Origin: a virus
IMG/VR virus record: IMGVR_UViG_3300042934_000712
Coordinates: 1-37,798 of that record
Direction: 5' to 3' (one strand)
Length of the DNA: 37,798 nucleotides
Shown here: one piece after another, positions 1-37,798 of the stretch
Layout of the letters: the number at the start of each line of letters is the position of its first letter
How positions within the stretch are numbered: position 1 is the stretch's first letter
Position numbers and translations under genes: made by a program
The notes under the pieces: model-generated
Database searches by the model: none
What the model saw: only the letters and a program-made list of their open reading frames with translations
Told to the model about the DNA's origin: nothing

Positions 1-127
1 CGGCACGGCGGCTTCGGCCGTCAGACGGTCGTCACCCTGCACGTCTGGTCCCGCTACCAGGGCTACACGCAGGCGCTGCGGATCGGCGCCCGGGTGACCG
101 CGCTGCTGGACCACCAGCCGCTGACCC
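1..127. repeat. Terminal direct repeat, left copy (assembly overlap of a circular contig)
   Basis: Identical by eye to 37672-37798. It lies inside a CDS, so it is not a biological LTR. Confidence 0.9.
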
Positions 128-249
128 TGCCCGGCCTGGACTGGATCGCGACCCGGTTCGAGTTCTCCCAGACCCTCACCGACCCGGAACCTCCCGGGGA
201 CATCAGGCACCTGGTGCTGCGCTACCGGGTCGTCACCGAGCAGCACTGA
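1..249 (+). CDS. Tail terminator / tail completion protein (DUF3168-like), C-terminal part of the junction-spanning CDS
   Basis: Frame 1 is open from nt 1 to TGA at 247-249. It continues the ORF that starts at 37507. The joined product is about 137 aa and contains VYDYVPEDVTYPYIVIGE. It sits between the gp10-like gene and the major tail gene. Confidence 0.6.
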   Translation, partial: RHGGFGRQTVVTLHVWSRYQGYTQALRIGARVTALLDHQPLTLPGLDWIATRFEFSQTLTDPEPPGDIRHLVLRYRVVTEQH

Positions 250-266
250 CCCCCTCGTTCCCCTTC

Positions 267-297
267 GCCCCGACGCCGCCGGCCTCGGGGCTTTCTC
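267..297 (+). terminator. Stem-loop with T-rich tail upstream of the major tail gene
   Basis: GCCCCGA (267-273) pairs with TCGGGGC (285-291) and is followed by TTTCTC. Confidence 0.35.
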
Positions 298-319
298 ACG
301 TACAGAACAGGAGAAGCCC

Positions 320-748
320 ATGGCCGGAATGGATGGCTTCGGAGTCCAGCTTCAGCGCGGCGACGGCGCGGGCACCGAGGTGTTCACGAAGATCGCGGAC
401 GTCACGTCGCTGAACCCTCCCGGGCTCACGCGGGAGACGATCGACGTCACCTCCCACGACAGCGAGAACGGGTGGATGGAGTTCCTCGGCGGGCTCAAGG
501 ACCCGGGCGAGGTGTCCGCGGACATCAACTACCAGCCCTCGGAGCACGACCTGCTGGTGGCGGACTTCGACGACAAGACCCCCCGCAACTACAAGATCGT
601 GTTCCCGGACGACGACGTCGCCCCCACCACCTGGTCCTTCAAGGCGTTCATCACCGGCTTCGAGCCGGAGACGCCCTACGACGACAAGGCGTCCGCGTCC
701 CTGACCTTCAAGGTCACGGGCAAGCCCACCATCGGCGCGGGGGCGTGA
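320..748 (+). CDS. Major tail protein
   Basis: RBS acAGGAGaagccc precedes the ATG. The product is 142 aa with high GC3. The position is canonical, between the tail terminator and the G/GT chaperones. Confidence 0.75.
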   Translation: MAGMDGFGVQLQRGDGAGTEVFTKIADVTSLNPPGLTRETIDVTSHDSENGWMEFLGGLKDPGEVSADINYQPSEHDLLVADFDDKTPRNYKIVFPDDDVAPTTWSFKAFITGFEPETPYDDKASASLTFKVTGKPTIGAGA

Positions 749-752
749 TCGC

Positions 753-1154
753 GTGGCACTGCTGAGCAAGGACCAGATCGCCGCTGCGGACGACCGCACG
801 TGGGAGGACGTGGACGTGCCCGAGTGGGGCGGCACCGTCCGTCTCCTGGGCATGTCCGGCACCGAACGCAACGCCTACCAGGCGAGTCTGGTCGTGATGG
901 GCACCAACGGTCAGGCGCAGCGCCTGAACATGGCCGACCAGCTAGCGAAGCTGGTGGCGAAGTGCCTGGTCGACGAGGACTTCGAGCGGCTGTTCACCGA
1001 CAGGGAAGTCCGGGAGCTGGGGGCGAAGAACGGCGCTGTCCTGGAACGTCTCGGCCAGGTCGCGCAGCGTCTGTCCGGCCTCCGCAAGGAGGACGTGGAG
1101 GACGCCGAGGGAAAATCCGAGCCGACCCCGAACGACGCTTCTACTTCCGGCTAG
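753..1154 (+). CDS. Tail assembly chaperone (G-like, zero-frame product)
   Basis: 133-aa acidic protein directly upstream of the tape measure gene. It contains the slippery heptamer near its 3' end. Confidence 0.75.
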   Translation: MALLSKDQIAAADDRTWEDVDVPEWGGTVRLLGMSGTERNAYQASLVVMGTNGQAQRLNMADQLAKLVAKCLVDEDFERLFTDREVRELGAKNGAVLERLGQVAQRLSGLRKEDVEDAEGKSEPTPNDASTSG

Positions 1155-1483
1155 CCCTGGAGAAGCGGCTGTCCCTGGCCGAGCTGCTGCGCACGCACAC
1201 CTCGGCCGAGCTGACCGAGTGGATGGCCTACGAGCGGGTCACCGGCATTTTCGGCCCGGAGCGGCAGGACATCCTGCACGGCATCCAGACCGCCGTCATC
1301 GCCAACGCCAACCGCGCCAAGAACAGCCGCAAGGCCGAGCCGAAGGACTTCATCCCCACCTGGGACCAGGGCAAGCGCGGGCCGATGACCTGGCAGGACA
1401 TGCTCGCCGCGGCCAAGGCCTACAACCGCCGGATCAACGGCACCGACCACACGACCAAGGGAGGTGCCCGTGGCGACGCTTGA
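753..1483 (+). CDS. Tail assembly chaperone, -1 frameshift fusion product (GT-like; 753-1115 joined to 1115-1483)
   Basis: The -1 frame is open from the slippery site to TGA at 1481-1483. Its extension reads GKIRADPERRFYFRLALEKRLSLAELL... and ends just inside the tape measure start. Confidence 0.7.
1109..1115 (+). promoter_or_regulatory. -1 programmed ribosomal frameshift slippery heptamer G GGA AAA
   Basis: GGGAAAA lies in X XXY YYZ phase with the 753 frame (codons GGA 1110-1112 and AAA 1113-1115). Confidence 0.7.
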
Positions 1484-3431
1484 GGAACTGCTGGTCTCCA
1501 TCGGCATCAACACCGACGACCTGACGGCCGGCGCCGACGGGGCCGCGGACCAGGTGGAGTCGAGCCTGGGCGGCATCCAGACTGCCGCCGCGGGCGCCGC
1601 TGTCGGCGGCATGTTCATGGCCGGGCTCAACGCGGCGATGGACTTGCAGAACGTGGAGACCCGCCTCCAGAACCAGCTCGGTCTGACCGAGGAGGAGGCG
1701 GGCCGCGCAGGTGACGCGGCCGGGCGGGTGTACGCGGCCGGGTGGGGCGAGTCCATGCAGGAGGTCGGCGACTCTCTCGCGGCCGTGGCGCAAGCCATGG
1801 GCGGCGTGGGAGACCTGTCCGACTCCGAGATGGACGACCTCACCAAAAAGGCCATGATGCTGGCCGAGACGTTCGAGCTGGACGTCGCCGAGTCCGCGAA
1901 CGCCGCCGGGCAGATGATCAAACTGGGCATGGCCAAGGACGGCCAGGAAGCCTTCGACATCCTCACCGCGGCCGCGCAGGAGCTGCCCGCGGCGATGCGC
2001 GACGACATCCCCGCCGTCATCTCCGAGTACGGCAAGCACTTCGAGCGGATGGGCCTCGACGGCAAAGAGGCCTTCGGGATGCTGTCGCAGTACGTGCAGG
2101 CCGGCGGCCGCGACATCGACCAGGCCGCCGACGTCATCCACGAGTTCGCCCGCATCACCTCCGAGGACACCAAGGGCGCATCCGAAGCCTTCAAGGCCCT
2201 CGGTCTGGACTCGGGCCAGATGCTGTCGGACATCGGCAAGGGCGGCGACGACGCCCAGCAGGCCCTGGGTGCCACCCTGACAGCACTGCGCGGGGTGAAG
2301 GACCCGGCCAAGCAGGCCGCCCTCGGTGTCGCCCTGTTCGGCGACATGGCGGGCGAGGGCAACGACGCTCTGTGGGCGATGAACCCGGCGACCGCCGCCG
2401 CCGCGGGCGGCATGGACAACGTGGCCGGCGCCGCCGGCCGGGCCACCGCCTCCGCTGAGGCGTCGAAGTCGATCGACGCGATCTGGCGGACGATGGCTGT
2501 CACGCTGGGCGAGATGCTCCAGCCTGCGCTGGAGTTCCTAGCGGATTTCATGCAGAAGAACCCGGAGCTGGTGAAGCTGCTGGCCGGGGCGCTGCTGGCG
2601 CTGGGCGTGGCGATCGGCCTGGCCGTGATCGCTCAGTGGGCGTGGAACGCGTCGCTGTGGGCGTTCCCCGGCACGTGGATCATCGCTGGGATCCTCGCCC
2701 TGATCGTGATCGTGTTCCTGATCGTCGCCTACTGGGACGAGATCAAGGCCGCCACCGGCGCGGCCTGGGACTGGATCAAGGGCAAGCTGTCGGGCGTCTG
2801 GAACTGGATCAAGTCGGTCGTCTCGTCGACCTGGGACTGGGTGTCGTCGCGGACGTCGGAAGCTTGGTCGTGGATCCGGGGCAAGGTCGCCGCCGGAGTC
2901 TCCGCTGTTCAGAGCGTCATCGACACCCTGCGGTCCATCCCGGGGAAGGTCGCCGGATTCTTCGGCAAGATCGTCTCCTATGTGGCCGGGCTGCCGGGCC
3001 GGATCTCCAGCGCGGCGTCGGGCATGTGGAACGGCCTGCTGTCCGGCTTCAAAGGCGTCATCAACCAGATCATCGGCGGCTGGAACAACATGTCGTTCAC
3101 CATCGGTGGCGGCAGCTTCATGGGCGTCGACATCCCGTCGGTCACCCTGTCCACCCCGAACATCCCGTACCTGGCACAGGGCGGTGTCACGACCGGCCCG
3201 ACCTTCGCGATGATCGGTGAAGGCCGCGAGCAGGAAGCCGTCCTCCCGCTGTCGAAGCTGGACGGCATGCTGCGCTCCGTCGCCGGGGCAGTCCGCGGCA
3301 CGAGCGGCAGCCAGGACGTGAACCTGCGCGTAGAGGTCGCCGGGCCCCGCGAATTCAAGACCCTCATCCGCAGCGTGGTCGCCACCGGCAGCCGCGGCGG
3401 CGACGTTCAGGGCTTCTTCGGTACCGACTAG
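1470..3431 (+). CDS. Tape measure protein
   Basis: About 654 aa. SD aaGGGAGG at 1457-1464 precedes GTG at 1470 (alternative GTG at 1464). It has an Ala/Gly-rich helical N-terminal part, central TM segments, 11-aa Trp repeats, and a C-terminal NIPYLAQGG...AMIGEGREQEAVLPL motif typical of tape measure proteins. Confidence 0.9.
   Translation: MATLEELLVSIGINTDDLTAGADGAADQVESSLGGIQTAAAGAAVGGMFMAGLNAAMDLQNVETRLQNQLGLTEEEAGRAGDAAGRVYAAGWGESMQEVGDSLAAVAQAMGGVGDLSDSEMDDLTKKAMMLAETFELDVAESANAAGQMIKLGMAKDGQEAFDILTAAAQELPAAMRDDIPAVISEYGKHFERMGLDGKEAFGMLSQYVQAGGRDIDQAADVIHEFARITSEDTKGASEAFKALGLDSGQMLSDIGKGGDDAQQALGATLTALRGVKDPAKQAALGVALFGDMAGEGNDALWAMNPATAAAAGGMDNVAGAAGRATASAEASKSIDAIWRTMAVTLGEMLQPALEFLADFMQKNPELVKLLAGALLALGVAIGLAVIAQWAWNASLWAFPGTWIIAGILALIVIVFLIVAYWDEIKAATGAAWDWIKGKLSGVWNWIKSVVSSTWDWVSSRTSEAWSWIRGKVAAGVSAVQSVIDTLRSIPGKVAGFFGKIVSYVAGLPGRISSAASGMWNGLLSGFKGVINQIIGGWNNMSFTIGGGSFMGVDIPSVTLSTPNIPYLAQGGVTTGPTFAMIGEGREQEAVLPLSKLDGMLRSVAGAVRGTSGSQDVNLRVEVAGPREFKTLIRSVVATGSRGGDVQGFFGTD
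2766..2897 (+). repeat. Four tandem 33-nt (11-aa) W-x-W repeats inside the tape measure gene
   Basis: TGGGACTGG, TGGAACTGG, TGGGACTGG and TGGTCGTGG start at 2766, 2799, 2832 and 2865. The protein reads AWDWIKGKLSG VWNWIKSVVSS TWDWVSSRTSE AWSWIRGKVAA. Confidence 0.85.
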
Positions 3432-3443
3432 GAGGGGGTCCCT

Positions 3444-6400
3444 GTGGAGTTCCCGCTGGACATGCTCACCGAGCTGCACATCGACGGTGTCTGGACGAAG
3501 GTCCCCACCTACGAGCGGGACCCGGTAGAGCTGGACTACGGGCGCCCGGAGCGGGGCACCAAGTCCGACCCGGGCAGCCTGTCCATCACGGTCAACAACC
3601 GGGACGGCAGGTTCAGCCCCCGCAATCCGATGTCCCCGTTCTTCGGGAAGATCGGCCGCAACACCAGGATCAGGCTGTCCCTGCCCGGCGAGGAGTCCTA
3701 CCTCCAGCTGGACGGCGACCCGGCGTCCTACGCCTCGACGCCGGACGCGGCCGCGCTCGACCTCACCATGGACATGGACCTGCGCTGGGAGGGCGAAACC
3801 GACTGGTACGCCACCGCCGGCCAGGTCCTCATCGGCAAGTGGTCGACCGAGCCGGGCCAGCGTTCCTACGCCATGCGCCTGGAACGCGGCCTGCTGTTCT
3901 TCCACGGCGGCCGCGACGGCACCTCCGGTCCCTTCCAGGGCTGGCCTCTGCCCGCGCTGCCCCGCCGGGCGGCGGTCCGGGTCACCCTCACCGGAGGTCT
4001 CACCGTCCGCCACTACTGGGCCGAGACGATGGACGGGCCGTGGACGCAGATCGGAACCGACATCGCCCTGCCCTCCCCGCTGACCACCGGTCTGTTCGTG
4101 GGTACGGCGCCGCTCCTGATCGCGCCGAGCCAGTACGACTCCGACCCGACCCGCCCGCCGGTGGCCGGCCGTGTCTACCGGGCCGAGGTCCGCGGCGCCG
4201 GCGGCGCCGTGGTGGCCTCGCCCGACTTCCGGGGCCAGGCGGCCGGTGCGGCCGGGTTCACCGATGCGGCAGGCCGGGCCTGGACGCTGACGGGCACGGC
4301 TGAGATCCGTGACCGGACCGATCTGTTCCTCGGTGAGGTGTCCGAGTGGCCGCAGCAGTGGACGCCGGACGGCGCCGACGCCTGGGTGCCGCTGGTGGCG
4401 TCGGGCATCCTGCGCCGCCTGGGCCAGGGCAAGAAGGCCATCCAGTCCAGCCTCCGGCGCAGGATCCCCGCATTCTCGCCGATGGCGTACTGGCCGATGG
4501 AGGAAGGCGACCAGGCGACCAAGGCGTACTCGCCGGTGCCCGGCGTGGACCCGCTGTCGTTCAGTCAGGCGGACTGGGCTGCCGACACGTCGCTGGTGTC
4601 GTCGGCTCCGCTGCCGACGGTCGGCTCGCAGTCCGGGAACCTGTCGCACCTGTCCGGCATGGTCCGCAACTACTCGTGGGCGAGCCTGCCGTCCTGGTCC
4701 GCGATCTGGATGTACCGGATGCCGCAGACTCCCGCGGCCAGACAGACGTTCATGCTGGTGCGCAGCACGGGCACGGTCCGCGACTGGTACCTCCAGTTCG
4801 GCCCGGCCGACTCCCGCATCCTCGGCCTCGACCGCGAGGGCGTCACGGTCGTGGACCGCACCATCGCCACGAGCACCGACATCTTCGGCAAGTGGATCAA
4901 GGCCCGGTTCGCTGTCGAGCAGCAGGGCAGCAACGTCCGCTACGTCATGGTCTGGTCCGACATCGACGGCGACGCGGGCTTCTACGAGAACACCGTGGCG
5001 GGCGTCACCGGCCGGCCGACCGGTGTCTTCTCCCCGCCCGGCGGCTACTCCGCGAACCTCCAGGGCCTGGCCATCGGCCACATCTCGGTGTGGGACAGCT
5101 TCGACCCCGACGGCTACGACAACGCCATCAACGGCTGGTCCGGAGAGACGGCGTGGGAGCGGATGCGGCGCCTGTCGGACGAGGAGGGCCTGACGCTCTC
5201 CACCATCCCCGCCAACCAGGATCCGGAACTGGTCGGATCGCAGACCACCGAAACGCTGCTGACGCTTCTCCAGGAGGCCGCGGACGCCGACGGCGGTCTG
5301 CTGCTGGAGGACCGGCGCCGTCTCGGCCTGGTGTTCCGCCAGCGGGCCAGCATGTACAGCCAGACCCCGCGCCTGGTCCTGTCCTACGACCAGGCGCCGG
5401 GCCTGGCCGCACCCCTGGAACCGGTCGACGACGACACCGCCATCCGCAACGACCGCACGGTCCAGCGGGACGGCGGCGGGCAGGCGCGGGCGGTCCTTGA
5501 GGAAGGCCCGCTGTCGGTGCAGGACCCGCCCGACGGGATCGGCCGGTACGACGACAGCGTCACCCTGTCGCTCCACAGCGACGACCAGACGGCACCGATC
5601 GCGTACTGGCGGCTGGCTCTGGGCACGGTCGACGGGCCCCGCTACCCCACCGTCAAGATCCTGCTGCACAAGGCGCCCCACCTCATCCCGCAAATCATGG
5701 CGCTGACCGAGGGCGACCTGGTCCGCATCACCGACCTGCCGGCCTACGTCGGCTTCGGCGACGCCGACCTGATCGTGGACGGCGTGCACCACGAAATGCG
5801 GATGATGCAGTGGACCGTGACGCTGAACTGCCAGCCTGCCGAACCGTGGCAGGCCGGCATCGCCGACGACGCGGTCCTCGGCAAGGTCGACACCGACGGC
5901 TCCCAGCTGGCGGCCGCGGCTGACGCCACTGCCACCGTGCTGCCAGTGAACGTCACCGCGGGCCCGTGGTGGATCTCGGGCGGCACCGTCCTCAACGCCA
6001 ACCCCCTGCTCACGAACGACCTGACCGGGTGGACCCCGTTCGGGACCGTCCTGGAGCGGGTGGAGGCGCCCACACCGAAGCCGTTCCCCGGCACGTGGTG
6101 CATGCGCCTCACTCCGAACGGAGTCGAGCAGTACCCGAACGCGGGCTCCGGCCAGATCCCGGTCACGCCTGGCCAGCAGTACACGCTGTCCGGGTGGCTG
6201 CGCTGCGCCACGGCCCGCTCGGTCGCCCTCAACCTGAACTGGTTCGACGCCACCGCCGGCTACCTGTCGACGGCGGCGAACGACAAGCCCGTCCTCGCCG
6301 GGGCGTGGACCTGGTTCGAGATGACCGTCACGGCACCCGCGGGGGCGGCCGCCGCGAACATCGCTCCCACCGTCGCGGACTTCCCTCCGGCCACCGATGT

Positions 6401-7226
6401 GCTGTGGGCCCACCAGCTCACACTGCGCCCGCAGGCGGACGGGGCGAAGCTCGCCGACTTCCCCTTCGACGTCCGCGCGGGCGGGGAGGTGATGACCGTC
6501 AACGCGGTCACGCCGACCGTCCTGGACCGCTTCACGCGGACCGTGACGGGCGGCTGGGGGGCGACCGAGACGGGCCAGGCCTGGACGGCGACCGGCGGGA
6601 CGGCCGCCAACTTCGAAGTCGGGGGAGGCGTCGCGCAGCACACCATCAGCACGAAGAACGTCTACCGGGTCACCTCGCTGAACACGCTGGCCCTCCCGGA
6701 CGCGGACCTGATGGTGTCCGTGCGGCTGCCCTCCACCCCGACCGGGGACGGCATCTACACGTACTACCTGGCCCGCGCCAACGTCGCCGCCGACACGTTC
6801 TACTTCGCCCGCCTGTACTTCCAGACCAACGGGTGGGTGGAACTGACCCTCCGCAAGCGGACACCGACGGAGACGGCTCTGGCGACGTCTCCGGTCCAGC
6901 TGGCGTTCGTGGCGGGCAAGTCCTACCGGCTGCGGTTCCAGGTCCTCGGCAGCACGCTCCGCGCGAAGGCGTGGGCCCTGCCGGACATCGAACCCGCGGA
7001 CTGGCACGTGACGGCCACCGACACCAGCATCACGGCCGCGGGCGCGGTCGGGTTGCGGACCTACGCGTCCACGTCGAACACGAACACCTCGCCGCTGGTG
7101 GTGTTCGACGACCTGAAGGTCGGCCCGCAGCGCTTCGGTGTGACCCGGTCCGTCAACGGCGTCGTCAAAGCCCAGAGCGCCGCCACGGAAGTGCGGATGG
7201 CCAACCCGATGCGCATACCCCTGTAG
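3444..7226 (+). CDS. Large minor tail protein (Dit-like N-terminus fused to LamG-like and carbohydrate-binding-like domains; probable adsorption device)
   Basis: RBS ctAGGAGGgggtccct precedes the GTG. The product is 1260 aa and follows the tape measure gene directly. The N-terminal ~90 aa resemble siphovirus distal tail proteins. The 6000-6360 region (NPLLTNDLTGWTPFG...QYTLSGWLR...WFEMTVTAP) resembles CBM4_9-type jelly-roll modules. Confidence 0.7.
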   Translation: MEFPLDMLTELHIDGVWTKVPTYERDPVELDYGRPERGTKSDPGSLSITVNNRDGRFSPRNPMSPFFGKIGRNTRIRLSLPGEESYLQLDGDPASYASTPDAAALDLTMDMDLRWEGETDWYATAGQVLIGKWSTEPGQRSYAMRLERGLLFFHGGRDGTSGPFQGWPLPALPRRAAVRVTLTGGLTVRHYWAETMDGPWTQIGTDIALPSPLTTGLFVGTAPLLIAPSQYDSDPTRPPVAGRVYRAEVRGAGGAVVASPDFRGQAAGAAGFTDAAGRAWTLTGTAEIRDRTDLFLGEVSEWPQQWTPDGADAWVPLVASGILRRLGQGKKAIQSSLRRRIPAFSPMAYWPMEEGDQATKAYSPVPGVDPLSFSQADWAADTSLVSSAPLPTVGSQSGNLSHLSGMVRNYSWASLPSWSAIWMYRMPQTPAARQTFMLVRSTGTVRDWYLQFGPADSRILGLDREGVTVVDRTIATSTDIFGKWIKARFAVEQQGSNVRYVMVWSDIDGDAGFYENTVAGVTGRPTGVFSPPGGYSANLQGLAIGHISVWDSFDPDGYDNAINGWSGETAWERMRRLSDEEGLTLSTIPANQDPELVGSQTTETLLTLLQEAADADGGLLLEDRRRLGLVFRQRASMYSQTPRLVLSYDQAPGLAAPLEPVDDDTAIRNDRTVQRDGGGQARAVLEEGPLSVQDPPDGIGRYDDSVTLSLHSDDQTAPIAYWRLALGTVDGPRYPTVKILLHKAPHLIPQIMALTEGDLVRITDLPAYVGFGDADLIVDGVHHEMRMMQWTVTLNCQPAEPWQAGIADDAVLGKVDTDGSQLAAAADATATVLPVNVTAGPWWISGGTVLNANPLLTNDLTGWTPFGTVLERVEAPTPKPFPGTWCMRLTPNGVEQYPNAGSGQIPVTPGQQYTLSGWLRCATARSVALNLNWFDATAGYLSTAANDKPVLAGAWTWFEMTVTAPAGAAAANIAPTVADFPPATDVLWAHQLTLRPQADGAKLADFPFDVRAGGEVMTVNAVTPTVLDRFTRTVTGGWGATETGQAWTATGGTAANFEVGGGVAQHTISTKNVYRVTSLNTLALPDADLMVSVRLPSTPTGDGIYTYYLARANVAADTFYFARLYFQTNGWVELTLRKRTPTETALATSPVQLAFVAGKSYRLRFQVLGSTLRAKAWALPDIEPADWHVTATDTSITAAGAVGLRTYASTSNTNTSPLVVFDDLKVGPQRFGVTRSVNGVVKAQSAATEVRMANPMRIPL

Positions 7227-7235
7227 GAGGATCCC

Positions 7236-7733
7236 GTGCCTTATGAGCCGTGGCAGCCAGGCATGACGGTGACGGCCGGCCGTCTGGCGCTGATCTCGCC
7301 GACGTGGCAGGACTGGACCCCGGTGTGGACGACGTCGGGCGCGTCGACCCCCAACTTCGGGAACGCGTCGATCACCGCGCGGTGGGCGCAGTCCGCGCTC
7401 ACCATCCACTACCAGGTCGATGTCGTGTTCGGGTCTACGACGACTTTCGGGTCGGGCACGGACAACTGGCGCATGTCGACACCCGTGGCCGCCGCGTCGA
7501 CCTCCAACGGCTGCGGGTCGGGCGAGATCCAGAACACGACCGCCGCGAGCTCTCGGCAGCCGATCCGCGTGAGGCTGACGACCGTGTCCACGTTCGAGTT
7601 CGAGATGTGCGGCGGCAACATCGCCGCTACGTCGACCAGCTCGGGCGCAGGCCTCATCGACGCGGCGACACCGGGCACGTGGGTGTCGGGGTCGTCGCTG
7701 CGTTTCTGGGGGTCCTACGAGGCCGCTCCGTGA
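7236..7733 (+). CDS. Minor tail protein (small beta-rich, Ser/Thr/Gly-rich)
   Basis: RBS tAGGAGGAtccc precedes the GTG. The product is 165 aa and sits directly downstream of the large tail protein. Confidence 0.5.
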   Translation: MPYEPWQPGMTVTAGRLALISPTWQDWTPVWTTSGASTPNFGNASITARWAQSALTIHYQVDVVFGSTTTFGSGTDNWRMSTPVAAASTSNGCGSGEIQNTTAASSRQPIRVRLTTVSTFEFEMCGGNIAATSTSSGAGLIDAATPGTWVSGSSLRFWGSYEAAP

Positions 7734-7775
7734 CCCTGGCCCTTCCCGCCAATCCGTACCCGGCAGGAGGCTGTG

Positions 7776-8084
7776 GTGAGTGAACTGTTCGGCATCAATC
7801 CCCTGGACGCAGGCGCGGCAGGGCTGCTGTGCCTGGCGGTGGTGATGATCCTGTCCGGCCGACTGGTACCGCGCAGCTACCTGGAGGATGCGCGGGCCGA
7901 CCGGGACTACTGGCGGGCCGCCCACACGGCGGAGGTCGCCGCCCGGCAGGAGGAACGGTCCCTGACCAACGAACTCCTCGAGGTCGCTCACACCGCCGAC
8001 CGTGTCCTGCACGCCCTGCCCCGGACCGGGGCCAGCCCGGAGGAGGTGACCGCCGGAAATGCGGTGGATCAGGCTCCCCGGTAG
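7776..8084 (+). CDS. Small membrane protein, holin-like (1 TM)
   Basis: SD AGGAGG at 7765-7770. GTG at 7776 (or 7773). One TM segment (AAGLLCLAVVMILSG) is followed by a charged helical tail. It is in the position of a lysis cassette. Confidence 0.5.
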   Translation: MSELFGINPLDAGAAGLLCLAVVMILSGRLVPRSYLEDARADRDYWRAAHTAEVAARQEERSLTNELLEVAHTADRVLHALPRTGASPEEVTAGNAVDQAPR

Positions 8085-8103
8085 GCGGCGCAAGGAACGA
8101 CAG

Positions 8104-8286
8104 ATGGTCCAGCGCGAGGCAGCCCAGCAGGCCCTCGCCGAAGCCCGTGAGGCACAGCGGGAGATCAGAGAGGAACGCCGGCCGATGGTGCTGGCGATCG
8201 TCCACCGGCTGCGGGTGGCGCGTGAAGAGAACCATTTCCAGGAGCGGATCGAGGCCGCTTACGCCGCGCGCAGAGGAGCCGTGTGA
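8104..8286 (+). CDS. Small charged coiled-coil protein (hypothetical)
   Basis: ATG at 8104 with aagga 7 nt upstream (the ORF is open from 8059). The product is 60 aa and Arg/Glu-rich. Its end overlaps the next gene. Confidence 0.45.
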   Translation: MVQREAAQQALAEAREAQREIREERRPMVLAIVHRLRVAREENHFQERIEAAYAARRGAV

Positions 8287-8612
8287 TGAACGATCTGGGC
8301 ATCGACCAGTGGGTGAACGTGGCTGCGTCGATGCTGGCCTTCGCGGCCTGCGCGGTGTTCGCGTCGGCCTACCACCTGCGGGCCACGTGGTGGCGGACCG
8401 AGGTCGGACGGAACCTCATGGGCTTCGCCGGCGCGGTCGGGCTGCTGTGCCTGTACACGGTGCTGGTGACGGTGTGGCCGGACGGCTGCTTCGCCATCGT
8501 GGCCCGCGGGGTGCGCACGGCTCTGCTGGTTGCCATCGCCCTGCTGATGTTCCAGCGCACCCGCCTGTTCATCCAGGCACAGCGGGAACACCAGCATCGA
8601 ACTGGAGTGTGA
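8283..8612 (+). CDS. Membrane protein with 3 predicted TM segments (holin-like)
   Basis: 109 aa with three hydrophobic stretches. Its start overlaps the preceding stop. It is the last gene of the + strand late block. Confidence 0.55.
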   Translation: MMNDLGIDQWVNVAASMLAFAACAVFASAYHLRATWWRTEVGRNLMGFAGAVGLLCLYTVLVTVWPDGCFAIVARGVRTALLVAIALLMFQRTRLFIQAQREHQHRTGV

Positions 8613-8613
8613 C

Positions 8614-8650
8614 AACGCCCCCTCTCGCCGTCATGGCGGGAGGGGGCGTT
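8614..8650. terminator. Bidirectional stem-loop between convergent gene blocks
   Basis: AACGCCCCCTC (8614-8624) pairs with GAGGGGGCGTT (8640-8650). Inner CGCC/GGCG pairs extend the stem. Confidence 0.7.
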
Positions 8651-8665
8651 TCGTCGTCTGCGGGG

Positions 8666-9166
8666 CTACTCCGGCAGCTGGTTGCGGGTGTGGGCCCACA
8701 CGCCCTTCGTGGTGGTGTTCACCTGCCGCTGGTCCACGGTGCCGTTGTAGTGGTGGTGGTGGACGTCCGGCAGGGCAGCCTTGGCGCGCTTCGCCAGGCG
8801 GGACAGGGCGAAGATCGGGACGGCGAGCCCGACGGGCACGGCACCCATCATCGCGATCACGGTGGGGTCGGCCTGCCCGGAGAAGTACAGGACGCTGGAG
8901 ACGGCACCGCCCGTGCACAGGGTGAGGAATCCCGCGGAGAGCATGCGGACGCTGTCGTCGGTGGCTTTCTGCGACATGGGCGGCCGCCCTGGCTGGGGGA
9001 CCGGCAGCGCGTCGCCGATCGCGGGGACGGGGGAGTCGTCGCGGTACTGGGTCTGGCGGATCGCATCGCGCACGGCGGCCTCAAGAACGGAGTCGGTGAG
9101 GCTTTGGGCGGGGGCCTGCCCGGCCGTGGCGGCGGCGGGCTGGGTCGGGTCGGGCAGGGAATTCAC
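8666..9166 (-). CDS. Membrane protein, Spd-like position (2 TM, HHHH tract)
   Basis: The ORF is open to 9175. GTG at 9166 has AGGAG 8 nt upstream, whereas the 9175 GTG abuts the SD. Hydrophobic segments are MLSAGFLTLCTGGAVSSVLYF and VIAMMGAVPVGLAVPIFAL. Confidence 0.55.
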   Translation of the reverse strand: MNSLPDPTQPAAATAGQAPAQSLTDSVLEAAVRDAIRQTQYRDDSPVPAIGDALPVPQPGRPPMSQKATDDSVRMLSAGFLTLCTGGAVSSVLYFSGQADPTVIAMMGAVPVGLAVPIFALSRLAKRAKAALPDVHHHHYNGTVDQRQVNTTTKGVWAHTRNQLPE

Positions 9167-9204
9167 GGCGGTCACTCCTAGCCAGGATCGTTACGTTGCG
9201 TGAG

Positions 9205-9335
9205 TGTCAGGAGGGGGAGACCTGACTAGTCAGGGGGTGTCAAAACGCGATGTCAGGGCCGAAGTCAGGTGACTTTCCTTAGGGCCCCCGCCCGGCCTGA
9301 CAGTCAGGAGTCAGGCCGGGCCGTAACAGTCAGAC
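9205..9335. repeat. GTCAGG repeat array (clt-like / operator-like) downstream of the TraB-like gene
   Basis: GTCAGG occurs at 9206, 9229, 9252, 9264, 9303 and 9310. The inverted form CCTGAC occurs at 9221 and 9296. Degenerate copies GTCAAA (9239) and GTCAGA (9329) are also present. All lie within a 178-nt intergenic region. Confidence 0.7.
9291..9320 (-). terminator. Perfect 11-bp stem-loop built from two of the repeats
   Basis: CCCGGCCTGAC (9291-9301) pairs with GTCAGGCCGGG (9310-9320), with an 8-nt loop. It lies 34 nt downstream of the traB-like stop. Confidence 0.5.
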
Positions 9336-9353
9336 CGTCACAGACGGTGACTG

Positions 9354-11438
9354 CTATGCGGGCATCAGCGGCGAGTGGACGATGCTGTACTCGCCGTGTC
9401 CGTCCTTGCGGAGGACGCCCTCGTCGACCAGGCGGGCCAGCTCTCCCTGCATCCAGGCCCGCTTACGGCCGGCGGCCACGAAGACCGGGGTCAGGTCCGC
9501 GGGGGAGAAGGTCAGCTGGTTGCTCTCCGCCCACTGGTGGATCTGCTCGGCAACCATCTGCCGTGCCTCCGGGGTGGGCAGCTTCTCCCGCTGCTCGAAG
9601 ACCATCCCGGCGTCGGTGTCCTCGGGCATGTCGCCGTCCAGGTCGATGTCCGCGTAGTCGGCGTCCGGCTCCGGGTCGGCGGGGATCAGGGACATGACCT
9701 CGGCGTAGGCGTCTTCGATCTCCACCTGGATGCTCTCTTCCTGGTCGTCGGTCAGGTCCACGACGGGGCCCGCCTCGGGCAGCTCCTGGCGGACGCGGGG
9801 CGGCGGGGGCAGCTCGCTGACGTCGGTGTTCAGCCGGTTCGTGCCCCGGTGCTTGCGCTGGGCGTACACCAGACCGAGGGCCTTCGCGGTGGTGTCGTCC
9901 AGCGGGTCACGGAACGGCGTACCGGCCGTGACCAGGTCGGACAGGTACTGCCGGTCCGTGAGACCGGAGCGCCATTCCATCGTCCAGCGGTCCTCGGGGA
10001 TACCCATGCCGGTTGCGAAGGCGTAGCCGGGCCGGTCGGATCCCCAGGCGGGGACGGCGCCGGCGTCGGTGACGCGGTCGGGCAGGCAGAACCCGGCGTC
10101 CCCGGCGTCGTCCACGCCGAAGCAGGCACTGGCCTGGAGGTTCGCGCGGACGTCGGTGCTGACGTTGGTCCAGGTGGCGCGCTGAAGGCTGATGACCAGC
10201 CAGATTCCCACCGACCGGGCGGCCCGTGCGATCTTGTCCAGCTCGTCGAAGTCGGCGACGTCGGCGGCTTCCTCGACCCACAGGCACACCGCGTTCAGCG
10301 ACGACTTGCTGGTCCACTGGTCCAGGCCCTCGTCGGCGAGGACGTCACCGCGGGCCTTGATGGCGGCGGGCAGCGCCTTCATCAGCTGCTTCGCCTCCCG
10401 CATGTCGCTGATGAAGACGTCCAGGCCGTGCTTGATGTGGCCGACGGACTGCCGTCCCTTGGAGCAGTCGACCAGCATCACGGTCATCTGGCGGCGGGTC
10501 ATCAGGTGGGCGAGCAGGCCGCGGGCGAACTCGGACTTGCCCGCTCCGGTGACACCCATGACCAGCAGGTGCTGGAGGATGACCGCGTCGAACGGGTTGA
10601 TGACGAACTCCTCGCCGTCCGCGTACAGACCCAGCGGCAGCGGCTCGTCGGGCAGCATGCCGAGACGGACGGGCGGGATGAACTGCACGCCGTCTTTCAG
10701 CAGGTCAGCGACACGGATGGCCATCTCGGCGAGGGCGGCGTTGTCCGGGTCGCCCTTCACGGTGGCGCCTGACGGAGGCACGTGCATCGCCGACGTCAGC
10801 TTCGGCATGGCCTGCTGGACGTCCTCGACGGTCTGCCCGGCGGGCAGCTCGACGGGGACCTTCACCATGCCCTTGCCGTTGCCCTTGGCCGCCTTGACCT
10901 TGAGCTTCTCCAGACCGATGGCCTCGGCGATCTTCGCGAACCCGCCCTTGTCCTCGACCTGCTCGGTCTCGTCGTGGGCGTTGCGCATGACCTGCCGCAG
11001 GTTCCAGGAGGCAGCGAAGACCCCGCCGCCCAGCAGCCACAAGTCCATCATCGGGTGACCGAACGGGCCGGCGGCGGTCGCGCAGGTCAGCCAGCCCATG
11101 CCCGCGGCGACGGACGCGGTGGCCTGCGCCCGGCGGAAGCGGCGGAACTTGTTGTTGCCGCCCGCAACCTGCCAGGTCACCGCGGCGAGAGCGACACCGC
11201 TGACTCCGATCCCGGCGGACGCGAGCCCGGCGGACAGGGCCTCGTCGCCCCACATCTGGTTCGTCGCGAACCCGGCCAGCGGGGGCAGCGTCGCCGCACC
11301 GAGCCACGGCCCGGTGTACGGGATGAGCTTGCCGACCAGGTGCGAGACGATGCCGCCCTTGCCGACCGGGACAACGTCCGTGGACGTGTTGACCTGCGAC
11401 GTCCGGCTGTTCGTGGTGGTGGTGACCTTGGCCATCAC
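9354..11438 (-). CDS. traB: FtsK/SpoIIIE-family DNA translocase, TraB-like (membrane-anchored, C-terminal winged-helix)
   Basis: 694 aa with about 4 N-terminal TM segments. Motifs are Walker A GVTGAGKSE, Walker B CLWVEEAADV, and GIWLVISLQRATW. The C-terminus (GELARLVDEGVLRKDGHGEYSIV) looks like a wHTH. The start (GTG 11438 or ATG 11435) overlaps the upstream stop. Confidence 0.85.
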   Translation of the reverse strand: MMAKVTTTTNSRTSQVNTSTDVVPVGKGGIVSHLVGKLIPYTGPWLGAATLPPLAGFATNQMWGDEALSAGLASAGIGVSGVALAAVTWQVAGGNNKFRRFRRAQATASVAAGMGWLTCATAAGPFGHPMMDLWLLGGGVFAASWNLRQVMRNAHDETEQVEDKGGFAKIAEAIGLEKLKVKAAKGNGKGMVKVPVELPAGQTVEDVQQAMPKLTSAMHVPPSGATVKGDPDNAALAEMAIRVADLLKDGVQFIPPVRLGMLPDEPLPLGLYADGEEFVINPFDAVILQHLLVMGVTGAGKSEFARGLLAHLMTRRQMTVMLVDCSKGRQSVGHIKHGLDVFISDMREAKQLMKALPAAIKARGDVLADEGLDQWTSKSSLNAVCLWVEEAADVADFDELDKIARAARSVGIWLVISLQRATWTNVSTDVRANLQASACFGVDDAGDAGFCLPDRVTDAGAVPAWGSDRPGYAFATGMGIPEDRWTMEWRSGLTDRQYLSDLVTAGTPFRDPLDDTTAKALGLVYAQRKHRGTNRLNTDVSELPPPPRVRQELPEAGPVVDLTDDQEESIQVEIEDAYAEVMSLIPADPEPDADYADIDLDGDMPEDTDAGMVFEQREKLPTPEARQMVAEQIHQWAESNQLTFSPADLTPVFVAAGRKRAWMQGELARLVDEGVLRKDGHGEYSIVHSPLMPA

Positions 11439-12103
11439 GCGTCTCCGATCGTGAACTCACGGCGGGCGGTCTTCCCGCTGCGCTTCCGCTGGGCTTCCTG
11501 CTCGGGCTTGATGAAGTGCCGGTCGAAGGCGTGCGCCATCTTCAGGGCGCCGACTCCGAGGGCCTTGGCCGCCTCCGCGGACACCTTCAGGTGCATGGAC
11601 ACCAGGCGGGCCTTGACCCGGCTGGACGCGCCGAACGTGTACCAGCGGCCCTTGTACGTGGACAGCACGCCGTTGATCTCCTCGGCGCGCATGCTGATGA
11701 TGAAGTGCAGCTCGCGACCCAGCCGGTTCACGGCGGTGGCCAGGGCCAGGATGTCCTTCTCGGACTGGAACTCGATCCGCTCGATCGCGGCGATCATCCC
11801 GTCGCCCTTGTGGTTGCCACCCCCACCGGACGCGGCCTGACCTGCACCGTTACCGCCCTGCCCGCCGCGTCCGCCACCGTTGCCGCCGGCGTTGATGGTG
11901 ACGTTCGGGGTGAAGGAGCTGCCCAGCCCGCCGACGAAGCCACCCGCGGCCGCGCCCGCCGCACCCGCCGCGCGGGCGCCCCGGCCAGAGCCGTTGTTCG
12001 CGGGCTGCGGCGGCACGTTCGGCGGCGGCGGGGGAACCGGCCGGGTCTGCGTCATCCCGGAGTCGTTGTCGTCCGCCCAGTTGTACGGGTTGCTGCCGGC
12101 CAT
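11435..12103 (-). CDS. Hypothetical protein with a Pro/Gly-rich disordered N-terminal half, translationally coupled to traB-like
   Basis: 222 aa. It has PVPPPPPNVPPQP and GGNGGGRGGQGGNG tracts followed by a structured C-terminal ~110 aa. Confidence 0.6.
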   Translation of the reverse strand: MAGSNPYNWADDNDSGMTQTRPVPPPPPNVPPQPANNGSGRGARAAGAAGAAAGGFVGGLGSSFTPNVTINAGGNGGGRGGQGGNGAGQAASGGGGNHKGDGMIAAIERIEFQSEKDILALATAVNRLGRELHFIISMRAEEINGVLSTYKGRWYTFGASSRVKARLVSMHLKVSAEAAKALGVGALKMAHAFDRHFIKPEQEAQRKRSGKTARREFTIGDA

Positions 12104-12104
12104 C

Positions 12105-12377
12105 TCAGTTCTCCTCGTGCAGGGTGGTGGAGCCGAACCAGAGGGGGGTGCGGACCTGGTCCAGGACGACGTCGTCGCCGACGGCCTGGGCCTCCGCGCG
12201 GATAATGAGTTCGTGGGCCGCGAGGAACCGGGCGGTTGCGGCGGCCGCGTACAGGTCGGTCAGTCCCCAGCGGGTCTGACGGGTGGCGAGCCGGACAAAC
12301 AGCCGCCCGGCCTGGGCGATGCCCTCGGTGCACCGGGCGACCCGGGCGATGAGGGTGGTGCGTCGGGAGCCGTACAC
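12105..12377 (-). CDS. Hypothetical small protein
   Basis: 90 aa with high GC3. The stop lies 1 nt from the next start in the operon. Confidence 0.55.
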   Translation of the reverse strand: MYGSRRTTLIARVARCTEGIAQAGRLFVRLATRQTRWGLTDLYAAAATARFLAAHELIIRAEAQAVGDDVVLDQVRTPLWFGSTTLHEEN

Positions 12378-12393
12378 GGCTGCCCCCTTCCGG

Positions 12394-13932
12394 TCAGTTG
12401 GTGGGGTATCCGTCGGCGATGAGCGCGGCGGCTTCCTTGCGGTACTCGGAGGCGGTCGTGACGGAGACCGCGAACGTTTCGGCGATGGCGTCCAGCGGAA
12501 GCTGGTCGGCCTGGCCGGCGTGCTGGGTGTGGATGATCCGGGCGACCTTGCGGACGGCCCGTTCGCGGGGCGACAGCTTCAGCTGGTCCTCGGCTTCGAC
12601 CGCCCGGAGCTCGATTTCGGCGGCGGCCCGGCGGGCTTCGGCGGCACGGCGCTTCGCTTCGGCGGCGGCCTGCACGTCTTCGGCGGCCTGCTTCTCCAGC
12701 TGTGCGCGGCGCCGGTCGGCGGCGGCCTTGCGATCGGCCGCTTCGGCGGCGGCGGCCTCGACTTCGGCTGCGGCCCGGTTCGTTTCGGCTGCGGCGGCTC
12801 GCGCTTCGGCCGCGTCCCGCTCCGCTTCGGCCGCACGCTGGTCTGCTTCGGCAGCGTCCGCCGACTTGATCGCGCGGGCGGCTTCCAGAGCGATCCGGGC
12901 CTGCGCCTCGGCGGCCGCCTGCGCCTCCGTCACGGACGCCTGAGCCTGCGCCGTGGCCGCCGTCTCGTCGGCGCTGGCGGCGATCTCAGCGGCCCGGATC
13001 TCACTCTGGGTGCGGATGGACGCCTTGCGCCGGTCCGCGGCCCGCTTCTCGGCACGCGCCTGCGCCTCCAGCTCCAGGGCCTCGTTCTGCTCCTGGCGCA
13101 GCTGCTCGGCCTCGGCGGCCTGGCGGGGCAGAGCGAGGGCCTGGTCGACTGTCAGGCCGTAGCGGGCCATTGTCAGGGGCAGCAGCTCGTCGGCCTTCGC
13201 CCGCCGCTTCCAGCCCCGCCCGTACTTCCGCTGGAGCATCGCCTCATAGACGGTCCGCTCCTGCTCGATCTGCACGGTCTCCTGGTAGGAGGCGGTCCCC
13301 CACAGCTTCATGCGGCGCCACAGGGCCGCTGTGCGGGTCGGAGAGAGCACCCAGCGGGCGGCGGGCACGCCCTGACTGTCACGGCCCGCGGCGATGTCAG
13401 ACGCCTTGACGATGGCCCGGCGGGCGGCGTCGACCGCGGCGATGAACATCAGCGGGATCACGCCGTGCATGGCCGTGCCGAGGGGGTCACCGGTCAGTCC
13501 ACCCTCGGCGGCGGCCGCGTTGAACACGATCGTTGCGATGGTCATCAAGTGCGCGAGGCGCCGAAGCATCGGCCACGGAGTGTCACGGCGGATCAGGTAC
13601 AGATCCAGGGCGTAGAGGACGACGATGCCAACGTCGACTCCGATGGGGAAGGCGTAGGCGAAGGTGCCGAACCCGCGGTCGAAGGCGAGGTCCCGCAGCG
13701 TCTTGTAGGAGCCGGTGAAGCCGATGCCGGCGAGGATCGTTCCGCCGACGAGGGCCACCGCGGTGAGGGCGCGGTCGGAGCGGCGACCGGCCGTAGCCGA
13801 AGCGTCGGCGGGCGTCTCCGGAATGGACGGGGCCGCGTCCGAAGCGGAGGCCTGCGCGTCCGAAGCCGTGTCCGGCGCGGTCGGAACGGGCCCGGCCGGG
13901 GCCGGAGCGCGGTGCAGGGTGGCGATGGACAT
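12394..13932 (-). CDS. DUF2637-like membrane protein with a long Ala/Glu/Arg-rich coiled coil
   Basis: 512 aa. The N-terminal ~60 aa are disordered, followed by about 4 TM helices (TILAGIGFTGSY, FPIGVDVGIVVLYALDLYL, LMTIATIVFNAAAA, VIPLMFIAAVDAA). A ~200-aa AAEA/RRAA-type helical region follows. The family call is from memory of AICE/plasmid gene neighbourhoods. Confidence 0.6.
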   Translation of the reverse strand: MSIATLHRAPAPAGPVPTAPDTASDAQASASDAAPSIPETPADASATAGRRSDRALTAVALVGGTILAGIGFTGSYKTLRDLAFDRGFGTFAYAFPIGVDVGIVVLYALDLYLIRRDTPWPMLRRLAHLMTIATIVFNAAAAEGGLTGDPLGTAMHGVIPLMFIAAVDAARRAIVKASDIAAGRDSQGVPAARWVLSPTRTAALWRRMKLWGTASYQETVQIEQERTVYEAMLQRKYGRGWKRRAKADELLPLTMARYGLTVDQALALPRQAAEAEQLRQEQNEALELEAQARAEKRAADRRKASIRTQSEIRAAEIAASADETAATAQAQASVTEAQAAAEAQARIALEAARAIKSADAAEADQRAAEAERDAAEARAAAAETNRAAAEVEAAAAEAADRKAAADRRRAQLEKQAAEDVQAAAEAKRRAAEARRAAAEIELRAVEAEDQLKLSPRERAVRKVARIIHTQHAGQADQLPLDAIAETFAVSVTTASEYRKEAAALIADGYPTN

Positions 13933-13986
13933 CGGGTGACTCCTGGTTCAAGTCGGAGGGTGGAGGCTGACTGACGGCTCCCCGCA

Positions 13987-14020
13987 CTCCCGCCCGACCG
14001 GAATGCGGTTCGGGCGGGAG
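13987..14020 (-). terminator. Stem-loop between the 14030 gene and the DUF2637-like gene
   Basis: CTCCCGCCCGACCG and CGGTTCGGGCGGGAG pair with one bulge. Confidence 0.5.
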
Positions 14021-14029
14021 AGGCAGCGG

Positions 14030-14494
14030 TCAGGCGTTGCCGGAGTGGGCTTCGATGGAGGCGTAGCGGCCGTCGCTGGTGGTGTAGGCGATCCACTCGT
14101 CACCCGTGACCGGCATCCGCCCGCCGGGCTTGGTCATCGCCACCGCGTAGGGCAGACCGGCCTGGAGGTCGTTGAGGAACATGCGGATCGAGGCGGCGAC
14201 GGCGACGGACTCGCCGGGCACGTAGTCCGGCCACTGCTGCTCAGCGATCGCGTCCTGGAGACGCTCCCGGTACGGGCGGGCGATCCGGTTGGCGAGGCTG
14301 TCGACGAACGCGGCGGCGACGTAGCCGATGGCGATGGCGGCCGCGAGCGACAGGAACCCGCCGAGGGTGAGCGGCTCCGCCAGGTCCACGTGGGCCAGGT
14401 TCAGCACGACGATGGACGCGCCGGACGCTGCGACCAGCGTGGTCAGCGTCTGCACGGCGATGACCAGGTTGAGGGTTCGGGTGGGGTTCTTCAT
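14030..14494 (-). CDS. Membrane protein (2 TM), Spd-like
   Basis: 154 aa. TM segments are LNLVIAVQTLTTLVAASGASIVVL and LGGFLSLAAAIAIGYVAAAFV. ATGA overlap with the upstream gene. Confidence 0.6.
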   Translation of the reverse strand: MKNPTRTLNLVIAVQTLTTLVAASGASIVVLNLAHVDLAEPLTLGGFLSLAAAIAIGYVAAAFVDSLANRIARPYRERLQDAIAEQQWPDYVPGESVAVAASIRMFLNDLQAGLPYAVAMTKPGGRMPVTGDEWIAYTTSDGRYASIEAHSGNA

Positions 14495-14658
14495 GAGGTC
14501 CTCTTCTCGTGGGTGGTGATGATCAGGAAGGCGTCGGTGGTGAGGTCCATGACGACCTCGCAGGGGATGCCCTCGGCGCGGCGGGCGGCGGCGTACTCCT
14601 CGGCGGGCCAGGAGCCGCGCGGGGCACCGGCGGGGAACCGTTCCAGAACGGCGTTCAC
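14491..14658 (-). CDS. Hypothetical small protein (55 aa)
   Basis: GTG at 14658 with GGGGAGG 4-5 nt upstream. GTGA overlap with the preceding stop. Confidence 0.45.
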   Translation of the reverse strand: MNAVLERFPAGAPRGSWPAEEYAAARRAEGIPCEVVMDLTTDAFLIITTHEKRTS

Positions 14659-14948
14659 CGGGCCTCCCCGTGCACCAGGTACAGGTTCGGCTTGCCAGAG
14701 GGGGCGGGCTCGGTCTGCCGGATCACGCCGGGGATGCCGCTGCGACGGGCGGCGTGCTTGGCCATCGCCCACACGTTGGTGACGTCGATGTCCACGTGGC
14801 CGAAGGTGTCTCCGTCGATGGCGGCCACGGTCAGGCGAAGGGTCCGGCCGCCGGGGTGCGGGTTGTTCGCGGCCATCTGATCGGCAGCGGTGATGAGCAT
14901 GCGAGCGGCCTGCTCGATCAGGGCATGGTCGATGTCGAAGCTGCTCAC
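14655..14948 (-). CDS. Hypothetical protein (97 aa)
   Basis: GTG at 14948 with GGAGG 7 nt upstream. GTGA overlap with the WhiB-fusion stop. The longer 399-aa ORF in this frame is an Arg/Pro-rich artefact. Confidence 0.5.
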   Translation of the reverse strand: MSSFDIDHALIEQAARMLITAADQMAANNPHPGGRTLRLTVAAIDGDTFGHVDIDVTNVWAMAKHAARRSGIPGVIRQTEPAPSGKPNLYLVHGEAR

Positions 14949-15874
14949 CGGTTCGCCTCCGTCTTCAGCACGCGGCGCTCGCGGGCGGTCAGACCGCCAG
15001 CCACGCCGTGCTGCTCCTTGTCGTTGGGCTTGAGCGCCATGTCCCTGCACGGTTCGAGGAACGGGCACTCGGCGCACAGCTCCTTGGCGACCTCGATCCG
15101 GCGGCGGGCCAGCCTCTGGTCCATCGCCCCGGCCTGGTCGTCGGCGTTGAAGAACAGGGCACCCAGGCCCTGGCAGGCGGGCTTGACGCCGTCGCCGCAC
15201 AGCTGGCCCTCGCGGGCGGCGAGCTGCACCGCGTGCACCGTGCTCACGTCGCTGAGGCTGTAGGCGTAGGTCTTGGTGTCGACCGGCCAGCGCGGCAGGT
15301 TGTGCAGCTTCACCCAGCGGGTCAGCGTCGACTCCGACACCGGCCGCCCCGACTGGTTGAAGAACTCGGTCAGGAAGCTGATCGGGCGGAGGTCCGCGGG
15401 GTAGCCCGTGGAACGCTGCACACCGCGCGGCGCGGCGGGCTTGGCGTAGCCGAGGTCGCGGTAGGTCCAGCGGCGGCGCAGCCCCGGGCGGGGAGCGCAG
15501 TGCCGGGAGACGCAGTGCGCGCGGCCCTTGACCGGCATGAGGGTGAAGCAGCCGCACGCGGGGCAGGCCCGGGTGCGTACCGTCTCGGTCTCCTCGGCCA
15601 GGTCCTCGGCCTCCATGACGAACGCGTCGCGGATGGCGACGGCCTCCATGCGGCCGAGCGGCGAGCCCTCGCGGGACAGGCGGTCGGCGCGGGCAACAAC
15701 CTCCCGGCCTTCCTGCTGCTTGTCGAGGACCTTGGTGTTCACGGGCGTCGTTCCCCCTGTCCGGGTGGCGGTGCGGTCTGCGGTCTGTAGGTCGGGCCGT
15801 CGGCTGGTGGATCCGGCGGTGGTCCAGTAGGTCTGTTCGAGAGCAGCGATCCACTGCTCAGGCGTTGCGGGCAT
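14945..15874 (-). CDS. WhiB-like domain fusion protein (N-terminal Zn-ribbon/HTH-like region plus C-terminal Wbl domain)
   Basis: 309 aa. The C-terminus has CGDGVKPAC...CAECPFLEPC (C-Xn-C-X2-C-X5-C) followed by GVAGGLTARERR, matching the Wbl Fe-S cluster and turn/basic motifs. The N-terminal part has CPACGC...C..HC. Confidence 0.6.
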   Translation of the reverse strand: MPATPEQWIAALEQTYWTTAGSTSRRPDLQTADRTATRTGGTTPVNTKVLDKQQEGREVVARADRLSREGSPLGRMEAVAIRDAFVMEAEDLAEETETVRTRACPACGCFTLMPVKGRAHCVSRHCAPRPGLRRRWTYRDLGYAKPAAPRGVQRSTGYPADLRPISFLTEFFNQSGRPVSESTLTRWVKLHNLPRWPVDTKTYAYSLSDVSTVHAVQLAAREGQLCGDGVKPACQGLGALFFNADDQAGAMDQRLARRRIEVAKELCAECPFLEPCRDMALKPNDKEQHGVAGGLTARERRVLKTEANR

Positions 15875-15924
15875 GGCGGTCCCCCGGGCGGTGCGTACTG
15901 CGGTGGTGATGCGCGAGTGCGCGG

Positions 15925-15962
15925 GGCCCGGCAGAGGGGGGTGCGTGGGACGCTGCCGGGCC
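15925..15962 (-). terminator. Stem-loop downstream of the 15972-16358 gene
   Basis: GGCCCGGCAG (15925-15934) pairs with CTGCCGGGCC (15953-15962). Confidence 0.5.
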
Positions 15963-15971
15963 GACCCGGGA

Positions 15972-16358
15972 TCAGCCGAAGAGAGGCTCGGCGTCCGTGA
16001 CCTGGATGTACGGGGGGCCGTCCTCGAAGGGGCGGCGGCAGATTCCCCGGATGTGAACCTTCGTCTTCTCGACGACGACTCCGAAGACCTCGTCGTAGGT
16101 GGCGACGTCGATCGCGGCGTAGGTCTGCTGGCCCTGGGGGTTGGTCAGGATGAAGGTGAGGCTGGGCGCGTCGGGGGTGCCGTGCACGTGGACGCCGGTG
16201 GCGAGGCCAGCGGCGATGACCGCGGTGCCGTCGGGCAGCTCGTTAAGGGGGGACGGACGGAAGGGGGCCCGCTCGCCGGCGAAGACGACGATGTCGGCCT
16301 TCGGACCGCGGTAGGGCTGGGGGAGGTTCGTGCGCTCCGGGCGGCTACTGTTCTCCAT
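15972..16358 (-). CDS. Hypothetical protein, first gene divergent from the GntR regulator (kil-like position)
   Basis: ATG at 16358 with AGGAG 8 nt upstream. The product is 128 aa. Confidence 0.55.
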   Translation of the reverse strand: MENSSRPERTNLPQPYRGPKADIVVFAGERAPFRPSPLNELPDGTAVIAAGLATGVHVHGTPDAPSLTFILTNPQGQQTYAAIDVATYDEVFGVVVEKTKVHIRGICRRPFEDGPPYIQVTDAEPLFG

Positions 16359-16504
16359 GCGGATCACTCCTGGTCAGATCAGGCTGTGGTTCGCCGGGTC
16401 CTTCGGGACTCCCAAGGGGTCCGGGTGTCTCACCACCTGGGCCCTTTGGCGTTCGAGCCGCCTCCGTTACCGACAACACCCATAGTGCACTAGCGCAGTG
16501 GGGG

Positions 16505-16536
16505 TGTCAACAGTTATGGTTAGTGCGTTACCAACC
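16505..16536. promoter_or_regulatory. Divergent control region core: perfect TTGACA on the - strand plus an imperfect palindrome
   Basis: tgtcaa at 16505-16510 reads TTGACA on the - strand. GGTTAGTgcgttACCAACC at 16518-16536 has 6/7 matching arms. It is the locally most AT-rich stretch of the intergenic region. Confidence 0.35.
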
Positions 16537-16566
16537 AGCGCACCACTCACCACGGAGGAAGCAGCC

Positions 16567-17304
16567 ATGGCTGTCGACCGCACCCCGCCTTACCTTCAGG
16601 TGGTCAAGGCGATCCAGGACCGCATCGTGTCCGGCGACCTTGCCGAGGGGGACGAGGTGCCCTCGATCCGGAAGATCGCCGAGGAATGGGAGATCTCCCA
16701 GGCAACCGCCATGAAGGCGCTGGGCACGCTCCGTGCGAGCGGCCTGGTGGAAACCGTCCCCGGCAAGAGCACCGTCGTCCGGGCCCAGGCCACCCTGCAC
16801 CGAACCCCGCACGACCGCTTCGCGCGGATGCTCGCCACCGGGAAGATCTACGCCCCGGGGGAGTACGCAAAGATCGTGTCGGCTGAGCTGGCCCCCGCGC
16901 CTGCCCACATCGCCGACGCGCTGGGCATCGACGAGAACGCCCCCGCTATCCGCCGGCACCGCGTCACCCACAACGAGCGCGGCCCGGTCTCCTGCTCTAC
17001 CAGCTGGTTCCACGCCGACCTCGCGGCCGTCGTGCCCGCACTGCTGGTGAAGGAGCGGATCCAGGGCGGCACCCCGTCCGCGATCGAGGCCGCCACGAGC
17101 CGCCGTGCCCGGTCGGTCGTCGACCAGTTCACCGCGGCCGAGGCCACCGCGGAGCAGGCGGCCGAGCTGGGCATCCCCGAGGGCTCGCCGGTCATCGTCG
17201 GCAGGAACAAGCTGCTGGACGGCGAGGGTGAGGTCCTGGAGGCCGGCGAGTACGTCGCACCGGGCGGCCGTTGGTCGCTCTACGAGTCCGAGTTCCAGGC
17301 ATGA
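16567..17304 (+). CDS. GntR-family transcriptional regulator (HutC/UTRA-type; KorA/KorSA-like position)
   Basis: GGAGGA precedes ATG at 16567 (the ORF is open from 16498). The wHTH VPSIRKIAEEWEISQATAMKALGTLRASGLVETVPGKSTVV is a textbook GntR motif. It is divergent from the transfer block. Confidence 0.85.
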   Translation: MAVDRTPPYLQVVKAIQDRIVSGDLAEGDEVPSIRKIAEEWEISQATAMKALGTLRASGLVETVPGKSTVVRAQATLHRTPHDRFARMLATGKIYAPGEYAKIVSAELAPAPAHIADALGIDENAPAIRRHRVTHNERGPVSCSTSWFHADLAAVVPALLVKERIQGGTPSAIEAATSRRARSVVDQFTAAEATAEQAAELGIPEGSPVIVGRNKLLDGEGEVLEAGEYVAPGGRWSLYESEFQA

Positions 17305-17308
17305 CGAA

Positions 17309-17333
17309 GGGCCCTGCCGGATTGGCAGGGCCC
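17309..17333 (+). terminator. Perfect 10-bp stem-loop after the GntR gene
   Basis: GGGCCCTGCC (17309-17318) pairs with GGCAGGGCCC (17324-17333). Confidence 0.65.
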
Positions 17334-17371
17334 AGGGTCTCGCGTGTCAGTCCGATAGCCGGTGAGCCCAG

Positions 17372-17474
17372 AGGGATAGCGGGGGCAACGCCCCACGGAT
17401 TCTGTGCCAGTCTCAGAACAAGCCGGTTCCGCACCTGTGGAACCGGCGTCACACACCTACTCGGAGGGGCCACG
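17372..17474 (+). promoter_or_regulatory. Conserved ~100-nt leader/promoter element, copy A (AGGGATAGCGGGGGCAA box, hairpin, CACACA...GGAG)
   Basis: It shares a 17-nt identical box and extended similarity with 21025-21117. It contains the hairpin 17422-17447 (GCCGGTTCC/GGAACCGGC). Confidence 0.5.
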
Positions 17475-17717
17475 ATGGCACTCACCGCGACGCCGGACAC
17501 GGCGGAGGAACCCATCCTCGTAGCCGTCGACCGGAACTGGATGAAGACGGACGAGGTCGCGACCCGCATGGGCTGCACTCGCATGACCGTGCGAAACCGG
17601 CTTCAGCGCGGCTCCATACCGGTCAGCTGGACCCGTGTCGAGCGCAACATCCTGATCAACCGTGCGCAGTTCCTCGCCTGGGTTGAGGGCGAGGACGGTC
17701 GGGCCTCCGCGGCCTAA
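17475..17717 (+). CDS. Excisionase-family/MerR-like HTH DNA-binding protein
   Basis: GGAGGGG precedes ATG at 17475. The product is 80 aa. MKTDEVATRMGCTRMTVRNRLQRGSIP is a typical HTH_17-type motif. Confidence 0.6.
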   Translation: MALTATPDTAEEPILVAVDRNWMKTDEVATRMGCTRMTVRNRLQRGSIPVSWTRVERNILINRAQFLAWVEGEDGRASAA

Positions 17718-17999
17718 AACGCCGAGACCCCCGCTACCTGGCAGGGCGGGGGGCCTCAAATGCGTGGCGTTGGTAGGGCCGGGAAGCCACCAGCGCTTTG
17801 TACTCAGCTCCAACTGAAGTACGGGGTCAGGACCCCACACGGCAAAGGTACCCGCATCTGGGGGGTGCTGGTACCTGCGTCGGTGGAGATCCCGCTCTCA
17901 GTACTTCGCGAGACTCCAAGAGGAGTACGTCCACATGGCGATCAGCGCCACCAATACCAGGGCTCCCTTCCCCCCTGCCGACACCAAGGGGAGGACCTG

Positions 18000-19070
18000 G
18001 TGAGAAAGCGCCCATCAAGGCCACCGCGGTTCGCTGCGGTCGACAACAACGCCATCGACGGACTGAAGTCCATCCTGGCGATCGGTCTCCTGACCCGCCT
18101 CATCCGTGCCAAGGACGGCGACGACGTCACCGTGGAAACCTTGAGCAAGAGTTACGACGAGGGCGAGAAGTCGCTCACCAAGGCCATGCGCGCCCTGGTC
18201 GAGGACGCCTACGTCGTCAAGTTCAAGATCCAGCGGCAGCGGTCTGAGGAAGTCGAGCTGGAGGACGGCACGACGGAGACCAAGCGCGGCGGGTCCTGGT
18301 ACACGACGTTCACCGTCGACTCCATCCCGTTCACCGGCGAGGACGTCGCCGCGATGCTGAGCGACATCTACGACGCCGGCAACGTCAAGGCCGTTCGCGT
18401 TGAACCGACCCACCTGGACCCCCGGAAGTCGCCCACCGACAGGCCGCGACCGACCCGCCTAAAGGGGGGTGTCGGTCCGACCTGCGGAAACGCAGATCCG
18501 GAAGAGAGCGAAACTGCAAACCCGCAGGTGGGACCGACACCCCCTTCAGCGGCCCCCGGTCGACCGACCCTCGGTCAGGGGGGGGCTCATATAAGGAAGA
18601 AGACTGTTGTAGAAGACTCTCTCTCTGGTGCAGCTCCGGCTGGGGCTGAGCAGGGAGAGAGAGAAGCGGCAGAGCCGAAGGACAACAGCGACGCCCACCA
18701 GGTCCTTGCTGCCTTCCAGGACGCTGGCGGCCTCGCCCTGAACGGAACGCGTACCCAGTTCCTTCAGGACGCGGCAGAGCTGCTGGAGTCCCGTCCCCTG
18801 TGGTGGCTCATCGCCCGCGCCAAGGAGATGCCCGGCAAGGGGTGGACCGACCTGGCCCGCCACGCCGCAAAGTCCAAGGCACCGTTCACCCAGGAAGGGC
18901 GGAGGGCCCCTGAGGGTGCGTGCCTGCGACACCCTGGGTTCAACGAGGACGACTGCCCGCGCTGTCGGCTCGACGCGCAGGAACGTATTCAGCGCCCTCG
19001 ATCGGAGCCCGTGTCGGTAGACGGCGCGGCTCTCCTGGCCAGCCTTCTCCAGACCAGCACCACGGACTAA
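18000..19070 (+). CDS. Putative replication initiator / replisome organiser (winged-helix N-terminal domain)
   Basis: GGGGAGGA precedes GTG at 18000 (the ORF is open from 17760). The product is 356 aa and lies immediately upstream of dnaB. A low-complexity linker contains an AT-rich repeat island. The function is inferred from synteny only. Confidence 0.4.
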   Translation: MRKRPSRPPRFAAVDNNAIDGLKSILAIGLLTRLIRAKDGDDVTVETLSKSYDEGEKSLTKAMRALVEDAYVVKFKIQRQRSEEVELEDGTTETKRGGSWYTTFTVDSIPFTGEDVAAMLSDIYDAGNVKAVRVEPTHLDPRKSPTDRPRPTRLKGGVGPTCGNADPEESETANPQVGPTPPSAAPGRPTLGQGGAHIRKKTVVEDSLSGAAPAGAEQGEREAAEPKDNSDAHQVLAAFQDAGGLALNGTRTQFLQDAAELLESRPLWWLIARAKEMPGKGWTDLARHAAKSKAPFTQEGRRAPEGACLRHPGFNEDDCPRCRLDAQERIQRPRSEPVSVDGAALLASLLQTSTTD

Positions 19071-19155
19071 AGCTCAACCACCGCAGACATGCGAGCGGCG
19101 GCCTATCCCGTCAAGAACCGGCCGCCGTCTCGTGAGACCTCCCAAAGGAGTACCC

Positions 19156-20547
19156 ATGGACAGCATCGCAGATGAGCAGGCTTTCATCCCCGCCCAGGAC
19201 CACGGAGGCTGGGAAGAAGCCCAACGGAAAGCCGACGAACTGGAGGAAGCCGAGCAGTCCGTCCTGGGCGGCATGCTCCTCAGCAAGGACGCCATCGCTG
19301 ACGTCATCAGCACGCCTATGCAGGGGCGCGACTTCCACAAGACGGCGCACGAGACGATCTACCGTGCGGTCCTGGATGCCTACGCCAAGGGCGAGCCGGC
19401 CGACCCCGTCACCATGTCTGCGGAACTGACCAGGCGCGGCGAACTCGGCAAGGTCGGCGGTGCCGCGTACCTTCACACCCTCGTACAGATCGTTCCGACG
19501 GCCGTGAACGCGGCGTACTACGCAGAGATCGTCCATGAGCGTGCCGTGCTGCGCCGGCTCGTTACGGCCGGTGCCAGCATCGCCCGCTTGGGGCAGGCGG
19601 GCGAGGGCGAGCTGGACGATATCCGCAACGCAGCCGAGGCGGCGATGCTGGAAGCGCTGAAGGCCGACGACAAGACCAGCCAGTACGCCCCGATCGGCGA
19701 CGACGTCCCCGAGTTCTGGGACGACCTGGACGCCACGATGAAGGGCACAGGCAAGGCCAACGGGATCCTGACTGGGTTCACGGACTTCGACGCCCTGACA
19801 AACGGGCTCCACCCTGGGCAACTCATTGTCATTGGTGCCCGCCCGGCTATGGGTAAGTCCACCGTCGCCCTGGACATCGCCCGCCACGCCGCCATCGTTT
19901 ACGGCAAGACCACAGCGTTCTTCTCTCTCGAGATGAGCCGCAAGGAACTCGTCACGCGCACCTTCAGTGCAGAGGCCCGTGTCGCCCTGCACCACATCAA
20001 GGGCGGGTCAGTCACACCTGCCGACATGGAAAAGCTGGCTCAGAAGACCAACGTCATCCAGGCGGCGCCGCTCCTCATCGACGACACTCCCAACCTGACC
20101 ATGATGGAGATCCGGTCCCGCGCCCGCAGGATCGCCCAGCAGCGGGGCCTCGACCTGCTGATCATCGACTACCTCCAGCTGCTGAAGTCCGGGGCCAGCC
20201 GCCGGGAGGAGTCCCGGCAGGTCGAGGTCTCCGACATCTCCCGCAACCTGAAGCTGCTGGCCAAGGAGTTGGACATTCCCGTCATCGCCCTGTCGCAGCT
20301 CAACCGCGGACCGGAGCAGCGCGCTGAGAGGAAACCGCTGGTGTCTGACCTTCGTGAGTCTGGAGCGATTGAGCAGGACGCCGACCTGGTGATCCTCTTG
20401 CACCGGGAGGACGCCTACGAGAAGGAGTCCCCGCGGGCCGGCGAGGCCGACCTGATCGTGGCCAAGCACAGAGGCGGTCCCACCGCCACGATCACCTTGG
20501 CCTTCCAAGGCCACTTCTCGCGGTTCTCAGACATGAGCCAGATGTGA
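19156..20547 (+). CDS. dnaB: Replicative DNA helicase DnaB
   Basis: AAAGGAG precedes ATG at 19156. The N-terminal domain reads AEQSVLGGMLLSKDAIADV...HETIYRAV. Walker A is GARPAMGKST. Further motifs are LLIIDYLQL, ALSQLNR and ESGAIEQDADLVILLHR. Confidence 0.9.
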   Translation: MDSIADEQAFIPAQDHGGWEEAQRKADELEEAEQSVLGGMLLSKDAIADVISTPMQGRDFHKTAHETIYRAVLDAYAKGEPADPVTMSAELTRRGELGKVGGAAYLHTLVQIVPTAVNAAYYAEIVHERAVLRRLVTAGASIARLGQAGEGELDDIRNAAEAAMLEALKADDKTSQYAPIGDDVPEFWDDLDATMKGTGKANGILTGFTDFDALTNGLHPGQLIVIGARPAMGKSTVALDIARHAAIVYGKTTAFFSLEMSRKELVTRTFSAEARVALHHIKGGSVTPADMEKLAQKTNVIQAAPLLIDDTPNLTMMEIRSRARRIAQQRGLDLLIIDYLQLLKSGASRREESRQVEVSDISRNLKLLAKELDIPVIALSQLNRGPEQRAERKPLVSDLRESGAIEQDADLVILLHREDAYEKESPRAGEADLIVAKHRGGPTATITLAFQGHFSRFSDMSQM

Positions 20548-20575
20548 CCCCTGCTTCCCACCGAGAGGACCTCAG

Positions 20576-20971
20576 ATGACCACGCAGCCCCGCCCGCTCC
20601 CCCCGTTGCAAGAGATGGTGTACGCCTTTCACACCGAGCTTTCAGAACACGCTGAGCACTGCGACACCGACGAGAAGCTGCGAGAGGTACTGGGCGCCAT
20701 CTCGACGACGGGCGCCTACCTCTCGCGGATGCTCCAGGCCGCCATCGTTTCGCACGGCAACGGAGGGACCATCCCGCCGCCGGACAGTCCGTGCAGTCCA
20801 CACACCCCGTCCGTCCTCCTGCCGCAGATGACCTCCACGGTCCTGAATGCGATGGAGCCTGAGAAGGCGGAGCAGCGAATGCACCTCCGGCACTGGGTCG
20901 ATCTGCAACACGCGGCCAGCTTCGCCAGCCCGATGGCTCTAGCGACACTTGACGGCGCCAGCGACGCCTAG
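20576..20971 (+). CDS. Hypothetical protein
   Basis: 131-aa ORF with an ATG start. It has more A/T-ending codons than the late genes. Confidence 0.45.
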   Translation: MTTQPRPLPPLQEMVYAFHTELSEHAEHCDTDEKLREVLGAISTTGAYLSRMLQAAIVSHGNGGTIPPPDSPCSPHTPSVLLPQMTSTVLNAMEPEKAEQRMHLRHWVDLQHAASFASPMALATLDGASDA

Positions 20972-21024
20972 GACTTCCGATCGGGCCCGTTCCAGCACCT
21001 TGGAGCGGGCCCGTACTGCGTGTA

Positions 21025-21117
21025 AGGGATAGCGGGGGCAATACCCGAAGCAATCCATGCCACTCTGGTGATACGGCGCGGGGGCGCACACAACCTCACA
21101 CGAAGGAGCGGGTCCTG
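21025..21117 (+). promoter_or_regulatory. Conserved leader/promoter element, copy B
   Basis: AGGGATAGCGGGGGCAA at 21025-21041 is identical to 17372-17388. The downstream similarity includes TGCCA.TCT, a GC hairpin, and CACACAACCT...GAAGGAG before the ATG at 21118. Confidence 0.5.
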
Positions 21118-21468
21118 ATGGACTCTCACCTCAGCCCCACCGCGCACGGCATCGCCTCATTCTGGGCCGACGGCCACGACCGATCCGACGTCGTCGTCCG
21201 CGGCTTCGCCCGCCAGGTCCAGGACCACATCGACCACCACGGCGACCCGGACTACCTCCGCCGGCTCGCCGCGTGGATGAGCCTGGAACAGCCGGCCGTC
21301 CTCGACCTCGACCTGGCGATGCACCTACGAGGCGCACCCCGGCCCGAGGTCGTCGCCCAGAGTCGGCACGCCTGCCCCTGCCGCGGTGGCGCCGTCCGAC
21401 GCGGCGGCGCCCCGGCACCGGCCCTCATACGGCAGCTCATCCGCAGCCCCTACACCCGCGCAGCCTGA
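21118..21468 (+). CDS. Hypothetical protein
   Basis: 116 aa. GAAGGAG RBS precedes the ATG. Confidence 0.5.
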   Translation: MDSHLSPTAHGIASFWADGHDRSDVVVRGFARQVQDHIDHHGDPDYLRRLAAWMSLEQPAVLDLDLAMHLRGAPRPEVVAQSRHACPCRGGAVRRGGAPAPALIRQLIRSPYTRAA

Positions 21469-21480
21469 CCAGGAGATCCG

Positions 21481-22101
21481 TTGAACGCCTGCACGATCTG
21501 CGGCTACGCCCTCCACGGCGCCCGCACCCTGTGGACCACCTGCCAGACCTGCCAGGACCGCATCACCGCCCACCTGACCGCCGTTGAGGAGTCCTGGCCC
21601 GACCTGGCCGACGCCCTTGAACCCACCCGCGGACACTCTGGCCCGCGGGTCTCCGGCACGCAGACGTGGTCACTGCCAGCCGAGCAGGTCCTGAACCTCA
21701 TCGGGCCCGGCGGGATCCCCAGCAAGCTGTACATGAGGTACGCGGATCTCGCCGTGGCCCGCGGTCTTCAGCCCACCGTGATGCCGGGCAGCCCTGACAC
21801 GCGTCTCCAGGTCGCCCTCCGTGGGATCCGGCGGCACCTTCCCTGGGCGGTCCAGGCCGTCGGTCTGCGGGAGCTGTACGACGAGACGCGGCAGTGTGCG
21901 GTCGATCTCAAAGCGGTGGTGGGAACCGAGGAGAAGGAGGTAACGGTTCCGTGCCCCGGCCCGGCCGACGGCGCGACGTGTCTCGGCCGGCTGCGGTTCG
22001 ACCAGGACCGGAACCGGGCCTACTGCCGGAGCTGCCGCATCGACCTCGACCCGCTGGAGTGGCTGGAGTACGCGGTGAAGATCGGACACCTGACCGCCTG
22101 A
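21481..22101 (+). CDS. Hypothetical Cys-rich (zinc-ribbon-like) protein
   Basis: TTG start with AGGAG 4-5 nt upstream. The product is 206 aa. Cys pairs are CTICGY...CQTC and CPGP...C...CRSC. Confidence 0.5.
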   Translation: MNACTICGYALHGARTLWTTCQTCQDRITAHLTAVEESWPDLADALEPTRGHSGPRVSGTQTWSLPAEQVLNLIGPGGIPSKLYMRYADLAVARGLQPTVMPGSPDTRLQVALRGIRRHLPWAVQAVGLRELYDETRQCAVDLKAVVGTEEKEVTVPCPGPADGATCLGRLRFDQDRNRAYCRSCRIDLDPLEWLEYAVKIGHLTA

Positions 22102-22113
22102 CCCGGGCACAGC

Positions 22114-22165
22114 GAAGGGCCCCACGCTCTCGACGTCGTCTCCGACGGAGTGCATGGGGCCCTTC
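22114..22165. terminator. Bidirectional stem-loop between convergent genes
   Basis: GAAGGGCCCCA (22114-22124) pairs with TGGGGCCCTTC (22155-22165), with a nested inner hairpin. Confidence 0.6.
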
Positions 22166-22201
22166 GGGCGTCCCCGCGCCTGCACCCAGTATCAGGCAGG
22201 G

Positions 22202-23143
22202 TCAGTCCTCCGTTCCCCCGTCACGGTCACGGCCCCGCGCCCGGTACGCCGTGCGGTTCGCGTACTGCCGAAGCTGGGACAGCAGCATCTCGGTACGGCC
22301 CGGGTCGTACACCTGCGCCAGGGCCACCACTCCGGCGAGCCGGTCATAGATCTGCTGCTGCTGCGCCAGCGCGGCCTCGAGGACGGCGACCGCCTCGGCA
22401 CCCGCCCGCGCGTCGTCCTTCAGCACGTCTTCGCCGGTCGGCGGCGCCACCTGTTCGGTGACCTGGACCTGCGGCGGCACGATCAGCGGCACCCGGCCCT
22501 CGGCGGCCGCGACCCGCAGGACGTCGGCGGCCTGCTCCGGGGCGGACAGCCGTTGCGGCAGCACCCTGCGGGCCTCCGCCAGGGCAGCGGCGGTCACCTT
22601 CCCACCGGCCAGCTCCCGGGACTCCCGGAAGAACACCGCGGCGGCCTCTTGGCCGTGGTCCTTGTAGACCGGCAGCAGCTCCCGCGCCTGCGCCTCGTTG
22701 ATGTCCCCAATTGGGGACACCGCTACGGCCACGGGCCATTCCTCGATCAGCCGGTACGCCTGAGACTTCCGGATCCCCCAGACCTCCCAGACGTAGTCCG
22801 CGAACGTCCCGTACTTCTCCCGGTACAGCCGGCCCCGGTTGATGACCTCCAGCGCCTTGCCCGCGATCACCAGCGCCTTGCGGAAGCCGTGCAGGGCCTG
22901 CTCGCACACCTCCAGGTCGGCCCGCTCCTTGTCCGAGAGCGGCGAGACGACCTCGGGGGCGACGTCGTAGGGCGTGGGCAGGCTGCTGACCGACGGGACC
23001 GCCGTCGTGTCCATCCCGACCATGCTGTGGACGACCCCGCGCGGCGGAGCTGAGGGTGGCGGTACGTCGACCAGCGTGTCCTGCTGGCCCGCGGCCGGCG
23101 CCTGGCTGCGGGTCGACGGCAGGTTCAGGGAGCGCCGGGTCAC
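22202..23143 (-). CDS. Partition partner protein (ParB-like role, HTH-containing), translationally coupled to parA
   Basis: GTG at 23143 forms a GTGA overlap with the parA stop, and GGAGG lies 7 nt upstream. The product is 313 aa with the HTH-like segment GIRKSQAYRLIEEWP. No canonical ParB box was seen, so the assignment rests on synteny. Confidence 0.45.
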   Translation of the reverse strand: MTRRSLNLPSTRSQAPAAGQQDTLVDVPPPSAPPRGVVHSMVGMDTTAVPSVSSLPTPYDVAPEVVSPLSDKERADLEVCEQALHGFRKALVIAGKALEVINRGRLYREKYGTFADYVWEVWGIRKSQAYRLIEEWPVAVAVSPIGDINEAQARELLPVYKDHGQEAAAVFFRESRELAGGKVTAAALAEARRVLPQRLSAPEQAADVLRVAAAEGRVPLIVPPQVQVTEQVAPPTGEDVLKDDARAGAEAVAVLEAALAQQQQIYDRLAGVVALAQVYDPGRTEMLLSQLRQYANRTAYRARGRDRDGGTED

Positions 23144-24075
23144 GTCGCAGCCTCCCCGGGCAGCAGCAGGCCGGCCGCCTGGCCGTAGTCCCCGGCCGCC
23201 GTCGACTCCGGCGCCCACACCCGCACCGGCTGCTCGGCGAGCGGTGCCTCCGCCGCCCGGACGCTGCGCCGGATCGGGAACACCGGCGCCTCCGGGTAGT
23301 CCTCGGACACCTTCGACGCCAGCTGCCGCGCGAACCCGGACTTGTCCCACGCCGTCAGGAACACCGCGCCCACCGTCAGCTTCGGGTTGGTCTTCGACTG
23401 CACGTTCTTGATCGTGCGGTCCAGCGCCGCCATCGCCTTCATGTCCAGGCCGCCGACCGCAAGGGGCACCAGGACCTCATCGGCGGCTGTGAGCGCGGCC
23501 ACCGTCACCAGACCCAGAGACGGCGCCCCGTCCAGCAGGGTGACGTCGTAGGGGGAGCGGCCGCCGTGCGCCTCGGCTTCCTGCCGCAGCGCCGACGCCA
23601 GCGCCATCTCGGCGCCGATCGGCCGGTCGTACTCCACCCGCTTCAGGTCCAGGCTGGACGGCACGATGTCGATGCCCTCGAACTGGGTGGGGTAGGTGGC
23701 CTCAAGGAGCGTGCACTCGTCGAAGAACACCGACCGCAGGGAATGCTGAGGGCCAGCCTCCGGGTACTGGGGGAGCAGCCACACCGACAGGGCGGCTTCC
23801 TGGTCGTCGGCGTCGATCACGCGCACCCGCAGGCCCTGCGCCGCCCACGCGGCCGCCAGCTCTACGGTCGTCGTCGTCTTGCCCGCCCCGCCTTTCTGGT
23901 TGACCACGGCGAAGATCCGGGGTGTGTCCGCCGGCCGGAACGAGGCTGGCACGAGGGCCTGGGGGCGCCACGACTGATACGGGGTGGCGTCGTCCCACGC
24001 GGACACGACCTCCAGCCGGTCCCCCGGCGGGCCGGTCAGAGCGGGCAGGGCAGTCCTGGGAAGCAGTGCGTTCAT
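23140..24075 (-). CDS. parA: ParA/Soj-type partition ATPase
   Basis: The deviant Walker A is VVNQKGGAGKTTTT. Further motifs are VIDADDQ and LLDGAPSLG. The start is placed at ATG 24075 (the ORF is open to 24219, so the start is uncertain). Confidence 0.85.
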   Translation of the reverse strand: MNALLPRTALPALTGPPGDRLEVVSAWDDATPYQSWRPQALVPASFRPADTPRIFAVVNQKGGAGKTTTTVELAAAWAAQGLRVRVIDADDQEAALSVWLLPQYPEAGPQHSLRSVFFDECTLLEATYPTQFEGIDIVPSSLDLKRVEYDRPIGAEMALASALRQEAEAHGGRSPYDVTLLDGAPSLGLVTVAALTAADEVLVPLAVGGLDMKAMAALDRTIKNVQSKTNPKLTVGAVFLTAWDKSGFARQLASKVSEDYPEAPVFPIRRSVRAAEAPLAEQPVRVWAPESTAAGDYGQAAGLLLPGEAAT

Positions 24076-24211
24076 GCCAGCGAACCTAACCGCCCCTTGG
24101 GGTCCGGCAGCTAGACCCCGGGACAATCCAGCCGTCTGGGGGGTGTGGTAACGCTGCTCAGCCGCGGGGCAACCTTCACCCCGACGCACGGCAGTGACAG
24201 CATTTCGCCCC

Positions 24212-24484
24212 ATGACCAAGAATCCCGGAACCGGTGAACCACGGAACGAGCCTCGCTACGCCCAGTACGTGCGCAAGGAGGCCCGCGTCCGCGACGACCA
24301 GGCCGCCGCGTTGCTCGTGCTCCGCAAGAAGGTCGCCGCCCAACGCACCACGAGGGTGGAGCCGATTACGGACAACGTCCTCATCCGGTTGGCCATCGAT
24401 CTGTTGTTGGCCCACCGTGACCGGCTCCACGGCGATACCGAGGACGAGCTACGCAGGAATCTGCTGAGGCCCGCCGATCAGTGA
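24212..24484 (+). CDS. Hypothetical small protein (possible DNA-binding), divergent from parA
   Basis: 90 aa from ATG 24212 (alternative GTG at 24194). It is basic and helical. No clear RBS. Confidence 0.4.
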   Translation: MTKNPGTGEPRNEPRYAQYVRKEARVRDDQAAALLVLRKKVAAQRTTRVEPITDNVLIRLAIDLLLAHRDRLHGDTEDELRRNLLRPADQ

Positions 24485-24691
24485 ATCAGCGAATCACAGA
24501 TTCAGGTAGGGTGTCGATGCGCCGTTCGCAGCCGGCACGCGGGTAGGCGGACGTCTGAGCACCAGCCGACGGTGCAGGGCGTCCGCCGGACCCCGTGGGA
24601 CCGCGGAGAAACAGCCCGCCGAGGGAGGATGGTCCGGCCGGGCGAGCAGCGCCGGCCCCGGCGTCCCCCTCGCAGCGCAGTCGGTGGCCAC

Positions 24692-24729
24692 GGAACCCCT
24701 GGCGGTCCTGCGACAACGCCAGGGGTTCC
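24692..24729. terminator. Perfect 13-bp stem-loop in a 314-nt noncoding region
   Basis: GGAACCCCTGGCG (24692-24704) pairs with CGCCAGGGGTTCC (24717-24729). Confidence 0.5.
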
Positions 24730-24766
24730 GGCGCGTCCGGGGGTATGCCTCAACCGGTCACGGAAA

Positions 24767-24786
24767 CGGTCGCAGATCTGCGACCG
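24767..24786. terminator. 20-nt perfect palindrome just 3' of the 24799-25038 gene
   Basis: CGGTCGCAGATCTGCGACCG. Confidence 0.5.
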
Positions 24787-24798
24787 CGGGCCGCCCGC

Positions 24799-25038
24799 TC
24801 AGAACAGGCCGACGGCCACCGGCTGCGTGATTTCACGCACCTGCGGGTCCTCGAAGTCGGGGGAGACGAACAGCAGCAGCGTCCCGGCCGGCGCCTGCAC
24901 CGGCTTCAGCGATCCTGGGCACGACTTCAGCTCCGGGTCCCGCCCGCCCTTCGGGTCGTGGCGGTAGACCAGCCCGCGGCGCGTCACGGCGACGTCGCGC
25001 GTACAGACCGGGCACTCGGTGCGGGGGAGGGAAGCCAT
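24799..25038 (-). CDS. Hypothetical small Cys-containing protein
   Basis: ATG at 25038 with GGGGGAA upstream. The product is 79 aa and contains CPVC...C. Confidence 0.45.
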   Translation of the reverse strand: MASLPRTECPVCTRDVAVTRRGLVYRHDPKGGRDPELKSCPGSLKPVQAPAGTLLLFVSPDFEDPQVREITQPVAVGLF

Positions 25039-25183
25039 GCGGGCAATGTTCCCCCTGCTGCCCCGGCGCCCCAAACGAGCTGTGCAATTGCAGCCCACGT
25101 CCGATATCCCGAACCTGAGAATCGAACGGGTGAACCACATTCCATAACCCCATTTAAGGAAAGTGCTCCGGTAGCCTTGGAGG

Positions 25184-26284
25184 GTGACCGGAGCAGAGAT
25201 CGAACCCGTCTACGACGCCGAGATCGTCTCCACCGACGACCGGCTCCCCGCCGTCCCCGACATGATCGACGTCAACCACACGTTGACCGACGAAGCCGCC
25301 GAGGACCTCGCCAACAGCGGCCGCGAGAACACCCGCCAGACCTACGAGGACCGCTGGAAGGCCTTCGCCGTCTGGTGCGCGTCCGTCGGCCGTATCCCCG
25401 GCCCGCCCACCACGTCCAAGAACCTCGCCTCGTACATCTCGCACCTTCGCCGCAAGGACGCCCCGCCCGGCACCCTGCGTCTCGCCGTCTCCGCCGTCCG
25501 CCACATGAACGCCCGCGCCGGACACGAGGACACCCCCGACACCGCCGAAGCCCTCAAGATCTACGCCGATCACCGGTACGCCTGGGCGGCCGCGGGCAAG
25601 GGGCAGCGCTCATCCGCGCCCGTCGACCTCGAACGGCTGCGGCAGATGCTGGCCGTCTGCTCACCCGGGACCCTCGCCGGGCAGCGCAACCGTGTCCTGC
25701 TGCTGCTGGGCTACTACACCCGCGCCCGCGCCTCCGAACTGGCCGCGTACCGCATCAGCGACCTCGACTGGGTCTCCGCCCGCCTGGTCGTCGTCACCAA
25801 GCGCGTCAGCAAGAACGACAAGACCAGCGAGGGCCGCGAGTACGAGGTCGACGACCCCGACACTCTCGTCGCGCTCCGTACCTGGCTGGCGTCCCTGGAA
25901 GCCGCGGGGGAGGGAGGCCGACAGCGCCCCCTGCTCCGAAGCGTCGACATGTGGGACAACATCGGTCCCGTCAACGCCGGAGGGAACGGCCTGTCCCGGC
26001 AGGCGGTCAACAACCTGGTGAAGTCGATCGCGAAGACCGCCGAGGTTGACGTCGCCGATGCCATCACCGCCCACGGTCTTCGCGCCGGCGTCCCCACCGA
26101 CCTCGGCGCCCTGGGTCACAGTGCCGCCGAGATCAAGGACATCACCGGGGACTGGCTCAGCGACGAGATGGTGGACAAGTACCGCAAGGTGGGGCTGCGC
26201 CGCGCGGGCCTGCGCGCCGACTCCGGCCACCGAGCCGCCGCCCTGTCGATGCTCCGCGTCACCGAGACCCCCGAGGACGCCTGA
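25184..26284 (+). CDS. int: Tyrosine recombinase/integrase (Cre/Xer-like architecture)
   Basis: 366 aa. The N-terminal SAM-like core-binding domain reads TRQTYEDRWKAFAVWCASVG...YISHL...TLRLAVSAVRH. The catalytic part has GYYTRARASEL (Arg), HGLRAG (H-x-x-R) and DEMVDKYRK (Tyr). The GTG start is uncertain. Confidence 0.8.
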   Translation: MTGAEIEPVYDAEIVSTDDRLPAVPDMIDVNHTLTDEAAEDLANSGRENTRQTYEDRWKAFAVWCASVGRIPGPPTTSKNLASYISHLRRKDAPPGTLRLAVSAVRHMNARAGHEDTPDTAEALKIYADHRYAWAAAGKGQRSSAPVDLERLRQMLAVCSPGTLAGQRNRVLLLLGYYTRARASELAAYRISDLDWVSARLVVVTKRVSKNDKTSEGREYEVDDPDTLVALRTWLASLEAAGEGGRQRPLLRSVDMWDNIGPVNAGGNGLSRQAVNNLVKSIAKTAEVDVADAITAHGLRAGVPTDLGALGHSAAEIKDITGDWLSDEMVDKYRKVGLRRAGLRADSGHRAAALSMLRVTETPEDA

Positions 26285-26326
26285 GCAGGGGGAACAGGTG
26301 GGCGAAAACGCCCCACACTGTGATCT

Positions 26327-26521
26327 ATGGCCAGACTGCTTCCCGCCGACCTCGCCGCCCTCGCCGTCGGCGTCAAACCCGGCACCCTCCGACAGTGGCG
26401 CTTCCGCGGACACCTCCAACCCGCCGGCGGCACCGAACGACGCCCCCTCTACGCCCTCGAAGACCTCCAGGCCGCCAAGCGCGCTGCCGCCCGCAAGACC
26501 CGGGAACCAGTAGCCGCTTGA
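26327..26521 (+). CDS. Excisionase-like HTH protein (candidate recombination directionality factor)
   Basis: 64 aa. LAALAVGVKPGTLRQWRFRGHL is an HTH_17-type motif. It lies directly downstream of the recombinase. Confidence 0.55.
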   Translation: MARLLPADLAALAVGVKPGTLRQWRFRGHLQPAGGTERRPLYALEDLQAAKRAAARKTREPVAA

Positions 26522-26579
26522 CCGGTAACGATAGGTGCGTAACGATCAGTCGCAGTAGAACCAGTCTGCCCACACGCCA

Positions 26580-26620
26580 CTGAAGCCCCGTCACCACGGC
26601 CCCGGTCGACGGGGCTTCAG
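26580..26620 (+). terminator. Perfect 13-bp stem-loop after the int-xis pair
   Basis: CTGAAGCCCCGTC (26580-26592) pairs with GACGGGGCTTCAG (26608-26620). Confidence 0.65.
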
Positions 26621-26855
26621 CATGTCGCCCGCCAGGCCCTCTCTCCCCGAGCTCAAGCCTGGCGGGATCAACGTTCACGCAGCCAGCGCCGGCCGGGAAG
26701 CAGGGCGCGGCGCGTGAACCCCCGGCCCCCGTACCGGCACCGGCCGCCTGCCAGGCAAGGACGACCGCTACGGGGGCCCACAACGTCACCGCCGCTGAAG
26801 GGAAGCAGCCGGCGGACACCGACGCACCGCCTTCCCTCCTCCACCAGGAGCTACC

Positions 26856-27278
26856 GTGACCGCGTTCACCGCCCGCGAGCTGCGCCTCATCGCCGACCAC
26901 CTGGAGACGCTCACCAAAGCCCGCACCGCCAACCAGCGCATGGGCGTCCCCACCACACCCGACGTCTTCACCGCCCGGTTCCACACCGGCCTGTACGCCG
27001 TCCTGAAGTGGCGCCCCGGCATCAGCAGCCCCAAGCCCAGCACCCAGCGGTACATCCAGGGCACGGCACGGCACCGCGACAGCTACCAGCTCGACCTCGG
27101 CGCCGCGCCCGACGTCGACAACGCCCTCACCCTCCACGACCCGTGGCAGGTCAAGCGCGAGCAGCGAGCCCAGCGGAACGACATCCACGTGAACCTACCC
27201 GCGGGCGGGACCGAGGAGTTTAAGGACTCGGTACGGGAGATCGTGAGGGACTCGAAGCCCCGGGGCTGGTCCGCATGA
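26856..27278 (+). CDS. Hypothetical protein
   Basis: AGGAG precedes GTG at 26856. The product is 140 aa. Confidence 0.55.
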   Translation: MTAFTARELRLIADHLETLTKARTANQRMGVPTTPDVFTARFHTGLYAVLKWRPGISSPKPSTQRYIQGTARHRDSYQLDLGAAPDVDNALTLHDPWQVKREQRAQRNDIHVNLPAGGTEEFKDSVREIVRDSKPRGWSA

Positions 27279-27580
27279 CCACCCTCGACGACTTCCTCGA
27301 AGCCCGCGTCAAGGACGACACCGAGATCCCCCTCGCCGACGCGATCAGCAAGCACCACATCATCGGGATCTACCGCGCCCTGGACACCGACGACGCCGGC
27401 ACCCTCAACAGGGACGCCTGGACCGTCGTAGGCGAGATCCTCCGCATCCTCGCCCTCCGCTACAAGGACCACCCGGACTACAACCCGGCCTGGGCGCCAT
27501 TCTGGACAACCGCACGTCAGCAGCCCGCGGGAACCGTGATGATGTCCCTCCACCAGGCAACACCCGTGGGGGGACCATGA
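27275..27580 (+). CDS. Hypothetical protein, DUF6221-like
   Basis: 101 aa. It starts MTTLDDFLEARVKDD and carries the C-terminal motif LALRYKDHPDYNPAW, a pattern I recall from a Streptomyces/actinophage family. ATGA overlaps occur at both ends. Confidence 0.5.
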   Translation: MTTLDDFLEARVKDDTEIPLADAISKHHIIGIYRALDTDDAGTLNRDAWTVVGEILRILALRYKDHPDYNPAWAPFWTTARQQPAGTVMMSLHQATPVGGP

Positions 27581-27774
27581 ACACGCCGACCGCAGACCAG
27601 CTGAAGCGCCTCCAGGCCGCGCACCTCAAGGCATCCCGGGCGACCGTCTCCGTCACCCAGGCCCGTGTCGCCCTAGACGAAGCGCTCGCCCGTGACGGCC
27701 AGGCCCAAGCCGAACTGAGCAACGCCATAGCCGCCGTCCTCTACGGAGAGCACGAGCCCAACCCTGCGAGATGA
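27577..27774 (+). CDS. Hypothetical small helical protein
   Basis: 65 aa. The SD-containing block CCCGTGGGGGGACC lies upstream. Confidence 0.5.
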   Translation: MNTPTADQLKRLQAAHLKASRATVSVTQARVALDEALARDGQAQAELSNAIAAVLYGEHEPNPAR

Positions 27775-27810
27775 TGCACCCTCCGCATCAGCAATCCCGT
27801 GGGGGGACCC

Positions 27811-28275
27811 GTGAAGGCACAGCTCACCGACGCGCAGATGGCCCGCAGACGCAGCACCAACAAGAAGATCCTCACCTTCGGCTGCCTGCCCCTCGCCGTC
27901 ATCCTCGTACTCGTCATCGTCCTCGCCGCCGTCGGCAGCAACCAGGACGACGACAAGCCCGCCAAGGAGGCCACCGTGGACGCACCCGCCTACACCGTGG
28001 CCAACAAGCAGGAGAAGACGAAGACCGGCAGCGTCGACCTGGTCGTCCCCGACGCCACCGTCGACACCGCCAAGGCCGCCATCGAGGACTACGCCCAGAG
28101 CATCGGCGACAGCTTCCAGGACTACAGCATCACCGTCGTCCGCTCCGACAAGGACAAGGTCTACGTCTGCTCCGGTCGGTGGATCCGCGACGAGCAGGCC
28201 TCCGAGCTGTACACCGGAGGCAAGCTCAAGGCCGACTCCTGGCCGGCCATCGACATGAACTGCCCCAAGGGCTGA
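27811..28275 (+). CDS. Signal-anchored extracytoplasmic protein (possible superinfection-exclusion type)
   Basis: GTG at 27811 follows the same CCCGTGGGGGGACC block (the ORF is open from 27799). A basic N-terminus precedes the TM segment LPLAVILVLVIVLAAV. A ~110-aa domain with 2 Cys follows. Confidence 0.55.
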   Translation: MKAQLTDAQMARRRSTNKKILTFGCLPLAVILVLVIVLAAVGSNQDDDKPAKEATVDAPAYTVANKQEKTKTGSVDLVVPDATVDTAKAAIEDYAQSIGDSFQDYSITVVRSDKDKVYVCSGRWIRDEQASELYTGGKLKADSWPAIDMNCPKG

Positions 28276-28343
28276 CCACACCCGCACCGAGCCCGGCACG
28301 CGCACACCAGCGCGGCCGGGCTCACGCACGCACGGAGGACGCC

Positions 28344-28493
28344 ATGGGCGAGTCGCCCGCGGACCCCATCACCAAGCTCGCCGCAGCAGCCGTCTCCCTG
28401 CACGAGCTCTACCGCTCCCTGATGGAAGCAGGCTTCACCAGCGAACAGGCCATGGACCTCGTCAAGGCCGTATGGGTCGGCAAGTCCCGCTGA
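28344..28493 (+). CDS. Hypothetical small protein (49 aa)
   Basis: GGAGGA precedes ATG at 28344. It is the C-terminal part of a longer Arg-rich ORF that I do not believe is coding. Confidence 0.45.
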   Translation: MGESPADPITKLAAAAVSLHELYRSLMEAGFTSEQAMDLVKAVWVGKSR

Positions 28494-28699
28494 TGGGCGA
28501 GACCTGGCCCTACCTGCTCACCGCCATCGTCATCGTCGGCCTGGCCCTCATCTTCGGACTCGCCTGGCTGGCCTTCCTCGAAGGCGTACTCAGACAGCGC
28601 GCACGCACTGACCAGGGAAGGACAGGCCATGGGCAGGCTCCACACCACAGCCGCCAAGGCCGTACAGCAGATCGAACGCAGGGACGCACGAGGCGCTGA
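28493..28699 (+). CDS. Possible small membrane protein
   Basis: ATGA overlap at 28493. One TM segment (YLLTAIVIVGLALIFGLAWLAF). The 3' part overlaps the next gene by 71 nt, so the true end and the coding status are doubtful. Confidence 0.3.
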   Translation: MGETWPYLLTAIVIVGLALIFGLAWLAFLEGVLRQRARTDQGRTGHGQAPHHSRQGRTADRTQGRTRR

Positions 28700-28892
28700 G
28701 CAGTACCGAGCAGAGCTGAAGTACTTCCATTACAAGCCCCGCGTCGTCCTCGGTGCGCCCTACGACGATCCCCTCATCCGGCAGGCCGCCCTGTACGGGC
28801 CCGAGTGCGTCAACCAGATGCTGGCTCTCAGGGGCACCATGCAGCAGGTCAAGGAGACCCTCGCAGCCGAGGCTGACCGTGCCCACGCGTAA
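28629..28892 (+). CDS. Hypothetical protein
   Basis: 87-aa ORF with an ATG start, directly upstream of the HNH gene. Confidence 0.5.
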   Translation: MGRLHTTAAKAVQQIERRDARGAEQYRAELKYFHYKPRVVLGAPYDDPLIRQAALYGPECVNQMLALRGTMQQVKETLAAEADRAHA

Positions 28893-28896
28893 GGCC

Positions 28897-29235
28897 ATGC
28901 AGGTCTGCCCAACCCCTGGGTGCCCCACCCTCACCCCCGGGGGTAGGTGCACCCCCTGCCAGGCCAAGGCCAGGGCAGCCCGGCCACAGCCCAACACAAG
29001 GGGCTACAACCGACGCTGGCGCAAGGCCAGTGCCGAGTACCTAGAGACGCATCCCTACTGCGAGTGCGATGCCTGCTCTGCCCTGCCTCAGCTACAGCGC
29101 GACCTCGCCACCGAGGTCGACCACATCGACGGACTCGGACCACTCGGCCCACGAGGCTTCGACCCTTCCAACTGGCAAGCGATGTCCAAGAGGCATCACA
29201 GCGCCAAGACGGCACGCGAGACGTGGGGAACGTGA
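28897..29235 (+). CDS. HNH endonuclease (terminase-associated)
   Basis: It has CPTPGCPTLTPGGRCTPC, then RGYNRRWRK, then CECDAC...EVDHIDG...NWQAMSKRHHSAKT, which together form the Cys4 plus H-N-H pattern. It lies just upstream of terS. The alternative start is GTG at 28879. Confidence 0.8.
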   Translation: MQVCPTPGCPTLTPGGRCTPCQAKARAARPQPNTRGYNRRWRKASAEYLETHPYCECDACSALPQLQRDLATEVDHIDGLGPLGPRGFDPSNWQAMSKRHHSAKTARETWGT

Positions 29236-29394
29236 CGCACGGTCACGGGACCCAGGGGGGTGACCCCCGGCCGGCCAGGGGGAGAACAGCGCGGGGGAGG
29301 GCTCGACCTGGTCAGGCGGGTTCAGAGGTCCACCGGCCGTCACGCAAGGTGACGCTGATCGTGCTGCGCAACGCAGCGTGGAGGAGTGATCGAG

Positions 29395-29877
29395 ATGCCC
29401 CGTGGTGGAGCACGCGCCGTGTCCGGTCCGCCGCCGGACCCCAACTCGCTGCGACAGATGAAGGCTGCCGAGAAGGGCGGCTGGAAGACGCTGCCGGCGG
29501 AGGGACGCCAGGGTGCGGCGCCTGAGTGGCCGCTGACGGAGGCGACCGGCCGCGAGGCAGTGCTGTGGGACGACCTGTGGGCGAAGCCGCAGGCTGTGGT
29601 GTGGGAGGACATGGGCCAGGAACTGGAGGTGGCGCTGTTCGTTCGGACGCTGGCGGAGGCTGAGCGGCCGGACGCGCGGGCGGACATCAAGAAGATGATC
29701 CGTGGCTACCTCGACAGCCTGGGTCTGAGCGTGGCGGGGATGCTGCGGAACCGGTGGAAGATCGCCCCGGCCGTGGAGACCGAGGCGGGCCTGGTGCCGC
29801 TGGAGTCGGCGCCGTCGCTGCGCCGGCCGTCGGCCCGTGACCGTATGAAGGTCGTGCCCAGTGGCGAAGGGTCCTGA
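29395..29877 (+). CDS. terS: Terminase small subunit
   Basis: GGAGGA precedes ATG at 29395. The product is 160 aa and overlaps the terL start. It sits between the HNH and TerL genes. Confidence 0.7.
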   Translation: MPRGGARAVSGPPPDPNSLRQMKAAEKGGWKTLPAEGRQGAAPEWPLTEATGREAVLWDDLWAKPQAVVWEDMGQELEVALFVRTLAEAERPDARADIKKMIRGYLDSLGLSVAGMLRNRWKIAPAVETEAGLVPLESAPSLRRPSARDRMKVVPSGEGS

Positions 29878-31513
29878 CGCCGGGCCCGAGTTCGTCGTCG
29901 ACTTCCCTACGCTCTGGGTTGTCCCGGACTGGATCGAAGCGCACTGCCCTGTCCCGGACGGCTTCCGTGCCGGTGAGGACATGGAGCTGTACCCGTGGCA
30001 GCTGTGGTGCACGGTCAACCACTACCGGATCAAGCCCGGGGTGGAGCCGTACCGGGCTGACGGGCAGCGTCGCCTGGCGACAGCGTTCCACTACCGCCGC
30101 TCGCAGGTCGTGGCCCCGCAGAAGACGGGTAAGGGCCCGTGGTCGGCGACGATCGTGCTCGCTGAGGCGGCCGGTCCGGTCGTTTTCGACGGCTGGGCTC
30201 GAGGCGGCGAGCGGTACCGGTGCTCTGACCACGGCTGCGGATGCGGCTGGTGGTACGCCTACGAGCCGGGCGAGCCGATGGGCGTTCCGTGGCCCACGCC
30301 GCTGATTCAGCTGATGGCCACCTCTGAGGCGCAGGTCGACAACGTCTACCGGCCGCTTCGGCAGATGGTGAAGCGCGGTCCGTTGTCCGAGCTGATGAGG
30401 GTGGGCGAGGAGTTCACCCGGGTCGGTGACGACGGGAAGATCGAGACGGTGACGTCGTCGGCTCTGTCCCGGCTGGGCAACCCGATCATCTTCGCCATGC
30501 AGGATGAGTCTGGCCTGTACACCGCGGCAAACAAGCTGCGGAAGGCGGGCGAGACCCAGCGTCGTGGCGCGGCCGGTATGGGCGGCCGGTCGATGGAGAC
30601 GACGAACGGCTGGGACCCGTCCGAGGGCAGCGTCGCACAGACGACGTCCGAGTCCCGGGCCCGGGACATCTTCAAGTACCACCCGCAGGCGCCGAAGACC
30701 CTGTCTTACGCCAACAAGCGGGACCGCCGGAAGATCCACGCGATCGTGTACGCCGGTTCGTCGCACGTCGACCTGGACGGGATCGAGGCCGAGGCCGCCG
30801 AGATCATGGAGAAGGACCCGGCGCAGGCCGAACGGTTCTTCGGCAACCGGTGCGTGTCGGGGTCGGCGACGTGGCTGGACCTGGCGAAGTGGGCGGCGAA
30901 GGCTGCCCCGCGGCGGGTGCGTCCCATGACGCGGATCGTGCTGGGCTTCGACGGTTCCGAGGTCGACGACTGGACCGCGATCCGCGCGGAGACGATGGAC
31001 GGCTACCAGTTCACGCCCGTCTACGGGCCGCTCGACGAGCCGACGATCTGGAACCCGGCGGACTACGGCGGCCAGGTGCCGGCGGCAGAGGTCCACGCGG
31101 CCATGGGCCAGCTCATGGCCCGCTACGACGTGGTTCGGCTGTACGCGGATCCGCCGTACTGGGAGACCGAGATCGACCAGTGGGTGGACCTGTACGGCGA
31201 GGAGCGCGTCATCCGCTGGTACACGCGCCGCATCGTGCAGATGCACTCAGCCTGCGAGCGGCTGAAGACGGACGTGGTGCGGCCGGCCACCGGCACGGTG
31301 AAGTTCTCGCACGACGGCTGTCCGATCACGGCGGACCACATCGCCAACACGCGCGCGGCCGCGCGCCCGATGGACCGCTACGTGCTGAAGAAGGCCAGCC
31401 CGACCCAGAAGATCGACGCCACGATCCCGAGCATCCTCGCCCACGAGGCGCTGGGAGACGTCATCGCGGCCGGCCTGGCCGAGAAGCAGGTCTCTTACTA
31501 CTACGGCGCTTGA
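29861..31513 (+). CDS. terL: Terminase large subunit
   Basis: 550 aa. It has the Walker A-like segment VVAPQKTGKGPWSA, the Walker B-like segment IIFAMQDESG, and a C-terminal nuclease-sized domain. It is followed by the portal gene. Confidence 0.85.
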   Translation: MAKGPDAGPEFVVDFPTLWVVPDWIEAHCPVPDGFRAGEDMELYPWQLWCTVNHYRIKPGVEPYRADGQRRLATAFHYRRSQVVAPQKTGKGPWSATIVLAEAAGPVVFDGWARGGERYRCSDHGCGCGWWYAYEPGEPMGVPWPTPLIQLMATSEAQVDNVYRPLRQMVKRGPLSELMRVGEEFTRVGDDGKIETVTSSALSRLGNPIIFAMQDESGLYTAANKLRKAGETQRRGAAGMGGRSMETTNGWDPSEGSVAQTTSESRARDIFKYHPQAPKTLSYANKRDRRKIHAIVYAGSSHVDLDGIEAEAAEIMEKDPAQAERFFGNRCVSGSATWLDLAKWAAKAAPRRVRPMTRIVLGFDGSEVDDWTAIRAETMDGYQFTPVYGPLDEPTIWNPADYGGQVPAAEVHAAMGQLMARYDVVRLYADPPYWETEIDQWVDLYGEERVIRWYTRRIVQMHSACERLKTDVVRPATGTVKFSHDGCPITADHIANTRAAARPMDRYVLKKASPTQKIDATIPSILAHEALGDVIAAGLAEKQVSYYYGA

Positions 31514-31524
31514 AAGGGGGCCCG

Positions 31525-33018
31525 ATGGCGACGCTTGAGCAGGCCCTCAACCTGGTGCAGCTCCTGGAAGCGGAGCTGATCCACCGCAGCCCGGCCATCA
31601 TCCGGCACAACGACTACTACCGCGGCAAGCACCCGCTGAAGTACGCGTCCGACGAGTTCGCGAAGTTCCACGGCGACCGCTACAGGGACTTCAGCGACAA
31701 CTGGACGCAGGTCGTGGCCGACTCCCCGGTGGAGCGGATGACCGTAACCGGCTTCCTGGCCTCCGGGGAGACTGACGCGGACCGGGAACTGTGGAAGGTG
31801 TGGCAGGTCAACGGCCTGGACGCCGACAGCCAGCTCGGTTTCCTCGGCTCCGTCTCCAACGCGCGGTCGTTCATCCTGGTGTGGGGCGACCCCGACGACC
31901 CAGACATGCCGGTCGTCACCTTCGAGGACGCCTCGCAGTGCGTCATCGCCTACGAGCCCGGCTCGCGCAGGAAGCGGCGTGCCGCGCTGAAGCGGTTCCA
32001 GGACGGCGACATGGACTGCGCAACGCTGTTCCTGGCAGACGAGGTATGGAAGTTCGCCCGGCCCCGCCTGCTCCAGGACAACGCGCAGTCCCCGCAGATG
32101 ACGGACGTCGACGAGGAGCTGAAGCGGTGGAAGCCGCGGGAGATCCCGACCGAGCCGAACCCGCAGCCCAACCCCATGGGCGTCGTGCCGATGGTGGAGC
32201 TGCCGAACAAGCCGGTCCTCGTCGGTGATCCGATCAGCGACATCGGCGGCGTCATCGCCATGCAGGACGCCATCAACCTGCTGTGGGCGCAGCTGTTCAC
32301 GGCCGCCGACTACGCGTCGTTCCCGCAGCGGGTCATCCTCGGTGCCGACCGGCCGGTGATCCCGAAGCTCAACGACAAGGGCGAGGTCGTCGGCACGCAG
32401 CCGGTGGACCTGGAGAAGTTCGCCGTCGACCGCGTGATGATGTTCAACGGCAAGGATGCGCGGATCGCCGAGTGGCAGGCCGCCAACCTCGCCATGTACA
32501 CCGGCCTGATCGAGGTCGGAGTCGGTCACCTCGCTGCCCAGACCCGCACCCCGCAGCACTACCTGATCGGGCGCATGGCCAACCTGGCCGAGGGCGCCCT
32601 GCTCGCCGCCGAGACGGGCTTGGTGAAGCGGACCGAGGAGAAGCAGACCTGGTCCGGGCAGGGCCTGCGGGAGATGGCCCGCCTGATCGCCCTGGCCCGC
32701 GGCGAGTACGAGAAGGCCGAGGCGATGCGCGCAGGCCGCGTGCTGTGGAAGGACGCGGAATCCCGCAGCCACGCCCAGCTCGCCGACGCGCTGCTGAAGC
32801 TGAAGCAGCTGGGCTTTCCCTTCAAGTGGCTGGCCCTGCGCTACGGCCTGACCCCCACCGAAGTCGCCGACGTCATGGTGATGCGGATGGAGGAACTGGA
32901 GGCCGACCCGGTCACGGAACTGACCCGGCAGCTTGGTGGCGTCCCTGACGGCTCGGGCAACGTCGTCCCGGTACCCGAGGAGGACGACGAGCCCGCAGAC
33001 GCGGAGGCGGCGGCGTGA
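31525..33018 (+). CDS. Portal protein (SPP1 gp6-like)
   Basis: ATG at 31525 follows AAAGGGGG. The product is 497 aa and begins MATLEQALNLVQLLEAEL...YYRGKHPL. The ORF extension back to 30850 overlaps terL and is rejected. Confidence 0.85.
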   Translation: MATLEQALNLVQLLEAELIHRSPAIIRHNDYYRGKHPLKYASDEFAKFHGDRYRDFSDNWTQVVADSPVERMTVTGFLASGETDADRELWKVWQVNGLDADSQLGFLGSVSNARSFILVWGDPDDPDMPVVTFEDASQCVIAYEPGSRRKRRAALKRFQDGDMDCATLFLADEVWKFARPRLLQDNAQSPQMTDVDEELKRWKPREIPTEPNPQPNPMGVVPMVELPNKPVLVGDPISDIGGVIAMQDAINLLWAQLFTAADYASFPQRVILGADRPVIPKLNDKGEVVGTQPVDLEKFAVDRVMMFNGKDARIAEWQAANLAMYTGLIEVGVGHLAAQTRTPQHYLIGRMANLAEGALLAAETGLVKRTEEKQTWSGQGLREMARLIALARGEYEKAEAMRAGRVLWKDAESRSHAQLADALLKLKQLGFPFKWLALRYGLTPTEVADVMVMRMEELEADPVTELTRQLGGVPDGSGNVVPVPEEDDEPADAEAAA

Positions 33019-33983
33019 GCCCCTCTCCGGAGGCGGTGGCGCACATGGAGGCCCGCCGACGGCTGGCCCTGGCCACCGCGCTCGCCACCCACCGCATGTG
33101 GCGCCAGGTGGACCGGGACAACCTCCACCAGTCCTGGACCGCCAACGTCGGCAACGTTCTCGCCCTGGTCGTGGCCTCCCAGATGAGGGCCGCGGAGATG
33201 ACCAGTCCCTGGCTGAACCGGCTGCTGGGAGTGGAGAACGAGGACCGGCCGGACGCGAATCGGATCGTCCCGGCCGCGTTCGCCGGCGTGGACGGCGCGG
33301 GCCGCCCGCTTGGTGGCGTACTGATGGCGCCGATCTGGACTGCGCTGCGGATGGTGACGGCCGGGCGTCCGATCGTGCAGGCGATGCTTGCCGGGCAGTC
33401 GCTGCTGGACGCGATCGTGCAGACGGCCGTCGCGGACATCGGCCGGGCCGCGGACTCCGTCGGCATGACGGCGCGGCCAGCGGTGACCGGCTACATCCGC
33501 GTGGTGGAGGGCGGCGCCTGCTCGCGGTGCGTCGTCCTTGCCGGTGCCGAGTACCACACTGACAAGGCGTTCCTGCGGCATCCGCGCTGCAAGTGCGGCA
33601 TGGAGCCCGTCACCCGCGACCACGCCCCGGACCCGCCGTCGCCGAAGCAGCTGGTGGCGCAGATGTCCGAGGAGCAGCGGCGGAAGACGTTCGGTGAGGC
33701 CGGCGCGAAGGCCCTTGCCGAGGGCGCCGATGTGGGCCAGCTGGTGAACGCCCGCCGCGGCATGCAGTCCGCGGTCGTCTACGGCCGGAAGTTGCAGATC
33801 ACCAGCGAGGGCACGACGCGCAGGGGCTTCGCCGGCAGTCGCCTCCAGGACTTTGAGAAGGTCCGCGGCCAGCGCTACCGCGTCTCGCGCAAGCCCCGCC
33901 TGATGCCGGAGGAAATCTTCCGCGTCGCCGACAACCGCGAGCACGCCGTCCGGCTGCTCCACCAGTACGGCTACATCGCCTGA
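33015..33983 (+). CDS. MuF-like minor capsid / head morphogenesis protein
   Basis: 322 aa, directly after the portal gene. It has the Cys-rich motif GGACSRCVVLAG...HPRCKCG, which is common in actinophage MuF-like proteins. Confidence 0.65.
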   Translation: MSPSPEAVAHMEARRRLALATALATHRMWRQVDRDNLHQSWTANVGNVLALVVASQMRAAEMTSPWLNRLLGVENEDRPDANRIVPAAFAGVDGAGRPLGGVLMAPIWTALRMVTAGRPIVQAMLAGQSLLDAIVQTAVADIGRAADSVGMTARPAVTGYIRVVEGGACSRCVVLAGAEYHTDKAFLRHPRCKCGMEPVTRDHAPDPPSPKQLVAQMSEEQRRKTFGEAGAKALAEGADVGQLVNARRGMQSAVVYGRKLQITSEGTTRRGFAGSRLQDFEKVRGQRYRVSRKPRLMPEEIFRVADNREHAVRLLHQYGYIA

Positions 33984-34032
33984 TACCCGCCCGCGCGCAA
34001 CGCGCAGGCCCGCACCCGCAACGGGAGTACTC

Positions 34033-34713
34033 ATGACCACGCCCACCCCTGCCGCGCCCGCAGCCGACGACGCCCTGGACCCGGCGGCCGAGCCCGTGGA
34101 GCCGGACGACGCCCTCGACCCGACCGACGTGGACGACGGCGACGCCGATCCCGAGGGCGCCGACCAGCTCGGTGACCCGGGCAAGAAGGCCCTGGACACC
34201 ATGAAGGGCAAGCTCAAGGCGGAGCGCGAGAAGCGCCGCGCCCTCGAGGCCCAGCTCGCCGAACGCGACAAGCCGGCCGACGGCGACCAGCCGGACCAGG
34301 GCGCCCTGGTCCGGCAGGCCGAAGCGACGGCGCTGGCTCGCGTCAACGAACGCCTGGTGAAGGCGGAGGTGAAGGCCGCCGCCGCTGGCAAGCTCGCCGA
34401 CCCCGGCGACGCCCACCGGTTCCTGGACATGTCCCAGTTCGAGGTCGACGACGACGGCAACGTCGATGCCGACGAGGTCGCCGACGCGATCGACGACCTG
34501 CTCAAGTCCAAGCCCTACCTGGCCGCGCAAGGCGGCAGCACCAAGCCGCGGTTCCAAGGGACCGCAGATTCCGGCGCCCGCAAGGGGAATGCCCGGCCCT
34601 CTCAGCTCACCGAGGCGGACGTCAAGCGTCTGTCGGCGGCGGGCAAGCATGCCGAGATCGTCAAGGCCCAGAACGAGGGCCGCCTCGACGACTACCTCGG
34701 CCAGTCCCGGTAA
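34033..34713 (+). CDS. Scaffolding protein
   Basis: 226 aa, acidic, helical and coiled-coil. It lies immediately upstream of the major capsid gene. Confidence 0.7.
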   Translation: MTTPTPAAPAADDALDPAAEPVEPDDALDPTDVDDGDADPEGADQLGDPGKKALDTMKGKLKAEREKRRALEAQLAERDKPADGDQPDQGALVRQAEATALARVNERLVKAEVKAAAAGKLADPGDAHRFLDMSQFEVDDDGNVDADEVADAIDDLLKSKPYLAAQGGSTKPRFQGTADSGARKGNARPSQLTEADVKRLSAAGKHAEIVKAQNEGRLDDYLGQSR

Positions 34714-34734
34714 CCCCCTTCAAGGAGAACTCTC

Positions 34735-35586
34735 ATGGCCATCAGTGCCTTCAAGCCGGAAGTCTGGAACGCCAACCTCCTGGTCGCGCTCGAGACGTCG
34801 CACGTGTACGCCGCCGCAGGCGTCGTCAACCGCGACTACGAGGGCGACATCGCCAACTACGGCGACACCGTCCACATCACCTCGCTGGCCGACCCGACGA
34901 TCGGCACCTACACCCCGCACACCGACATCACCATCGAGGACGTCGACGACGTCGACTCCACCCTCCTCATCGACCAGGCCAAGTACTTCGCCTTCGAGGT
35001 CGACGACGTGGAGAAGCGCCAGGCCCGCAACGGGGGCGCCGTCCTCACCGAGCAGGCCCGCCGCGCCGCGTACAAGCTGCGGGACACCGCCGACAAGTAC
35101 GTGGCCGGCCTGATGGCTGCGGGTGTCGACGCGGGCAACCTCGTCGCGGAGGCGACCCTGACCGCAGCCGCTGAGGCCTACGACCTGCTGGTCGACCTCG
35201 GCACGCTGCTGGACGAGTCCGACGTCCCCGACGATGGCCGCTGGGCGGTCGTCACGCCCGCCTTCTACGGCCTGCTGAAGAAGGACCAGCGGTTCGTCGG
35301 CACGGGCGACGCCCAGGCGGCGATGACCCGCGTCAACGGCATCGTCGGCGAGGCCGCCGGCCTGTCCATCCGCAAGTCCAACAACGCCCCCGACGGCCCC
35401 GGCGCGGGCGCGGGCAAGCTGATCATCGCCGGGTACGGCGGCGCGGTCACCTACGCCGAGCAGATCAACAAGACCGAGGCGACCCGCAAGGAGAAGGGCT
35501 TCGCGGACATCGTGAAGGGCCTCCACCTGTACGGATCCAAGGTCGTCCGTCCCACCGGTCTGGCCGCGGCGGACGTGATCATCTGA
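34735..35586 (+). CDS. Major capsid protein
   Basis: AAGGAGA RBS precedes the ATG. The product is 283 aa. It sits after the scaffold gene and has very high GC3. Confidence 0.8.
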   Translation: MAISAFKPEVWNANLLVALETSHVYAAAGVVNRDYEGDIANYGDTVHITSLADPTIGTYTPHTDITIEDVDDVDSTLLIDQAKYFAFEVDDVEKRQARNGGAVLTEQARRAAYKLRDTADKYVAGLMAAGVDAGNLVAEATLTAAAEAYDLLVDLGTLLDESDVPDDGRWAVVTPAFYGLLKKDQRFVGTGDAQAAMTRVNGIVGEAAGLSIRKSNNAPDGPGAGAGKLIIAGYGGAVTYAEQINKTEATRKEKGFADIVKGLHLYGSKVVRPTGLAAADVII

Positions 35587-35960
35587 TGGGCCGCGAGCTG
35601 AAGGACGGCGAGCAGGTCCGTCTCCGTGGCTCGGGCGGCGCCATCTTCCTGGTGACCGTCGGACAGCCGTTCACCCGGGAGCTCATCGAGGCCCGCCTCG
35701 CGCGGGGCGAGTGGAGCTGGCCGGGCACCGACCCGAAGCCGAAGCAGGAGGCGAAGCCCAAGCCCGTCACCACGACGGAGCCGAAGGCCGCCCCGGAGCC
35801 GGAGAAGACTTCGGCCCCTGCGGCCGCGGACGACCCGGAGCGGCCGGCGGTCAACGCGCCGAAGGCCGAGTGGGTCGTCTACGTGGCTCGCACGCAGCAC
35901 ATGTCCCGCGAGGACGCGGCGAACTACACCAAGGCTGACCTGATCGACATGGTCAGCTGA
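35586..35960 (+). CDS. Hypothetical head-associated protein with a Pro/Lys/Glu-rich linker
   Basis: 124 aa. TGATG overlap with the capsid stop. The linker reads PKPKQEAKPKPVTTTEPKAAPEPEK, followed by a short helical C-terminal domain. Confidence 0.5.
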   Translation: MGRELKDGEQVRLRGSGGAIFLVTVGQPFTRELIEARLARGEWSWPGTDPKPKQEAKPKPVTTTEPKAAPEPEKTSAPAAADDPERPAVNAPKAEWVVYVARTQHMSREDAANYTKADLIDMVS

Positions 35961-35976
35961 CTGAGAGGGGGCTGCC

Positions 35977-36570
35977 GTGGCACTGGCACCGCTCGCAACG
36001 ACGGCCGATCTCGAAGCCCGCGGCCTGACCATCGACCCGTCGGAGGCGACGGTCGTGGGCGTCTACCTGGGTGTCGCATCGGCGGCGGTGCGGGAGGCGG
36101 CCGGTTCGGCCATCTCCCGCACCACGTCGACCCTCACCCTGGAAGGCCCGACCGGGCAGTGGCTGACGCTGCCCAGTCCGCCAATCGTGTCTGTGGCGTC
36201 CGTCTCCATCGACGGGCGCCCGGTCACCGACTGGCGGCTTCGCTCAGAACGCCTGTGGCGGGCGGCCGGCTGGTCCGGCTGCGAACCGTCCGAGGTGGAA
36301 GTCACCCAGACTCACGGCCTGGTCGACGTCCCCGAGGACATCGTGGACCTGGTGTGCCGGATGACGGCGGCCGCGCTGGTTGCCTACCGGTCCGAGGACG
36401 CAGGCGAGGGCCTGGCCGCGGGCAAGGAAGTCACCTCCGAGCGGCTCGGAGACTGGGCAGTCACCTACGGATCCGACGGCCGGATCAGCGAGATGGAGCT
36501 CACCCAGTTCTGGCGGGACCGGCTCGCGGCCCGCTTCGGGTCCAGCGTCACCGCGCTGAGGTCCCGGTGA
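35977..36570 (+). CDS. Head-tail connector/adaptor protein (putative)
   Basis: 197 aa. The call rests on its position after the capsid genes and before the head-closure gene. Confidence 0.5.
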   Translation: MALAPLATTADLEARGLTIDPSEATVVGVYLGVASAAVREAAGSAISRTTSTLTLEGPTGQWLTLPSPPIVSVASVSIDGRPVTDWRLRSERLWRAAGWSGCEPSEVEVTQTHGLVDVPEDIVDLVCRMTAAALVAYRSEDAGEGLAAGKEVTSERLGDWAVTYGSDGRISEMELTQFWRDRLAARFGSSVTALRSR

Positions 36571-36917
36571 GGGGCATCGGCCGGACGCTGAACCGGTCCC
36601 TGACGGTGTGGCGGGAGACGACCGTGGACGACGGCGCGGGCGGCCAGGAGACGATGCTGGCGCAGGTGACCACGGTGCGCGCGAAGGTCGACCAGCCGTC
36701 CCCGACGGAACGCCTGATGGCGCAGCAGTCCAGCTCCAACCACTCCCACAACATCTACCTGCAACCGCGGGCGAACGTCCGCCGCGGAGACGAGCTGCGC
36801 GGCACGGACGCGCTGGGCAACGCGCAAAAGTTCCGCGTGCTCTCGGTCGTGCAGCCCTCCACGCCCGTCTACTCGAAGGCGTTTGTGGAGCTCACCCAGT
36901 CCCAGCCTGGAGGCTGA
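36567..36917 (+). CDS. Head closure / head-tail joining protein (SPP1 gp16-like)
   Basis: GTGA overlap at 36567. The product is 116 aa. LTVWRETTVDDGAGGQ...VRAKVDQPS...NIYLQP...RGDEL..., which is typical of head-tail adaptor family proteins. Confidence 0.6.
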   Translation: MRGIGRTLNRSLTVWRETTVDDGAGGQETMLAQVTTVRAKVDQPSPTERLMAQQSSSNHSHNIYLQPRANVRRGDELRGTDALGNAQKFRVLSVVQPSTPVYSKAFVELTQSQPGG

Positions 36918-36919
36918 CC

Positions 36920-37072
36920 GTGGACAAGCCGTACATCGGCGCTGAGGCGCACGAGTGCAAGCAGCGCGCCGAGGATCCGAAGCTGCCCACCGACGAACGG
37001 CTGGTGTGGGCGCAGCTCGCGGCGGCTGCCGAGCTGGCGGCCATCCGCAAGCTGCTGTCCAAGCGGCGCTGA
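36920..37072 (+). CDS. Hypothetical small protein (50 aa)
   Basis: GTG at 36920 with CTGGAGG 6 nt upstream. Confidence 0.4.
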   Translation: MDKPYIGAEAHECKQRAEDPKLPTDERLVWAQLAAAAELAAIRKLLSKRR

Positions 37073-37084
37073 GGGGAGGCCCCT

Positions 37085-37510
37085 GTGGCACGACGACGAC
37101 GCCGCGGTGGCGGGCGCAGGCACCCGCGTGCGGGCGCGCGAGGCAGCGGCATCACCGTCACGATCGAGGGCCTGCCCGAACTGAGGCAGCGCCTGGAGGA
37201 ACTGCCGACCGAGGTCAAGGCCGCCTGCTTCCGCGCGCTGAAGGAGTCCGGCGGCGCGGTCATCGACGGCGTCAAAGGCCGCGTGAAGATCGACACCCGG
37301 AACCTGCACGGCTCGGTGAAAGCCCGGTACGAGAACAACCGGGTCCGCGCTGAGATCGGCTGGTGGGACCGGGACGACCGGTACGCCGTCTGGCAGGAGT
37401 TCGGCACCAGCAAGATGCCCGCGAACCCCTCCCTGGGCCCCGCCCTGGAAGAGGAAAAGCAGCACCTGCCCGACCGGATCAAACGGGAGATCGGGAGGAT
37501 CGTGCAGTGA
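37085..37510 (+). CDS. HK97 gp10-like neck/tail component
   Basis: 141 aa. The features LPELRQRLEELP...VKARYENNRVRAEIGW...YAVWQEFGTSKMPANP match the gp10-family pattern. Confidence 0.65.
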   Translation: MARRRRRGGGRRHPRAGARGSGITVTIEGLPELRQRLEELPTEVKAACFRALKESGGAVIDGVKGRVKIDTRNLHGSVKARYENNRVRAEIGWWDRDDRYAVWQEFGTSKMPANPSLGPALEEEKQHLPDRIKREIGRIVQ

Positions 37511-37798
37511 CAGCCCCTGCCCCGATGCTGCCGGTGCAGTCCGCCGTCTACGCCCGGCTGAGGGACGACGCCACGCTCGACGGCATGGTCACCGGCGTCT
37601 ACGACTACGTGCCGGAAGACGTCACCTATCCGTACATCGTGATCGGAGAGGCGACCGAGACGCCCGACAATCGGCACGGCGGCTTCGGCCGTCAGACGGT
37701 CGTCACCCTGCACGTCTGGTCCCGCTACCAGGGCTACACGCAGGCGCTGCGGATCGGCGCCCGGGTGACCGCGCTGCTGGACCACCAGCCGCTGACCC
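37507..37798 (+). CDS. Tail terminator / tail completion protein, N-terminal part (continues at nt 1 across the circular junction)
   Basis: GTGA overlap start at 37507. The frame is open to the window end, and the last 127 nt duplicate nt 1-127. Confidence 0.6.
   Translation, partial: MTAPAPMLPVQSAVYARLRDDATLDGMVTGVYDYVPEDVTYPYIVIGEATETPDNRHGGFGRQTVVTLHVWSRYQGYTQALRIGARVTALLDHQPLT
37672..37798. repeat. Terminal direct repeat, right copy (assembly overlap of a circular contig)
   Basis: Identical by eye to 1-127. Confidence 0.9.

Follow-up and report, generated by a model that had tools for sequence, protein, structure and literature searches.

A circular genome, probably a plasmid-phage of the pFP4/pFP3 lineage, that combines siphovirus virion genes with a predicted Streptomyces-type TraB transfer module

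The window analysed here is the whole 37,798-nt stretch of a viral metagenome contig. Because its first 127 nt (1..127, the assembler's circularisation overlap) are identical to 37672-37798, the true unit is a circle of 37,671 bp (~37.7 kb). A preliminary description had proposed one closed replicon that joins a phage virion module to a Streptomyces TraB transfer module. Closure is borne out by the overlap, by a 131-aa tail-completion gene (37525..249) that is intact across the end junction, and by the collinearity of that junction in two independent assemblies, S. tendae contig L012 and S. prasinopilosus contig L016; gene families, layout and relatives all agree with the joint presence of the two modules. 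GC content is even along the window (65-74%). The virion module occupies the + strand from 28.75 kb through the end junction to 7.73 kb, and the TraB operon is convergent to it. The virion and lysis-type features are as follows.

28753..29235, +: HNH endonuclease adjoining terminase, a cos-type packaging accessory (phrog_144, E 9e-22; 54% to phiSASD1, 87% to L016)
29386..29877, +: small terminase subunit (weak match to Pfam Terminase_7; 43% to phiSASD1 gp21)
29861..31513, +: large terminase subunit (phrog_19179, E 2e-155; 59% to phiSASD1 and Dubu TerL)
31513..33018, +: SPP1 Gp6-like portal, start approximate (PF05133, E 1.6e-18; 65% to phiSASD1 portal)
33015..33983, +: VG15/MuF-like minor head protein (PF25310, E 5e-8; 42% to pFP4, 43% to phiSASD1 gp24)
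34033..34713, +: scaffolding protein (PF06810)
34735..35586, +: major capsid protein (phrog_267, E 4.5e-64; 46-48% to phiSASD1 major capsid protein)
35586..37510, +: head-tail connector genes (connector, adaptor, head completion at 36608-37072, HK97-gp10-like at 37085-37510)
37525..37798, +: tail completion gp17-like, 5' part (PF11367, E 4e-25); the rest is at 128-249 of the circle, window positions 1-249 counting the overlap
320..748, +: major tail (tube) protein (PF16461, E 3e-16)
753..1483, +: tail assembly chaperone G (753-1154) and the G-T product of a -1 frameshift
1464..3431, +: tape measure protein (PF10145, E 1e-21)
3444..7226, +: 1260-aa distal tail protein with a C-terminal PhoD-like phosphodiesterase domain (phrog_5313, phrog_24476)
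7236..7733, +: final gene of the virion module, encoding a receptor-binding protein head (AF2 pLDDT 89.8; Foldseek)
7716..7749: recombination breakpoint between L012-like virion module and L003-like backbone (blastn)
7773..8612, +: lysis-type cassette of a 103-aa protein, DUF7620 (8059-8286) and holin_2 (8283-8612)
8614..8650: GC-rich hairpin (inverted repeat I2) with 16-nt arms of 94% complementarity, separating the holin gene from the convergent orf169

The order of the virion genes is canonical, running from HNH, TerS and TerL through the SPP1-type portal, VG15/MuF-like protein, scaffold, major capsid protein, connectors and HK97-gp10-like protein to tail completion, tube, tail assembly chaperone, tape measure, distal tail and receptor-binding proteins. 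Family matches, together with 13 proteins that are collinear with those of the phage phiSASD1 (Sasdunavirus; 42-65% aa identity), uphold the earlier claim of a complete siphovirus module. The 'MuF' label needs a small correction, as the match is to the VG15 family. A phased -1 slippery site, G_GGA_AAA, lies at 1109-1115 in the tail assembly chaperone gene, and Phage_TAC_1 and Phage_tail_T matches were found in the sibling chaperones. The distal tail protein is 45% identical to phiSASD1 gp38 and 34-54% identical to the PhoD-like tail proteins of pFP3 and the related element L006. For the last virion gene, Foldseek searches with the 7236..7733 model returned tailspike and receptor-binding protein heads (Dettilon gp208 with probability 1.0, PSA gp15 and the TP901-1 receptor-binding protein). 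Sibling virion modules occur in isolates and prophages; the module is collinear in L012, L013 and L016, with 74-98% aa identity to L012 and 77-85% nt identity to L016. phiSASD1 differs from the window in encoding a DNA polymerase, a primase and an endolysin of its own and in lacking TraB, ParA and KorA, and it aligns at the nucleotide level with only 12.6% of the window.

The lysis-type cassette is homologous to gp27-gp29 of phage Hiyaa, in which the endolysin, gp30, comes next. No endolysin or peptidoglycan-hydrolase domain was found anywhere in the window, including after holin_2. Relatives carry an endolysin at three different positions (L012, L013, L016, L010 and Hiyaa), and none is recognisable at the equivalent positions here, so lytic release is not assured. 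No recognisable lysin was found in pFP4 either. The hairpin that follows holin_2 is likely a bidirectional terminator that would insulate the virion and transfer modules.

Beyond the hairpin, the - strand carries the transfer module (8666-16367), beside which lies a divergent regulator.

8666..9175, -: orf169, a 169-aa protein with a single predicted TM segment, downstream of traB in all relatives
9176..9353, -: clt-like array of eight CCTGAC/GTCAGG repeats with a central hairpin (GGCCTGAC...GTCAGGCC), just after traB
9354..11438, -: TraB, dsDNA translocase of the FtsK/SpoIIIE type whose C-terminal domain is a winged helix (PF01580; NF041214; wHTH fold)
11435..12103, -: TraA-like transfer protein, translationally coupled to traB (NF041213, E 5e-11; PF28214 on homologues)
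12105..14772, -: Spd-type candidates, comprising a 90-aa protein and the next three entries
12394-13932, -: DUF2637 membrane/coiled-coil protein (PF10935, E 2.5e-35; 43% to SCP2.27c)
14030-14494, -: 154-aa protein with three predicted TM segments
14491-14772, -: 93-aa protein, Spd-type candidate
14945-15874, -: WhiB-domain protein (PF02467, E 1.5e-11)
15972-16367, -: first operon gene
16368..16566: divergent control region, ~130 bp of which, on the operon side, is conserved in relatives
16567..17304, +: KorA-type GntR/HutC repressor (PF00392 and PF07702; RBS)

The best family match of the ATPase is NCBIfam plasmid_TraB (NF041214; E 1.9e-136, full length), although the scores fall below the equivalog cut-offs both for TraB (456 vs 800 bits) and for TraA (43 vs 80 bits). 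Its Walker A motif, GVTGAGKS, is at residue 295, its N-terminal hydrophobic segments are Ala/Gly-rich, and it is 81-82% identical to TraB of pFP3 and pFP4. Comparison with the FtsK motor in the PDB gave E 3e-4 only, over ~100 aa, and identity to phage FtsK-like proteins was at most 27%. By sequence, the ATPase thus belongs with Streptomyces plasmid TraB, in agreement with its first assignment as a membrane-anchored FtsK/SpoIIIE protein of the TraB type and not with a chromosomal FtsK or phage clade. Eight further ORFs flank it, three with predicted TM segments, in line with the five or more small membrane or unknown proteins first noticed. Homologues of orf169 (48-89% aa) are present in pFP3, pFP4 and L003-L011, homologues of the Spd-type candidate region (DUF2637) occur in 357 Streptomycetaceae plasmids, and the region 14945..16367 is conserved in pFP3, pFP4, L006 and L008. 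The repeat array first noticed downstream of the ATPase gene is also confirmed: CCTGAC occurs eight times in 9176-9353 compared with 1.2 per kb window-wide, and other 178-bp spans contain at most two copies. The repeats and their positions are kept in 10 elements (mean column identity 74%), which identifies the array as a conserved, putative clt-like element. In agreement with the first description, searches of every ORF and a six-frame scan of unassigned regions detected neither relaxase nor T4SS domains.

The longest korA ORF begins at 16498, with ATG 16567 as the likely start. The product is 55% identical to pIJ101 KorA over 240 aa (E 1e-80) and is evidently a true KorA homologue. It had been said to control the operon; its divergent placement stands, and control is suggested by layout and homology. 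Two boxes, TAGTGCACTA (16483) and TAGTGCGTTA (16521), adjoin korA and are alone without statistical significance. Since the window has a pIJ101-type KorA, its GntR is only 26-27% identical to that of pFP4, pFP3 and the backbone relatives; collinearity with pFP3 and pFP4 reaches 16474. The gene is foreign to this backbone, a pIJ101-type korA having replaced the usual GntR.

The remainder of the plasmid half carries maintenance genes.

17271..20547, +: HTH_17 protein, 436-aa protein that is a candidate initiator, DnaB-type replicative helicase (19132-20547; 60% to pFP3)
22202..24219, -: partition locus of ParA (23140-24219; PF13614, E 1.5e-33) and an SCP2.04c-like partner (22202-23350)
24799..26583: integration module of a conserved 113-aa gene (-), an integrase and an Xis-like gene
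25184-26284, +: tyrosine integrase (PF00589; 88% to pFP4)
26320-26583, +: HTH_17/MerR Xis-like gene

ParA is 75% identical to SCP2 ParA and its partner 55% identical to SCP2.04c; because of this SCP2-type par locus, identity of ParA to pFP4 and pFP3 is 31%.

Blastn aligned 1-7749 with L012 (87%) and 7716-12684 with element L003 (89%), and overall the virion module is 87-91% identical to L012 and the backbone 89% to L003. We infer that a temperate phage resembling L012 and a conjugative backbone of the L003/pFP type recombined recently to give the element, with the switch exactly at the end of the receptor-binding protein gene. The backbone is also ~80% identical at the nucleotide level to pFP4 (NC_017833.1) and pFP3 (NC_023067.1), which resemble the window in overall architecture and plasmid-half gene order, in DUF2637 (69-70% aa), WhiB-like (69-71%) and TraA-like (57-58%) proteins, and in a homologous clt-like spacer; ~26-28% of the window aligns with them. 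Their virion modules differ, pFP3 having an HK97 protease and capsid type, and pFP4 a P27 TerS and a beta-helix spike with only portal, VG15 and scaffold similar (35-42%). The holin cassette is missing from both. At least six further relatives have the same layout, which is repeated in pFP4, pFP3, L003, L006, L009 and L010.

The classical Streptomyces plasmids and AICEs (pIJ101, pSVH1/pSN22, SCP2, pSAM2, SLP1) show the same kil-kor logic, with a GntR gene divergent from the spd...traB operon, and have clt repeats and dsDNA transfer without relaxase or T4SS, as is predicted for the window; unlike it, they have no virion genes. No detectable match to pIJ101 Tra, SpdA, SpdB or KilB or to SCP2 TraA was found in the window, and its repeat motif is unlike published clt and TRS motifs.

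Taken together, the sequence evidence argues that this is probably a complete circular plasmid-phage genome of the pFP4/pFP3 lineage, at once a temperate siphovirus and a low-copy plasmid, self-transmissible by Streptomyces dsDNA conjugation. The module identities support the reading first offered, of hyphal conjugation alongside virions. The missing endolysin suggests another reading, that of a conjugative plasmid whose phage module is lysis-deficient or non-productive, so that virions would not be released, if they form at all, TraB conjugation is the sole effective horizontal route, and the element is an intermediate between plasmid-phage and plain plasmid. No virion genes were found in the examined stretches of the backbone siblings L004/L005, L008 and L011, and phage-plasmid to plasmid conversion is documented for P1-like elements (PMC10879196). 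However, all virion genes are intact and collinear with those of a functional phage, down to the phased frameshift site, the holin cassette is kept, a lysin could sit unrecognised among ~15 small ORFs, and pFP4, itself without a recognisable lysin, is of a kind reported as infective (a 2012 study, as cited in PMC4170104). We regard this reading as unlikely.

Less probable still is that the element is primarily a phage, with TraB and Spd proteins spreading the plasmid prophage through multigenomic mycelium and spores for segregation and not mating. TraB and Spd do drive intramycelial spreading in pSVH1, and ParA with its partner shows selection for stable inheritance, but the same TraB also performs donor-to-recipient transfer in characterised plasmids (PMC4447253), plasmid-phages are reported to conjugate (as cited in PMC4170104), and spreading and conjugation are not mutually exclusive. 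A misassembly, in which a phage contig was fused to a plasmid contig, or a prophage to a neighbouring AICE, and the product closed into a circle, is very improbable. In its favour are the metagenomic origin of the contig and the fact that the 127-bp overlap is no more than a signature of the assembler; against it, the 7.7-8.7 kb junction is collinear with L003 (89% nt), the contig-end junction with L012 and L016, and the 16.4 kb junction with pFP3 and pFP4, GC content is uniform, and two finished plasmids, along with several assemblies made independently, show the same module adjacency, which speaks against the chimera that had been considered at the outset.

For the plasmid-phage reading, a mechanism can be proposed by analogy with pSVH1 and pIJ101 (for TraB, clt, TraR and Spd, see PMC4447253), the element being known here from a metagenome contig. 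KorA would hold the potentially toxic transfer operon repressed. On derepression in hyphae touching a recipient, membrane-bound TraB hexamers would use their C-terminal winged helix to recognise the CCTGAC repeats and would drive the circle, double-stranded and unprocessed, into the recipient, where DUF2637 and the small membrane (Spd-type) proteins may then spread it through the compartments. Separately, induction would turn on the late operon, HNH, TerS and TerL would cut and package the genome, and virions would infect via the distal tail and receptor-binding proteins. Because the ~37.7-kb replicon is close in size to a phiSASD1-type genome (37.1 kb), the entire element, transfer genes included, should fit the capsid.

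Phage-plasmids in general (the P1, N15 and SSU5 groups) are likewise temperate phages kept as plasmids with partition genes, but they are described as moving as virions, unlike the dual mode proposed here. Phage-plasmid surveys (including PMC10879196) sought conjugation genes only via relaxase and MPF models, and leave Streptomyces TraB elements unmentioned. The combination of modules had at first been thought unusual, but the architecture is already known from pFP4 and pFP3. PMC4170104, citing the 2012 study, states that plasmid-phages like pFP4 are episomes capable of conjugation and also yield infective particles. The earliest plasmid-phage of Streptomyces was pZL12 (Zhong et al. 2010; phage ZL12, NC_013420), which PMC3583192 and PMC4487206 present as a plasmid circle able to replicate, transfer and complete the whole phage cycle. 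It has the concept in common with the window but is of an unrelated lineage (90 kb, with an FtsK-like protein 22.6% identical over 65% of TraB). The plasmid-phage combination has thus been described from experiments on pFP4 and pZL12, and the element presented here is another mosaic of the pFP4 lineage.

The terminal 127 nt of the window are the same at both ends, an assembler-type circularisation overlap that gives a unit length of 37,671 bp. With genes called by third-position GC in this sequence of ~70% G+C, we observed that a 131-aa ORF (37525..249), encoding a tail completion protein (PF11367, E 4e-25), runs uninterrupted over the end join. The join is also crossed collinearly by two independent isolate assemblies, an S. 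tendae contig (L012) and an S. prasinopilosus contig (L016), in agreement with the closed replicon proposed in the preliminary description. Every junction is collinear in independent assemblies, which makes an assembly chimera highly improbable.

The virion module extends on the + strand from 28.75 kb, via the end junction, to 7.73 kb, and Pfam and PHROGs matches place its genes in canonical order.

Genes of the virion module, in order
+ strand, HNH endonuclease, first gene of the module
+ strand, TerS, followed by TerL (phrog_19179, E 2e-155)
+ strand, portal protein, SPP1-type
+ strand, VG15/MuF-like protein
+ strand, scaffold protein
+ strand, major capsid protein (phrog_267, E 4.5e-64)
+ strand, connector, adaptor and head-completion proteins and an HK97-gp10-like protein
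+ strand, tail completion protein, then tube, tail assembly chaperone and tape measure
3444-7226, + strand, distal tail protein, 1260 aa, with a C-terminal phosphodiesterase domain
7236-7733, + strand, receptor-binding protein (RBP), 165 aa, identified by AF2 and PDB matches

In the chaperone gene, a correctly phased slippery heptamer, G_GGA_AAA, is present at 1109-1115 and the -1 frame ORF ends at 1483; we identify this arrangement as the conserved G/G-T frameshift. The product of 7236-7733 was modelled by AF2 with a pLDDT of 89.8, and because the best PDB matches of the model are tailspike and receptor-binding heads, we assigned it as the RBP and the last virion gene. A complete tailed-phage set of structural and packaging genes shares a replicon with plasmid genes.

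Thirteen window proteins are collinear with those of the Streptomyces siphovirus phiSASD1, with identities of 42-65%, and this kinship is confined to the virion module. At the nucleotide level 12.6% of the window aligns to phiSASD1, at 66-75% identity, which leaves the element outside Sasdunavirus. A megablast of both window halves against a phage collection gave a single match, of 94 nt in the tape measure gene. The replicon (37.7 kb) matches phiSASD1 (37.1 kb) in size, and the head should therefore be able to hold the entire element. Streptomyces chromosomes very commonly carry relatives of TerL with 74-92% identity, as do contigs of 34-42 kb.

The C-terminal ~250 aa of the distal tail protein are PhoD-like and are common to tail proteins of the Streptomyces plasmid-phage pFP3 and the database relatives L006 and L009 (34-54% identity), despite virion modules that are otherwise unrelated to that of the window. 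This segment may be a mobile host-recognition domain that degrades wall polymers and is exchanged between tails.

The transfer module occupies 8666-16367 on the opposite strand, with its regulator divergent from it.

Components of the transfer module, from its downstream end
8666-9175, - strand, orf169, a conserved 169-aa protein with a single TM segment
9176-9353, spacer of 178 bp with a repeat array
minus strand, traB, ATPase of 694 aa
minus strand, gene upstream of traB and translationally coupled to it, matching NCBIfam 'plasmid transfer protein TraA'
minus strand, 90-aa protein
minus strand, DUF2637 membrane/coiled-coil protein
minus strand, 3-TM protein
minus strand, 93-aa protein
14945-15874, - strand, protein of 309 aa with a C-terminal WhiB domain
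minus strand, 131-aa protein

The ATPase contains an FtsK_SpoIIIE domain (PF01580, E 1e-9), and its Walker A sequence, GVTGAGKS, is at residue 295. Among curated families it is best matched by NCBIfam 'plasmid transfer protein TraB' (NF041214, E 1.9e-136, residues 34-688), and no FtsK model is found among its NCBIfam matches. Because the score of 456 bits falls below the 800-bit cut-off, we assign the protein from its sequence as a plasmid TraB at the level of the family, not as an equivalog. The FtsK motor of P. aeruginosa (PDB) matches it at E 3e-4 over only ~100 residues, and phage FtsK-like proteins share at most 27% identity with it. At the N-terminus, whose possible membrane association was examined by simple hydropathy, a Kyte-Doolittle scan flags residues 70-88, and hydrophobic stretches rich in Ala and Gly occur within residues 40-145. 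A pattern scan for TraB with exact 8-mers gave no match in IMG/VR and two loci in genome contigs.

In pSVH1, a classical Streptomyces conjugative plasmid, TraB recognises clt repeats through a C-terminal winged-helix domain (PMC3583192; PMC4447253). For the window protein, AF2 modelled the C-terminal 120 aa with a core of three helices and a beta-hairpin (H-H-H-beta-beta) at pLDDT above 90, and Foldseek ranked almost exclusively winged-helix domains at the top, with probabilities of 0.8-0.99 and weak E values of 0.025-0.15. The spacer downstream of traB holds eight copies of CCTGAC/GTCAGG, compared to a window average of 1.2 per kb and at most two copies in any other 178-bp span. In ten related elements the spacer keeps its position, together with the repeats and a hairpin at its centre, with a mean column identity of 74%. 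This array is a candidate for the cognate clt near traB.

The DUF2637 protein shares 43% identity with SCP2.27c, from the transfer region of the conjugative plasmid SCP2, and 357 Streptomycetaceae plasmids encode homologues of it. The operon layout with traB and the TM predictions of the Spd-candidate genes fit small membrane Spd proteins; a literature link between DUF2637 and Spd was not found, and the Tra, SpdA, SpdB and KilB proteins of pIJ101 and TraA of SCP2 had no match among the window genes. The WhiB-domain protein inside the operon is conserved in pFP3, the plasmid-phage pFP4, and the relatives L006, L008 and L011. Between orf169 and the convergent holin gene lies a GC-rich hairpin with near-perfect 16-nt arms (8614-8650), which is probably a bidirectional terminator. 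It lacks a T-run and was therefore missed by a simple terminator scan.

The GntR/UTRA gene divergent from the operon (PF00392, PF07702) is 55% identical to KorA of pIJ101 over 240 residues (E 1e-80); its likely start is the ATG at 16567, with a GGAGGA ribosome-binding site. In contrast, the GntR proteins of pFP3, pFP4 and SCP2 share only 26-27% identity with it. Homology to pFP3 breaks off at 16474, and the ~60 bp before korA resemble pIJ101. These comparisons mark korA as foreign to the backbone, the plasmid half of the element; given where the pFP3 homology ends, the regulator would have been swapped in together with its proximal promoter. Two TAGTGC boxes, 38 bp apart in the divergent region, are candidate operators that are not statistically supported (two matches in the window versus 3.0 expected by chance). 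A TAGTGCACTA operator was considered and set aside for want of statistical support.

No relaxase, coupling protein or MPF/T4SS gene was matched by Pfam or NCBIfam in any called ORF, and a six-frame scan of the unassigned regions found no relaxase or T4SS. The preliminary description had read this region as a TraB-type FtsK/SpoIIIE ATPase with a repeat array downstream of its gene and a divergent Kor-type GntR gene, in an element with neither relaxase nor T4SS. Our profile and structure searches, the conservation of the array in relatives and the likeness to KorA bear out each of these points.

Plasmid maintenance functions follow on the other side of korA.

Replication and partition genes
+ strand, HTH_17 protein
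17760-19070, + strand, 436-aa protein
+ strand, DnaB helicase
22202-24219, - strand, SCP2-type partition locus, ParA 75% identical to SCP2 ParA and its partner 55% identical to SCP2.04c

ParA and its SCP2.04c-like partner, DnaB and the circular assembly qualify the element as a plasmid on its genes and assembly. ParA is only 31% identical to the ParA of pFP3 and pFP4, and from these identities the partition locus appears to be another exchanged plasmid module. Pfam, NCBIfam and PDB gave no match for the 436-aa protein, and relatives align to it in short patches of 36-91 aa at 54-58% identity. It is a candidate replication initiator, and its gene lies where the GC content of the element is lowest (65-68%). 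Four proteins, unknown or large, were compared by sequence with PDB, with no useful match.

The tyrosine integrase is 88% identical to that of pFP4 and is followed by an HTH_17/MerR Xis-like gene. Rfam detected no family in the window, and no tRNA or tRNA-like attP fragment was found near the integrase. With int, a xis-like gene, traB and korA the element resembles an AICE, a tRNA-integrated element of 9-24 kb with int/xis/rep/traB/kor and without virion genes. However, the circle measures 37.7 kb, virion genes take up ~17 kb of it and no tRNA or tRNA fragment was found, and the element does not belong to that class.

The closest characterised relatives are pFP4 (NC_017833.1, 40.9 kb) and pFP3 (NC_023067.1, 34.1 kb), to which the transfer module is ~80% identical at the nucleotide level over 5.4 kb; at least 15 window proteins are syntenic with theirs (31-88% aa identity). 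Both share the layout of the window, with terminase, portal, capsid and tape-measure genes alongside ParA, a tyrosine integrase and replication genes, and in both a GntR gene is divergent from a WhiB-DUF2637-FtsK/SpoIIIE operon. By homology and gene content the element is a member of the pFP4/pFP3 plasmid-phage lineage. As cited in PMC4170104, this class was already in the literature with work on pFP4 in 2012, and plasmid-phages of its kind are reported to conjugate as episomes and to yield infective particles; the replication, transfer and plasmid and lytic cycles of another Streptomyces plasmid-phage, pZL12/phiZL12 (NC_013420), were characterised by Zhong et al. 2010, likewise as cited. The combination of virion and transfer modules in the preliminary description is real and was correctly read, but precedents for it have been published and studied by experiment, and several relatives are present in databases.

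Among those relatives, traB also lies next to tail genes in L003, a Logan contig whose TraB is 91% identical to that of the window; L006, a pFP3-like S. scabiei sequence; L010, an ENA contig of 37.7 kb; and L009, from Streptomyces sp. AHA2 (TraB 80%), with a portal gene and the PhoD-like tail segment. Because L009 lies inside a very large contig (713,823 bp), it is probably an integrated form. The backbone siblings L004/L005, L008 and L011 (TraB ~81%) have a Peptidase_M23/SLT protein of ~1,900 aa downstream of traB and orf169, at the position of the tail genes, and no virion genes are visible within the stretches fetched. It thus seems that a phage module accompanies this backbone in some elements and is lacking in others. 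L016 (GCA_001419695.1, LIRG01000014.1, 38,297 bp) is a close sibling from a cultured strain, with 77-85% nucleotide identity over partition, packaging, head and tail genes. The part of its contig outside the covered stretch is 14.1 kb, equal to the span that the RBP, lysis, transfer, korA and replication genes occupy in the window, and L016, covered like L012 within 10-kb flanks, is probably TraB-bearing.

Two of these relatives delimit the mosaic. Homology to L012 covers window positions 34894-37798 and 1-7749 (87-91% nucleotide identity), homology to L003 covers 7716-12684 (89%), and the two overlap by only ~34 bp (7716-7749), at the 3' end of the RBP gene. Judged from these alignments, the element arose by recombination at a sharp breakpoint, and both of its parental types can be identified.

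The virion module is accompanied by a holin cassette (holin_2, DUF7620 and a 103-aa protein). No peptidoglycan hydrolase was detected by tblastn with five lysins, by Pfam and PHROGs searches of the ORFs, or by a six-frame Pfam scan of all unassigned regions, and no endolysin is recognisable in the expected slots at 7733-7773, after 8612 and at 27278-28243. In L012 and the relative L013 an Amidase_2 gene directly follows the RBP homologue, in phage Hiyaa an endolysin directly follows the homologue of the three-gene holin cassette, and L016 encodes a 485-aa Amidase_2 protein upstream of HNH, whereas the window has none of these; L010 also carries an endolysin at one of the expected positions. 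The 165-aa product of 7236-7733 was considered as a cryptic lysin and rejected for its RBP fold.

It could be argued that the phage module is lysis-deficient or non-productive and that conjugation is the sole route of spread. We consider this unlikely; pFP3 and pFP4 are also without a recognisable lysin, and therefore the missing endolysin does not prove a defect. Alternatively, the lineage of the window and L003 may have lost a canonical endolysin while keeping the virion module and holin cassette, with release by an unrecognised route or with TraB conjugation as the main route and virions secondary or conditional, an account that we regard as doubtful. If it held, the pFP-type TraB backbone might, equally tentatively, serve as a platform on which entire virion modules, and regulators, are exchanged again and again by clean recombination at module borders. 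At least five types of virion module are seen with this backbone, and the swapped regulator here is the pIJ101-type KorA. That TraB serves intramycelial distribution only seems quite improbable, and such a role is compatible with our main explanation, an element with both a virion and a conjugative route.

In this dual-route explanation, which we consider the most likely, by analogy with pSVH1 and pIJ101, KorA would repress the transfer operon in a kil-kor arrangement, TraB hexamers, attached by their winged helix to the CCTGAC array, would drive the circle in double-stranded form into the hypha of a recipient, and Spd-type proteins would spread the element between compartments. ParA, its partner and DnaB would keep the element as a plasmid, and the integrase would permit an integrated state. 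Upon induction, the late genes would package unit-length DNA into siphovirus particles.

Dual-route examples in Streptomyces have been known since 2010-2012, and the class is under-appreciated outside the Streptomyces field. Large phage-plasmid surveys have searched for conjugation with relaxase and MPF genes only and do not mention Streptomyces TraB elements; because they look only for relaxase/T4SS genes, they overlook dual-route elements of this kind. To the known examples the window adds a recombinant that is clean and datable and whose two parental types are identified, evidence for one TraB backbone with several unrelated virion modules and with siblings in which none is seen in the available stretch, and a candidate clt motif, CCTGAC, that is directly testable. 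Close relatives of its modules are present in cultured strains of S. prasinopilosus, of S. tendae, on contig CBDRHW010000057.1, and of S. scabiei, on contig JARAWE010000060.1. Elements that combine virions with conjugation break the division between phage and plasmid, and could introduce the genome of a phage into hosts without the receptor for it.

Follow-up and report, generated by a model that had tools for sequence, protein, structure and literature searches.

What is the role of a dense cluster of short repeats that lies directly behind a TraB-like gene, on an element that carries phage structural genes as well as a conjugation module? The original prediction for this stretch of DNA, 37,798 nt in full and referred to here as the window, was that the cluster is a candidate clt, a locus recognized by the neighboring translocase. 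We find this reading supported by the conserved position and conserved core of the repeats, by the equivalent position of the clt loci of pWTY27 and pJV1, and by the way in which the repeats follow the type of TraB, and we put at roughly 70% the probability that the array is indeed a clt, that is, a TraB recognition site built on a CTGAC core.

The window has a G+C content of 69.7% and looks like a complete, circularly permuted Streptomyces phage-plasmid resembling pFP3 and pFP4, the completeness and permutation being suggested by tail and head genes that lie at opposite ends. Its phage genes encode a tail tube protein, an assembly chaperone, a tape-measure-type protein and a holin, together with a small terminase, a VG15-type head protein and a scaffold protein, and DnaB, ParA and a tyrosine integrase are encoded as well. 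The minus strand carries a conjugation module of the Streptomyces type (a WhiB-domain protein, a DUF2637 protein that is SpdB2-like, a TraA-like and a TraB-like protein), with the gene for a GntR/UTRA regulator opposite it. The backbone, at approximately 8.6-25 kb, is about 80% identical to pFP3/pFP4 with the gene order around traB unchanged; no DNA-level match to these plasmids was found for the structural genes, so the element is a mosaic. The genes and protein domains that concern us here are as follows.

8666-9166, minus strand: conserved downstream gene of about 166 aa with two predicted transmembrane segments, spd-like (from its translation)
9354-11438, minus strand: traB-like gene for a 694-aa dsDNA translocase of the FtsK/SpoIIIE type (from Pfam, NCBIfam and PDB matches)
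9381-9575, minus strand: C-terminal winged-helix domain of the TraB-like protein, residues 622-686 (from the AlphaFold2 model and Foldseek)
9423-9461, minus strand: putative recognition helix H3 of this domain, residues 660-672, preceded by G-R-K (coordinates checked by translation)
11435-12103, minus strand: TraA-like gene overlapping the start of traB (NCBIfam plasmid_TraA at 42.9 bits, below the cutoff of 80)

The identification of the gene beside the array as TraB-like, which had been proposed from its sequence, is borne out by profile searches. The 694-aa product matches the NCBIfam model plasmid_TraB (NF041214) over essentially its full length (profile positions 2-634 of 639; 456 bits, E 1.9e-136) and Pfam FtsK_SpoIIIE at 38.7 bits against a cutoff of 24, and it also matches the FtsK motor 2IUU in the PDB (E 3e-4). 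Since the 456 bits fall short of the 800-bit equivalog cutoff of NF041214 and the clade is divergent, we refer to the protein as “TraB-like” and not as an equivalog. Its architecture is that of a TraB: hydrophobic segments at residues ~50-90 and ~110-155 provide the N-terminal membrane segment, a P-loop motor of the FtsK/SpoIIIE type with the Walker A sequence GVTGAGKS follows, and a winged helix-turn-helix (wHTH) closes the protein. The replicon thus encodes the TraB-type, FtsK-like translocase with which a clt is expected to be paired. The TraA-like assignment of the gene upstream of traB gains from its orthologues in relatives, which match PF28214 (TraA-like).

The wHTH-like C-terminus noted earlier is also supported at the level of fold. 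The last 98 residues were modeled with AlphaFold2 from 48 homologues, and the final ~70 of them fold confidently as a winged helix, with a domain pLDDT of ~90 and the topology H1, short strand, H2, H3 and beta-hairpin wing; all top PDB matches in Foldseek are winged-helix DNA-binding domains, with target TM-scores up to 0.73 and weak E-values (at least 0.02). The Foldseek top 50 held other wHTH families and no FtsK-gamma, and a sequence search of the PDB with the C-terminal domain returned no match, to FtsK-gamma or otherwise. The predicted helix H3 begins at Arg660, inside the sequence G-R-K-R-A-W (window 9423-9470).

The repeats themselves were all found where they had been predicted. GTCAGG occurs in six forward copies on the plus strand (starting at 9206, 9229, 9252, 9264, 9303 and 9310), and two inverted copies read CCTGAC on the plus strand, i.e., GTCAGG on the minus strand, at 9221-9226 and 9296-9301. 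The two degenerate copies are GTCAAA at 9239 and GTCAGA at 9329, of which the latter retains the CTGAC core. The intergenic gap in which they lie is 178 nt long, as had been stated, if the downstream open reading frame starts at its first GTG (9175); with the likely start, the second GTG at 9166, it is 187 nt long, and this GTG stands 8 nt after an AGGAG (a ribosome binding site at 9175-9179) and is the start annotated in relatives. Counted across the whole replicon, CCTGAC is present 8 times in 9176-9353 against 0.18 expected (2.3e-11), and the shorter core CTGAC/GTCAG 9 times, where its frequency in the remainder of the window would give 0.45 (Poisson 1.5e-9). The second-densest 178-bp span of the 37.8-kb window has 4 CTGAC cores, and the largest count in any 178-bp span of 300 genomes simulated under a first-order Markov model was 6. 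The CTGAC cluster is the only one in the element, and seven of its nine cores are oriented in the sense of traB. If the GTCAC/GTGAC/TTGAC variants of the TGAC core are included, the array grows to about 13-14 elements within 146 bp (9206-9351). It is thus a non-coding cluster of direct and inverted repeats that adjoins a transfer gene and occurs once per replicon, and no copy of the repeat lies inside the traB coding sequence. The elements of the region can be listed as follows.

9206-9351, minus strand: predicted clt, an array of TGAC-core elements (from enrichment, conservation, its tracking of the TraB clade, and the core and position of the pWTY27 clt)
9337-9351, no strand: palindrome GTCAC-N5-GTGAC, the first element of the array, beginning 3 nt past the traB stop codon
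9290-9321, minus strand: G+C-rich hairpin with a perfect 12-bp stem and an 8-nt loop, containing three CTGAC copies
9297-9307, no strand: palindrome CTGAC-A-GTCAG, spanning the end of the 5' arm of the hairpin and most of the loop
9273-9288, minus strand: conserved block, GGGGGCCCTAAGGAAA in the sense of traB, between the hairpin and the distal repeats
9248-9269, minus strand: two direct 10-nt repeats, CGAWGTCAGG on the plus strand, 12 nt apart (repeat family D2)
9222-9233, no strand: palindrome CTGAC-TA-GTCAG (from a palindrome search of the window)
9206-9211, minus strand: last, promoter-proximal copy, CCTGACAC in the sense of traB, with the TGA invariant across 19 loci

The two CTGAC-N1-2-GTCAG palindromes in this list (9222-9233 and 9297-9307) are the only ones in the window, where 0.11 would be expected. 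The spacings of 23, 23 and 12 nt given in the original prediction are correct; the helical phasing that they were taken to suggest was rejected, given that 787 of 2000 random site sets reach equal periodicity power. A point against a clt is that the array core is only 5-6 bp long, compared with repeats of 7-9 bp in the characterized clt loci.

Part of the array folds into a hairpin, and this raises the question of a second function for the region. A perfect hairpin does exist where an 11-bp one had been placed at 9291-9320, although its stem is in fact 12 bp long (9290-9301 paired with 9310-9321, around an 8-nt loop). For a 76-nt RNA around it, taken from the window sequence, the folding energy is -39.3 kcal/mol (z -3.4). 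When the hairpin region was aligned with MAFFT and given to RNAalifold, indels displaced the left arm, and all that emerged was a 5-bp helix at the tip, without covariation. Each sequence was then folded by itself on both strands: all 19 relatives have retained the hairpin, and the sense RNA is the more stable in 15 of them. In L019, for instance, the stem is held only through two G.U pairs and folds at -33.1 kcal/mol in the sense and -18.3 in the antisense direction, and in L021 and L022 the two arms have changed in a complementary way. With regard to intrinsic termination, a stable G+C-rich hairpin is thus present 3' of the gene, and no U-tract was found 3' of the stem in a terminator scan, the stem being followed by GGGGGCCCUAAGG; an Rfam search found no families. 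Hairpin terminators without a U-tract are common in actinomycetes, so that a terminator role remains plausible, and the hairpin is probably a U-less terminator of traB that is both built from the repeat array and embedded in it. Such a role would be compatible with clt function, since characterized clt loci also contain inverted repeats (PMC3583192).

If the repeats are recognized by TraB, they might be expected to be maintained where this type of TraB is maintained. A megablast of the 7-14 kb stretch against a phage collection and a scan of IMG/VR both returned no match, and the relatives we examined, 23 related loci, came from plasmids, genomes, metagenomes and Logan contigs. In most of these relatives, at 58-93% TraB identity, the hexamer that is most repeated downstream of traB is one containing CTGAC. 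In an alignment of 19 loci the invariant columns coincide with the TGAC/GTCA cores, the identity being 0.876 in these columns and 0.791 elsewhere, a difference reached by 0 of 163 circular shifts. The invariant columns include positions in both the GTCAC and the GTGAC of the palindrome at 9337-9351, and columns 72-90 of alignment A2, invariant or nearly so, correspond to the block at 9273-9288. When the comparison is with the three most distant loci, core columns have an identity of 0.73-0.77 and the other columns one of 0.56-0.62, and at loci with only 58-62% TraB identity the TGAC columns stand out as conserved islands. The intergenic region is fairly conserved overall (0.79 outside the cores), and part of the conservation of the motif is therefore a matter of shared ancestry.

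The downstream gene offers a means of telling whether the array belongs to it or to traB. Its product is assigned to phrog_19266, for which no function is given. Members of its family were found in 48 plasmids as well as in phage ZL12, and each follows directly after a translocase gene. Where the translocase is an unrelated one (six loci), the gap contains 0-2 CTGAC cores, and the closest such homologue of the downstream gene (L025, 63% identity) is accompanied by 5-7 CCCGGAC/GGACAG repeats instead, which resemble the TRS of pSVH1. As the array is absent where the downstream gene is paired with other translocases, it tracks the type of TraB and not the downstream gene. The repeat sequence thus changes with TraB type, both in L025 and, as described below, inside the clade, where it has drifted together with a change in the helix.

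Across 120 homologues, the start of helix H3 is almost always R-x-R/K. Among the fetched loci, 20 have Arg or Lys as the first residue of H3, and in every one of these 90-100% of the CTGA copies continue with C. In pFP3, pFP4 and L024 this residue is Met or Thr, the start of H3 having changed from RKR to RSM or RST, and a C follows CTGA in only 27-38% of copies, the repeats having drifted from CTGAC to CTGAG/T/A. Several copies in these three loci read CTGAG, including the palindrome CTGAC-t-GTCAG, which has changed symmetrically to CTGAG-a-CTCAG; loci that are much more diverged overall retain CTGAC. This covariation would fit a TraB helix that reads the repeats directly, as far as comparison of the sequences can indicate. 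It occurs in a single lineage only and thus amounts to one evolutionary event, and we would offer as a tentative suggestion, on balance doubtful, that TraB-DNA recognition has been naturally re-tuned within this clade, a change in H3 being paralleled by the change of many repeat copies from CTGAC to CTGAG/T/A, with pFP4 reportedly still able to conjugate. Arg660 was also considered as the sole determinant of the fifth base, and rejected, as the TraB of pJV1 keeps the Arg with a different repeat.

On the basis of homology, position, conservation and co-occurrence we infer the following mechanism for the locus. The winged-helix C-termini of a hexameric TraB would recognize the repeated CTGAC-core elements, the equivalent of the TRS; TraB would assemble at the array on the double-stranded element, and would then pump DNA into the neighboring hypha with energy from ATP hydrolysis. 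The region is composite: the hairpin formed from three of the repeats probably also ends the transcription of traB, and at the promoter-proximal end stands the ribosome binding site of the next gene, the one for the spd-like membrane protein. Binding by TraB, a requirement in cis for transfer and terminator activity are each what we would predict from the sequence comparisons above.

The alternative that best survives, though we consider it unlikely, is that the region is one of transcriptional punctuation and control only, the hairpin ending traB and the CTGAC repeats and palindromes being operators or -35-like elements for a regulator of the downstream gene other than TraB. Inside the clade the array has traB on one side and the same downstream gene on the other throughout, and in L020, with its 59-aa ORF inserted behind traB, the complete array is found beyond this ORF and so stays beside the downstream gene; however, L011 and L022 have a small ORF between the array and the downstream gene, and members of the downstream-gene family beside unrelated translocases do without the array, as we have seen. 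The two perfect CTGAC-N-GTCAG palindromes would suit a dimeric regulator, but most copies are direct and not palindromic (7 of 9 in one orientation), and the palindromes are unique to the array, unlike the operators of phage and plasmid repressors. CTGACA resembles a -35 hexamer, and yet a promoter scan of the array region found no sigma-70-like match. The conserved hairpin with its more stable sense RNA would be in keeping with punctuation.

Candidates for such a regulator would be a GntR/TraR-like protein or a phage HTH protein; in the product of 8666-9166 itself, profile searches found neither a DNA-binding domain nor a Pfam or NCBIfam match. In pSVH1, repressors of the TraR type bind at the divergent promoter region of the regulator gene (PMC4447253). 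The divergent GntR promoter region of the window (16368-16497) is without a CTGAC cluster, which speaks against control of this kind and makes the GntR regulator, whose own promoter region lacks the motif, an unlikely binder of the array.

Far less probable still is that the repeats serve as replication-origin iterons, or as a phage site (pac/cos or attP), and merely happen to sit where the conjugation module meets the lysis module. Repeat-rich non-coding DNA at a module boundary would suit such a site, the element has genes for DnaB, ParA, an integrase and a terminase, and a further GTCAC-N5-GTGAC palindrome is found shortly before the small terminase gene. Against this, the array is far from DnaB and the replication region (~17.7-20.5 kb), from the integrase (25.2 kb) and from the terminase (29.4 kb), no tRNA or att-like context was found, and in the fetched stretches of L019, L021 and L022 the array and traB are found beside plasmid-type genes (DUF2637, ParB) and not phage genes. 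Moreover, in plasmids of the pFP type the rep-plus-iteron loci are reported to adjoin the rep genes (PMC3583192). Finally, that the cluster is functionless, a product of local duplication, slippage or chance, is effectively refuted by the conservation analysis, for although slippage can create short repeats and the two 10-nt units 12 nt apart resemble a local duplication, the Poisson probabilities are 1e-9 to 1e-11, no simulated genome attains the observed count, conservation favors the cores across the range of 58-93% TraB identity, and several copies have changed from CTGAC to CTGAG in concert in pFP3, pFP4 and L024.

If the array is the clt, as we favor, then a probable transfer origin has been located for an entire clade of roughly 180 members, which takes in phage-plasmids, plasmids and integrated elements of Streptomyces, and no clt is annotated in the records of this clade that were examined. 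A clt on a complete phage genome would mean that a phage could pass along the mycelium, or from one strain to another, with no need of virions. Some 150 bp of DNA and some 100 aa of protein, together with a natural variant pair, would make a compact system for the study of how an FtsK-like motor chooses its DNA, and the 150-bp fragment could serve, paired with the traB of the element, as a mobilization cassette for Streptomyces vectors. Should the re-tuning that we have tentatively raised be true, it would point to a simple protein-DNA specificity code for the conjugative translocases of Streptomyces, and incompatible clt/TraB pairs would split otherwise similar phage-plasmids into separate mobilization groups.

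It remains to set this locus beside the systems that are already known. Phage structural and lysis genes alongside a Streptomyces traB/spd conjugation module are found in pFP4, pFP3 and pZL12, which are reported as plasmid-phages (Chen et al. 2012; Zhong et al. 2010), as they are here. Of these, pZL12 differs from the present element in its distant translocase and in an equivalent gap without a CTGAC array; the arrays of pFP3 and pFP4 differ in having drifted to CTGAG/CTGAT/CTGAA, with RSMA at the start of the helix. According to the account of Chen et al. 2012 cited in PMC4170104, pFP4 is a “plasmid-phage” of Streptomyces, able to conjugate and also to form particles.

A broader likeness is to KOPS, read by FtsK, and SRS, read by SpoIIIE, where, as in our model, the C-terminal winged helix of an FtsK-family motor reads short oriented motifs. 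KOPS and SRS are 8-mers that are dispersed and skewed over the chromosome and guide direction, whereas the motifs here form one dense cluster as a putative loading site. The repeat of pSVH1, also an 8-mer (GACCCGGA), differs from CTGAC, a motif of the pSVH1 type being present in L025 and not here. The mechanism of TraB and its TRS in pSVH1 is nonetheless the one we propose for this array: a hexameric, FtsK-like TraB that reads repeated short motifs with helix 3 of its C-terminal wHTH and translocates dsDNA, as the work of Reuther 2006 and Vogelmann 2011 is presented in PMC3583192, PMC4170104 and PMC4447253. More generally, clt regions hold short repeats, and the cognate TraB recognizes these by the same helix (PMC4447253, PMC3583192).

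The clt of pJV1 contains nine repeats according to the citation of Servin-Gonzalez 1996 and Franco et al. 2003 in PMC3583192. We located its published repeats, CCGCACA[C/G][C/G], immediately 3' of traB, and CTGAC is absent there. It consists of nine short direct repeats with inverted repeats, the copy number and the position 3' of traB being those of the present array, and here as there a TraA-like gene lies upstream of traB; the differences are that pJV1 is a rolling-circle plasmid, that its repeat is CCGCACA and that the TraB proteins are only ~31% identical.

The closest parallel is with pWTY27, whose clt consists of 16 bp of the transfer gene and 159 bp downstream of it and has four TGACACC repeats, which are needed (Wang et al. 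2012, PMC3583192). Its translocase, named TraA, gave a specific EMSA shift with the clt and protected two stretches from DNase I, and deletions in the clt brought transfer down 10- to 1000-fold (PMC3583192). When we mapped both footprints to the sequence, they were found to cover TGAC/GTCA cores straddling the stop codon. The two loci share a position at and after the 3' end of an FtsK-like transfer gene, multiple TGAC cores (in pWTY27 the four TGACACC, two of which are CCTGACACC) with inverted GTCA and an inverted repeat, an equal orientation bias, and a translocase that starts H3 with R-x-W. They differ in that the TraB identity is only ~29%, that the pWTY27 repeat is a 7-mer accompanied by a second repeat, CCCGCCC, and that its clt includes 16 bp of coding sequence, while the present array is entirely outside traB; pWTY27 is, furthermore, a 14-kb plasmid with binding and transfer data, compared with a 37.8-kb phage-plasmid and an array predicted from its sequence. 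CTGAC would become the fourth repeat type among the characterized or inferred TraB recognition motifs, tied to the footprinted repeats of pWTY27, and the array reveals no new kind of mechanism and is most likely an expected part of a known conjugation system that has a repeat sequence of its own.

We note that the whole window (1-37,798) appears to represent a complete phage-plasmid in circularly permuted form, in which a traB/spd module is present alongside phage genes. The features that concern us here are as follows.

320-7226: tail genes
3444-7226, + strand: a tail gene of 1260 aa
8283-8612: holin
9273-9288: conserved block, reading GGGGGCC(C)TAAAGGAAAG in the traB sense, with the hairpin on one side and the distal repeats on the other
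14945-15874, - strand: a 309-aa protein with a WhiB domain, inside the conjugation module
19132-20547: DnaB
23140-24219: ParA
25184-26284: tyrosine integrase
29386-37510: terminase and head genes

The match of this element to the Streptomyces plasmid-phages pFP3/pFP4 is limited to the backbone at ~8.6-25 kb, with about 80% DNA identity, and the structural module of the window therefore differs, making the element mosaic. The 309-aa protein, whose WhiB domain is confined to the C-terminus (residues 233-303), is also kept in pFP3/pFP4. Close relatives of the traB-array unit are carried by a 714-kb chromosomal contig of Streptomyces sp. AHA2 (L004) and likewise by a large chromosomal contig of S. 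resistomycificus (L017), so members of this clade exist also as integrated elements.

Two open reading frame calls within the window required revision. An ORF of 1851 aa (2538-8093, - strand) was rejected as a gene on its GC3; it is a high-G+C shadow ORF, and the real tail gene, that of 1260 aa, lies on the opposite strand. For the small spd-like ORF downstream of traB and the array, the start (9164-9179) is probably the second GTG, at 9166, rather than the mechanically called one at 9175. This codon sits 8 nt after AGGAG and is equivalent to the annotated start in relatives.

Beside the array hairpin, the block at 9273-9288 does not belong to the TGAC elements and is almost invariant across a TraB divergence range of 58-93%. 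The array of L017 is rearranged and has three CTGAC-N-GTCAG palindromes. GTCAC-N5-GTGAC occurs twice in the window, as compared to 0.16 expected; the single further copy, at 29339-29353, precedes the small-terminase ORF (29386-29877) by ~33 bp and could be either a chance occurrence or a shared binding site.

On the 14-kb plasmid pWTY27 (L023, 4355-4521), a gene labelled 'phage major capsid protein' in RefSeq lies about 0.8 kb downstream of the clt. This gene is mis-annotated or else represents a capsid-like relic.

The apparent gaps that follow the pZL12-type translocase gene in L026 (2897-3101) and phage ZL12 (L030, 2933-3128) contain no repeat array, and the pZL12 clt, if any, must thus be elsewhere. 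Their sequence resembles a small ORF that was left unannotated, with a hairpin (CCCCCGGGTCGTACCCGGGGG) after it. In L025 (CP075612.1), 5-7 CCCGGAC/GGACAG repeats in both orientations lie in the gap (1853-2083) that separates a translocase gene of a different type from a downstream-ORF homologue. These repeats, whose motif is pSVH1-like, are probably that plasmid's own clt.
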